A DNA stretch of 64,000 nt from Ginglymostoma cirratum. Taxonomy: Eukaryota. The first letter of the stretch is position 1; every line of letters begins with the position of its first letter. The notes below the pieces were generated by a model. That model did not search any database and was not told the origin of the DNA. It saw nothing but the letters and a program-made list of their open reading frames with translations. The stretch covers positions 7,172,312-7,236,311 of the forward strand of contig JAHRHZ010000125.1 in assembly GCA_024137785.1 (NCBI GenBank). The letters are read 5' to 3'. The position numbers and the translations under genes were made by a program. This document shows positions 1 to 64,000 of this stretch, one piece after another.

Positions 1-100
1 GCTTTCCTGCTCCTATGATGCTGCTTGGCCTGCTGTGTTCATCCAGCCCCACACCTTGTTATCTCGGATTCTCCAGCATCTGCAGTACCTCTTATCTCTT
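1..100 (+). mobile_element. Penelope-like (Neptune-type) terminal-repeat fragment, truncated by the window edge
   Basis: Near-identical to copies at 14438, 39996, 57162 and to the 3' end of the GIY-YIG element at 10643. Confidence 0.8.
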
Positions 101-2761
101 ATTTAAACAGTGTCACTGCTGGGATTTTTGTGGAAACAATACTTAAATTCAAATCTTCTTTTGCCATCTATAATATTTACTGCAAGAGCTGCTTTTTTAC
201 CAGCAACTGAGAATAGGGCAATTTTGCTCCTAAGCAAATTATAACTGATACTTATTCATTAGGGGAATTGGCTAATAGCCTGAATTCACTTTGGGCAGCA
301 TTCGCTGTTTAACGGTGCTCTTGCACTTACTTTCTTATGTTGCAAAAATGTCTGATGGTTTAGGGCTCAAATGTACAACATGCCACTAATCCTGTGGAAT
401 CCTCATAAAATACAGGGCAGTCAGGGGAAACTACATTCTCATGTTTATATCAGTAACTGTTTTTTACTGGTAAGCACAGTTGTTTGACATTTAGACAGAT
501 TTTAAATGTGTTAGTGAATTAATATGATTCGGAGAGTGGGGGTGGAGCATGAGGGATGTAGGTGATGCCGAGCCAGAGAGATTCCAGTCCAGTCATAGAG
601 GGGAGGGACAAAGAATCAGGTCGGGGCCTAGGAGTGGGTGTCCAGGAAGGGCTGGGTCCAGAGTAGGGTAGTCTGATGATAGCGGGAGTTAAAGTTCGTG
701 TGGAGTGGATTGGGGTCCACAGGCAGTGGCGGCGGGAGGGTAGGATGAGAAACAGTTCCGGATCAGATGGGCCTCAGAAAGGTCCAGTCTGAAGTGGGGT
801 TGGGTGGGGAGAGAGGGATGGTGATGGTGAAAGAATTGTCCGAAGTGGGTAAGGTAGCCAATGAGAATGGCACGCGTTTAATTTTATAGTTTGCCAGGAG
901 TAAGAACAGGTTTTAAATGCTCTGACTTTTCTGGGCTAACTATTCAGGTACATAAGTTGGAGAATTCTAAAGTCTCTCATTCTAACACAGAGCTGGGAAT
1001 TTTCTCACAGGGTTCCAGATGCTGGGACATTTCTGCCAGAAGTTTCATCTTCCTGGGAAATTCCTGTGGGGTCAGCTGTGTTGGAATCTCCACAGGGCCC
1101 TGACACACAACCCCACTCTACCCTTCAGCAACAACCATCCTCCTATCAGAAATTCTGGGCCAATCTCATTCAACAAGGCTTACTGTCATTTCATCGTGAA
1201 GTTTGGAATTTTCAACAGTTAACAGATTATTGTTTTCAAAGAGGAGCGAAGGTTCAGTCACAGTATCTGACCACTGTCTGCACACTATAAAGCAGTATGC
1301 TAAATTTATACTTACGTCAGATTTTTATTGCATCTTTATCTCTTAAGCTAGCTGAGATTTTAAAATTCTCATCCCGGTTTTCAAATGCCTCCATTCTCTC
1401 AAATTTCTGTAAACTCCTCCAACCCTCTGAGATCTGTGCATTCCTCCAATTCTAGCTTCTGACGCATTGCAAATTTTCACTACGCCACCTTGACAGCCAC
1501 TTCTTTCACTGCCTAGACCCCACAAGCTCTGGAAATACTTCCCTAAACCTTGCCATCCTTCTCTCCTCTTCACCACTTAATCCTTTGATTACGCTCTTGA
1601 TCGACTGCCCTTATAATATCACATGTGGCTGGTTATCAATTTTGATTGAAAATATGCCTACGAATGTCTTATTTCCTGAAAGGTGTTATATGAATGCATA
1701 TTGCTGTTCAGATAGCATTAGTGTTTTTAGTTGCACAGATATTTGCATTTTCCTGCACAATCAAAAGATATAATTAGATCTGGAAAGTATCAGCAAGTGG
1801 TGAAGGCAAAGGAGGCTACCTTTCTCAGGCCACAGATGGGGCTAAATTTGCAGTCAATGTACACTTTTGGCATTGACAGCTTGATATTGGAGATCTTTTA
1901 CAAGAAAAACTGAAATAATAGTTTTAAACAACTGCATGCTTATGATCGTGTATACGACGACTATTTCCTCATTGCTGCCCGATATCTGTGCAACAAAAAC
2001 AGATTCTAAACTTGACTGCCACAGCACATCATGGAACCACTTTAGTCTATCTGGTTCTCCATATAAAAACGGAAATTATTACTGCTATTATACGCTTAAC
2101 AGAACAGTCTTTTGTCAAAATAATTGGAGGAAACAGTTTTTGTAAAAATAGCATTGAAAGTGCTACAGCACTTGTGCTGTCATCAATCTTGGGATACTTT
2201 ATATAGTTCACCTATTAACTTGTGTTGATATCTTCTGGAAGGACCATTTACTTTTAATTCTGAATTTGCCTGCATTCCCAGTTCCATAATATCCTCTTGA
2301 AATCCAACATTAAATTTAGTATTCTTTATACTATGTTCAGTTTAAACATGGAAAACCAAAACTGTACTTCACCACAGGAGCTGCCATCCTGCTTTTGGAA
2401 CACTTAAATATAATGGAAATAAATGTCAAGTGGAGACATGGAAGAGGCATGTCCCCTGCTCAATAAAGAGCATGAAAGTTAACAAGAGAAACATGAAAAA
2501 AAATGAATGGATTTCATAACCAGCGCAACAGGCACAGCAGGACTCTAAGGGATGTCAAAGGAAAGTGGACACTTAGATGATATACTGATTATTTAGCTAG
2601 TAATTCTTTAAATAAGCAAAGTACAATACCAGTTTTTTAAAATTAAAGTTATGAACAGAATTACTGTTATAAGCATTAGTAACAGGTTGTTAAATTACTT
2701 TGAAGATTTCATATTCTGATACTGATTTTAGTACTAATTTTACAATAGAAAGTACCCTTAC

Positions 2762-2783
2762 ATTTATCTTCTTTTCCAGTTAC
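2762..2783 (-). CDS. ANK2: ANK2 22-nt exon: VTGKEDK + 1 nt (positional counterpart of mammalian IDMTSEK)
   Basis: ttattattttacag|GTAACTGGAAAAGAAGATAAAT|gtaagg; phase 0 to 1, seven codons plus one base as expected before the giant exon. Confidence 0.75.
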
Positions 2784-4689
2784 CTGTAAAATAATAAAGG
2801 TAGAAAATAAGTATATGATATACATCATCAGTCAGAGCTGGTTATAAAGGTTTAATGGGTAGTTGGAATAACTTAGTGGAAACAGTGACAGAATGTGAAT
2901 TCATGCATGCAACACCACCCTTCCCCCCCCACCCCCCCACCATACTCCCCAGTTCCTTATTTCAGCCACACTAATATGTGCAAGTATGAAATGGATGTCA
3001 AATAGTTCCTCAGAGGCAGAACCCAACAATGCTGGGAGACAGTCACCCTGGGATGATTTCACATCTTTGCCTAATGTATCATGGCTACTTTCATGAACCA
3101 AAGACAGAATATTGTTAATATCACTGTTTTTTTCAATGTACTCTAATCTTTTAATGTACAGATATTATACCTTAGCCTGCACACAAAAACCAAAACGTGA
3201 AAATCTAGTAGCAACAATAGAACATATACACATGTATCTTATTCACAACATGCTTAAAGACCAAGTAATCTGTGACAGTAAATCAATAGCGATCAATAAA
3301 ATAATGTGCAAAAACTAAAACAAGGCCAGAAAATGTACCATTTTGAATTATCTCTGATTTTAATGATGCATTCCGGTAGTTTCCTAATATTACAGCTACT
3401 TCTGTAGATAGCAAATCAGATCGAAAATATAATGGAATATCAGAAATTAATTGAGAATTCTCAATGCAATATTTGCCTTTCCCTCTTCCTCTCCTACCCT
3501 ATCCACCGGTGAAACCCTTATCCATTCTTAGTTATCTTAAATTTGTCTTTGAAGAATCAATCTTGGGACACTTTTTGTAATTCACCTGTTGTTTCACTTT
3601 GATAACTTCTGAAAGGACCATTTTCTTTAATTCTGAATTCGCCTGATCCCCAGTTCCACACTGGGCACGGCTCAAGCATTTGGAAATTCTCTGGAAGGTT
3701 CTCAAGATCTGCTGTAAATTCAGCAGAGGATTTGGCAGAGACAGAGTAAATGGTCAAATCTTCTATTTCCTGGAGTTTCTACTAAGGATATTGGGAACTA
3801 TTGTCAAAATTCCACCCTATTACGTCAAGGCAATCTGATTTCTTTAGAGAATGGTAGAAAAGCAGAACAGTAGACTTGACTGAAAATTTATTTGGTCATC
3901 ACTGGGCTGTGGGGGACATCAAAGAGATTTCTTGGCAGGCATGCCAGTGAGATTCCTGTCTTAGGTGACTAGCCAAATTCTAAAGAAAACAGAAAATTTA
4001 AGTTTTGCCCATTCAAATGCTAATGTGCAATAGTTGTATTGCAGCACATGCCGGCAGTATTGCCACATATCCCATGTCTCCTATAAGATAGGAGACCTAT
4101 CTTCACGGCCTTGCCTCATGAACATACCACGAAAGCTTGGAGTTCTTGGTGAGAGAAAGGGGAAACGGGGGATCTGCAGAATCAAGCAACATGTTTAAAA
4201 TCAATTATGACTGAAGGTGAACATTAAACTGGTGGGCATGACAACTAGACTGGTATTGGGTGGGTGGAATTCTGAGATGCTAACATGAACGTTCATGCAT
4301 TGCTTGATTCCACAAAATCAATGTTAAAGATCTTCTTATGTTTTCCAAGTGACCTTTAGCTATGTGATTAAAGACCGTCGATTAGGTTGCTCTACTACCG
4401 GTATATCAGTTGATTAATTGTGCCTACACTGCAGATATCTCAAGATTTCATTGGGAGCTGGGAATTTACAGAAATTTCCTATTTATGAATTATAGACTCC
4501 TGTCTAAAACTCATGGGTTCACTGTTCAATCATTTCCATAATGTGTCAAACAGTCTTGTGGGGATCAGGAAAAGGATTGAGACAATAAATTCAGCACTGT
4601 TATTTTCACAAGGTGCTACAAACCATTAAGATGATACAATTTAAGCATTCTGCATTTGCCAATAAGATGAGTCAGTTAAACCTACAAAT

Positions 4690-7240
4690 CATATCATAGG
4701 AGCAAATGAGCAAGAATAGGCTATTCAGCCCCTCAACCTGTTCTGACATTCCAAATCACGGTTGATCATGGGTCTCATCACCATTTTCATACATTATCCC
4801 TATAACTCTTATATTTATGACTAGAAATCCTTAAATCTCTGTCTTAATGACCAAGTTTCCACAGCCCTCTGAGGTTAGAGAATTCCAAAGATTGACTACA
4901 ATTAAACAAGTTCCTCTTCATCTGAGTCCTAAATGGATTGCCCTTATTCAGAGCATGCATCCCTGGTTTTTGACCCTTCCCCAGCCAGAAGAAACATCCT
5001 TCCTTAATCTGTCCTCTCCATTCATTTAAAAGATCTGTAAGCCTCCAGAAATCTCCACTCATTCTTCTAAACTCTAGATGACACAGGCCCAATCCTCAAT
5101 ATCTCTTTACAGGTCATTCCCACCATCCCAGCAATCAGACTGCTGAACTTCCATTACACTACCTCGATGGCAAGTATACCCTTTCATAGCTAATGCTACA
5201 AAAACTGTACACAATACTTGTGTTGTGGTCTCACTAAGTCTCTAAAATTAAAGCAAAAATACATTTGTTCTTGTACTCAAATCCTCTTTTGTCAAAGCCC
5301 AACATTCCTTTTGTCTCTCTAATTGCCTGTTCCACTTGCATTCTAGTTTTCATTGACTTATGAATAAAGACACCCAGATCCTTATAGACATCAACATTTG
5401 CCAATCTCCTACTATTTAAAAAATATGCTGCACCTTTGGTCTTCCTATCAAACTGGATAACCTCACACATATCCACATTATATCTGAGCTGACATGCCCT
5501 TCTCCATTCACTCAGCTTGTCAAAAATCCCTTGAAGCCTGCATTCATTAGCTCCACAACGCAAGTTATCACCTGGCTTTGTGTTATTTGTAAACGTGAAA
5601 ATATTAAATTTGGATCGCACATCCAACTCATAGATATAGATTATAAGCTGCTGTGGTCCAAGCTTTGATTCTTTCAGTTCCCTCCTAGTGGCAGCCTGCC
5701 AACCTGAGAATGTCCCATTGCTCCCACATTCTATTTTCTTTCTGCTAACCAAACTTCAGTCAATGCCAGTATATTATACACTATCCAATGTCCTCTAAGT
5801 TTGTTTACCAGCCTCCTAAGTAACTTCATCAATATCCTTCTAAAAATCCAAAAACACGACATCGACTGGTTTCCCCTCATCTATTCTACTGCCAACATCC
5901 TAACAGATTTGTCAAACATGACTGCACTTTTGTACATTCATGTTGATTCTGCCTTTATAAATCATTACATTCTGAGCATTGTTATCACATATGAACAAGC
6001 CACAATAGTACATCATTCAGCCCTTCAAACCAGCTCTGCTATACAGTAAGATCTGATCTGATTTTCACTTCAACTCTATATAATTGCATATCCTTGACAA
6101 TATTTCATCCCCTTGGTAACCAAGACCTGCCCTAAAAATTCTGCATTCGCTGTCTTTTCAGGCAGACTTATTTTCTGTGGGATCAACACGTGTTTAACTC
6201 CTTTTTTAAAATATCTGAAGAAACCTTTCCAATCTATTTTAAGCTAATTTTCTCTGATAGGCAAACTCTCCCTTCTTAATCTGTTTGTATTGTTTGCTTT
6301 TACATATTTTCTGCTCAATCTTCTGACCTGCCACCTATCTTTGCACAATATGTCTATGAGTTTCGCCCAATTTTGACTTAAGTTAAGCATGGACGGTGGG
6401 TCCCTTGGAATTTTTCTTATCTGTTGGAATGTACCTATCCAGTGCTTTCTGAAATATTCCCCTACATGCTTGCCACTGCAACTCTATTGACCTACTTCTT
6501 AATTTAAATTATCAGATCACTTTTGTTAAGCTCTGCTTTCGTGCCCTCATGATTCCCCATGTTTAAATTCAAAATAATAGTCTTGGACCCACACTTAAGT
6601 TGCATGTGAAATTTAATTATGTTATGGTTACTGCTACCCAGAGTTGCTCTCACTGCATCTCAAAACTAGGTTTAGGATAGACTGCTCTCAGTTTGGTGCC
6701 ACAGCATGCTGGTTTAAGAAATTGTCTGAAAAGCATTCAATGAATTCCTGACCTAGATCACTTTTATCCTCATCTGATTTACCCAGTCTATATGTAGGTT
6801 AAACACCACCATGATAATCACATTCTGTCTAATAGATTTCAGTACTTGTTCTACTATTGACATTAGGCCAATAAAGGTCTGTAGTTCCCTGGTTTCTCTC
6901 TCCTATCTTTCTTAAATAGTGGGGTTACATTTGGAAACTCAAAATCTAAAGGCGTGTTCCTGAACCAATAGAATTTTTACTCATTATCACCAATACATCT
7001 GCCACACTGTTGGTCTCTCTTTTAACACAGTGTGAAATGTAGATTATTGTGTCCATGGGAATTGTCAACTTTCAGTCCCATTAATTTCTCCAATGCTACT
7101 TTTTTAAAAAACTAATTGTAATGTCTTTCATTTCCTCATTCTCACTAGTACCTTGGATCTCTATGGGAAATTTCTTCTTTCATCTTCTTTGAAGATAGAC
7201 ACAAGGTAATTATGTAGCTTCTCTGTTGTTTCCCTATTTC
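4690..7240 (-). mobile_element. Degenerate CR1-clade LINE fragments (ORF2 RT and 3' end); boundaries approximate
   Basis: ORF 5234..5752 resembles CR1 RT (LGPQ..., FTNNTK for FADDTK, KDLGVFIHKSMK, GFEYKNK). Confidence 0.8.
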
Positions 7241-9323
7241 CCTTATACCCTTTCCACCTAGGTCATTTGTACCAATGTGGGTGACAATATCTGGCTGTAC
7301 ACCATTCCCATGAAGAATGGCCTGCATCTGTTCAGTCACACGACTGATCGTGGAATCAGGGAGCAACAAACCATATTGCCACAACCTTGTTGGGAATGCA
7401 GAAGAGTGGATGGTTTGATTGGAATCAGGTTCCCAATATTCCACAATGGTTAAACAAGATATGCTGGGGGTCAGAACATTGTAAAAGAGGGTGAAGGTAA
7501 ATCTGGGGAAAATTCCTTTATCCTCCTTACAAAGGGATCCAAAGTTGTGGCATCTGGCAGTGGTTCCTAAATGAGAACCTCTCCTTCTTAGAATATACAT
7601 TGAGGTGTCTATTGACCTCCTGAATCTGGTAGAAGCCTGGCAAGCGTCATTTGTGGTCTCTGTGATATAAAAATGCAGATTGTTTAATATCGTGGGTGGG
7701 CTGGTATTTTGGTCAGTTGATTTCTATCAAGATCACTAAATTTCAGAAGTGAAACATTGTTGACCACTGCTTCTCCCCTTTAGCAGCCAATATCCTTTGT
7801 ATGCTTTCATTAGCTGAAGGCTCGATTTCTACAATGATCTCCTTACTGGCTACATGTTTTTTGCTCTTAAACTTTATGCAGAATGCCATCACATACATAC
7901 AACCTCGTTTATCCTAATCATGGTCATAACTAGCTATAAATGTTCTCATGCCATGGAGAACTGACTTTAAGAGTCTTGTGCTTGACTTCAAATTCTCTCA
8001 ATATGCTTGTCTCATTGTTTTTGCCAGCTGTACAAATCAGACTGCATCACCAACTCCCTCCATATTCAAATGAGAAATGCCATTTCCCATGCCATATTGT
8101 GCTATTAGTACACTTTTATATCACTTATAATCCCTCTTCCAATAACTTCAGTTTTTCACCTAACTCAACTTGTCTTAGATTAATCCTTCTCTTCTACAAT
8201 GCTTTTGATCCTCAGTCTGTTCTTCTCATCTCCTGTTTAGTGTCCAGTCTGTAAAAAATACTGCAGAACAATATACTGTTGCTTTAAATATTCATAAACA
8301 ATATCATCTGCAGTAGGCACACTTGACACTTTAAGACTGAATATATAGGCCTGAATTAATCCAATCACTGAATTATACAGATCAGGAAAACATACAGCTA
8401 GTTCCTACGTTGTGTGGAATTAACTTCAAAACGTAGTCTTCCAAATTGCAAAAGAAATGAGGAGGAACATTTTCTGTATTGGAGTTGATAAGTTATGGAA
8501 TTCTCTACCCCAGAGAGCAGCAGAGACTGCATCAATGAATGTAGTCAAGGTTGAAAGAAATAAATTGGATCTGCAAGGGTGTCAAAGATTATGAGGCATG
8601 CATAAAAGTAGTTATGGCCATTTTCAGATCAACCATTCACATCTTCATGAATAACAAAACAGGCTCCTTTTTTTTTTAATTTAAGCGATTCTTAGCAATA
8701 GCAGTTGGACAGGCACCATAATGACTTCAGATTCCTAGGGCTAGAGAGTAATTATTTGACAAGGTTTTCAGATCTTGGCTGCTGATCATTGACCTGCTGC
8801 AAATGCATAAATAGGCAATAGCAAAGGACAGGATTAGGGTTGGTTCTGACATGGTTAAATAACTTGCAGGCAGACTTATAATGATTACAACTGGATGACA
8901 GACAAATGATTGAAATGGTGAAGGGTGACTGATCCCTGTAGGGCTACATCCCAAGAACAAGTTAATTATTTTAGAACAGATGGAGAGAAGAGAAAACCAT
9001 TGAATAAATTGATGAAAGAAGGGACACAGTCTTTGTTGCAATTGGTGAAGCGGTGACAGCTTCAATTTGTGCAGAGCGTTGCTACAATTCCCAGGGGAAA
9101 CTAAATCCATTATCTCTTTTAAACTCAGATTTAAACTTCTTAATTAAAGGCAAGAAAAAGCTGATGCCGGGAATCAATGGACAATTAACACGAGATAATA
9201 CTGCTGTTGGAATAAGTAATTCTTGGAAACAGCACATTTTCATTTTGGAATCAATTCCAGGCCTTGTTGGAATGTTAGTGATGATATAATTAGGCAGCAA
9301 TGGTTTACTAGTGTTAGAATTAC

Positions 9324-9356
9324 CTCTTCCTCTTGCTCCTGATCTGAATCTGACTC
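9324..9356 (-). CDS. ANK2: ANK2 33-nt exon: ESDSDQEQEEE
   Basis: ggaaag|GAGTCAGAT...GAAGAG|gtaatt; matches mammalian ESESDQEQEEE. Confidence 0.92.
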
Positions 9357-10642
9357 CTTTCCATCCAAAGTTGATAACAGAAAGAAAAAGAGCAAGCAAA
9401 GCATGGAATAATCAGAAAAAGGCTGAGTTAAAAATAAGAAATAAAAAGAGCATCAAGAAGTCATTGCTCGTCAGCATTACAAATTATTCCAGAGAAATTC
9501 TATCCAATACATAACGAGGCAAGCTTCAGCATGAAGTTCACAGAGAAAAAAACTGGATCCATCCTGCATTGATAAGACTATTTGTTAAAGATGTATAATA
9601 CAACATAACATGCAAGGTCTTTAGTTCTAATGAGCTGTTTAGTAATTGTATGACTTGTTCTGAGTAATGAGAAAGGAAATAAAAACAAGGTTTACTCAAC
9701 AGGCGAGCAAAAAGTGTTAGTAATAGATAGCAGAAAAAGAAGAATTTTAAATTGGTAGTTTGGATTTCCTGAATACCATAGAATTATTTGCAGTTCCTTT
9801 ATATGTGTAAGCGCTACTTTTAAATATTTTGCACATGATCAACACACATTTCTACTCTTAGATGAATACAATGGAGGAATAGTACAATGCCTGACAAATG
9901 AAGCTTAAATATTACCACATCTAATCTGTCACCACCTACATGCTGTCAAATATACTATTTAAAAGGCATTGCAGGCTGCTGCAAAATATTAGGATTACTG
10001 TTCAAGAAGTCACTCTACATCTATATTTCAGCCAGGCAGTTAGTTGTCATTTTCTGCTCCATTTATTTCAGTAATTGCTACCTGCATAGACCAACAATTT
10101 TTCCCTTTAGACTAAAACCATTATTATCCTTCACCACTGGTGGGAGGTCCAGTTTCAAGAGTCAAAATGTCAGGCTATCAGCTTGTCCTTCCTGCTGTAT
10201 TGACCACATGGCTGAGAAAGTGTTGGGTAAAGAAAGAAAGCTATGAGATAAGGAAACTGAGCGAGTAAGGAAAGCTTGTTGGCTTGTGACATGAAGCATG
10301 ATGACATAATGGGCTGTACCTGAAGCCTGCTGGAATCAGAATGTGGCTATTTTACATACTGCTTGTTAGGATGAGGGCAAAGGTTAGGAAGAGATGGATC
10401 AGTGGTGTCTAGAAGAGTGAAAAATCTGGAATACAGTGACGCAAGGACACAATTTCTATATTCAAACAGATGCATAATCTTTAAAAATCTGAGCATGTAT
10501 TTTTAAAAGGGAGTGTAATGCAACAAAGTATTTAACTTCACTAAGACTAATGCAGATGTACTGATGACCTAAAATAAATAATGCAAGTTGCAGTTGAACA
10601 CAGTTATTGAAATTTTAGGGAGCAAGCCATCACATTTTCTAA

Positions 10643-11399
10643 GATAACAAGCATGGGGCTGGATGAACACAGCAGGTCAAGCAGCATCACAGGAGCAGGA
10701 AAACTTGACGTCTCGGGCCTAAACCCTTCATCAGAAATGGGGGAGGGGAAGAGGGTTCTGAAATAAATAGGGAGAGAGGGGGAGGCGGATAGAGGATGGA
10801 TAGAGGAGAGGATAGGTGGAGAGGAGGCAGACAAGTCGAAGAGGCGGGGATGGAGCCAGTAAAGGTGAGTGTAGGTAGGGGGGTAGGGAGGAGATAGGTC
10901 AGTCCAGGGAGCACGGACAGGTCAAGGGGGCGGGATGATGTTAGTAGATAGGAGAAGGGGGTGTGGCTTGGGGTGAGAGGAAAAACAGGAGAGGGAGGTG
11001 GAGATGAGCTGGGCTGGTTTTGGGATGTGGTTGGGGGAGGGGAGATTTTGAAGCTTGTGAAATCCACATTGATGCCATTGCGCTGCAGGGTTCCCAGGGT
11101 GAATATGATTTGCTGTTCCTGCAGCCTTCGGGTGGCATCACTGTGGCATTGCGGGAGGCCAAGGATGGACATGTCATCTGAGGAATGGGAGGGGGAGTTG
11201 AAATGGTTCGTGACTGGGAGGTGCAGTTGTTTGTTGCGAACTGAGCGCAGGTGTTCTGCAAAGCGGTCCCCAAGCCTCCGCTTGGTTTCCCCGATGTAGA
11301 GGAAGCCACAACGGGTACAGCGGATGCAGTATACCACATTGGCAGATGTGCAGGTGAACCTCTGCCTGATGTGGAAAGTCTGCAGTACCTTTTATTCCC
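10643..11399 (-). mobile_element. 5'-truncated Penelope-like element (Neptune-type) with GIY-YIG endonuclease and 16-bp TSD
   Basis: VYCIRCTRCGFLYIGETKRRLGDRFAEH...GTLQRNGIN in ORF 10687..11337; CCATCACATTTTCTAA at 10627-10642 and 11400-11415. Confidence 0.93.
10703..10737 (-). ncRNA. Minimal type I hammerhead motif, GAAA mutated to GAGA
   Basis: CTGATGA-AGGGTTTAGGCCC-GAGA-CGTC in the element terminal repeat. Confidence 0.6.
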
Positions 11400-13911
11400 C
11401 CATCACATTTTCTAACTTGGGCCAAGTGGAAGGAAGTGGATGTGGTTTTACATGGACCCTCCAAAATGGGAAATGCTGACTGCAGTGGTAGAACAAGGTC
11501 AGAACAGGAAACATAAGCAAATTGTTCTTCCCAGACATCACAGTGAAGTCATTCTCTGGCCATTCATGGCAGCAAATTCCAGAAGCAAAGTCACCTGCCA
11601 TTACTCATAGCAAACGTCTCAAATTCTCCAATTCACTCAAACTCATTAAAGACTCTATCCTCAGTCTCTTCTCCCTTATATCTACAATAGGACCACCCAT
11701 CCATTACGCTCGATGGACTGCAACTGTAGCATTTGCAGAAAGCTGTGTTTCCTCCAAAAGAGCTGTAGGGGGTGCACTCACCACACACACACAGTTGCAA
11801 ACCCTATATCAGGATCACAGAGGTCCGCAGCACTAAAAAAGGCCCTTCAGCCCATCGGGTCATGTCAAAAAACAATCACCTGACTATTCTAATCCTAGAA
11901 GCATTAAAAGGTCTGCCCCCAGTGTGAGGCTGAAACCTACAGCCCAGAGAACAATTTCTCATACACTAGCTGGGCTTGTTGTATCAGTGTCGTCCTCGAG
12001 AAAGTTTGCAATTATAATGTGAAGCGTGGGAGAACACCATATCTGTTCACCCTCAAAAACTGCAGTTCTAAAGAATTAAACAGTTGATCCATCCATATTG
12101 TCCACTTTTTAAAATGTCCGTATGTGTAGGTCGTGTTGAAAGAGTAGGTATTATGTATTAGGTATTAGGTTTAGCTGCAGGAGCATTTGTGAACCTTTCT
12201 TCGTTTTGAGAGTTATCTGGGCAAGCCAATCAGCTCAACCTTCAGTCATTGATGAAAAACCACAGGGTCTTTTGCAGGGGTTCAGTGGGAACTCATGCAA
12301 AAATCAAAAACATCTAAACTGCATATATGGCAATACTATGGGTGGACCTTCACCTAGAGATTAAAGGATTAGATGATTTATATAAAAAAAAATTTGACTC
12401 CATTCCTATTCTAAGTAGGTGACACTAGAACCCTGTTTGCAGTAACAGATGGATAATGATGTGTGCGCGATAGAGACTTTACCACTCATGACAGTAGAAG
12501 AAAGCAACATTCACACAGCTCCCTCCAGCAGCCTACAACTTTGTAGACTATTGTAAAACCAACCCATCCTTTGTCCAGCCCAGGACTTGCGTACCTTAAA
12601 AGTTGGGCCACCTGCGTTTAAAAAAAGCTCATAGTGCTTTGCAGTAGCCGTTGAAATTTTAAACTTCCAATCATCGGGTGGTATATGCAAATTTTAAAGT
12701 AGACTAAAGAGAAATGTACACGACCATAAGTTGGATGCACGGTCATGAACTTAAGCAATACTGCAAAACTAATGAATCAATATAATATTTCATAGAAGAA
12801 CAATAAAGTGTTTCTTATTTGTATGACAGTGGTAACCTAATGTTGATGCTCATATTTAGGATACAATATCTAGCTGGAAGCAGTGAAGGGTCTGATTAGA
12901 CATTGAGGAGGCAGATCAGCTGAAATTCCCAAATAAATGTTGCTCTCCTCACCTGTTAATTTAGGTGAAGGAGTTGGTTTTTCAGGTTGTAGCAGTAGTT
13001 TTCACCACATTTTGCCTTCAACATTTGTAATATCATCACTCTCCATAGGGTCTTATTGATCATTGTTCACTCATAGCAAAGTTCTGAAGCTTATAAAATG
13101 CCTACCACAATTTGCAAGATAGTGTTTTGCAGTATGCACTCATATTCACTAGACCTAATCCAGACACTGGAATCCTCCCCGAACATCCTTTAGAGCATTG
13201 CTTACTTCTTCTTTCCTTTACAATTGCTTCATGATATGCAGAACTTATTGTCCTTCTAAGAAACAGCAAGAGCCATGGGGGAGAAACAGGAATCCCTTGC
13301 TTGTTACACTGTAGCCATCCTGAAAGGTGAGACACTGGACTGATGAAGTCTGAAAACATTATGCTAGCCTCAAACACGTCATTGAGTCATGTGCAATTAG
13401 CTGCGATGTTGCATATAAAACTATACGTTTTGGGAGTAGAAAGCACATACAGTACATACGAAAGTTTACACTTACTTCAAGCAATGCCACAGTCACAGTA
13501 ATCTTAGTTGATCTAACAATTCTGTAAAGCTTTTACAAAGTTTCATTTCTGAAACACAGCTAACTCAGATAAAACACCTCAGAAAATGCATATCAGCGTA
13601 TAGATGACGCTGGCTGGCTATGGCTAGGCTATTGTGCGCCTGTCCTTGTGGTCCCTGATTGCTCAGGTATCTCTTGCAGCATTTTAGTGTTCCTCTCTTC
13701 TTTCACTAGCTGTGTTATAAAAATGTGGCTCCAGTTGTTCAGTGCTCAGTTAGAAGCTTGGCAATTCTCTTGAAATCGAATGCTTTCCAAAGCTAATGCA
13801 GAATGAATGGGAACTTCCCTCAATAGAACAGTGAGTTTCTTTTTCCAATTTATACAGTGGGCCCCAAGATAGGGCTAAATGCTTCCAAAACACAACCTCT
13901 AATGAATAATG

Positions 13912-14530
13912 AGATAACAACGTGTAGTGCTGGATGAACGCAGCAGGCCAAGCAGCATCAGAGGAGCAGGAAGGCTGACGTTTCGGTCGAGACCCTGCTC
14001 CTCTGATGCTGCTTGGCCTGCTGTGTTAATCCAGCTCNNNNNNNNNNNNNNNNNNNNNNNNNNNNNNNNNNNNNNNNNNNNNNNNNNNNNNNNNNNNNNN
14101 NNNNNNNNNNNNNNNNNNNNNNNNNNNNNNNNNNNNNNNNNNNNNNNNNNNNNNNNNNNNNNNNNNNNNNNNNNNNNNNNNNNNNNNNNNNNNNNNNNNN
14201 NNNNNNNNNNNNNNNNNNNNNNNNNNNNNNNNNNNNNNNNNNNNNNNNNNNNNNNNNNNNNNNNNNNNNNNNNNNNNNNNNNNNNNNNNNNNNNNNNNNN
14301 NNNNNNNNNNNNNNNNNNNNNNNNNNNNNNNNNNNNNNNNNNNNNNNNNNNNNNNNNNNNNNNNNNNNNNNNNNNNNNNNNNNNNNNNNNNNNNNNNNNN
14401 NNNNNNNNNNNNNNNNNNNNNNNNNNNNNNNNNNNNNTTCCTGCTCCTCTGATGCTGCTTGGCCTGCTGCGTTCATCCAGCTCTACACCTTGTTATCTCA
14501 GATTCTCCAGCATCTGCAGTTCCTACTATG
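13912..14530. mobile_element. Inverted pair of Neptune-type terminal repeats spanning the gap, 14-bp TSD
   Basis: TCTAATGAATAATG at 13898-13911 and 14531-14544. Confidence 0.85.
14038..14437. other. Assembly gap (400 N)
   Basis: Run of n. Confidence 1.
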
Positions 14531-15509
14531 TCTAATGAATAATGCCTCTTTATGGTAAATAATAAATCCTAGGATCTTAGTAAATATCAAAGGAGCCTTT
14601 CTTACTGAGAGACTATGAACTTGCTACCACATGGATAGCTGAGGCAAATTGCGCAATGCCTTTGAAGAGTACCTTGATATAAATGTGAAGGAGAAAGGGG
14701 TGATAAGGGTAAATGTTGATAGCGGCAAATGAAGTTCGATGGGAGGAGGTTTGTGCTGAGCATTAACACTGGCAAGACAAATTGGAAATGAACTGTCCTG
14801 TATTCAGTGCAATCGTGTACTTCTTCTGTGACAAACAGTTCCAGAAAAATTCATAGATCTAATGCCCAAACTTTGCTGCATGTGTTGTTTCTGCAAAGCC
14901 AAAAATATCAGGGCATTCCTACATAGGAGGCTCAGCATGCATCAAGCTTGTCAAAATATTCTGCTTCCACAAAGGGGTGACTGCCAACTGACATATTCGC
15001 AAAACACAAAAATTTAAGGGCCTAGGTTTTGGTGCAAAAGTAAAAAGGAACAATTTGTAATTTTTCTGGATAAATGTTAAGTACCTCTGTTGTGCCCTGT
15101 CTGATCAAAATTCAACACTCCATCTTGGTACATTATTGCAAGAAATATTCAATGTGTCACAAGTAAACTGCATTTTCAGGTCTCTCGGCAGATACAATAT
15201 AAGCGGCTAGAAAATGATTGGCAATAGGCTACAAATTCATATCATTGTGGCCAAGGCAGTGCTCCCCCCAGATCTGCCACTGGATAGCTGGAGCAATCCA
15301 AGTGAAGGTGTGGGGCTCATTTAAAGTGTTATTTGACAACCAAAGGAGAATTAGGACTCAAATACATATTGTTCAAAACCAGTCCAAATACACAGCACAG
15401 CATCACCAGTAGCTTAGATTACAATTGGCAGTTTAATTGAGACATATTAGGAAACAATACATTACGTTATGATATTTTTGTTAAATATAGAAAAATAGAC
15501 ATGCTTTAC

Positions 15510-15632
15510 CTTGCTGTAAAGGGGTAAAGTAATATTTAGGTTGCAGATTGCATGTTGGACAAGACCTCTAGTCGATTTTGGCTCTTTAATGAAAGATAAT
15601 CGTCCGCAAGGTTCTTGAGTCGTATCTCTTAC
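15510..15632 (-). CDS. ANK2: ANK2 exon, 123 nt: [41 protein letters not shown]
   Basis: ORF 15462..15644; caacag acceptor, gtaaag donor. Confidence 0.97.
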
Positions 15633-18059
15633 CTGTTGAGACATTTCAGAATTTGATTGAGTTCATACAACTGATGCTGAAATATATCAAAAACTGTTTG
15701 GCAAACTGACAAGCCTGCATACATCCATTTCAGTTCATCCTATTGAAATGGATCAATGTATCCTTTGTTCACAGTTCATCATGCAAAGAAAGGATGCAAT
15801 CATTTTCTTTCCAAACTAAAGGGAAATCACTTGTCAAACACCCTTTTCATGAGTCCTGTGTCAGGCTAAAATAGAAACGTGCAGTTGTAACTGTAATAAT
15901 ACATTCAATACAATGCAGATTTGACAATAGAACACTAACATTGGACCAATTGCAAGTGCAGTGTTTACTGTTTAAAAACTCTATAACTATTTTTGTTTAC
16001 ATCTAACACAAAAGACTTTATACACGAATGCTCTAATTGGCAAGGTATGCATCTTAAGATCATTTGGACAGCAGATTCAGATTCCACACTTGCTCAGAGA
16101 TATGAAAGTTCTAAATTCAAGCTGGATATATAAAAACCATAGGACATAAACCAGTTTGGAACAAATGCTTATTCATGTCCCTGACCTGTTATAACATTGA
16201 AACAACAGCATGAAGTACCACATTGCCCTGAAAGTCCCTCAAACACCTGGCAAAGTCAGTTACAGGAGTGATCAAACAGAGAAAATGTGCCTCATGTTTA
16301 GAATTGTCAGAGTCTGAGGAGCTAGTCCTTGAATCACAGGCCGTTTCTCTCCTATGCTTGTTGCGTATAAGTTCGAGAACCTAAAACAGTTCCCCCACAT
16401 CACGTTGCCAATAGTAATGGGATAGTTACTGACAGCAATGCTGACAAAAATCTGTTCGTACAGGTTATTAAGAATTTTCACCAACTGGAAGATTCAGGGA
16501 AATAATGGTTAACATTTGGTCTTCAATGGATACAATACCGCCTAAAACAGAATACTAAGGAATTGATGAGATTTATTATCAATTCTTATGCTTCTTTTTC
16601 TGTCATTAGGAATTGGGTAACAATATCCGAACCAGTTGGGTATTTTCCTTCAATATAATTTGTATTCCGACCAGACTTCCAGGGAGTGAATGGACTCATT
16701 ATTACTTAATCATTTACCTCCCCGTCGGGAGCTAGTACGAATGTACCACACAACTAGAATACCTCCAGCATACCAACAAGACTGAGGGAAGAATTTGGTG
16801 GAATCCTGTTATTAATTAAACTCAAAATAATTTCCACTATCATTACATGAAAAAAATCAATAATTCACTTTAACCAAATGAAAACGCAGACTGAATTTTA
16901 GGGGCCACTTCTGGATGGGCAAACAAATGGATAGACCTGTACTCTTGGTGACATGCCTGCTCAACAGCCATAATTTTATGAATGGTGGGGCCTGTTTCAG
17001 GTGGGTCATGTGTGATCCAATTCAGCCTTTTAAGTGATAGGGCATCAGGGCTTTTAAGCAAGGGTGTGCGGAGCCTCTGCCAGTCTGTGACTCCTCCCCA
17101 AAATTTTTCCCCAAATCCACTCTTCATCAGTGCCCTTTCCAACATGCTCCACTCAGCGCCCTCCCCAGCTCCTCCTCACCACCATCACTGCCTTCTGGCA
17201 CTGTCAATGTGCAACACTGTTGGCTCTGGTTGGCCTGCTACTCTATGAGTCAGTACATCCTACTGAAGATGGCTGAAAGTCCCACCTCATACTATTTCAA
17301 AGGTCAAAGCATAAACGATTAAAGTGGTGTGTGCCGATTAAGTGCGGGTGGGCTGGCCCTGTCCCCCCTTTATCCATTTGCAATGGGGTGCAACAAGCCC
17401 ATCCTCAGTGTATAATCCAGTCCATGGAATTCAAAGTTTAATTGCTGTGCAACAAGTAGTTGACAAGCAGGGATCAACATTTTTATGGTGTTGTGGAATT
17501 TTTAATTTGCTACCTTCCACAAATATGCACAAACAATTATCAGTCTAGTTAACCAGAATTTTCTCTAAATTTAATTTTTGAATAACAGATTAATTTAATT
17601 GTTTGGAAAGTGAAGATGACGATATGTTCAATCACTGCCAAATAACTGACAAAGTTTTAGAGACTATCAAGTCCCGGGCGTCTTTACCAGTGACTGCAAT
17701 GTTAGCGAATTTCAATTGAGTACTTTTCCTTAGGTTACACAAGTGAAGAATAAAACATGTTAAAGATCCAGTTTAAGATAACACCCAAAGACTTGTGCTG
17801 CAATTGTTGGATGTTTAGTAAGAAAATTATCCTGTGATTAAAAGTATTTTTGATGTTCAATCTCTGGGCTTGCACATATGAAATGGCAACTTTGGAAAGA
17901 TAGTGGGAGGGTAAATAGCTTCTAACAATAATCCCGAAGAATACACAACAGTTTAGAAGCTTGGAGAGATGCTGAGGGGTAGACAAGGAATAAAACAGCT
18001 TAGTGTGAAACCCACATATATCTACCATCTACTGGTGCAAATAAGGTGTTTTACCGTAC

Positions 18060-18185
18060 CTTAACAAACAGCGCAAGTCTATTTTCTTTGAAAGCATAGA
18101 AACTGAAAAGATGATGTTGTCCACTCTTTGTGAGAGGCACAAGATTGCCAAAACAGTCAGCATAAATTGGCTTGCCCTCCAGTAC
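18060..18185 (-). CDS. ANK2: ANK2 exon, 126 nt: [42 protein letters not shown]
   Basis: Manual translation; ttgtag acceptor, gtacgg donor. Confidence 0.97.
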
Positions 18186-18569
18186 CTACAAAAAGACAGA
18201 TTCAGATAGAAATATTAATGCCTCCATTAGTATATGATTTTTTTCTGATCCATCCAGTCTGTATGGTTTGATTACTGTTAGGAAGAAAAAGGAAGAGGGG
18301 AGGGAGTTAGGAAGAAAGGAGGGGGATGAAAGAGGAGGATGGTGCCAGAAATGAATCTGAAATATTAAGTGTTAATTTAAATTCAGCAAGAGCTTTGTAT
18401 GAATTTAGGAAAAGTGTATTTTCGCTTGGAGTCAGAGTGAGTCTTCATTTGAACATATTGTAATTTAAACTATATTTTAAACAAATGCGATTTGTACTAT
18501 AGTCAGAACAAATATAAAATTGAATCAAAGAACTAATTAAACAAACAAAAATTTGAGCATTACTGGAAA

Positions 18570-19330
18570 TAGATTTTTTCCTAAGACTTTCATCTTGCAT
18601 TCATCAAGAAAATTCACAACACACCGATGTCAAGGGAAAACAACATTTATACTGTATGAGGACAGTACTGATTAACTGGTGAATGGATCTTGATTGGTAC
18701 AGACATTGCCACGGGGAATACATTAGTCAGATGATGACAGACAGTGCACTGCCAAGCTTTGTTTCTGTTTTCAACCACTTAGGTTGACTCTAATTGATTA
18801 AGGCATTGCCTTGAGAAATGAACCAGAGAATGGCTGGCACCTATTTTGTTCAGTTGAAATCAGTGCTGTACTTTCTTGAATAGAGCAGAACCCTGTGCAT
18901 TAATATATGCAGCCTCAAGTAGACACAAGTGTGTCATACAAGAGCCCAACTGACAATCCTAAATTACTTATCACAATTTTTCACATACTCTTGGTCATTT
19001 AGTAAATGTCGTCCAATTGCAGAATCACATCTAATGAACAGCACTGTGTTTTAAGTTCTGCAACTGCAAGATGGTTGAGTACAGTCGGTACCTTGCTTAT
19101 TGCAGAGTTGAAAGAATATGCCGTTTGATACAATCCACCAGTCTTTCTGATGTAGAGCCTACATTCTTGTATTCACACCAAAACTGATATTTATAAACCA
19201 TATTACTCATTTGTGTGATAGGTGGAACATCATCTTCGCTTGACAACAGCATCTTGTTAATGGTAAACATCACTCATTTGCTACCATAGTCGCAGCATGA
19301 AACAACTAGCTACGTTTGTTCCTCACCCTT
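18570..19330 (-). mobile_element. Old Penelope-like element fragment (third lineage), degenerate GIY-YIG; boundaries approximate
   Basis: Manual translation NMVYKYQFWCEYKNVGSTSERLVDCIKRHI ... DSAIGRHLLND ... HLCLLEAAYINAQG with stops and frameshifts; decayed TTGATGA-atgcaagat-GAAA near 18580-18608. Confidence 0.75.
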
Positions 19331-19627
19331 TGAAAATCCTTAGCCAAGATAGACTAGGCATGTTTCAAGACCAAAAATGATGGACTTGGGCCTTTTCAAG
19401 TTTCCACAATGTGCAGTGAGAAATGATCTGATCAAGGTGGCCCTTGTTCCACAGATTGGCTTTGATCCCCCTTATTTCAGCATAAACCTTGTTTGGAACA
19501 AATGGCTTGGACCCTATTTGCAAGGTTGCCAATAAAGCCAATTTTATACAGCATGAAACTGTAGGAATCCCCATGTAATTTCCTAATGTACTCTAGAGCA
19601 CTGCCTAGTCATTAAACTCATTCGTTA

Positions 19628-19762
19628 AAAGCAAAACAAAGCAGATTCTAGAAACCTGAATGAACAACAAAACAAAAGTGCTGGAGAAACTCAGTGGGTT
19701 TGGCAGCATCTGTGAAGAAAGAAAGACTTAACATTTCAAATCCGATATGACCCTTCCGTGTG
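19628..19762 (-). mobile_element. Short PLE-type terminal-repeat insertion (family B), 13-bp TSD
   Basis: AACTCATTCGTTA at 19615-19627 and 19763-19775; homologous to copies at 32741, 51312, 56945. Confidence 0.8.
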
Positions 19763-19788
19763 AACTCATTCGTTATTTATTCTCGTAC

Positions 19789-20017
19789 CTCAACATCTCT
19801 GCTCCTTGCAACCTCTGTGAAATTTTCCTGCTGTTCCAATGTCTTGTCTACCTTGTCATCTGTCATACAAAAACATCTCAATCGTGCCTCGACTGGATCG
19901 AGTGATTTGGCAAAAACTACAAATTTGGCCATGTACGGTACACAGATAATTTCTCTGTACACTTGTGTGGCAAAGTTGACAGATTCTTGGATCTGCCGGC
20001 AATCTATGAGCCAGAAC
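19789..20017 (-). CDS. ANK2: ANK2 exon, 229 nt, UPA: [76 protein letters not shown]
   Basis: ORF 19777..19962 extended upstream; ttgcag acceptor, gtacga donor. Confidence 0.98.
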
Positions 20018-20956
20018 CTGCAACAAGCAAAACAAGAAACATTTTATTCAGTCTCAGCCAGACACATGTCATTCACTGGACGGAGTACTGAACTGTTCAG
20101 GATTGAAAACAAATGCTGATTACTTGAAGTTTTATGTAACAAAGTCCATTCTGAATTTTCCAATGACCTAGCCTCAACAGGTTTCTTGAGATAAAGTCTT
20201 CTGGGTTCGTATAGTTTAAAGAAATGCTTCCTGATGTTACCTGATGATCAACTGAGCTTTAACTTTAAGCTTATGAGCTTTGGCTTGGGTTGGCCACCAA
20301 AGGTACAATGTTTTCTCAGCCAAACATTTTAATGATCATATACCTTAATTATGTTATCCCTTTAAATTTTTCTACTGAAGGGAATATAGGCCTGACCTTT
20401 GCAAACTGTCTTCAACATTTGACTCTGTTGGTACCATGATGATTGGTAAAACCACACTGCACCACCTTCAACACCAATCGCTCCTTCCTGAGGTGTGCCT
20501 ACTTGAACTGACCGCAGTACTCCAGATATAATCTAACAAGAGCTTTAAAGAGCTGTAAAATAAATACCAGCTCCTTTCACTCCAACTCCTTTAATATAAG
20601 GAATATCAGACAATTAGCTTTTTCATTTTTTTGTTTTAGATATCCATTTACTTTTAGCAATTTCTGTAGAAAAACTTCTAGATATCGCTGTTCATTCATA
20701 GTTCTCACCATCCACAAAGTACCCAGTTTCTTTTCTAAATTCCAAAGCGGATGACCACATATTTCTCGCCCTGAACACTATTTACTATAGGTTGGCCAGT
20801 GACTTGAGTTACTACAATTAATCTTTGCAATTCTCTGCAACTAAACATAGTATTTAGTATGCCAGCTAACTTGGTGGCATCGCAGTTCTGTTCTGCAGTC
20901 TAATGTACTTCGAGAAATCATGGGTGCACTGTTTTAAAGCTCTTCAAAATCTTTAC

Positions 20957-21053
20957 CTGGCTGACACATTTGTCGTGAAGGAAACACACTCATTGACAAA
21001 TGATAAAGGCGTAGTTCCGGTTATATCTTCCCATTGGGCTGGCGTTGTTCCAC
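20957..21053 (-). CDS. ANK2: ANK2 exon, 97 nt: [31 protein letters not shown](R)
   Basis: Manual translation; tcctag acceptor, gtaaag donor. Confidence 0.97.
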
Positions 21054-23109
21054 CTAGGAAGCAAGACAAAGCCATAAACTATTATTCCAAAGTTGTAAAA
21101 TACACCTTGTCACAGGAGACTCACATATATAGTAGATATGTCTCTCAATGTATCTACATGTTATCAGATTGGAAAAAGAAAATTCTCATGGAACAGACAA
21201 CTTGTAATAAAAGTGGACCAACACAAAAAATTAGATTTCAGAAAGCCTGAATGTAAGAGACATTTGTGGTATTTATAAAACTGCTAACCAACTTGAACTA
21301 TAATTAGAATTAACAGCACTTCTGCGTTAAATGTTTGAAAAAGTTAAGTACATGGGATAGAGTTTATGCTTTTCAATGTTGGTTGGAAAACAGGGGCATG
21401 TAATATCCAGCAGATGGCCTTCGCATCGGCTACCTGTCCCTGCCTGAGATTTACAAGCAGGCTCTCCATAGCTTGCCCACCCTTCGGCCTCTTGAAGCCT
21501 TTAGGTGGCCAATTAAGTCACTTAGGCACCTCATCCTGCTGTCCCTGGTATTTTCATTTGAGCCCTAAGTCCCATGGCAAGAAAGATTCAAATGGGTGAC
21601 TGACACAGTGTAAACCACCTTCCCTTAGAAACAGTGTATATCAACAGGTGCTCAGAATCAGTGCACAGTCCTTGTCAGGGATCTGTCTCCTTCAGGTGGA
21701 ATCAGATCAAGAGAGACTGAGGGAAAACCCTGAGAAGAGTTCCCAAAAGTTCAGCCGAGCGCAGGATGCTGCCTTCACAATATTAATGAGATCACACACT
21801 CCATGCCAGCTGCCTGTTCATCCTCTGGTATCAGTGAACAATCCGTAACTGTCATGGACGAATACTTTCTTGTCTAAATAACCAGTATACCATAACTAAA
21901 TTGCTACCTCTTCACAAATTTAGCAAACTATTGAAAATACAATCTGTCAACTGCTTATTTTAAGGTAACTGTGGTCACATATGCCCCAAAATCTAACGAT
22001 GTTTACCCTGACCCATACTACGGGGAGAGATTATCTACCAAGCAGCCTGCCTGCTCTCGGGCCTATTGAACACCTGCAAGTGGACATTCAGGTGCCACTT
22101 AAGGGCCTGATTCCAACCCTATTTTAAAGGTTCTATCCACAAGGAAAGGTAGGGGCATGAGCTTTCTTTGCTGGGGTGCTGGAAGGCACAGCAAAGGGAT
22201 AAGCTCATTGGGGACCGTGTGTCTGTTGGGAATGTTCTGTATCCACTGAGGCGTAATCTGTCACCCCACAGAATACACCCAAGAATAGGTACTTGAGATG
22301 CCATAACTTACAGGGCTACAGAGGCAAGAGTTGGGGTTTGTGACTAAGTTCAATGGATCCTTTTTGGCTGGAATGGACATGATGGTCGAAATGCTGCCTC
22401 CTTTGGTGAAAGCCATTTAATGCCTCTAACAAAATATCCAGGAATCAACAAAGCTGGACCCAGATAAAGAAATTGCAAGAAAGATGCATGGTCAAATGTA
22501 TTCATTTGTATTCCAAGTATCCCATTTGTTCATTGAATAAGGGCTTTGCTGGCTAATTCAGCATTTATCGCCCACCCCGTCCTTGCCCTTGAGAAGATGA
22601 TGATGGTGAACTCCAGGTATGGAGAGGCAATAAATGCTTGCCCAGCCAGTGAATGAATAAAGAAAAACAAGTGATAATGCATCACAGCCACTATCACAGA
22701 CCACGTTGTTTGATACAGTAGGAGAAAGACTCTGTCAGGATGCTGTGGAAGTCAAAGTACTCAAGCAAATGGTTATTTTTTTAATTCTCACTGACAACTT
22801 ATGCCTGCTTTCTTTTATAGTTACGCGTGGGGATTTAATGAGTTTCAGATCATGACTCTAAAATCCCACGACAATATTTACCTTCATGAGAATTTACACC
22901 TACTCCATCAGTTTGTGACTTTCACACTGTAGCTAAAAACCCTTTTAATAGCCAAAATGTGGCCTGTTTGAAGATGTCACCCTTCCCATTCCACCTGGTA
23001 ACATTTTGAGCTGTCAGAAATGGGACCATGAATTCTGACATCAATTCCTGCTCACCATTTTTAGCAGTTGACTTGGCATATCCGCAAATACCAAGCCCTT
23101 GGATTCCAA

Positions 23110-23395
23110 CTGTTGAATGACCATCAGATGTAGGAGCAGAAGTAGGCCATTCAGCCAATCAAATTTACTCCCCCACTCAACGAGATCCTGGCTGATTTGA
23201 TAACCCTCAAAACCACTTTCCTGTCTTTTCCCTCTAACTCTAGATTCCCACATGGATAAAAAAAGTCTCTTTCAGCCTTGAATAAGCTGAATGGCCTAGT
23301 CTTAACAGTATTCTGTGGTAAAGAATTCCACAGATTCACTACCCTCAGGGAAGAAATTCCCCCTTAGCTCGGTCTTAAATGTGTGACCCCTATTA
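23110..23395 (-). mobile_element. CR1 LINE 3' end
   Basis: NLWNSLPQ...FKAERD C-terminal ORF2 motif and CR1-type 3' tail. Confidence 0.75.
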
Positions 23396-23869
23396 ATGAG
23401 GCATCAGTAGCTCTGACCACAATTTTTCAATCTCCCTTAAATATGAAAATAGCATCTTAGGTGTAAAAATAGTCATTGTAATGTTGATGTACAAGTATTG
23501 AGCACTGGATAAGTTCAGAAACATCAGTCCACATGTCTGGCACGTCAGAGAACCTTTCTGATGTTGCAGAAATGCAGGAAGTACCCAGAAATGCAAAGTC
23601 CCAAAACCAATTTCCATACGGGTGGACATGGAGTTGGCAGACAAAAATTCAGCTGTTTTCAATTAAATAAACCCACTGCAGAGTACGCAGAACAGGCTAG
23701 TTCAGAGCAAACCTGCTTTCAGTGCATTTATTTTGGACAGCTGACATTCCCCCTGTGGATACAGTTCCAGCAGAGGCAGGGGTCAGGTGTCCTTTGCCAA
23801 GAGGGTGGGTACCCTTTGGGATTGTTAGCAGTAGAGAAGATTATGTCTAAAAGCTACACAAACCTCTTG

Positions 23870-24130
23870 GAACTGTGAAGATGTCAAAGTGTGAAGCTTG
23901 TCAAGCACTGTCAGGATCTGGCAAGAAGTATAAAACACAGCAACAACCGTCCACAAGTGCCAAACTCATCAAGCATTGTCAAGGAGTGCAGAATGTATCA
24001 ATGACTGACAAAAAGTACCAGAAGCATCAAGAACTGTCAAGGAGTGTCAAGGATATCAAGATTTATCAAGAAGTATCAAAAATATCCAGACCTGTCAGGA
24101 ACTGACAAAGCTGTCAAATCTTGTCATGGG
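23870..24130 (+). repeat. Degenerate short-period tandem repeat (TGTCAAGRA-like units)
   Basis: Recurrent tgtcaa/tatcaa/tgtcag units at roughly 9-18 nt spacing. Confidence 0.6.
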
Positions 24131-25014
24131 TACTTGTGGATACTGGGAGGGTTGGCATGGTACATGAAGAGGTAAAAGAGATGGAAGTAGATACTAAGAT
24201 GGCATGGTCATAGAGTGTGGGTGCAGGGTAACAGGGTGGCATACATTATTTGAGTAACATAGAGTATAGGTAGAGGGGCACAGGTTGGCATGGGGATGGG
24301 TAGATGGCATGAGATGGCATGGATGAGGCACTGTAGGTGGATGGGGTGACAGTGAGTGAGGATGGATAAGGAGTGAGAGCTAGTGGAATATTTTATTCCT
24401 TTATTTTCATCTTTGGACATAGTGCTGGAATGCCTAGGTAGGTTTTCCTCCCAGTCAACCTTGGTAAGTCACAGGCTACTCACGTTCTTCTTGGGTTGCC
24501 CAGCCCACTTTCTAACTGAGTATGTACCAACAGACCAAAAATGGGATACAGCAGACCGCCATTTTTAAAACCAGGTTTGGAGAGCTCATGAACCCTTATT
24601 TCCATGTGCCTGAACTGGGAAAGTAAATTGAGGCCTTTAACTTTCATGATTAGTGGACAAATCTCGGAATCTACAACTTAACATAAAATGCATGGATTTT
24701 AGTTGATAAAGATATGAATAAATTTTCTGAAGGTATCACACAAATGTATGAGAAAATTTGAAGGCATATGCTGCAAGAGAAATTTCAATGACGTAAAAAA
24801 AAATTTAGAGATGGACGGGGAGAAAAATAGTTTGGTAATTATGTAGGAATTAGGTTGGAAAAGTGCTCTAAGTGGTATATCCCCATGGTCACATTGCTGT
24901 CATTTCAATACAATGACAATCAGCCAGACTGTCAGGCTGATGGCAGACTCCACTAGATTAGTATCTGGTAGTTGTCTTTGTGTCAACATTTACAACAAGG
25001 TATTGGTACCTTAC

Positions 25015-25219
25015 CTGTTATACTGCAAAGTAACCTGAGAGTTGGAGTGTCTCCACCGTAGCCGTTCATTAGGCCTTCAGTAGAGTATTTTGGAATAGGA
25101 ATTGTCATCGTTATAGGTTTATGGAATTTCCTTCTTCGAGGCTCCAGGGTGACTATCGGACTGAAGGTTGCCTTGTTACCAAGAATTTTCTTGACTAGCT
25201 CAACATGCATGGGCTGGGC
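25015..25219 (-). CDS. ANK2: ANK2 exon, 205 nt, ZU5-C: [68 protein letters not shown](G)
   Basis: ORF 24983..25210; gtccag acceptor, gtaagg donor. Confidence 0.98.
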
Positions 25220-25362
25220 CTGGACATTAATAAAGGAAAACAGTAAAGACGCTTTTCAGCTAACAGTATCTGTAAAACAGCAAACTAATGTTCCTACTTA
25301 AACATATTTGACGACTGGACCCAGGCACGCCACATTGTTTAAAACTCTGGGAGATTAGTTAC

Positions 25363-25574
25363 CTGGAGGCCAACTCTAATCCTTTTAGTTAATGCTCCCT
25401 CAGGGAAGACTGCTTGAACCTGTGGTACAACAGTACTGCTCAACACACCTCCTTCTGGCCCAATCAAGTTACTGTCCTGCCTGACCCTGGACACAACTGC
25501 AAAGTACTGTGGGAAATCCCTGGTGATGATACGGCAAATACGTTTTTTGTCAAGTTCCTCTGGGCTGTCAAGCA
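25363..25574 (-). CDS. ANK2: ANK2 exon, 212 nt: (V)[70 protein letters not shown]
   Basis: ORF 25339..25638; ttacag acceptor, gtaact donor. Confidence 0.98.
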
Positions 25575-27529
25575 CTGTAAATAGGAAAGAGAACACCATT
25601 ATTGAAATTCTTCTGCTCAAACTGTATATGACGGGCATTAACTTACTTACTAATGATCAGTATGATCTGTTTATTTTAGAAACCAAAACTCTTGAATGTG
25701 ATTCAACCAAAACATTGTTAATTTTTTTTCAGAATGTGTTGTTTATTCAATTTAGATCCATGAAATCAAAATGAAGTTGGACTTTTTTAACGGCAATGCA
25801 TGGCCCGGGCCAAAATAGTTTGAATATTGTAATCATGCCAATGTTGGTGATGCAGTTAAAATGGTCAATATGATAATTCTGAGGAGTGAATGTATATGCA
25901 CAAATATTCTGAAAGCCGGAGAGTCATTGCTTGTCAGGAATTAAGATGACAGGAAAAAAGAGACATCACCTTCTTCAACACCCCTCTGCACTCCTCAAAA
26001 AAAAACCCAGTACTCAATACCTACCTATGCATTCCTCAAGAGTAGCCACTGCTGGCCTGAGCCCCTTGAACCAATGCATAGCTGTCAGTAGCTGCCCTCC
26101 TACCAACTCTAAGAACTAAATCACTTATCTGGCACCCTATGCACATGCCACCCTGGCATCTTACCCACCTGGAGCCCTTATCCCTTAACTAACTACGTCC
26201 GAATTCCACACTTACCAACCCAATTATCCTTTCAGAAGATCTGTCAAACTGGTTGTATATTTAAATCTCAGAATACGGTATCTACCGCTGTGAAAAACGG
26301 GGCATGGTGTAACTTCCCCTGATATCCTGCACTGCGAGAGACCTGTTGGATTTTGGGTATGCTCCACATTTCTCAAGGAGTCAGGATCAGAATTGCCAGC
26401 CAGGCATGAAGAATTTATAGCTGGTGGGAAAAGGTAGGAGTGGATTGCCAAACTGACCGCGATTGTTTTTCCTCTGAATATTTTGGGCTGTAAAAGTAGG
26501 TAAAGTGTCCAGACTTGAATACTGTAGGGTTGATATATTTTACAAAGACAGGTTAGAGAAATCCCATGAGAGATACGTACTAAAATATGTGTTGTTGGTG
26601 CCTGGGAACGTATATGCTGAGAGTGGTATAGGTCGGGTTTGAAGATTCAAGAGACAAAGAATGATGTGATTCTAGTGAAAGCTGCTGATGATAAGGACCT
26701 AAGTTACTGGCGTAATCAAGATCATTAAGTGTGCAATTTTAGAAAAGTGGTTTGCTAACCTTCATCTGATAAAGGAGTCACGCAAAACTGATTAATCATA
26801 GGTTTCCGAAGACGTCTGCAGACATCAACACCAGCTGGCTCTGGCTTGAGCAATCAAATTATATAAAATGAGAATGAAATTATATCTGACAATGTCTGAT
26901 GACCTGCATTGTGGGACTAGTAGCAGTTATGATATTTGAGCGATAGAACAGAGAGATTATAATTAATTTAGCACAAGTGTTACCTAAATTCTTAATTATA
27001 CAACCATAAACTAGAATTCTGATCAGTTCAGATTTCACGTGGAATGTTAAAAAGTGAAGTTCTGTCATTAAAAAATAATGTCTAAAATAAACATTTCAAT
27101 AATTTTTATTTTTGAATTGATGAGAGAGAACTCTGACTTGCTGAACTGGATGTAATTATTCTGTATGAAACAAGTTAATCTGTGACTGTACATGGTTCTT
27201 TTCCAACATGGGTGTTGCATGTTAAGATATTTGTCTTCACACTGGAACACTAACATTGGCATTGTTAGAGCCTCAGTTTCAGCACACACACTTTTTTTCA
27301 AAAATTATTCAGTCCTTTTGCGATTTCCAAACAAGATCCAAGGGTGAGGCCCACACCAGCTCACAAAACAAGCACATCTTTACATAGATTTAATTGATCC
27401 AAATGAATTTTCAGGCTGGGATGAACCTCAGACCCATGATTATCTGAATATGTAATGAGATAAGTGCAATGGCCCTTTGTTTTCTCATTACTTGTCTCTT
27501 GCACTACCCTCATTGCCCAAAGTTGGTAC

Positions 27530-27684
27530 CTTCATCCATCCCATTCAATATTTCATTCAACTCTTCTTCAGTATATTCACACTGATGTTCCTTCCAGGTC
27601 TCCCCTGTTTCACTGCGCAGCACGACCAGCTCCCGTTCCTTCCCACGCACAGCCGCGAAGTGTGGAATCTCCACAATCACAGGC
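27530..27684 (-). CDS. ANK2: ANK2 exon, 155 nt: [51 protein letters not shown]
   Basis: ORF 27510..27713; ttttag acceptor, gtacca donor. Confidence 0.97.
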
Positions 27685-30600
27685 CTAAAACACCGGATGT
27701 TAAGAATGAGCATAATGTGGAAAGAGAACTGATTCTAGCATGTCTAATGCTACTCTTTACCAATTGTATAGTCAGTAACAAAGTGAGCTGGCATTCATTT
27801 TCAACATGGATAGGGACTACTGAATAACTAATGTAAGGTTAATCTCAGTGTCATGTTATTTTGATCTAGTGACTTTTGGAATAAGAAGCATCTAAAATGT
27901 ACTTTGCTTAGTTTTTATTTTCGGTCCTTTTTCATATAAATGAGCGTGCTAGGAAGTAATAATCATTCGTATTGAGATTTTCATCAAAACTGGTTAATGC
28001 TGGGGTGATAGAGATCAGAATTACTGATTCTCTCATTATTTATTGCTTTAAAGGAATTAACTTCAACTGAAATTGCAATCAATATCCAAAATTCAATAAA
28101 TGAAGGTGGGGTGCTGGAGCTAAATGACATGCTGATAAACTGAAATTTGAGACAAATTGCTGCTGAGAAACATCTTGTAAAGCTCTTTGCAATTAATTAA
28201 TATCCCAAAAGTTTATAATATAGACTTACTGGTTTCGCTCCACATTCCACAAGGATTTGAAGCATTTCTGAACTTTGGTAAACTAACACAAATTTAATAT
28301 TTTCATGACAAACATCATATCATACACAATATCAATTATAAAACAACAAATGGACCAGAGTAACTTACAGAAAGGAGATTCAGAGTCAAAATACAAAAGA
28401 AAACTTTGAATTAACTTTCTTACTGTTCTGCAAATCTCCCACCTTTTCACTATTGTATCCGAATGAACTGTTTATATAATGCATTTGTGCTGAATTTCTT
28501 TTAAATGTGTACATAAAATAATTACCTGCAGGAACTTGGGCTTGATATTTTGTCTTTTGATTGTATTTTTTTGTACATATTTTGGCCTGATGTCTGATGG
28601 CCCCTTTAAGTAGGGAACAAAAGCAAGTAGCCTCAAAAATACTGTTCCCAGATGGCATGTCAATTGCAAAGCACCAGTCAGTCAATGTGTTGGCAATAAT
28701 CACTGTGGGAGGACAGCGAGCCAAGAATGCTGATCTTCTCCCAATTGTGTTCAATTGAACCTTCTAAAAGTTCATTTTAAGCCTGTGAAGGGCCATAGTC
28801 CTAATTTTTAAAGTGGCGAATAGTTGATCCTTCAGAAAGTCACCAGCTGGAGATATGTGGGTACAGAATGAGGAGATGGTAATGGCTCTGGTCCCATAAG
28901 GAGGTCAGTAAGAAAAAAGAGGGCTATGCAGTTCTGAAGGGGGTGCCCTTAGCACTAAACAAGTAGCACAATGAGTGCCTGGTCTTTTAACAGACTCTGC
29001 TAGTCGTGGGCCCACATTTCTCTTGGCTAATCTTTGCCCTTTTTTAAACATATCTATAAAAGCTTCTACAGTTGAGTTTTATGTTTCTTGCTAGCTTACT
29101 TTAAGATTGTATTTTCTTTTTCTTTATCAGCTTATATTTCTCCTTTGTTGAATTCTAAGATACTCACAATCCTCAGTTATATTACATTCTATGGCAATTT
29201 TATAAGTTCTCTGCCTTGATCTAACACAACACGGAATATGACAGTACAGCGCAGAAACAGACCCTTCAGCCTACCATGTGTGCGCTGACCATGATGCCAT
29301 GCTAAACTAATTCCATCTGCCTACACATGGTTCCTATCCCTCTATAACTGCCTGTTTATGTGTCTGTCTGAATGCCTCTTAAACATTGCTACCGTACATG
29401 CTTCCGCCACCTCTCCCTTTAGCTACGGCTGCTAGGTTTCTGTGCCTCAAGAAGGAATCAAAAATGTGTTACAGTGTATTAATTCTTTAAAGGATAGCCA
29501 ATGCCAGCTTATTATCATACCTTTTAATGCAATTTCCAAGTAACCAAAGTGAGTTTGTACCTCACAGCTTCACATTTTCCTTTGTTCAGATTTAAGACAT
29601 GCTTTTAATATAAATTCAAGGCTTTAACCTGAAATTAAAGTTAGTTTCACATTGGAAGTATGTTTCTGACTCCAAAATAAAACCTCTTTCTAAACTCGAT
29701 GGTAGAAATTCGATTTTTGTCTTCAGTAAGAATATGAATCCTGGGTCATGTATTTGAACAAGGACTATTTCTTAAGAAAGTGACAAAACTGCTAGGATTT
29801 ACTGAAATCGAACAGTGCAGCAATGCTATAATACATTGACACAGTAAAACAACAAATGCTAAAGGAATCATCAGTAATTCGTTCACATTCATCTCTGCTT
29901 GAAATTTAGCTATCAATGTCTTGACAGCCTTGTGTGGTAACAACATTGACTGTGTTTTTGCTGGTTCTGCAATAGTGATTCTGTTAATGTACTTGCTACT
30001 CAAAAACATGTTACAGACCAAAGGAAGAGGAGCTGAAAGATCTGATCATCAAATAGTAGTGCGGATAAAATTGCCCACTAGCTGGTAAACAGAGAGCTCC
30101 TAGTTTAACATCTTCCCTTACATGGAGATCAATCACAGAACATGGTGGTACATGGCATCAGATGTGCAAAGACAGCTCAAAGGGGTAAAACAACCAAGAA
30201 TAACACACACAGTGCAGATGGTTAAAAAAATACAAATTAAGCAACGGCGTGAGAACAGTAATAAAATGAGCTGTAACAGTAATTAGAAAAATAACAGCAA
30301 AAGAAATTATAACATTTTCCAAATGATTCCATGGATCAGCAACTACAAAATAATGGGAGGAACATCAAGAGATTAAAAAAAAGTAAAAAGTGAAAAGGGA
30401 ATGAATGGGCAGAACAATCAAATTGATTGTATTACTATCAATGCACATATTAAATATTTTACAATGTTCTCCTCTATCCTGACTATAGTTTCCTCATCTA
30501 TATTAAAAAACTCACATGTTGTATTAGAAATGAGGGAAAGTAATGTAAATCACAGGACAGAAATGAGGAACAGGAAGAAACAATTAAACCACACTGTTTA

Positions 30601-31220
30601 TAAATAGTCAAGACACTAGATTTAACTTGTATTCTGGGATTTAAAAAGTTAAGTCTTATTCAGACCCAGGACTTAACCATTTTAAATCTTATCAGGATCC
30701 TCGCCTATCAATAGGTAACAAGACACGAGAAGTTCAGCACACTTGTATTACATCTTTCTAATCAAACTTCTTTCAATTTCCATTTCACTTTGTTACAGAC
30801 TACAATTTAATACACAGTTCAACAAGGGTAGGAAAATATGATTTAGTGGACATTGTAAGATGTCCACTAGCACATGAGGAATTAACATAAGGAATGAACG
30901 GGGAGGAAAGCAACAAAGGAAGTTCCTTACTACATTGAGCACATGCATTCCCAGCTACGACAATACTCATGACATAAAGCCACAGAACATCACAGTTTGT
31001 CTCGAGCAAAGGTGATCTATATATAGATAATATATATAAATGAATATTTTATATATATTATACATCATATAAACACAGAAAGGGTAATATTTAGACACAT
31101 AAGGGACAATGGAAAAGGGTTAAAAAAATTAAATGTAAAGAATGTTGGAGAGGATTGCAGGGAATATGCATGGTGGCATCCAATGAATTCTTCTCTGAAC
31201 ATTTTGTGTTTCTCTCCTAC

Positions 31221-31319
31221 CCAAGGAATTTGGTTCCTGAAGGCCCAAGCTGCAGGATTCGGCTAACCAAGCTTTCTCCCTCATTTAGCGGGGGAGGAGA
31301 GTTAGGAAGGTGTAGTTTA
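31221..31319 (-). CDS. ANK2: ANK2 99-nt cassette exon: KLHLPNSPPPLNEGESLVSRILQLGPSGTKFL(G)
   Basis: Manual translation; actcag acceptor, gtagga donor; phase 2-2. Confidence 0.95.
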
Positions 31320-32740
31320 CTGAGTAAATCCAAAGCAGCAGTAGAAGAGAGATGAAAAAAAAGTATAAAACCAACAAACATTTAGTCTTTGTCTTGGTTG
31401 CAGATTTTTTTTGTTATTCAAACCTATATTGCTTGCCTATCATGAAATCTACAAGCAATCAATACTTTTTTTTAAAAAGTATGCTGGAACGCTTGACAAA
31501 TTATTAGGAATTTTACAAGGGTGCAATGAAGACTTCTATTAGTGATATTAGTGATTGAGAAGGAGCATAATTAATTGCCAATGTTCTAGATAGTATACTT
31601 TACAAGTTAAAAATTGCTGATTGAAAATTGATTCTGTAATGTGTCTTTTACACTGCTAAAGTTAATAAGTTAATCGTAGTAACAGAACTTGATAGTTCAA
31701 AAGATGTTTCATACCGGTTAATTAAAAGGTTAATTTGCCAAAAGGAAACTGGAGATGGCGGCATAAGGTAGATAGGTGGAGAATGGAAAGGTAGGGAGTG
31801 AGGGTGGCGAAGAAGCACATATGTAAGTACTATGCGATGTATGCAAATAACACATACTATCTTTTTCCCCTACCTGGATGCCAGTGCAGATATCTGTATT
31901 AGTACAGATCTGTACAAATACATATCTGTAATGTTAATACTTAATAGGGTTTTGCATTCATCGTCCATCTACCGCTCCTTAGCTTCAGCAAGATTAGACA
32001 ATCAATTGGTCTACACATTTACTGGCTGGTATCTCATTGACTTTATTGGACATTATTAAATTGATTATTGATCTTGAGATATCAGTTTAATGTTGAGTAA
32101 AAGTCATAATTCTACAATACTGATTAACCATCCAAATAAAATCCACACAAGATAATCCAAAACTTTATGTACAATTCAAATCCCATTCATTGCAGTGGAA
32201 AGAGAAAGGACTAAGGTTATGATATGTCAATGGATAAGTAGGGTTGATTAATCAAAACAGAATGCCTTGTGGAACATAATGGAGACGCCCCGTTCCCTAG
32301 ATTCTTATCTTCTTATTTAGCACATACCTAACATAACAAACTGGAGAAAATATTGCAAATTATAATTTGAGACTGTACCATTGAGTATTATTCCTTTGGT
32401 TCTTGTTCCATAGTGGCTGGTTAATGATTAGTGATTGTACTCTAGTGATGAGCAAAGACAAAGCTTGCTGTGGATCTTTTTGAAGCATTTTGATTACATT
32501 GTGTTGGAAATGAAACATATTACAGTATTTTACAATGTTAGAGATGCAACATTTCCATTTCACAATTAACACTAAAACCCATCCTGCTTAAATTTTTCAT
32601 TTTTTTGTAAATTATGGTTAGACATTACCGTCTGTTACTATACAACACTGCTCAGCAATGTAGATTCACAAGTTCTTCAGTGATTGTATATGAGCATGCT
32701 GACTTTGTCCAAAGAATCATTTATTGACAAAGTAATCTTT

Positions 32741-32868
32741 GGAAGGGTCACCGGACCCGAAACGTTAACTCTGATTTTTTTCTTCACAGATGCTGCCAGA
32801 CTTGTTGAGCTTTTCCAGCAACTTCTGTTTTTGCTCCTGATTTACAGCATCCGCAGTTCTTTCGGTTT
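32741..32868 (+). mobile_element. Short PLE-type terminal-repeat insertion (family B) with partial hammerhead
   Basis: GGAAGGGTCACCGGACCC-GAAA-CGTTAAC; TAATCTTT at 32733-32740 and 32869-32876. Confidence 0.8.
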
Positions 32869-33030
32869 TAATCTTTTGCCTTTTTCATTGCTGTTTTTAG
32901 AATATGTTTTTAGATTTAGCAAAATTAACAGGATATAATGCTGTCTTTGGACTGATAATGACTGTATTTTAGATCGATCCGAAAATAGATGTTGGATTTG
33001 TTTGTCAGATTTGCATGTTTTGGAACTTAC

Positions 33031-33255
33031 CCAAGGAACTGGGCACCTGATGGTCCAACTTCAATTAGCCGACTGGCATGGCCCTCTCCTTCCACCATAG
33101 GAGGCATTGTGGCCAGTCGGTGACGTTTGACCAGGCGGCACGTCACACGTGTTGGGGCTGTACACTTCCGAGGGGGAATAATAATTCGCAGCCCATTATG
33201 GCGGCAGCCCCGCATGGATCCACCACGTGCATCCACCATGAAACTAACCAGGAAA
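33031..33255 (-). CDS. ANK2: ANK2 exon, 225 nt, ZU5-N: [74 protein letters not shown](G)
   Basis: ORF 33027..33326; ttgcag acceptor, gtaagt donor. Confidence 0.98.
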
Positions 33256-34681
33256 CTGCAAGTAAATACAAAGTTTTTATTATCCGCTTTATTCTTCCAA
33301 TGGAGTGTTATTTTTGACTGGAGCAATGGAGTGGTGGCTGTTCATTCACACAAACCAGAACAGAAATTGTGAAAGGGAACAATTACTCAGCCTGAGAGCA
33401 CATGGAACGTTATTTTTATACAAATTTACCTCTGCTTAAAATCCACAGCCTCTCAACTCCTTCTCCAGCTTAAATGTCATGTATCTAATACAGTCATATA
33501 TCTGATTAAATTAAGACACAATTCACACTAATATTTTTCATTCAACAAAGCTGTTTTGGATTCATGCACTCTGAAGACTAAACTTTGAGAGCAATCAATC
33601 TAATCAACAGTCTCCAAAAAGTACCTTTAACAGGACATCTTATAACAAATGGAAGCTTCAGCCAACTGTATTCTGGACAGAGACCAGGGGTAGGTCTGGC
33701 ATTTCCAGTTAAGCAAGTCTATATTTCTGATTGATCACACTGATGACATATTGCTCATTAAAGATGAACAAAAAGTTACAACTGCATTTTACACCTCCAA
33801 CATAATATAACAGGTGGATGAGGTCTCAGCCAATCTGTCTACACTTAGGTCTATTAAGGCTTTGAGTTGCCATTTAGAGGGCACCTAAGGCCCCTTCACA
33901 CCTACCCCACCATTATACAGTTGGTAAGGTAAGGCAAAAGTAAGGTTGCTTACTCCCTACTTTACCAATTAAGGATGACAGCAAGAGAGAAATCATTAGA
34001 GTCAACTATACCAATATGGTACATCCCCTTTGTACCCCCTGCCTTGGTGTCTAAAAATGAACTCTCTGCAACAGTCTTCTCCCTAGGATGCTTGATCCTC
34101 TCTGACCAAAACCCTGATCCAATCTTTCATGAAAATTCTTGCGGATAATCTTCATGGAACATGTAGTCCCAGCAACGGCCACTACAGCATTTTGGCGCTG
34201 CTGGGAGCACTTGACTGCCAGTCAATCAGATTGGTTAGGAGCTCTCCAGGGCAAGCCTAACTGTCAACGAAGGGCAGGAAGTCCACTCTCAATCTGTGAA
34301 GGCTACTGCTCACGTATTATCAAATCTGCAAAAGCTGCGGCGACCATTTCTGCTGGAGTCTGGCGACTAAAGTCATTCCCCACCATCATTGCGTAGTTCA
34401 TCCCCTAGAAGCTGTGTGGTATGGGGTATATTCATTATCAGAAAGAGGGAGACTACAAATTTTATAATGAATCGAGCTATTTGTTTAGTACAAATACCTG
34501 TTTAATGTATATTTAACTGTATCATGTAAATTTATTTGAAACTTAAATTAGCATTAAAACACAGTCACCATGACCGTGGCTAAATAGCAGCTTCTATTTG
34601 ACAACATTGGAAAAAATAAGAGAGTTACCTTTTGCGTACGAACAACATAAGACAGAATTTATGGTCAGAATCAATTCTTAC

Positions 34682-34714
34682 CTCATTGCCTTATGCCCAG
34701 GAGGATTTTATAAA
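34682..34714 (-). other. ANK2: Candidate alternative first exon (or poison exon) ending ATG AG|gtaaga
   Basis: Strong donor; ATG AG plus T TTC CTG of the next exon reads [14 protein letters not shown]. Confidence 0.45.
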
Positions 34715-36259
34715 CTTAAAAAAAATAAGCAACCAAACAAAGTGAGTTCCTTTCCGCTGATTACTGTACCTCCATAAAACAAACAACCGGCTCTGCATAT
34801 GTTCTGTCAGTCACTTTTGGGCATTTAAAACCGAGCTACTCATTGGGAGTAGCTGACACAATGTCCTGAATCTTTGCTCCTGGGTCGAGTGTGAAAAGTT
34901 GGGGCATCTTTTGGTTCCGCAAAGCTGACCCACAAAGAATTGCCCCAGAAGGTCAAATTTTTATTCCTGAGTAGTAAGACATCCTGGAATTTTGGCTGGA
35001 AAAGCCCAGAACAAGAGTGGAAGATGCCAGGTTCAGAGGCAAGCTGACTGGGAGGATTGCCTTCATGCACTGGAGCTGTATTGAACTTGAAATTTTAAAG
35101 AATAAATCTTCCCTTCAACCTTAAGCTTCCCTCCACAGACCAACATGGCTCCTCGTGCTAAAGTGTATCAAAGTGCACAAAACACCCCTTTACAACCTGC
35201 CAGACCAATCAAAGCTCCACACCTAGATCCCCATGGCTTTTTAAATCCCATAAATCAATTTATTGCTAATCATGTCCCATCTGCCACCCTTCACCCTTAC
35301 ACCTGCCAATCCAACTCATCTAGTAGCTGCCATGGGAAGACCTTAGGATCCATGCAGAGATAGGACTAATAAAGTCCTATAAAAATAAATTTGGTGTCCA
35401 AGTGAGGGGGGCAGTTACATTCAGGTGCGACTGACTCCTCATCTCCACCAATGAAAAATTCATCATGCCACTTAAGAGGTTATTGGTGAATCATAACCCT
35501 CGGTAGAGGAGGCCTGCATCAGCAGAAGGTGATGGACAGAGGCCAACAGCTTCTGGGTCCTACAGATCAACTTCACTGAGGCCCAGGCTTCAGGGATTCA
35601 GCAGCAAAAAAGGAGGTTTTCACCTTTTGGGTCTCACAGGACAAGAGTCATGGGGAGAGGAAGTTCGGAAGCAAAGGCATGGAATTGGTCTTCAGTGGTC
35701 AATCTCCTGTTCCAGCCCTGGCCCCAGTTGGCTCCACTTGGGGTGATAATAAAGCTCCCTTCAACAACCCAGCAAACAGAACACCCAGCTTTCTCAGTCG
35801 AGAAACTAACCACTTTTCTCATCTGCTGGGCAAGTAGGTTATCAAGCATTTTGATGAGTTGAGTCACTTTACTGCTCATTAATAGATCAATTAAGGGATT
35901 TAATTGGTGGTGAATCAAGCAGATCACCAATGTATCTTCTCATCCAACACTTAGTCACTGCGACGCTGTCAAGGGGACATGTATTCCTCCAGGGCCATGT
36001 TGCCCCATTATCTGCCCTTCTCACTACCTCCAGTGATGGCATAATCATGTTAAAAGTGCAGATTTCGGGCTTCACTATATTGGAAATAACTCTGAAATTC
36101 TATTAACTTAATTTACATTCCCTAAATTAAATAAAGCCTTACTACAAAAAACTGCTTCTTGAACATCCTTTATAGCAACAAACACTGTAATTCATCGAAG
36201 TTGTGACACTTGACACTTATCGGTCTCTTTAACATGGCAACAATCTCAGAATAAGTGAC

Positions 36260-36515
36260 AGGCAAAACAAGGGGGCCTTTTTTCTCCCCCACTCTGCGGT
36301 GAACCTTTGGAATTATTCACCCTAAATGGCTGCTATGGCTGAGTCATTAAGTGTGTTTAATACAGAGATTGAGATATTTCTGTGTATTAAAATCATTGCA
36401 GGAGACAGGGGCAGTGGAGGAAAATGGTGTAGAAGTAAAAGATCAGCCATGATCTCAGTGAGTGGCATAGTGGGCTCAACTGGCTGAATGGCCTACTCCT
36501 GTTCCCACCTCTTAT
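36260..36515 (+). mobile_element. CR1 LINE 3' end fragment
   Basis: gtgaacctttggaattattc... and tggctgaatggcctactcctgttcc tail, same family as 23110-23395. Confidence 0.65.
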
Positions 36516-36950
36516 CTGCTTTGACCTCTTGACATTAACAGATCCTTGCAGCAGGTGCTTCTGGCAGTTTTGACATTTGATCTTGATAGGTTTGCTGGCA
36601 GGTCTCATGGGTCTAACAATATTGGGTTCATGCATTTTCTATACATAATCATGAATTTTTTTTTTTAACAATTCCAAAGGACACATTACCGCCCCAAAAG
36701 ATGTAGCATGAGCAGCTCCAATGGAATACTTTACTTCTCTGAGAGGATGGGGGACCCTGGTTATCTAAGTGAATCACAAAGTTCATACTTCCTCTTATCA
36801 GGTCTAATCTGCATACTACAGAGTCCAGGGCTACAACTTCTCCTGGTTCTGTGGAGGCAGCTGCTAATTTAAATAGCCAGCTGCCTCCATAATGTAGACA
36901 AAACACAGCTAGTCCCCCTTTTCTCACCCCCATGAAAATGGTAAATATCA

Positions 36951-37430
36951 CTGAGGTTGTTGACGTGCTTGTTGAGCCGGCTTGTTTTCGTTCAGACGTT
37001 TCGTCACCATGCTAGGTGACATCATCAGTGAGACCTCCGATGAAGCGATGTTATTCTACTCCGCTTGGAATTTATACTGTCCGGTCCATTATGGTGAGTA
37101 CTGTCATTTCTGGTATTTGTCTGTATGCATTTGTATATGGGGCCCAATTCTATACGTTTGTTTATTGCTTTACAGTGGAGAACAAACATATAGAATTGGA
37201 CCCCATATACAAATGCATACAGACCAAAACCGGAAATGACAATACTCACCATAACAGACCGGACAGTATAAATTCCAAGCGGAGTAGAATAACATCGCTT
37301 CATCGGAGGTCTCACTGATGATGTCACCTAGCATGGTGATAAAACGCCTGAACAAAAACAAGCCGGCCCAGCGAGCAAGTTAACAACTTCACCCACAACC
37401 AGAGCTACAAATCTTTGCGAAAACTTTAAA
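36951..37430. mobile_element. Fold-back (tail-to-tail inverted) Poseidon-type PLE terminal-repeat insertion, 11-bp TSD
   Basis: Arms 36952-~37169 and ~37174-37391 are reverse complements (mirror ORFs in the track); GGTAAATATCA at 36940-36950 and 37431-37441. Confidence 0.92.
36992..37031 (-). ncRNA. Minimal type I hammerhead ribozyme motif with intact core
   Basis: TCA-CTGATGA-T-GTCACC-TAGCAT-GGTGAC-GAAA-CGTC-TGA: 3-bp stem I, 6-bp stem II, palindromic ACGT stem III. Confidence 0.8.
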
Positions 37431-38769
37431 GGTAAATATCATTTTTTTGGGTGAGACTTTGGTTCCTGCTGTATTTTCATCCTGATGGCGTTGCTCTACA
37501 TTATGTCCAAGGCTTGGTTTTAAATTATTAAAAATGCTCATTTCCATGGGGAACCCATTTGTAACTGTATTAACGTAACCACATCAAGTTATCACTTGAC
37601 AAGAAAAGCACTTCTCAAAACATTTAATATTTTGACGGCAGTTTGTGGACAGATTACAGATTGTGTCCAAAGCTGAAACTGTGTCATATTTTGTCATTCT
37701 CAAGCAGACAGGTAACTTTTCCTTCGAAAAAAAATTAAACGTTACTACATAAAGCATTTTAGATAGTTGTCACAAATGAGAAAACAAGATTCAAAAAGGC
37801 AAAGTGTTAATATTGTTAAGAGGATATTCAAACTACAACAGGAGAAAAAAGAAAAATTTTTAAAAACAAAGCAAAATACTGCAGATGCTTGAAATTTGAA
37901 TGAATATTATTATTTCATTGCATAATAAGTATAATTCCAATCAACGATTTGTTCCCATTATAAAGTGATTTTATACAAGAAGTCCAGAGATGATACTCCA
38001 TCAAATCAAATTACCATTTCCCCCCCCCCCGCCATTTTAATTGAGTTGCTGCAATTTCAGTGCATAATAGAAATGAAACATTTATTTTTTTTATTATTAT
38101 TATCCTGGTTTGATTATTTATTTTCACAATTCCTTTATAAAAAGGAATTAAGAGTTACTTCTTTGAATATGTCAATAAGATTCCTGTTACCATTGTTCGG
38201 AAAGAATTCCAAACAATGTGATTCTCACCTCATGAATTTTTTGCATAAACAGTTTTACACCAGCAAAGGGAGTATGCATGAAAATGTTCACAGTGCACCA
38301 GTAATAATGTCAGTTATAGCCTTCTCATTCATCAAAGTGTCAGTTGAGTAAAAAAGAAAAACCACTTCAGTGCTCTGTATCATTGATGCCCTTTCGGGTG
38401 AAAATTATAGCTGCAGAATAACATTGGCTTTTGAAAAACACTTGTACTGCTACTGCAGCTGTGTAAAAATAGACAAAGTTGTTTATTCAGAATGGTCACT
38501 GAAAGGATGATGTGTGTCATGCTTCTTTCATTGACACTTAAAGACAGAACAAACATTTTAGTGTAAATTTCCATTAGTCAACAAAAACAAAAACACTAGT
38601 CCGAAAAACAAAACTACAATTTTAAAACCTGCATCTGTTTTTGGTGGTCAAGTTAATGCAAACATGCAAGGCAAGAGTGCACCAAGGCATTTGACCCAAG
38701 GTTAAAGGAGGGGTACAAAAACACGAGAAAACAAATAAAACCACACAAAGTCATGATGCAACTCTTCAC

Positions 38770-38802
38770 CTTGATTCGCTTTCAGGGACTGGAGAAGAAT
38801 AG
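38770..38802 (-). CDS. ANK2: Candidate 33-nt alternative exon, (G)YSSPVPESES(S)
   Basis: ctgcatattctgtttcag|CTATTCTTCTCCAGTCCCTGAAAGCGAATCAAG|gtgaag; phase 2-2; resembles the small SSP-containing cassette exons I recall at this junction in ANK2/ANK3. Confidence 0.75.
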
Positions 38803-39934
38803 CTGAAACAGAATATGCAGGGAAAGCAAGGAATTAGAAACCTAGCACAAGGTCAAATATGAAAGAAGCTAGATAATTGAACTATCGCAGTACACTGCCA
38901 GGAAACTGAGGGAAGCTGCTGCAGCAGAAGAAGAAGTTGCTCTTGGCTGCCCACCAGCTTCTGTGGTAAGACGAGGATTCATAAATGTCTTATGAGAAAA
39001 AAGGGAAAAGGTCTGATGCAAAGGAGGCTGCAATTCCCTTTGACATTCCAAAGGAACACTGCTGCTCCTCCTGGCCACAAGAGATATTTCCCAACTCACT
39101 TAGACTGCCTCTTCAACATTGCCACTGGTTGTTGACCTAATAAGGTTTTGCAGCAAAACTGCAATGACGTCCCCACTTGGGCCCTGGGTAAAATGTCAAA
39201 GTAGTCACATGTGCATCTTGCTTTAGTTGTATGCCTCATTTCCCTGCAAAACCCCTCGGATCGATATCAGGGGCAAGGGGATAGAGTTGACCATCCATCT
39301 AGGTAGATAACCTACCTGTCGTTCAACTGAGCACTTGCTGGAATTCTGCTGTGAGAACTGGCTTTAAAAAAAGATCCAGAAAGGTTCCCATATGGTTGGA
39401 AGGCTTTCTATGTTACTGATAGTGGGGCATGGTTTGGAAAAGTACCTTGAATCAGTAGAACTTGCTGTTCTTTCTTTTAAAAGGAGTAGTAATTGCTCAA
39501 GCAAAAGAGTAATAAGTTCACAATAGAAGAACAATCCACACGGACAAGTACTATTTGCAGAAATGGATCATCAGAACAATGTCAAACACAAATCTTAAAC
39601 ATCTAATTCAGAATTTGATTATTTCTATCTGTCCATCAGTGAAAGCAAGGGTGGAATCTTCCCAGGCACTGAATGACATGGGATTTAGTGAGAAGGTGAG
39701 GGAATTCACATGAGATGGCTACCAGTGAGCTGCTCGACCACAAAAGCAAGAAGTTCCACTTCCAGCCAAATGTTGAATGGTGAGATGGGATTCTCTCTCA
39801 TGCGCAGCAAAAGGCCTACGTGAACTCATTAGCATGCATTAACATCTTATGGTCCAAACTCACCTCATTGATACATAGTTTCCCTTTCTTCCCCCTGCTC
39901 ATTAGAAACTAGACAATTCCCGACATACAAGAGA

Positions 39935-41508
39935 CTTAAGGTTCTTACAAAGATTTGTAGCTCGAGTTGTGGATGAACTAGCTGGTTATTGTACAAGGGT
40001 CTAGGCCCGAAACGTCAGCCTTCCTGCTCCTATGATGCTGCTTGGCCTGCTGTGTTCATCCAGCTCTACACCTTGTTATCTCTGGTTATCGTACAGTTGT
40101 TTCATCACCATGCTAGGTAACATTATCAGTGCAACTTCCGATGAAACAATACTGTTCTACTCTGCTTGGTATTTATATGATCCGATCTGTTAAGTTGGGT
40201 TGTGTCATTTCTGGTTCTGTTCTGCATGGGTTTGTATATAAGGTCTAATTCCATACCGTTGTTGATTGCATTATGGGTTGAAAACCCGGTTGAAAACCGG
40301 GTGTAGGAATTCCCGTGTGTCTGTGGTTGGCTTGAGTTAGGATGGTCACGTTGTCCCAGTTAAATTGTTGGTCTTCATTGTCCGAGTGCACTGAGATGAG
40401 GCAAAGTTCGTCGAGTCGTTTTGCTGCTAGCTAGTGTTCGTATATCCTGATGGCTAGTTTCCTTCTGGTCTAGCTGATGTAATGTCTGTTGCAGTCATTG
40501 CAAGGTATTTGGTAAACTACGTTGGTCCTGCATGTCATGATTATGGGGTTTTTGGTCCTTGTACTTGTGATAGAGTGGCTGTGGGTTTGTGTGCTACCAT
40601 GATTCCTAGTGGTCGTAGGAGTCTCGTCGTCACTTGTGATATGTTCTTGATGTAGGGTAGTGTGGCCAGTGTACTGGGGCGTACACTTGGCATTGTCTAT
40701 CTAATAGGCACCCGTGGATGAAGTTGTTGGGATATCCATTGTTAGCAAAGACCTTGTATAGGTCCTCTTCCTCCTTCCTGCACAGTTCTGGCATATTGCA
40801 GTGAGTTGTGGCCCATTTGAATAGTGTCCTAACCCAGTTTTGTTCGTGGAACTTGGGGTGAATGCTGTGGAAATTGAGGATTTGGTCAGTGTGAGTTGCC
40901 TATATACTGTGGTCTGGAACTCCCCATTGGTCATTCGATCTACCTTGACATCTATAAAGGAAGTTGATTGTTGTCTTCCTCTTCTCTCATAAATTTGGTC
41001 CCGGTGAAAACGTTGTTAATGAACCACCCTACGACAAACATTCTCAAGGACCAAAAATCCCATACCCATGACATGCAGGATCAACGTAGTTTACAAAATA
41101 CCTTGCAATGACTGCAACAAACATTACAATCGGCCAGACAGGAAGGAAACTCACCAGCAGGATACACGAGCACCAGCTAGCAGCAAAACGACACAATGAA
41201 CTTTGCCTCATCTCAGTGCACTCGGTCAATGAGGGCCATCAATTTTACTGGGACAACGTGACTATCCTAGCTCAAGTCAACCACAGACATGCACGGGAAT
41301 TCCTGGAGGCCTGGTTTCCAACTCATAATGCAATCAACAATCATATGGAATAAGGTCCCATTTACAAACCCATGCAGAACAGAACCAGAAATGACATAAC
41401 CCAACTTAACAGACCAAGTCATATAAATACCAAGTGGAGTAGAACAACATCGCTTCATCGGAGGCCGCACTGAATGACTAGCCAGCTCAGCGAGCAAGCT
41501 GACAACCT
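39935..41508. mobile_element. Poseidon-type PLE with inverted structure: minus arm ~39935-41020 (RT end + GIY-YIG), plus arm ~41025-41508 (GIY-YIG)
   Basis: ORF 41108 GQTGRKLTSRIHEHQLA...AREFLEAWF; ORF 40701 NGEFQTTVYR; CATRCAAGAGA at 39924-39934 and 41509-41519. Confidence 0.9.
39996..40081 (+). mobile_element. Neptune-type terminal-repeat fragment nested in the Poseidon terminal repeat, 14-bp TSD
   Basis: CTGGTTATYGTACA at 39982-39995 and 40082-40095. Confidence 0.88.
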
Positions 41509-41864
41509 CATGCAAGAGAAATTGGTAACCTGGTGACTCCGGCTCACTGGTTGCTCATCCAGATTTCCATCTTAGACACCAGTCACCAACATCTCAGAGC
41601 GCTTCTAGTAAGCTCCACGCACATCGTTTGGCATGCTCCTGGCGAAGCCATCAAGGCCTCAGAGGTCTGAACAGCAGCAAGAAAAATTGCATGGAACATT
41701 GTGGGGGGTCATTATAGCATGATGGTGGACATTACTCTACTGTAGGTCCAGGGCCCAGGGGATAATGTCGAGAACTAGACATAATCCCATAAGGTGTGGG
41801 GAATCTGTGGTGGCTAAGAACTGATGGGCTGGCTAGCGTATGGGTCATGAAGGAGCATAATCTA

Positions 41865-42400
41865 TTAAGTTTTTGAGAAGACTTGTAGCTCGGGTTGTGG
41901 ATGAGGCTGTACACTTGCTCGCCGAGCCAGTGTGTTTGATTGCAGATGTTTCGTCACACTTCCAATTCTGTTTTTCAGTGATTTGTATATCGGTTCCAGT
42001 TCAATGTGTTTGTTGATGGAATTCCAGGTGGAATGCCAGGCCTCCAGGAATTCCTTGGCATGTCCCTGTTTGGCTTGTGCTATTGTGAATGTGTTGTCCC
42101 AGTCAAATTCTTGTCCGTATGTATTGAGACCAGTGAGAACTGGTCATGTCTCTTGGTGGCTAGTTGGTGTTCGTGTATCCTTATTGTCAGTTCTCTTCCA
42201 GTTTGGCCTATGTAATGTTTCTCACAGTCCTTGCATGGTATTTTGTATATTACATTAGTTTTATTGGTTGAGAGTATGGGGATCCTTTACGTTTGACAGT
42301 AGCTGTCACATGATGGTTGTTGGTTTGTGAGCTACCCTGATACCTGGGGGTCTGATATGTCTCTGATGTGTGTGTCTGTCTTCTTGTGGTCTGTCGCAGA
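41865..42400 (-). mobile_element. Poseidon-type PLE 3' fragment with internal deletion
   Basis: Homologous to 39935-41020 and 62251-62590; GIY-YIG remnants. Confidence 0.85.
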
Positions 42401-43218
42401 CGTAATGGCGGATTGTGCTTTTTGGGTATCCATTCCTTTGAAAAACTCCATATAAATGCTCCTGTTCTGCTTTGCATAATTCTGTGTTGGAATATCATTG
42501 ACGTTGACGAGATGGGACAGCAGTAATAGTGTTTGGATTAGGATGATGAGGATATTGAACAGGAGGAGCTTCATCTTCTACACAGTAAAGCATAGCAGCA
42601 GCAAACACAACAAGCCAGATGAGACTTAAACGACACCCAGTTCCAGTAGCTGACAGCTGGGTGCAGCGATCATTCATTGATCACCAACAAATTTGCAGTC
42701 AAAGCCCAGCAGTTCATGCTGTTCCCAGAAGCAAACACAGCTTTGAATTGGTTTTTGTTCACTTTTGCTGTTACTGAATAAAAGTGAACACTTTCAACTG
42801 TTTGAAATATTAAACGTTTGAAACATTCCAGTATGTGATGGTCCTACACTGGAGAGCAGGTCGCACTCACTTAGCATTGGAAGCTGTGTAGCTTCAGTCT
42901 TAAATAGCAATAGAAGTAAAAATGTGCACTCGTATGTGTAATGAAGCGTAAGTTTTGCCACCTATGTGCCTTGAGAAGCATCGGTTTGTGCTTGCATACC
43001 TACTTCACCCATGGAGAATGGCCAGCACTTGACTGAGTGCACAGCTGGACTTGAAAGATGGCATTGGCACCAGGCATCCTGGGATATCATGGCAGTAGAG
43101 CATACATCTGCCTACAGCAGGTGGGAGAAGAGGACAAGGCGGGCCATCACAGGGACGTGGTGCATAGTTGATAAGGTGAGTTAGGAAAGATTGCACGAGA
43201 AATTTCAAGGCCTTGTGG

Positions 43219-43694
43219 AGATTCACTGTTAATAAGGGTGATGACAGCAATAATGGGGATCTCACAGTTCCATTGCAATTTTGGTAGGATTCACCTCATT
43301 TTTCTAATTTTAATAACTTCACTAATCTGAACTTGGCTAATTTTCTTAAATTATTTTCTCTTCTCCTTGAGAGAGTCTAGCTTTTTGTAACAGGAGAAAT
43401 AAAATAGATCGATGAGCTGGAAGTACCACATTGGAAAAATTATTTTGATTATTTTGAAATGCCAATTACTGTGTAAAGGAAATGTAATGAGTAGAATCTT
43501 ACAGGGCTCTGAACAATATGTATCTTGGCAAGAAATCTGAAAGAATCACATGAGAAGTCAAGTGAAGCCTATCTCAACGTCGGGAACAGTTAGTGCATTT
43601 TCCAACAAGAATTCCGGATATCAAGTTGAGATTCTTGCTACAGAACAGTGAGATGCCAATTATTGTTGTCATCACCCTTATTAACAGTGAATCT
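43219..43694. repeat. ~52-bp inverted repeat pair (43219-43270 and 43643-43694)
   Basis: agattcactgttaataagggtgatgac... mirrored by ...gtcatcacccttattaacagtgaatct. Confidence 0.85.
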
Positions 43695-46600
43695 CACCTC
43701 AGTAATATGCAGGTTTGTGTCATATCATGGGACAGACAGAAACCAGATGCCGAGAATTCCTGACATCCGAATCAGAATGGGTACCTGGCAACTCCAGATT
43801 GTTGCTTGCTCTTCCGGACCTCAATCTTGGACACTTTGCACCAGTGTTTCACGCGTGTTCCAGAGTACTGGCCATACAGACCACACATCCGTGAATGCTG
43901 ACATTTGACAATGTGCCAAACTCTCCACACCTTCATATTGCTGCTCCAAAGTGCACGTCGCCATTTCAATGCTGCACCATGAAGCACACCACATGAGTAG
44001 GATTGGAATGCTGTGCAAGGGACAGACTGGACCAGGTTGCATCTCTGGGTTGCGTGCCAAAACCTCACACAGTTAGCACCTACCTAGTTGCTTACAGCAT
44101 CTCTGCTTTGCCTGATCTTGTCTTTTTTTGTACTCTGTCTCTTCAGCCTCAGTTTAAAGCTTCACAATACTGCCGTACTTTCATTCAGTGCAGACATAAA
44201 ACCAGGCAACATATCATGCTGTTCATCAATCATTAGTTCAGGGGTCAACTCGCTGCCTCGATCTCGCACCTACTCAGTGCTTACTCAGATAATACATTAC
44301 ATGTGCTGCAAACAAATGTCTCAAAGCCTGAAGGAAGTGGTGAAATCAAGGGAAACACCTGGCACTCTTGGTGAGGTTCGGTTCCAGCACAATAATGTAA
44401 AGCCTTCGCTATCAGTTTGGAAGTGTAAGCATGGTCACTTGGTAGCTTGGACAGTCATGGTCAGGATTCTCTGCTCAACAAGGGGTGAGTTGCTGAATGG
44501 AGGATGTCAAGATATCCTGGCAGTGGTGACGAGTGGGAGAGCTGAGCTAGCACTGAATGAGACAGGCATCATAGAATTGTGGTAGGAAGCTAACAAGGTA
44601 AGTTTGGAGTAATAGCACAAGCAAATTTGCTAGGCCTCTCAGACAGAGACCCTCCATGACGCTTGGTGAAAATGACAGCCAACTTACCGTAAGTTTCAGC
44701 CCAATAGCTTTGCCATTGGAGGTAATATTGACCACACCGCCTTAAATTGATTCCTGTTGCATGAATTACTAAGGTTAAGTGTTGGCAGATTTATTGCATG
44801 TAATTGCTAATGACAAATATTTGTAGTAATGAAAGATGGCAACAAAGTTACTTCAGTCCTTGAGTACAGGTCCCCAGTTATGAAGACAGATTAATTTCAA
44901 ATTATAACGTCAGCTACTAACAAGAACACAGATGTCTGAAATGACAAGGAATCACACATTTTCACCTAGAACATGATGCATTGTTCATCCACCTCAGCAC
45001 AGGGTTCAGATAGACACTGACCTCTGGGACCTGGGAGGTCTTTTACCTGTTCTGAGCTTGTTTTCCAGTTGTCTACTCCAGTTGGAGGTGATGGTGATTA
45101 TAACCATTGCATCATCACGTTGTCAGTCAACTTCCTGCCTGTATCTAGAGGGAAGTAGTGTGAAGCAAGCTTCAAGCACTCTCAAAAAAGCATTTTGGAG
45201 GTAATGTAATAGTTAAAGGCAGGTGAGTTTAACAGAAGGGAGATCTAAACTTTCCTTACATTGTCTGGAGGCACGTTATGCTCCTCAAGGCCCTATAGAA
45301 AAAGAGGGACTCTTCAGTTTCCCAATTCTCATCATCTGGTGTGAAAACCATGGGGCTTCTCCGGTCAAACCAAAGTAAAATTATGGCAGGGAATCAAGGA
45401 CATTAGAAAAAGCAAAAACCATATAGAAAGTAGAACCTTTCCAGCCTTAGCTGCCTGTCTAGAAGCGTCCTTTACAATCTGGTGGGTAAGTAAACTAGAG
45501 CCCACCTCCTCGTAAACCAACAGATGGGTGGACTTAAAATCCCTTCCCACCCAACCACGAGTTCAGATCCAATCCAGACAGATAGGATAAAAATCTTCTC
45601 ACCCTGCTGGCTGTAAGGTTCCTATGTCTTGCACCATCTTGCTCCAGTAGCTGAAGGATAAGATACAAAGGTGGGAGGCAGCAATGGGGGATTTAAAAAA
45701 GATCAATAAATGGGGAAGGGAACATTAAATATACGCTGAGATAGCAACTATGACAATTTCACAGGTAGTCGATCATTACGGCATTCACTAAACTTATCTA
45801 AAAATACAGTAAAAGCCATTTAACAGGGATATTGCAATCGTGACAAACTTATCTAAATCAACCAATTGTCAGTGACTACTGTACCTGTGGATCCTTAATT
45901 CAATGGTTTCTATTATTGATTACTGCATCGTATTCAATTTTGAGATTTCACTATCCCATTGGTACCCAGGACCGATTCTTAATTTTTCAGCTGTGTTTGA
46001 GTTTTGGTAGAACAGCTGAGTTTCACGGCTGACTGAAATGCCAGGAGACTGAGAACAAGATGATCACTAATCAGGGAGGCTACTCAACAAATCTATCAGC
46101 TATAACTCTCAGTTCGGATTGAATAGCTGTAAAAATGTGGATTCTCATTGTTGGATGCTCAGTCTTGTACCTCCCCACTCAGTAAGTTACCCAACTAATT
46201 GGCATTTTAAACAGATGGTACCCTAGTCAGCTGAAATATACCAATATTTCAATGATGTTTTGTGATTAAAATTCTATTAAAAACTAATTGCAGTTGTCTT
46301 GCCTCAGTGTTTATCCAAATGGATGGATACTAAGCCAGCAAGCCAGTTCACAGTAATAAATTAGGGCAAATCAGTTTCCTTCTTTCTAAAGTAGACTTAA
46401 ATGGCTTATACTGCATTGGATTTTTCAATATTTATCTTCTATCCCTTGTTAATAGGGCTAAACATGTTCATTCAGATTCATGCTGTATCAAGTTCTCTGC
46501 TGAAAATGCAATTGCTTTGAAGCCATGCTTGGGGCGGTTATAAGAAAACTTAGTGAGTCACCATCTACTATTCCTTTAAATGTTACTTTTTAAACATTAA

Positions 46601-47446
46601 GTTTGATATCCTGAACTCTTAGCACTGCTACTTAAAATTGTTTTGTACACTGACAGAAAGTCTTTGTCTGGCTGGTTGAATAGTGTGGGCTGTAGGAATT
46701 TGGTATATTTATACGCTCTGTGTCACTTGTTGAAATCTCGGATAGGAATTCTGTAGCTACGCATTTCAAAATCAAAAACAACCATTTTTAATGAGCAACA
46801 ACAAATTTTCCATTTAAAATTTCTTTTAATTTCAATAACAAATTTGAAACTAACTTTTAAATTGTAACATTTATACCTCAGAAAGAGTTCTAGTGTCTCA
46901 GATCTCACCAACTTCAGTCTTACCAATCACTTCCCAAAGAGAGAAAACTGAATTAGTCAAAGTAATATATGTTCTAAAGTATCCTAAGTAGGATGATATG
47001 GTGCATCGTAAATTTAGCATTGGTATACAGAGAGAACTGAACTCTCTCTTTCAGAGGGGCCTCCTAAAGGACAAATTTGAGGGAAAGTGTTACTTTCCAT
47101 CTGCTTGCTCCATACAAATGAGAAACCCTCCTTCTAGGTCTGATAATCATTCACAAAATCAAAACATCTCTCCAATAACCCGTTTACAGCTCACGAAAAA
47201 AAAGTCAGTGAAAATATTGCCAGGCCTGGAAAATATATTAAAATGACATTTTTTATAAATGATATACAGGTTGCAACTTATTTTTTCAAAATAGTCACTT
47301 TCTCGGTTAAATCCGGAGTGCAAAATGAAAGATCATGGACATTCTCAGTGAATGTAGCGTAATACATGCTATTTTCCCAGCTCTTCCACAAACACATGCG
47401 CTGCTCCTACTTATGTTTACTTGCAAGATATGAATATATGTCTCAC

Positions 47447-47550
47447 CCTGAATGGATTGGACTCGACGAAAGAGCCACATTGTCCAAGTTGTCTCCTTCC
47501 CAGCTTAAGCGATATGAGGAGTCCTTGTCAGGGCCCTTGGCCAGAGCTAC
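47447..47550 (-). CDS. ANK2: ANK2 exon, 104 nt: [34 protein letters not shown](G)
   Basis: ctgcag acceptor, gtgaga donor; [14 protein letters not shown] is the ANK2 motif; phase 0 to 2. Confidence 0.95.
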
Positions 47551-48054
47551 CTGCAGTTTCAGAGAAATACTTATTTTAGAGTTAATGCAGCAATTTTTGT
47601 TGCGTAACCTCTGATTATACTGTCTACATAAAGTTAGAATCAATGCACATGCTGAAAAATAAGAGTAATTGAAGATCCTTCATTTCAAAATCAATTAAAT
47701 TGTTTATGGATGCATATAATAACTTCCCATTCTAAGTAATATTAGAATTCTTACCAATAAAAACCACTTAGCACTAAATTTGTTTTGAAAGGTAAAGCAA
47801 AACATCCAAAGTGCTACAACATTCCTTAGCATTCCAACTTTACTGAGGAGAAAGTGCAAACAGAAGATTCAAGACCAATTTTCGAATAAACCAAAATGGT
47901 ATAACTCATTAGATGTACAGCAAAGAAAATTCCTTTTAATTAGTGAAAATATTGTGTGTCGTTTAAAAATTCCCCGAGGCATTTCAAAGCATAAGTATAT
48001 ATTAAAACAGCAAAAATGCTATTCAGACTGCATCCAAGCTGCAATGTTACATAC

Positions 48055-48157
48055 CTGGCTACTTGTAGCTGTGATTAATTCTTCAATCATGGCACTGTCC
48101 CTCTGGTATGGGCCATGGCTTGGTGTGTTGGACCTGTCTGAACTGAAGGATCGTAGG
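48055..48157 (-). CDS. ANK2: ANK2 exon, 103 nt: (S)LRSFSSDRSNTPSHGPYQRDSAMIEELITATSSQ
   Basis: Within ORF 48019..48243; catcag acceptor, gtatgt donor; phase 2 to 0. Confidence 0.93.
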
Positions 48158-49445
48158 CTGATGGGTTGTTCAGTTGCCATGGAAATGCAGGAGCAAAGTG
48201 ACGATGTGATGGGATAGGATGGGCAGGAGAGTGAAGAAAGCATGCTATTAGCATATTATGCAACTTCCAGGGGACTAGGATTTAATAAAAAGAAAATAAA
48301 GCAGGAACACTGGCAGCATTCCCTGCGTTCAAGGGACAAAATGGTCAAATCCTAACTCCTGGGAGCAGTCAAAATAGAAACAGTCCCCACAAAACAGTTT
48401 AATGATGATAGCGGATTTAAACTGAAGGAACAATAAATTGTGAGCTACTCTGCTAAATAAACAAATACGAGGTGTTGCACAGAATTATGGTTTATTTTGC
48501 TTTTATTTCAATTTTAATTATTTAAAATATCCTAAATTATATGGGAAATAACTGAAAAACTGGAATATTTCCTGAACTGCATTATCTGACATGAAGAAAT
48601 AAAATTGCATTTGATAGAAGTAGATAGCACCTCCTCCACTCGAAAAAGCTCACACTTTAATTATTCAAACCATGACTGATCTAAGAGAATCAGAAGGCTT
48701 TAAAGGATATATCTTTGGAGTACACAACATGCAATTAAAGAATTAGAAATTAACTCCAAAAATCCCAGAGTGGTGTTGAGCAATCTCGCTGTTGGCTTTA
48801 TGCAAATTTGTTCACCAACATAAATGTTAATCTTTCTGTAGAAACCCCTGGAAGGTACATTGAGGCAAGTGCTAGTCAGTCACATATGACTTACATTAAT
48901 TATGTGACTGTGCTGTGTACCAAAAGGCCTGCAGAAGCTGCTAGTATATTATAAGCAGATATTTAGAGGTGCAGTTATAATCACCTTCAACCCTGCAAGA
49001 TCACATACTTGAGTCACATCAGAAAGAAGTCGACTATGAGCAGACATTAAAGCCAGGAACTTACAAAGTTGTTCAAGTTGGATTGCTCACAATGGCAAGG
49101 GCTTCCACCGTCAGGTGATGCAAGTGAAAAGCAACAAAAGAAAGAAATGGGAAGTCCAGTGGATGAGTTTCAACTTAACAACAGGAGGTTCGCGTAATAT
49201 GATGGCAGCATAGATCACTGAAGCTGGTAAAGAATTCAAACCATTTTTTTTCTGTTTATAGAGTTAAGGAGAATTGAGTGCTATTATGAGAAAGGAGACA
49301 GTTGAGTTTGCAATTTATCAAAAAGGAACAAACTTACTGGGCCAATAACCATTTTTCCCATTCTCAAAGATTCTTATGTACCTATTTTATCCTCTAGAAC
49401 TGCGACTATGCCGGTACTCTCTGGAACAGCCTCTCTCAGAGTCTG

Positions 49446-49577
49446 GCAGCATCAGGGGAGCAGGAAAGCTGAAGTTTCGGGTCTGGACCCTTCTTCCTCT
49501 GATGCAGCCTGGTCTGCAGTGTTCATCCAGCTCCACACCTTGTTATCTCAGACTCCAGCATTGGCAGTTCCTACTAT
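49446..49577. mobile_element. Short inverted Neptune-type terminal-repeat insertion, 15-bp TSD
   Basis: CTCTCTCAGMGTCTG at 49431-49445 and 49578-49592. Confidence 0.8.
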
Positions 49578-51311
49578 CTCTCTCAGCGTCTGCCTTGTGT
49601 TCAATGTTCAAAACTCCTTTGATTTTTGCACTCCTTTTAAAGTCTCACTTTCTTTTGGTTGCCTATTCATTGCATGTTGTTTAATTGAGATTGTAATTGC
49701 TGCCTCAGATAAGAAATCTGGTCCCTTATAACTGTATGGCAGTTTTACGAATCATTATTGCACAAAATATGCAGAACTTTTAGCACAGAAACAAAGTATG
49801 CAGCTCAATTTGCCTACGTTGGTATCTATGCTCCATATTAGCCTTCATCTACTCTATTCTGCTTAACCCAGCATGATATTTTATTCCTTCTCTCCCTCAC
49901 AGACTTATCAGCTTTCCAATAAGTGCATCTCTCTTATTCGTTTCAAATGCTCGCTGCATAATTCCATATTCTTACCACACTTGGGTAAAAAGATGAATTC
50001 TTGCTGGATATATTAGTTAATTTCCTTTATTTATACCATCTAGATTTGGATTCCCCACAGTGGAGACATTTTCTGTACATCTATTTCATCAAATAATTTC
50101 AGAATATTTAAGAGGAAAATTATCCCCCATCCTTCCACTTTCCAGAGAAAACAAAAGCCCAACCTTTTCAGTCTTTCCAACATGGTAAACCCCTTTGTTC
50201 TAATAATGTCCTGTTTAGCACTTCAACTAGTGTCTCAACATCCTTATGATAATGCTGTATTATTCCAGAGCAATGCAAAAATATCTCAAGGGCAACTTTC
50301 TTTCTAACGTTCTGGATGGTGGCTGAAATAAATGGAACAAAATTGCAGCATGTTCTCTGATGGACAGGTGACCTGCTTTGCCAGATTACCTTCTGCAAAA
50401 TTATATAAATTGCATTCCTCATGTTTGGACTTATCTTCATTCCAACAGTACAGGGAAGCATTGTGGTTGGCTAGTGGTACATTTCTGAGCGTTTACAATT
50501 TCACAGTAGGTTTATGTTTTTGTAAAATGTGATTTATAAGTCACTTATGGCAATAACATTGATGATAAGTTGGTGTTTTGATCAGCCAAGTTACATTATT
50601 CTGCCTAGCACACAATTATTTGTCAGACATCAATCAGTGTCTATTCTTGCATATTAAAATGTTCCAGCAAGTAATACACATTTGAAATGCACCAAGGAAG
50701 AATGCTTTCTCAGGTGACACAGAATTGTCACCTCAAACACAAAGAAACCTGACTATACATAACAATTTTTTGAAATGGGTAAGTTTGGAGAGAGGATTTT
50801 TGACTGAAAGCATACTTCAGTCTGACAGAAAAGTATTAGTTTCAGGAGATTTACATCTAAATCTTTGTTTTATAGAAACTAATTTCCTTATCCCTGGAGT
50901 TGCTAGTATACCTGCTGGTGGGTGAAGTCACCGACAAGGGTATTCCCATTTATCTGACAAAAGTAAACAACAAGGGTATGTAACTATAGTACCTCCCAGG
51001 AAATCATACCAGCCGTACGGAATGCAACATAGGAGGATCCCTGGGTAAGGGCAACAGGATAACTCTGAAGCCAATTTGAAGTCAAATTCTTCACTTCAGA
51101 TAAGGGAGCCATGTGTGATACCATTGCAAGTAACTGTCAGTGAGAAAATTCTTAATAAGAAACAAAATAACTAGCTAGCAATTTTCTTCTCCAAATTTGA
51201 CTGGATTTGGTAAAGATGCCAGTAAGAAAGGTCTGAGTCAGGACAGACCCAAGAACTCCCTTATACTGTCTTACCCCAAGAAATCCTTGTGGCAAATTGC
51301 ATCTTAATTTT

Positions 51312-51456
51312 TCTGAAGGGTCACCAGACCTGAAATATTAATACTGATGTCTCTCCACAGATGCTGCCAAACATGCTGAGTCTTTTCCAGCAATTTGTGT
51401 GTTTGTTTGATTTCTGATTTTTACATTCATAGTTCTTCCATTTTCATTTTTATTTA
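51312..51456 (+). mobile_element. Short PLE-type terminal-repeat insertion (family B), 13-bp TSD
   Basis: GCATCTTAATTTT at 51299-51311 and 51457-51469. Confidence 0.8.
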
Positions 51457-52307
51457 GCATCTTAATTTTACCTACCATAGCGACACGTACTGGATTTTTC
51501 TTGTGATTTTTGACACCATGCAGCTCCCTCAAATTTTTGTCAAAATCACATTATGAAATATTCCTTCTTATAGTAAGCATTTATGCGTAGCATATGGTTT
51601 TGAACACAATATTCAAAGGATCAGCTTACACCAGACTCAATAGAGAAATATACAAGTCAAGATGTTCATAATAATTAAACTACATTAATAATTTGTGCCA
51701 TTGAGCAACAACTTTTTTTTCTTTTATTTCTCTTTCTGATGTATTTTTTTTTAATCATCTCAACACTTAGGTTGAGATTGCTGGTGACATTTTCATGCGA
51801 CATTTACCCTGAGTGACTCAAGTACAAATGAGCTCTTGAAGGGTTAAGCGTATGCATTTCTCTTTCAAGCCTAAGGATAGCAAGTTCAGCGATGAAGATG
51901 TCAGGAAAAAGAACTGAAGCATTTCTCCCAGAGTTCTGCATTACCTTAATATGGCAGCTAAATAAGTCAGAGCAACAAAACCTACGTGGTTGGTTTCGGT
52001 ATATAGTCTATGTGACATGACAAAAGGTCACAATGAATTAAAAAATAATAATGTAATCATTTTCATATGTTATTAAAGCCTTAATAAAAATGCATAAAAT
52101 GCCAATGTCTATAAAATAACGTTCATAATTTCTTTTAATCGCAATACAATGCATTGTCTAATCCTGAAAACAGGCAGGCAGTACATCAGTGACAGCAGTA
52201 ATAGCACAAACAGTAAAATAGGTGATCACAGTAAACAGTAAAATAGATGTGACTGCTAGCAAGATGCAAAGAAAATCACATTTACAATTTTTTTCCACAA
52301 CAAATAC

Positions 52308-52352
52308 CTGGAAGAGGGAAACAAATTGTGTCTCTGCAGCAAGACTGTATTC
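52308..52352 (-). CDS. ANK2: Candidate 45-nt alternative exon, (R)NTVLLQRHNLFPS(S)
   Basis: atttttag|GAATACAG...TCTTCCAG|gtattt; phase 2-2, open frame, 400 nt from the 12-nt candidate. Confidence 0.45.
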
Positions 52353-52751
52353 CTAAAAATATACACCCAGCAACCCACTGGCTGAGGAAGAAAAATATAA
52401 AATCATAATCAAGCTTCGGCTCGCCTCCCCCCTCCCACCCCCATTTAGTCAATCAGTGGTAGCTTCCAGCTGAATAATCCAGGCTGCTGAATCTCAGGCC
52501 AGCAGTCACAAGAAAAAGAAAGGTAGTAATGGTAGCTGTTTCAGCATTATTGTGGTCTTGTAGACCTAGCCTGATGTGAGCAGCTTAGCAGTGAATGTAG
52601 GAAAACAAGTGATGCAGCCATGAAAGCAATTTCAGGATGCAAGGTGATTGGCTCAAGCCCCAACCCCAAGCAGATTTACCAGAGTGGTAGAAGTGCATGA
52701 CAGACACTGTCACAGCACTGTGACATTACTCTTGTGTCAAGGGCCACCTAC

Positions 52752-52763
52752 CTGTTTACACCA
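52752..52763 (-). CDS. ANK2: Candidate 12-nt microexon, (S)GVN(S)
   Basis: ctgttttccctctcctttttcatatgcttccacacag|TGGTGTAAACAG|gtaggt; phase 2-2, no stop, UGC just upstream of the 3' splice site. Confidence 0.65.
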
Positions 52764-55329
52764 CTGTGTGGAAGCATATGAAAAAGGAGAGGGAAAACAG
52801 CAACAATGAAGGGAGAACGACAGAACAATGGCAAAACTCACACATGCAGATGAATACAGAACAGCAATGTTAACAGAGAGGAAAATAAACTTTTAATTTA
52901 ACATACACGTCATTTTTCCCCCACATGTACCACAACAATTAGAAGGATTAGGAGGACATGGACTTATTTTTTCTTCTCTAATGAAAATCATGGTATCATG
53001 CCAGAAAAAGAACAACATTCCACTGATATTGTGATGCCATACATACGTAGTATACACAGTCGAAACAACATTGAATTGAATAATTTGTTAAAGACTCTGT
53101 TAGTAACAGGAAAAAGCAATATCCATTGCCTCATAATTTTACATGCAGCTTGGCTCCTTGCCAAATGCCAAGCTATACTCTTCTACCAATTTAATGTAGC
53201 CAGATGTTCAATATTCCTTTCAACAATTAAATATTTTGAGTTCTGGACCAATGAGTTTTCTTCAGGTCTGTCTGTTGCTAGTCAAACTAATGACCTCCTC
53301 CCAATGTCTATCAATATTACTAAGTAAAATGGACTAACTTTGCCTTCACATTTTCATCTCTTCCAGTGATAAATAGCTTGACTTCCAATTTACACCACTC
53401 CCCCAAAATTATTGGAAAAACCTGAATTCATATTTTTGTATTGTGCATACTTACTATGTCCCAAAATGCTGCACAGTCATAAAATTTCTTTTGAAATGCA
53501 GACGTTATAGTGGTCGTGCAGATAACTGCAACCGCCATTTACACAAGGGACATAAAAGCAATCAAATTAGTGATCAGATAAATAATTTTTGGTGTTTGTG
53601 AGTCAAGAATTGATGAGGATACCAACAGAATTCCTCCACTTTTCTTTCAATTTGGCCTGCCCATACTTGAGCAAGATATCTTGAAGCATTGTGATGGAGG
53701 AAGGTATTAAGACATTACAAATATTGATGGATGAGGTCATAGGGGAATTTGAAAACAATGATGAGAATTTTAAACTCAAGACTGTAGGAAGTGAAATTTA
53801 TGGTTGAAATTTGTGAAAGATATTCAGCTCAGTGGGTGGTGCGGTGGGGTAGGGGAATCATAGTTTAAATCAAATGCAGAATGCAGTTTGCCATAGAAAG
53901 ATGGACAGAGATTGACTAAATTTGCAAGAATATATTGAAAAGACAAATAGAACTGGAATAATCTGTTCCAAGTTGTGGGTTTTGTTTCCTTCTCACGAAC
54001 AGAATTATTGAGCTGTGATAAAAAATAACACTTTCAACGCAATGGAACATTTAGCTTGGGGCTCAAAAGTCATAAGATCGTTGGGTTGAAACTGGTAAAC
54101 AGACATACTTCAAAGCTATATTACTTTGGTGAAACTTTGTGTTTTAATAAACACAAAGTAGGCCTGCCTTTTTCTCCCATGAATTGAGAAAATTCCAGAA
54201 TCTGCAAACTTAATTCATAGCATAGCGGTTGAGGTTTGTGGGGAAGGGTGGGGGGTGGTGCCTGATACTCTGCTTGTCATTTGGTGGGGTGGGAGTATGG
54301 AACAGGTGGATGTTGGCTTTTAATGGGCATCAGCCTCATGACCTTGAAAACACAATGAGGAGGCAACCACGCACAGAGTTGGGTTGTGTATATGGCCAGT
54401 CTTGTGCCTCAAGACTTGTAAAGAGAAACAATTATATGAAAAGTATCCCTCTAGCCCTCAGCCCTGAGGCAGAGGCACAGGTGGGTGATGTGCGGAGGTG
54501 GCACTAGATAATTTGAGTGATGACATAGATAGCTTTTCTCATCCTAAACAGAAACAATGGAGCATATGACCTCTTTTAATGCTGTAAATTTCTATGATTC
54601 ACTCAGCACTGAAAGGACTTTATCAACATCACAAATAACATCCCATGCGACTGTGAAAAACATAACCCGTTTCTTCTTTATCCTTCTAAACCTGTCTGCA
54701 GTCTTTGATGTCAATAGCGTAATTGGAAGCTCAACCAAGGGTCAAACACGACACCAATGGTAATGATGAGTCTTGCTCAGCCCTGAATAGTTGCCAAACA
54801 GAAGGATGGAGTTGGTAGATATGGAATGGAGTTTGGAGTACAGAATAAAGTCAATGGGATCCATTTCTCAATATTTAATAAGAGGTTATTTCTGCTCATG
54901 CAGTACCACTGTACAAGCAATCTGAATAGTTTTGTGAAGTGGAGGAGTTAAGAAAGGTTATGGTGAAGTAAAGCTGGGTACCCATAATTCAATACCAAGA
55001 ACAGAACTAGGTGAGAGATATTTGGCTGAAGAAAAGCAAAACTATCCAACCTAATCCTAGTTACTAGTGCTTTGGTCCGTAGTCTTGTTGGTTAGGGCAC
55101 TTGAAGGTAATTCAGTGTTTGAGTAGTGGAAGGCATTCAAGGAGCAGGTAATGAAGGGTCAGAAAAAAAATAGGCTCACAAAAAAAAAATCACCTCTTAA
55201 ACAGTGCGCTTCTTGCATGCTCAGGATCTGATAAGGCATCAATCGAGGATTTTAAAGATACCAAATTCAATACTACAGAAAGCCAAAAGGTGTATCCAAG
55301 TTGCAGTGGCAAAATTACTATGGAATTAA

Positions 55330-56410
55330 GAGAGCAAAGCCAGTTCATGAAACTATAATGGCAAATAAAATCAGGAAAAACTAAAGACCATTTATAAATA
55401 CTGAGGATAACTCAGGTAAGAGTGAAGCCCATGAAAGGCCAAAAGGTTGAGGAGATAGGAAGCATTGTCCTTATGAAATAAAGAGGGAGAGAGATGCAGG
55501 CATTGGATGTAAGGAGGATGAATGTGAAATATTAGATGTCATAAACAAAGTGAGAGGGGACTGTTTTGAAAGGAGATAAATTACAAAGCTCAGATAGGAT
55601 GTATCCCAGACTGTTAAGAGAAATATTGGAGTCATGGATCATCGCTATACAATCCCCCTTGGCTATAGAAGTCGTGTCAAACACTGAAGAAGAGTTAACA
55701 TTGTATTGTGACTTAAAACCAGAGGAAATTGATAGACTGAATAAGTACAGGCCAGTCTAACTGCAGTGGTGGGCAGATGAGGGGAAAACATTCTGAGCAA
55801 TTTGATTAATCATTTGGAAAACCACAGATTACGCAAGGAGAATCAGCATGGATTATCAAGGGGAGATGTGTCTGATAAATATAAACTAATACTTGGAGGA
55901 GATTATAAAAAGGCGGTTGATGGTAATGCACTTGATTTATTCCACATGTAGTTTAGAATGAGTTTTGAAAAGGTCTCACATGGCAGACTGGTCAGAAAAG
56001 CAAAAGCCCACTAGATTCAAAGGAAAAGGGCAAGCCAGTTCCAAAAGTGACTCAGTAGCAGGAAGCAAAGGCTAATGGTTAACTGGCGCTTTACTGACTG
56101 CAAGGCTGCTTCCGTTAGATTCCACAGGACTCAGTACACAGTGCCTTGATATTTCTGAAATATTTTAATTCAAATTTAAATATAGGGGTCATAATTGAGA
56201 AATGTGCAGATGATACAACATAATAGTATCCGATAGTGGGGAAGACAGCAGTCGATTCCAGGACGATATCAAGGGACTGAAGAAGCGGACATCACAGATA
56301 CAAATGGGATTAAATTATGAGAACTGTGAGGTAATGTACGGGGGAGGGGAAACAACCCACAGGAATACTGATATGCATAGAGGAACAAAAGTATCTTAGA
56401 GTACATATTT
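55330..56410 (+). mobile_element. Degenerate CR1 LINE ORF2 (RT) fragment
   Basis: DRMYPRLLRE, NKYRPV, ENQHG, FEKVSHGRL and ADDT motifs with frameshifts. Confidence 0.8.
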
Positions 56411-56944
56411 TCTTTGGAACAAAGAGGCTGAGGGACTCTTCCTGTCTACTTCTGATCTTGGCTTAGGACATCTTGTTTGCCTCCAATGTAACACTTTTAC
56501 TCTTGGTCTGCTTTTGTCCTTTTCCATAGCAGTGTTAACTCTAATTGAATTATGATCCCTATCATCTTATACTTTACCACCCACATTCCCTGAAATGAAG
56601 TCTGGAACTGCTGCATTTCTTGTTGAGTTATTACACACACTTACTGCCCTATTACTTTTGCACTTCTTAGAATTTTGCCTACATATTTGCTCTGATCTCC
56701 CTCCAACATTTATGTGAAGTTCTTAGAATGGGACTTATACACCAACATCTACAGTATCAATAATGACAGCAAGTTTCTGGGCTTAAGTCAACCTTTAAAA
56801 CTGCTAAAAATAACCCATCAAAATGAGGGTTTACTTATCCATCAAACAGCGAAAGTGAGCCACCAAACTCAGTGTATTTGAAATGTCAGTCAAATCCCAC
56901 CCAAAGAATGACCATGTGTTAAATTCCCATGACCATGTGTTAAA

Positions 56945-57061
56945 AACCTGAAACGTTAACTCTGTTTCTTCCCTCACAGATGCTGCCAGACCTGCTGAGC
57001 TTTTCCAGCAACTGTGTTTTTGTTCCTGATTTATAGAACCTGCAATTCTTTCGGTTTTTAT
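56945..57061 (+). mobile_element. Short PLE-type terminal-repeat fragment (family B)
   Basis: High similarity to 32755-32868. Confidence 0.8.
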
Positions 57062-57156
57062 CAGTATGTTACATCATGGCTGAAAAGATGAGAGAATTTA
57101 TTGGTACACTGAGTATGTACAAGCATGACTTTTGGGAAGGAAAATGACGAGGTTAT

Positions 57157-57249
57157 CTGATGAAGGTCTAGGCCCGAAACGTCAAGCTTTCCTGCTCCTA
57201 TGATGCTGCTTGGCCTGCTGTGTTCATCCAGCTCCACACCTTGTTATCC
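57157..57249 (+). mobile_element. Short Neptune-type terminal-repeat insertion with hammerhead motif, 12-bp TSD
   Basis: CTGATGA-AGGTCTAGGCCC-GAAA-CGTC; AGGTTATCTGAT at 57150-57161 and 57250-57261. Confidence 0.85.
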
Positions 57250-57659
57250 AGGTTATCTGATATGCCAGGTCAACTTTGTCACTGTAATTTATGGTTAATT
57301 ACTTTTGTAGGAGATAAAGGCCTTCACTTGCATGTTATCCACAAATGGCACAGTGCAATAAAATCTTTTAAAAATGCACCATTCCTCCAGAATTAACATT
57401 ATTCTCAACTGAACTTGTATATTTCTATGCATTTAGTGCAGACAACAGATACTCTGGCTTGCCTAACAGCAACCTGAAATCCAAGTAAATTCATTGTATT
57501 CCAATTTCCAATGATTCAAATATCTACTACTTTAGGTATATGAAGTGAAATTTTTAAAAAAATTATTCACAACAAATATGATATTTGTCCCTGGGCTGAT
57601 CCATATTTGCTTCCACGACAAGACTGCATACTTGCGACTATGCAGCAATTTCCAATGGT

Positions 57660-58335
57660 GACCAGAGGTATAATTTTCTTTGTTAGGTGAGTATCTAGTC
57701 TAATGATCCACTGCATCCTGAGCCTATCAAACACATCGGCAGACACTGCTGGCCTTCCTCTAACCGCCGCCTGTAGATGCTGATCAATTGGAGGCTGGTA
57801 GCTCCAGGACTCAGCAACACCTCCAAGGAGGACTGGATAGCTGCAAAATCAGCAGCCCTGGACTCCCAAGACGCCACAGTGAGCAAAGACAAAGGTGTGT
57901 TGTTAGTGATGTGGTGGGGTTGATAGGGTGCAGGGATTCGCAGGCAAAGTTGGGGGGGTTGAGTCAAGAGCAAGAGCAGTGGTGTGACTGTCAGCAGCCA
58001 TACTCCTCTCCTACGTACATGCCTTCCATCATGGCAAATTATTGCAAATCAAAGACACTCTACCAACTAGCAAGCATTGCACCCAGGTTTATGAGATCAT
58101 TAAACCGGAAGATAATGGCTGCCCAGGTGGGAACAGACCCTTACGTGGTTGACAAATTGATCACTTAAAGTTCTCAAGTGGAGGCAGAATGGGAAGGATG
58201 TCCTCTATCCCTCCTATCTGGCATTTACTTGGGTGGTGGCAGGAAGGTGTTGGGTATCTGTCTCATGACAGTCCCCCTAATTTTCCAGCCCTCCTAGCTC
58301 CTTCTTCACATCCTGTGAGCCCAGAAAATTCTGTG
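57660..58335 (-). mobile_element. Possible degenerate PIF/Harbinger-derived DNA element (Myb/SANT-like remnant)
   Basis: Weak similarity only (SLEVLL...RRR peptide, aaaattct-type end); GC-rich island. Confidence 0.35.
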
Positions 58336-60050
58336 ACTTGCTGCTGTAACTTTCTTCCATGACTTTGTTATATTGAGACTTAACTATTCCAATGTTCTCC
58401 AGGGTGGCATCCCACCTTCTAACTCATGTAAAATTAAACTTGCCATAACCTTTTCTGCTAGCAGGCCAACTCCATCAGGTCCTGTTCACCCGTCTCCCTG
58501 GAACTTGCTGACTCACACTGGTTTCTAGTCCTGCAACAACTTGTTTCAAATACTTATCCTTCACTCTAAATCCCTACAGATCATCCTCCTGAGGTATAAA
58601 TTTCCAGTGGAGCCCCAACCAGTTAAGATCTATGTGCTCCTCTAATACTAGCTTCATCCACATCCCTGAATTTAGATGCTCACTATTGACAGCTGTACCT
58701 TCAGGTTCACAGATTCGAATAGAGAATTCTTTCATTGCGATGCCCTTTTTGACCAGGCATTAGTGAACTGTCCTAATTTATTCTCACATAATTTGGTATC
58801 AAATTTTATTTGGTAATAGGTCCCTGAAATGCCTTGAGACTCGTTACCACATTAAAGGTGCTAATATAAATGCACATTTTTTGTTGTTGGTTTGATTACG
58901 GTTATGTGGTTAGCTGATGTTTCCTTTCCCTCTCTCCAGTGTACTGACAGCAACTGGAGCATAGAACGACCATCCAGCTGAGACTCATTAATGAAGTACA
59001 AACTGGAAATCACACACTTAATCTTTTTTCCTGTGCGGTTGAGTATGCTACCATCTAGTATATACTTTCTCATTCAGCCCTGTGGAAACATGAACATGGG
59101 ACTCTGCAAATCGACCAGCGAGATCCATCTGCTTACAATTCCCAAGTGATCAATAAACAAAGCTCAGAAGTGTGCCACATTAGGCTTTCATTTATTTTAA
59201 ATAAAATTTAAGTAAAATGCAGAGGCAAGGATTATAGTTAGGCAAGGCAATTTTTAATTAATCCAAGGTAAGTTAATATTATGGTTTATTAATTGCAACT
59301 AGATACACAATAACAAAACCAGAATAAACAGATACCATACCCACAAATCTTCCAGAGATTATAAATAAAAATTAGTGATTGGCATGAGAATGAATGAAAT
59401 GCCTATAAAAAGAGCTCATTATTTCTGCTAAATTAGTTAGGTTCTCCTGAGATGCAGCTTTGACCTTTTAGCAGTTTGGCTACTCCTAAACTTTGCTTGG
59501 AACCTTGTAAAAAAATGTAGGAAAAAAAACAGAGGCTTTGACCCACAAACCACTAACAAGAATTATTAACTTTCCTAATAGGTGTCTGTGGCTTCACTAT
59601 CTGGATAACCCAAGCTGTAGAAAGGATGTGGCATGGTTGTCAGCCATTCCTGTCAGCAGAATAGGAAATCCAAAAGAATGATGTCTGCAATAAACTGATG
59701 GTACAGATTGGTAACTCCAGATTAGCTAAACTTGTCCACCCTTGTCATTTGACCATTCCCACCAAATGAAGCAGAGTTAGGCCATGCCAGTGCACAGAAT
59801 CATGGGCAGGCCTGTAGCAATCACTGCAAATTGGTCTCATCTATGCTATGAACAAATAAACACCAAATGATGTTTCTAATGCGGATGAAATCAGTCTGTT
59901 TTACTATTTTAGTTAACGGTTTAAAGATGAAATGTGTAATGGCAGAAACTGAAGCAAGAAACACATCACTGCTATGGTCTGCACCAACATGGTTGATGTG
60001 GAAAAGACATCCCTTTGTGTGACAGGTAAGTCTAAGAAGCCACAATGCGA

Positions 60051-60084
60051 TAGGGTTAGGGTTAGGGTTAGGGTTAGGGTTAGG
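60051..60084 (+). repeat. Interstitial telomeric repeat (TTAGGG)~5.7
   Basis: TAGGG(TTAGGG)4TTAGG. Confidence 0.95.
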
Positions 60085-60718
60085 CAAAACATTATCCACA
60101 GACTATGACTCTAATAAAGCTACCTGGATGATCTCCAGAATTATTTGATGACTGAATCAGAAAGTGGACAAAACATATCGGATGGAAGAAAAGAAAGATT
60201 ACCACCCTGAAAAACCGTGAAGAGCCTGATGAGTGCCTGCCCACTCACCCACCTGTTTCCCCAACTAAAGCTGCAAAGTTTGGCGAGATGCTCCAGGAAT
60301 TCACCTGCAGCATGAAAACATGTCTGATTGCATTGACACTGCGGACATGTCCAAAGACAGTGCACTAACTGGAAAGTACTGCTGTGTTTTTCTAGTGCTG
60401 ACACCCAGTATTTTTTCAATGCCTTTTGCTGTACAAGGTCAGGCCTTTGAAAGGTAGGAAAAAAACTGAAACTTTTTTTCACATAGTTACTGCATCAGCA
60501 TGTTTACATTTGGTATTTCTTGACATAGAGCACGTTTGTAGGCAAATAAGATTATGCGGCGCCTCTTCAGCTGTATCAAAATTCTGTTTAACACAAGTTT
60601 AGGGGCAGTCCACATTCGATTTGTCTCATCACGATTTGACTACAATTGCTTCAGTCTAGAATTTCTCTTAGCCAATGAATTTACTGAATTTTAAATAAGT
60701 AACTGATTAGAAATGTAC

Positions 60719-60863
60719 CTGTCTGAGCGTTCTCCAAGGCGTCCTATTCCTCTATACGTCATATTGTCCAGGTATCGACTGCTCGGTAGAGAGTCATCAC
60801 CGAGTTCTTTCAAATCCTCTGGTCTGAGGTACTCTCCTCCATCACCGGTCATTGTATCATCTC
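60719..60863 (-). CDS. ANK2: ANK2 exon, 145 nt: (G)[47 protein letters not shown](S)
   Basis: Manual translation; acceptor ttcccaag, donor gtacat; phase 1 to 2. Confidence 0.95.
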
Positions 60864-61965
60864 CTTGGGAATAAGAGACAGTTGATCAGTCAGGAGAGGC
60901 ACTGAGTTGCAGAGTGACCAAGGATGAAAAGAGACACTGGCTGGAAACTAACCATGCACAGTCAAGTAACATTAGAGAAGCAATTGCTTATTACTGAAGA
61001 CCAAGAGAAAATGTATGAAAATAACCTAGCGACTGTAACATATTACATAAAACAATGCACTGCAACTTGAAACTTGATGGAGACTCCTTTACCATCAATT
61101 GTCAGCTGACAAACAGATTTTCTGAATCAGATCAAGAGAAAGCTGGAATCATTTTCTCTCTAGGAAAGGGACTGCCTTGTATAAAAGGTGGTACTTCATA
61201 ACACAGTGATCTCCTAAACTAGCTTTAATTGTTGAAATTACAATTGCTGTAATTGGCCCGAGCTTTTATTTAGCTTTTCACCTCTTCCAGGAGATTCCAT
61301 AGCTCTGGGTGATGAAGAAGTGTACATTTTGAACGTGAAGTGTTGCCCAGAGCATCACAACTGTCGGAATGGAATCAAGTGGACCAATGGGTTTTCTTCA
61401 GTCATTTTCTTTATGTTAGGTCGCTAGTGGCAGTCATGCCACACAAGTGTCAAGGAATGTCCGTTACCACTCCTTGACGGTCAGTTCCAGTCTCACCGTC
61501 TAATCCTGTATCATAGAGTCAGAGGTCTACAGAGATGACAATCCTTTGGCCCATCAAGTCTGCACTAGTCAAGAATGAGCACTTATTTTAACTCCATTAT
61601 CCAGCACTTGGCCCGTAGCCATGTATGCCTTGGCATCACAAAAGCACATCTAAACATTTGTTAAATTTCATGAACGTTTCTGCCTCTATCACCCTCACAG
61701 TCAGCGAGTTCCAGACGCCCACCATTATCTGGATAAAAAAATCTTGCCTCATATCTCATCTAAACTTCCTGCCTCTTACCTTAAATATATGCACACTGAT
61801 CACTCCACTGAGAGGAAAAGTTTCTGTCCACCTGATGCCCCTCATAATTTTATACATGTCAATCATGCCCTCCCTCAGGCTCTTCTATTCAAAGAAAAAC
61901 AACCCCAGTCTGTGCATTCTCTCTTCATAAGTAAAACTCTCCAGCCCAGGTGATGCTCTGGTGAA

Positions 61966-62094
61966 GTATAAATCATTGAGATAGCAAGAACTGCAGATGC
62001 TGGATGTAGAGATAAAAGTGTGTGCAGCTCCTTTCCTGTTCCTCTGAGGCTGCCTGGCCTGCTGTGTTCCTCCAGCTCCACACCCTGTTATATA
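61966..62094. mobile_element. Short inverted Neptune-type terminal-repeat insertion in CR1, 13-bp TSD
   Basis: ATGYTCTGGTGAA at 61953-61965 and 62095-62107. Confidence 0.75.
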
Positions 62095-62250
62095 ATGTTC
62101 TGGTGAATCTCCTCTGCACTCTTTCCAGTTAAAACTTGTGTCTCCCGTAATATGGATTCCAGAATTGCAAGAAATACTCAAAATGTGGTCTAATTAACAT
62201 TTTATATGGTTCCAGCATAACCTCCCTGCTCTTAAACTTTATGCTAATAA

Positions 62251-62631
62251 GGTTTTGGAGTAGATTTGTAGCTCGGGTTGTGGGTGTTGAGGTTGGTTGG
62301 CTCGCCGAGCTGGTTTGTTGTTCCGCAGACATTTTGTTACCATACTGGGTAACATCCTCAGTGCAGCCTCTGATGAGGTGTCGGTGTGTTTTCCTGCCTG
62401 GTTTTTAAACTCTGGGGTCCACTGAGCTGGATTGCCTCACTTCCGGTTTTCCTTCATAGTGGAGTGTACATGGGGTCAAGTTCAATGTGTTTATTAGTAG
62501 TATGCTTCGTGGAGTGCCAGGCTTCTAGGAATTCCGGTGCCTGTATCTGCTTGGCTTGTCCCAGGATTTTGGTGTTGTCCCAGTCGAATTGGATAAGGAG
62601 AACCACTCAGCTCGGCGAGCCAACCAACCTT
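62251..62631 (-). mobile_element. Poseidon-type PLE 3' fragment with short inverted end, in CR1, 16-bp TSD
   Basis: AACTYTATGCTAATAA at 62235-62250 and 62632-62647; decayed hammerhead at ~62325-62365. Confidence 0.88.
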
Positions 62632-62859
62632 AACTCTATGCTAATAAATACAAAAGCATCCTATATGCCTTGAGGACCATTTTAACTACCTGTTCTGCTA
62701 CCTTAAGGGACTGGTGGTCATGTACACGAAGGTCCCTCTTATTCATGGTGCTTTCCATGGTCCTACCATTCATCATGTATCCCATTGCCTTGTTTGTCTG
62801 GCCCAAATCCATCACCTCACACTTAATGAGACCAAATTCCATTTGCACCATCAACACTA

Positions 62860-63500
62860 TAGAGAGATGGGTGTCATCACTGACCAGAAACCTAACTGGT
62901 CCGAGCATAGTCATACGTTGCTACAAGAGCGTGTCAGAAGTTGTCTGCAGAGAGGGACACATCTTACAATTCCCCAAAGCCTGTTCATCATCTGCAAGTT
63001 AAAAGTTAGAAGTGTGATGGAATACAATGCAGTTTCCTGGATGAGTGTAGTTCCAATACAATTCAAGCAGCTCAACACCATTCAGGACAAAGCAGCCTGC
63101 GTGACCCGACCTCACCCAGCATTTTAAACATCCAGTCCCTGCACCACCAGAACACCATCATTTAGTGTGCACTGTATGCAAAATGAGCTGCAGCAATTCC
63201 TCAAGGCTTTTTGGTCAGCACCTTCCAAAGACACAACCTCTACCAGCTAAAAGGACAAGACAGGACAGCACATGATTGGGAATACTATCATCTTCAAATT
63301 CAACACACCCTGGCTTGGAAATATATTGGTGCCCCTTCATCATTGTTGGCTCAAAATCTTGGATCTGTGTGGATGCATCTCCACAACATGAACTGCAGGA
63401 CAAGGGTAAGACTCAATAACACTTTCAGACGGACAATTAGAAAAAGGGGAATAAATGTTGGCACTGCCAGTGATTCCCATATCCCATCAATGAAAAAAAA
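62860..63500 (+). mobile_element. Degenerate L2/CR1-group LINE 3' fragment
   Basis: KVRSVMEY...WMS...KQLNTIQDKAAC peptide; ataaatgttggc...cccatcaatgaaaaaa tail. Confidence 0.65.
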
Positions 63501-63619
63501 AGAAAATCCATAATGTTGTTGCACTGTTATCAAAATAATGCAATGTATGGAGTAGTTGGGGTTTATTTCACAGAATACAACAAAAAAAAAGCACTTCTAT
63601 AAATAACTCCTGTATCTTT

Positions 63620-63905
63620 TTCACAGAATCCCTACAGTGTGGGAGCGGGCCCTTCAGACCATTAAGTCTGCACCAACCCTCCGAAGAGTCCCCCATCCAG
63701 CCCCTTCCCCCTACCCTATCCCCGTAACACTCCATATCCCATGGCAAATCCACCTGACCTACACATCCCTGGACACTATGGGCAATTTAGCATGGCCAAT
63801 CCACCTAACCTGCACATCTTTGGACCGTGGGAGGAAACCAGAGCACAGGGAGGAAACCCATGAAGACACAGGGGGGAATGTGCAAACTCCACACAGACAG
63901 ATGCT
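63620..63905 (-). mobile_element. HE1-like shark SINE (V-SINE core plus CR1/HER1-type tail), 5'-truncated
   Basis: ggcaatttagcatggccaatccacctaacctgcacatctttggac...ggaggaaacc...caaactccacacagacag. Confidence 0.8.
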
Positions 63906-64000
63906 GCCCCAGTGGCATTATTTCAGTCAACGTTCTTCCAAGACATCCCTGATTCCTGGAAACATTTTGTTGCTTGTCCCATTCTCCCCTACTCATCACA

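Follow-up and report, generated by a model that had tools for sequence, protein, structure and literature searches.

The question raised by this locus is why inserted sequences in a 64,000-nt stretch of the Ginglymostoma cirratum genome (contig JAHRHZ010000125.1, positions 7,172,312 to 7,236,311; hereafter the window) repeatedly consist of two arms lying head to head, one of which stops at a short internal site of the element while the other carries an additional tail. Six such insertions, Neptune-type N1-N3 and Poseidon-type P1-P3, had been picked out in a first-pass annotation as bounded by target-site duplications, and all six carry flanking duplications of 11-16 bp (Table 1). Five of them pass an automated duplication score and were assigned one short and one tailed end each, as had been proposed; at the cut-off of at least 7.5, 123 of 312 real clusters passed against 2 of 300 controls with mismatched flanks. 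P2 scored 6.1, under the cut-off, and was accepted by eye only. The inverted tail of about 20 nt noted in N1 is real. The proposed pattern thus fits the six copies, but two further Neptune-type insertions of the window deviate from it, one being one-armed (57162-57249) and the other (49446-49577) combining a tailed arm with an inverted arm that starts 38 nt upstream of the short site. Another Neptune-type insertion, nested within P2, adds to the first reading. The N gap in N2 is flanked on each side by identical element sequence and is probably an assembly gap at a hairpin, which would give N2 a true length of probably about 170-200 bp. For P3, the family evidence is drawn from the window copy and 40 search matches.

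Table 1. Insertions in the window, their arms and their target-site duplications (positions of the window)
Feature	Position	Strand	Remarks
N1 left duplication	10627..10642		16 bp, exact; right copy 11400-11415
N1 long arm	10643..11379	-	Neptune-type 3' fragment, ends at short site
N1 long arm, hammerhead-like core	about 10707-10735		by eye; one core change
N1 long arm, GIY-YIG coding sequence	about 11059-11379		
N1 tail-only inverted arm	11380..11399	+	19-20 nt; no overlap with long arm
N1 right duplication	11400..11415		exact match to left copy
N2 left duplication	13898..13911		14 bp, exact; right copy 14531-14544
N2 short-ended arm	13912..13996	-	
N2 tailed arm	13994..14530	+	400-N gap inside at 14038-14437
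P1 left duplication	36940..36950		11 bp, exact; right copy 37431-37441
P1 short-ended arm	36951..37179	-	Poseidon-type; hammerhead-like core about 36998-37029, by eye
P1 tailed arm	37181..37430	+	39-nt tail
P2 left duplication	39924..39934		11 bp, 1 mismatch; right copy 41509-41519
P2 tailed arm	39935..41007	-	decayed RT-thumb and GIY-YIG sequence
Duplication of nested insertion	39982-39995/40082-40095		14 bp
Nested one-armed Neptune-type insertion in P2	39996..40081	+	short end
P2 short-ended arm	41045..41508	+	
Extra Neptune-type insertion	49446..49577		15-bp duplication, 1 mismatch
Extra one-armed Neptune-type insertion	57162..57249	+	short end only; 12-bp duplication
N3 left duplication	61953..61965		13 bp, 1 mismatch; right copy 62095-62107
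N3 tailed arm	61966..62030	-	diverged; runs ~10 nt past usual tail end
N3 short-ended arm	62031..62094	+	
P3 left duplication	62235..62250		16 bp, 1 mismatch; right copy 62632-62647
P3 tailed arm	62251..62597	-	
P3 short-ended inverted arm	62600..62631	+	about 32 nt

Both lineages are Penelope-like elements, as first suggested, and the window inserts are truncated copies. Reverse transcriptase (RT; RVT_1) followed by the GIY-YIG endonuclease (EN) was found in a single open frame of loci L074 and L075, RVT_1 reaching the curated cut-off in L074 only and lying below it in L075, and decayed RT and EN pieces were found in Poseidon-type loci. Two cysteines between GIY and YIG were recognised by eye in both lineages, as in the CCHH motif that defines endonuclease-bearing Penelope-like elements in the accessible text of PMC8557442. 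The arrangement pLTR-ORF-pLTR with an inverted pLTR and a 30-40-nt tail was present. Core words of a predicted hammerhead ribozyme were located by pattern in the pLTR; an Rfam scan returned only hairpin look-alikes under the gathering score, the hammerhead family being absent. The linker upstream of EN in L074 reads C-X4-C-X2-C and fits the CX2-5CxxC motif, which is common to Neptune and Nematis; the label Neptune-type, as against Nematis, should be taken as provisional. The linker zinc finger before EN is missing from L060 and the P2 arm, as in the Penelope/Poseidon clade. The elements seem very numerous, with 114,569 first-look endonuclease candidates genome-wide.

Sites without the element indicate that the target-site duplications are genuine, as the first reading had assumed. 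Contigs of another organism (runs X18 and X20) have the N1 duplication as a single copy, forming an orthologous empty site, and paralogous single-copy sites were found for 35 of 40 testable insertions; seven paralogous matches for N3 and one for P3 are consistent with a single copy. No single-copy paralogous match was found for five of the 40 (L075, L187, L252:3414, L300 and the nested window insertion). L300 fits two copies and thus likely has no true duplication, and the nested insertion differs by +21 at its paralogous site because of a local deletion in P2, whose tailed arm lacks about 21 nt close to the short site. Median duplication lengths were 14 bp (n=96) and 12 bp (n=31). Neptune-type targets show a mirror-image AA...TT motif 7-8 bp outside both cuts, beside short and tailed ends alike: of 202 half-sites, 129 have A at position -8 and 116 at -7, against a background of 29%. 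Poseidon-type targets gave no clear motif, the best being A at -2 (32/66, p 7e-4, uncorrected for 12 positions). Microhomology between target and RNA averages 1.0-2.2 nt against about 0.6 in a null that lacks a full selection model, and there is no long homology.

Tabulation over a genome sample, from which 42 of 128 grid stretches consisting of N were left out, showed that the ends are non-random and paired one of each. Among copies taken without regard to their ends, 45 two-armed insertions lay within a duplication and had both ends at fixed sites, and every one of them was short plus tailed, with no short+short and no tailed+tailed pair; independent choice of the sites would yield 45 unlike pairs with a probability of at most 0.5^45. 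The two-armed layout is not universal: among 70 such Neptune-type insertions, 34 were short plus tailed, and 31 were one-armed (18 short-only, 13 tail-only), four joined a tail to an upstream start and one joined a short end to an overshot tail. The unselected Poseidon-type sample is small (n=13), and 11 were short plus tailed. Search-picked loci added 20 and 16 further short-plus-tailed insertions without any like pair. Two loci that had appeared as tailed+tailed pairs (L240 and L288) turned out on inspection to be short plus tailed, the alignment having run into the duplication, and one short+short head-to-head pair (L247:6966-9322) lacks a duplication. The ends had been described as fixed, which is true of their clustering but not to the base, as relative to the anchors short ends range between -10 and +7 and tailed ends between about +27 and +48.

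We consider it probable that the inserts are truncated copies of two Penelope-like retrotransposons with an endonuclease, produced by one complex, two nicks and two internal RNA starts. One enzyme complex, perhaps a dimer carrying two endonuclease domains, would nick both target strands 12-14 bp apart, leaving 3' overhangs as long as the duplication. Each nick would start one cDNA, at one of two different internal sites and probably on the same RNA, so that the short site would bound one arm and the opposite arm would extend about 35 nt beyond it. Where one cDNA runs over the other, strand displacement would operate, and the two cDNA 3' ends would be joined through short homology or untemplated bases; one-armed copies would result when only one nick yields a lasting cDNA. 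The first-pass annotation had likewise proposed two priming events on opposite strands, which is still the best inference, but had put the second at the RNA end, which the data do not support. N1, the only copy with a tail-only arm (none among 53 other copies), has its tailed arm confined wholly to the tail, and that arm therefore requires its own RNA-templated start. Strand displacement has to be assumed because tail-only arms are rare, though they would be expected for two primers on one RNA. In the accessible parts of PMC11167929, the anole protein, a predicted dimer, cuts and extends both strands from two internal starts; no difference in start site between the strands was seen in vitro, and pairing lies outside that assay.

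Long overlaps between the arms, usual here, would need no displacement if the opposite strands were primed on two separate RNAs, with an asymmetric complex fixing one subunit per site. The rarity of tail-only arms agrees with this, as do discordant arms in two gap-containing copies (L018 and L243), although both of these pairs lie across assembly gaps. Arms mostly come from the same subfamily and are more alike within than between insertions (0.94 vs 0.89, n=41; 0.87 vs 0.83, n=17; 0 of 10,000 permutations); such likeness could come equally from a single RNA and from two transcripts of the same source locus. As two RNAs also need an extra asymmetry to bar like pairs (0/45), we regard them as unlikely.

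Another explanation starts from a single priming at the tailed site, followed by fold-back and self-priming of the cDNA, with endonuclease trimming making the short end. Many junctions do lie at palindromic sequence of the predicted hammerhead stems, and the arms reach within 10 nt of each other in 13 of 53 gap-free copies outside the window. 'EN-mediated resolution' and self-priming have been proposed in PMC8557442 and PMC3846280, which in their accessible parts term the tail optional and ascribe it to either process. However, fold-back cannot make a copy longer than its template, and in 14 of the 53 copies it is the short-ended arm that extends further (the tailed arm in 26). Moreover, N1 has no overlap between its arms, the unselected sample includes 18 one-armed insertions that stop at the short site without a tailed arm, and both sites prime in vitro according to the available text of PMC11167929. 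Fold-back thus appears improbable.

The initial supposition that the RNA ends at the tailed end is very improbable. The tail end is where the majority of genomic copies stop, and a germline processed RNA ending there would be compatible with the DNA data, but in both lineages some long copies have the tail continuing into conserved element sequence, toward or into the ORF: 9 of 30 Neptune-type and 13 of 25 Poseidon-type, the latter from alignments, a looser pattern count of 15/25 being discarded. Overshoots reach +48 and +51, and poly(A) RNA reads (X21) cross the tail end at a depth of about 200-500 per orientation, these being unstranded and possibly read-through. No pile-ups of RNA starts or ends were found in X21, and X22 gave 14 reads only, both libraries being ill-suited to end mapping. 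In the Poseidon type, the ORF begins in stem II of the predicted hammerhead and contains the tail, as in the anole element (L047 translation from the core; L146 frame), and the tail ends about 110 nt inside it; in the anole element, whose start sites are both internal in vitro, the corresponding end lies at 111-118 in the accessible part of PMC11167929. Finally, an origin as assembly artefacts or by copying from a small set of master hairpin elements, suggested by fixed-size N gaps at the centre of many copies, is largely refuted and hardly credible, since inversion junctions of 57 gap-free copies are mutually different by eye, copies vary in where the junction lies and in arm length (12 to over 2000 nt), raw reads contain opposite-strand joints, the N1 left junction recurs in independent run X3 and another organism has the empty site.

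Beyond one complex with two nicks and two internal starts, we tentatively put forward a stricter version, obligate and geometry-fixed twin priming, as possible though doubtful. An enzyme with two-fold symmetry would recognise an AA-N6-[about 14]-N6-TT target and nick both strands, with two RT sites docked ~35 nt apart on one RNA; the tail would be a dimer ruler kept across two deep clades, and a pile-up of 5' ends observed about 97 nt upstream would mark the RNA 5' end. A motif common to both sites was found in young Neptune-type L095 (10/12 identity, 33-nt offset) and at 7/12 in L008, and not in four Poseidon-type copies; under twin priming, the two docking points would, in the young Neptune-type family, coincide with a direct repeat. 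When folded as RNA, the regions around the start sites showed no unusual stability (z 0.19 and 0.97), and therefore we claim no structural explanation.

In LINE-1 twin priming, both nicked strands prime on one RNA, giving a head-to-head inversion within a duplication; homology directs the second primer to an upstream site that varies, and there is no overlap between the arms. The insertions described here share the inversion, the enclosing duplication and, on the reading proposed, the two-strand priming, but differ in having fixed sites about 35 nt apart, homology of only 1-2 nt and usually overlapping arms. The inverted arm with a one-sided tail, and two internal RT starts bounding the tail, have already been published (PMC8557442, PMC11167929). 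As far as the accessible text of PMC11167929 goes, PAc, the Poseidon element of Anolis carolinensis, likewise has RT with a C-terminal GIY-YIG, a 30-40-nt tail delimited by two start sites (deduced here from genomic end positions alone) and no long target-RNA homology, and its ORF starts at a hammerhead, where a predicted one lies here; its cleavage motif is 5'-ATT-3', in contrast to the AA...TT of the Neptune type, and that text contains neither one-of-each pairing per insertion nor duplication lengths. The canonical EN+ unit (Pen2a_Av) shares the head-to-head arms, the flanking duplication and the 30-40-nt tail, often at one end only, in the accessible parts of PMC3846280 and PMC8557442, but rotifer duplications are 8-10 bp there. 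PMC11167929 treats the late stages of Penelope-like integration as unsettled, and PMC8557442 describes the origin of the inverted pLTR and tail as undefined.

Judging from its listings, a literature search that drew on few subscription papers, and not on the Penelope papers of 2004-2006 that are referenced for the tail, turned up no publication on one-of-each pairing of the ends, and our data suggest this pairing as a testable rule that adds to the known architecture. As that architecture is known and no new element is described, the value lies in the test: one-of-each pairing, a 12-14-bp stagger and a mirror-image target motif can be examined in the existing in vitro system. If true, telomerase-related elements would use two-ended target-primed reverse transcription, unlike LINE-1 and R2.

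The two families were assigned provisionally, from their sequence features, to the Neptune and Poseidon types. The Neptune-type family encodes RT and then GIY-YIG within one frame, with a C-X4-C-X2-C linker of the kind attributed to Neptune and Nematis in PMC8557442. Like the Poseidon element of Anolis carolinensis (PAc; PMC11167929), the Poseidon-type family has no linker and its ORF begins within a hammerhead-like stem. The first ATG of the long Neptune-type frame (L095:648-760, a locus outside the window) lies at about +75 from the short-site anchor and the tail is upstream of it, unlike the Poseidon-type tail, which is located inside the ORF.

Window features and the direct repeats flanking them
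Feature	Positions	Direct repeat	Remark
N1, Neptune-type	10643-11399	16 bp
N2, Neptune-type	13912-14530	14 bp	interior a 400-N gap, identical sequence on either side
N3, Neptune-type	61966-62094	13 bp
P1, Poseidon-type	36951-37430	11 bp
P2, Poseidon-type	39935-41508	11 bp
P3, Poseidon-type	62251-62631	16 bp
One-armed Neptune-type insertion	39996-40081	14 bp	nested in P2
Neptune-type tailed end	1-102		cut by window edge
Poseidon-type fragment, tailed end	41862-42353		without convincing duplication
Third short repeat family	19663-19724, 32742-32873, 51315-51407, 56933-57062		similar in its hammerhead-like stem and its tail-like end; probably a further subfamily of Penelope-like elements
Open frame	5234-5755		looks like a decayed LINE fragment

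The first-pass annotation described six duplication-bounded insertions, each with one arm ending at a short site and the opposite arm running about 30-40 nt further as a tail, and direct repeats of 11-16 bp were indeed found at all six. Five exceed the duplication score, which 2/300 mismatched-flank controls reached, and class as one short plus one tailed end, whereas P2 scored under the cut-off and its duplication was accepted by eye. The tail of only about 20 nt described at N1 measured 19-20 nt and has no overlap with the other N1 arm. Neptune-type copies often lie within Poseidon-type copies, as in P2 and at L149:679, L139:2167, L157:1121 and L170:2099 (loci partly chosen for Poseidon content), two of them near the Poseidon short site.

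The duplications are real. Contigs from two studies of organism C (sequencing runs X18 and X20) join window position 10626 directly to 11400, with the 16-mer of N1 present once and the element absent. The left junction of N1 is present in X3 (organism A), and in X13 (organism B) both insertion and target are absent, the contig joining 10617 to 11463 (10618-11462 missing). Of 136 insertions, 40 sit in repeats for which paralogues span the site; a single-copy site fits 35 of the 40 to within 2 nt. Duplication length centres on 14 bp in the Neptune type (n=96; 84 within 11-16) and on 12 bp in the Poseidon type (n=31; 24 within 11-16).

End pairing was non-random among copies from the 4.36-Gb genome, and the short-plus-tailed pattern is common to both lineages, as had been suggested. 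The grid sample drew on 128 requested 10-kb stretches, of which 86 (841,613 bases) were readable. It is not fully random, 60 of the 86 adjoining readable stretches or the window; a duplication was found at 44 of 108 non-edge Neptune-type clusters in it. Pooled with insertions from the sequence flanking search loci, it gave 70 Neptune-type insertions not chosen for their ends: 34 had one end of each kind, 18 a short end only, 13 a tailed end only, four a tailed end and a second arm whose start lies upstream of the short site, and one a short end plus an overshot tail, and pairs of two short or two tailed ends were absent from these 70 duplication-bounded insertions. Among Poseidon-type copies, taken from the grid or picked by their body sequence, 11/13 had one of each. 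Like pairs were thus 0/45, where independent choice would give at least half (probability <= 3e-14). Without the duplication requirement, 3/100 two-armed clusters seemed to have two ends of like kind; two of these proved to be alignment overruns, and the third (L247) is a pair of short ends without duplication. The available parts of PMC8557442 and PMC3846280 describe the tail as often or optionally at one end, and our literature search, with older subscription papers outside its reach, found no publication quantifying the pairing.

Neptune-type targets carry A at -8 in 129/202 and at -7 in 116/202, outside both duplication edges, with AA at 81 against 17 expected and positions -20 to -10 at background levels; no such signal was found in 66 Poseidon-type half-sites. 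In one-armed Neptune-type insertions, A at -7 was seen beside the nick presumed to have primed in 27/37 and beside the other nick in 13/37 (Fisher p 0.002), while for A at -8 the difference (27 vs 21) was not significant (p 0.22).

On balance we favour two-strand nicking with one cDNA per nick. A single complex, which we infer to be a dimer, would nick both target strands to leave 3' overhangs of about 14 nt, and each 3' end would serve as primer for reverse transcription from one of two internal sites that probably belong to the same RNA; the leading cDNA would be displaced by the trailing one, and the two cDNA ends then joined and filled in. Of this scheme, the geometry, the end pairing and the target motif are observed, whereas the dimer, the single RNA and the displacement are proposed. 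Two-strand cutting and a predicted dimer are described for a relative in PMC11167929. Target and RNA share no more than 1-2 nt of homology. The start sites of the young Neptune-type family are two degenerate, directly repeated copies separated by 33 nt, and the ends fall in the same register at each; no such repeat was found for the Poseidon type. The 5' ends of 50/106 Neptune-type arms pile up in an interval 80-109 nt 5' of the short site, in many cases immediately before the hammerhead core (-92) rather than at the expected cut site (-64); the long copy L096 begins at the same pile-up, near which read joints cluster (550-558; pile-up at L095:552), and which may mark the RNA 5' end.

Both arms of one insertion share a subfamily more than by chance, a likeness compatible with one RNA or one source locus. 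Their origin from two RNAs in an asymmetric complex seems unlikely. Slightly less likely still is a fold-back copy of a single cDNA with endonuclease trimming, since the short-site arm reaches further 5' in 14 cases (tailed arm 26, near-equal 13; n=53), and fold-back cannot account for these. Priming of the tailed end at the RNA end, as the first-pass annotation proposed, is very improbable. The tail runs on into the shared leader and ORF in 9/30 long Neptune-type loci and within the ORF in 13/25 long Poseidon-type loci, the others being truncated or gapped short of that point; a few insertions reach beyond the tail end, to +48 and +51; poly(A) reads span it (unstranded, and possibly read-through); and for the anole Poseidon element PMC11167929 shows that reverse transcription initiates internally, at two sites on either side of the tail. 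We therefore reject the RNA-end reading; the proposed pair of priming events on opposite strands probably stands, with both sites internal. Master hairpins or artefact can practically be dismissed, because inversion junctions differ between copies, with short overlaps or extra bases, so that the palindromes form at insertion.

Both the insertion architecture and the pair of internal start sites have been published before; to these the window adds an empty site in orthologous sequence, a controlled count for each of two lineages and the refutation of the RNA-end step.

Follow-up and report, generated by a model that had tools for sequence, protein, structure and literature searches.

The 480 bp lying between the 11-bp duplications at 36940-37441 are a single insertion, truncated and arranged head to head, of an abundant retrotransposon, a Penelope-like element (PLE); it is a real and ordinary example of an already known PLE by-product. 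We are confident that two truncated PLE 3' ends are joined here, likely after priming on both target strands, that the locus is probably neutral and that its hammerhead is predicted to be inactive.

The insertion and its setting in ANK2

The features of the window (the whole 64-kb stretch that was analysed) to which we refer are as follows.

36940..36950, no strand: left target-site duplication (TSD), 11 bp
36951..37183, minus strand: tail-less arm, sense on the ANK2 strand, central loop included, reaching from 269 nt to some 36 nt short of the family 3' end
36992..37031, minus strand: intact minimal type I hammerhead motif, with the core starting at 37028
37181..37183, no strand: junction, a 3-nt microhomology (AAC) common to both arms
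37181..37391, plus strand: tail-bearing arm, comprising the last ~45 codons of the element ORF, then the stop/start in the hammerhead core and the opening codons of the unit that follows
37312..37351, plus strand: decayed hammerhead copy, G12 to A and U16.1 to C
37392..37430, plus strand: PLE tail, 39 nt, on one arm only
37431..37441, no strand: right target-site duplication, 11 bp
38770..38802, minus strand: candidate ANK2 microexon, 33 nt, phase 2-2, in frame
40082..41473, no strand: second, asymmetric head-to-head insertion of the same PLE family

The fold-back described in an earlier, sequence-only reading is a real inverted repeat, but its arms (36952-37162 and 37181-37391) are 211 nt long rather than 218 and lie 18 nt apart. 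They are 91% complementary, with mismatches at 18 of the 211 sites. The insertion, previously put at about 440 bp, measures 480 bp; the 39-nt tail behind the right arm had been overlooked. The bounding 11-bp TSD (GGTAAATATCA) was located at both edges, as reported. The central loop is single-copy element sequence into which the left arm extends 22 nt further, and the two arms share the 3-nt microhomology at the junction. The palindrome has a predicted folding energy of -364.6 kcal/mol (z -40.7).

We consider it highly improbable that assembly or polishing created the palindrome or made its arms alike. Polishing could copy one arm over the other and so mimic conversion, and no read covering the whole palindrome was seen, but the TSD, the asymmetry of the tail and the 9% divergence of the arms all speak against an artefact, and the contig of a relative enters the element at the identical left edge. 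A one-off assembly error, which the sequence-only reading had itself raised, is not borne out, since 59 of the 89 family loci surveyed show this layout as well.

The host gene is ANK2, read from the minus strand as had been proposed: the ZU5 exon at 33027-33255 is closest to ankyrin-2 (E 7e-45, versus 4e-40 for ankyrin-3). Two candidate alternative exons had been placed around the insertion. The one at 38770-38802 keeps the frame between an exon near 47450 and the ZU5 exon and lies just before the ZU5 domain, whereas 34682-34714 reads a stop right behind its first codon in the required phase. The candidate microexon is 1.3 kb upstream of the insertion in the transcript and has fold-backs on both sides, being bracketed by the studied element and the insertion at 40082-41473 (paired arms 439 nt, 84.5%), which could cross-pair with one another at 77%. 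The literature consulted on an ANK2 microexon does not treat one at the 38770 position. Elsewhere in the window, 41867-42353 and 62249-62558 are fragments of PLE families that are more remote (~70-80% to the one studied here), and there is a further small fold-back at 13929-14035 (110 nt, 84%).

The hammerhead motif and its parent family

As the sequence-only reading stated, the ANK2 sense strand carries a complete minimal hammerhead, with the core, a 6-bp stem II, GAAA and GUC all present (CUGAUGA-u-GUCACC/UAGCAU/GGUGAC-GAAA-C-GUC), and we predict from the motif the same cut, 36995/36994. Its plus-strand copy is decayed, reading AAAA in place of GAAA and GCC in place of GUC. The motif resembles the minimal type I hammerheads of metazoan PLEs as outlined in PMC4209133 in its full conserved core, the extra base after A9, G10.1-C11.1, the long stem II and the palindromic 15.2-16.2 positions, which are here ACGU without a loop III. 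It differs in stem I, which has just 3 bp here and 2 bp in the family majority, versus 4-5 bp in the Schistosoma consensus given there. The sole hammerhead score against Rfam was to Hammerhead_3 (15.5 bits, E 0.57; gathering threshold 48.5), and a wider scan gave none. Hairpin-shaped microRNA models also scored, all under their gathering thresholds, and were rejected as shape matches. A descriptor search of both strands of the window, beyond which ANK2 extends, found no second intact hammerhead motif.

The predicted cost of forcing the hammerhead stems is 64.6 kcal/mol when the whole hairpin is folded and falls to 6.3 kcal/mol once the other arm is removed. Sequestration of the ribozyme by the complementary arm, as had been suggested, thus agrees with the predicted penalty of ~65 kcal/mol. 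It is also true that the antisense arm is transcribed first, but this is not specific to the locus: any head-to-head pair has its antisense arm transcribed first, whichever strand is read, so that sequestration is a by-product of geometry. To call the ribozyme self-silenced is an overstatement, because by the account in PMC4209133 a monomer would not be expected to cut and the fold is disfavoured by 6 kcal/mol even without the other arm. For minimal PLE hammerheads, PMC4209133 and PMC6765202 describe no cleavage of monomers and low cleavage of dimers. The motif is intact in five of 36 unselected partner arms and in nine of 53 arms of same-size copies (seven of 28 loci), i.e. in 14-17% of unselected arms, and its intactness here therefore requires no selection. 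Neither this commonness of intact motifs nor the second fold-back of the same family at 40082-41473 favours the special status that had been given to the locus. On these predictions the hammerhead would be inactive, buried in the hairpin and probably functionless.

The Penelope origin that had been proposed is upheld by the reverse transcriptase (RT) domain, the tandem unit and the layout of inverted arm, tail and TSD. A 26-nt hammerhead motif has 492 exact matches in the element's own genome (control, 0), and a DNA search of that genome returned 5247 candidates, of which 40 were scored, giving 90 matches. From four both-arm matches among the first 100 matches listed we infer a family of several thousand arms. 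The right arm can be read as the terminal part of an ORF; in longer copies, RT is found together with a GIY-YIG-like motif. One whole but broken unit, L094 (G000:C18:33671000-33678000, approximately 3500-6080), has two hammerhead cores 2491 nt apart, which makes it a partial tandem with pLTRs that include the ORF start. Its ORF fills the 2491-nt unit and continues through the tail, which consists of the opening codons of the following unit. Stop and next start overlap as TGATG within the hammerhead core, and this overlap hints at stop-restart translation across tandem units. The frame matches Pfam RVT_1 above the cut-off (E 5.9e-11), with a visible DKG motif, and has 69 relatives at E<=1e-20. 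The VYKIPCNDCHKHYIGQTGR motif is present in another copy (L114), and GIY-YIG occurs in 13-19% of members among Atlas neighbours; Pfam gave no endonuclease match, and no extra CxxC of the kind in the Neptune/Nematis zinc finger was seen by eye in the linker. The RT match list begins with a bamboo shark protein (60%), and the next named relatives come from flukes and tapeworms (40-53%), an order of matches rather than a tree, from which we draw no claim of transfer. The flanks of several loci contain another family of minimal hammerheads, whose stem II has 5 bp (GGGTC/GGCCC type).

We refer to the family as Poseidon by likeness only and not from a tree. As described in PMC11167929 for the Poseidon element PAc of Anolis carolinensis, the ORF starts at hammerhead stem II, a likeness of layout. 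The cut site lies 28 or 25 nt past two possible start codons here, versus 26 in PAc, and the element end is likewise AC-rich and lies 72 and 108-111 nt into the ORF, the two end points being ~36-39 nt apart. Unlike in the PAc of that account, the ORF here fills the whole 2491-nt unit, with its stop overlapping the next start inside the hammerhead core.

Head-to-head pairs across the family

The layout of the window copy (an inverted 5'-truncated copy, a tail of 30-40 nt on one end and a TSD) is the published PLE layout (PMC3846280; PMC8557442), and PMC4209133 notes hammerhead pairs 100-700 bp apart on opposite strands. A close likeness is to Pen2a_Av, an EN+ PLE of Adineta vaga (PMC3846280, with a scheme in PMC8557442), in which those sources describe a head-to-head inverted arm, a 30-40-nt tail on one arm, a TSD near 10 bp and a pLTR and tail that overlap the first ORF codons. 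Relative to that element, both arms here are cut to ~250 nt with no ORF body between them, and the element sits in a vertebrate whose genome measures 4.4 Gb.

Our survey drew on the first 100 matches listed out of the 492 for the motif and took 90 loci from them, or 89 after removal of one duplicate; the first 29 were fetched with 1.5 kb of flank, and loci with hammerheads in both arms were more readily picked. An adjacent head-to-head partner was found at 59 loci. The remaining 30 have none, although some have interrupted or displaced partners. Nine of the 59 pairs were left out because one arm fell short of the 3' zone. Among the 50 scorable pairs, 44 have exactly one tail (p = 1.6e-8); in these the longer arm is the tail-less one 27 times and the tailed one 17 times, and 30 of the 44 are asymmetric by more than 60 nt. 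In all, 38 of the 50 are asymmetric and 12 are near-symmetric (5' ends within 25 nt), compared with 3.6 expected on shuffling (p = 6e-5).

These data bear on whether the 480-bp palindrome could be a non-autonomous mobile unit in its own right (MITE-like or retrozyme-like), with a palindromic master as its source. The DNA search did yield 33 copies of similar size and layout, and a few junction points recur (e.g. in L007 and L024). However, the ranking that brought up these 33 was by likeness to the query, their junction offsets range from -74 to +97 (+22 in the window copy), and arm lengths in the motif-picked sample run from 34 to ~1480 nt, with no fixed length or centre; microhomology can explain the recurrent junctions. 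As junctions differ between copies, the palindrome is made at each insertion, and TSD-like repeats surround 22 of 28 same-size copies. A mobile palindrome is thus largely refuted already, and we give it hardly any credence. The copy shares with the non-LTR retrozymes of bioRxiv 10.64898/2026.07.22.740005 that it is short, non-coding, PLE-derived and endowed with a type I hammerhead. Retrozymes, by that description, are head-to-tail tandem units, each with a hammerhead, whereas this copy is head to head and its own two arms cannot give a dimer in cis.

The pathway that we favour builds on PAc, whose protein nicks and extends both strands, with two start sites that delimit the tail and with a dispensable hammerhead (PMC11167929). 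The element protein would prime reverse transcription on both target strands, producing one cDNA per strand; one would begin at the tail end and the other ~36-39 nt inside, corresponding to the two start sites reported in vitro for the anole PLE. Both cDNAs would halt after ~250 nt, and their 3' ends would be joined via the 3-nt microhomology, by direct annealing or after fold-back, with fill-in yielding the 11-bp TSD. The excess of symmetric products would require some coupling, either a cDNA that folds back on itself or run-off at the same end of the RNA. The arms may later have decayed by ~5% each, probably with some arm-to-arm conversion, and in ANK2 pre-mRNA the hammerhead would lie buried in a 211-bp hairpin, for which incidental A-to-I editing is plausible. 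Among the contigs listed for runs identical to the window, no piece of this locus's own arm appeared, and no RNA run was among those listed for it.

Other routes have been published: PMC3846280 proposes self-priming on an antisense template, and PMC8557442 ascribes the tail to resolution by the endonuclease. Self-priming of this kind, or pure single-strand snap-back, could have made the mirror arm in place of both-strand priming. The near-symmetric excess and the rare variants that paired arms have in common (65 versus ~6 expected) fit such an origin, but 38 of the 50 pairs are asymmetric with either arm the longer, and one snap-back would hardly yield exactly one tail and a TSD. We therefore judge this origin unlikely. 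Against our reading of neutral, both-strand-primed insertion stand the 30 of 89 loci that show no adjacent partner, an 83-nt tract identical between the arms of the window copy, which may be under selection, the probable presence of the insertion in a relative, the failure of Pfam to score the endonuclease and the self-priming route of PMC3846280. Literature searches, mainly of openly accessible papers, listed nothing on twin priming in Penelope, palindromes of shark PLEs or conversion between arms.

Sharing between arms and its meaning

The arms of the window copy have eight non-CpG differences from the family majority in common and differ from each other at 13 of 193 such sites. Three of the shared changes are private to this locus, one of them resembling CpG decay after an earlier change. 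The 83-nt tract is close to the family majority and covers the 5' half of the hammerhead; none of 4000 simulations reproduced it, while a cruder count with adjacent changes merged gives ~0.01. Origin of the shared variants from a source subfamily was tried and rejected: a 22-mer with three of them exists only in the two arms of this locus, a looser form occurs at nine scattered places, and the stem I variant is in none of the first 100 listed out of 651 matches. The sharing here may reflect conversion, a decayed source copy or a polishing artefact.

Across the family, symmetric pairs share more than asymmetric pairs (median ratio 0.56, n = 12, versus 0.78, n = 29; p = 0.013). For symmetric pairs the direction of CpG decay is concordant in 25 of 34 cases (p = 0.008), but the same-size copies gave no such excess (32 of 60, p = 0.63). 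Conversion tracts were not significant family-wide, reaching p<0.05 in 2/11 symmetric and 1/24 asymmetric pairs, in 4/27 same-size copies and in 3/28 cross-locus controls. The best candidate for wholesale arm conversion, or for a polishing error, is L046 (G000:C96:390400-393900, 1528-1966), whose arms have 26 departures from the family majority in common (CpG decays in both directions among them) and differ at only two aligned sites. Taken together, the family data suggest concerted evolution in small retroelement palindromes.

In a relative with 4.2% divergence in the flank (93 of 2202 letters), one contig crosses the left edge of the element, aligns there over 19 letters and stops 12 letters further on. 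The insertion thus seems to be common to a relative ~4% diverged in its flanks, marginally so by the bridging rule, and would have persisted.

Such persistence, the mutation-free tract, the great stability of the hairpin and an in-frame microexon candidate nearby between fold-backs are what could be said for co-option, in which an edited or diced hairpin or a gating ribozyme would tune ANK2 splicing near the 38770 microexon. We find this very unlikely, given that the 18 differences between the arms are about what neutral decay produces in the family, intact motifs are frequent by chance, stem I has 3 bp with no dimer partner found in the window, and an in-frame stop interrupts the second candidate exon.

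In our view the ANK2 insertion is probably neutral. Genomes of this kind place many long dsRNA hairpins in introns, and an intact ribozyme within an intronic hairpin should not be equated with regulation without RNA data. The ANK2 locus itself is of little consequence, and the value of the analysis rests on the family counts. It is conceivable, and we suggest it tentatively, that these thousands of decayed copies preserve in vivo how PLEs integrate: both target strands primed, each from a different one of the two start sites (in line with the single tail of 44 of 50 pairs), a quarter of the pairs finished by a coupled route into near-perfect palindromes, these palindromes then exchanging sequence between their arms, and the hammerhead kept or erased without selection. 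The counts provide testable numbers for PLE integration, namely two start sites on opposite strands and an excess of symmetric products.
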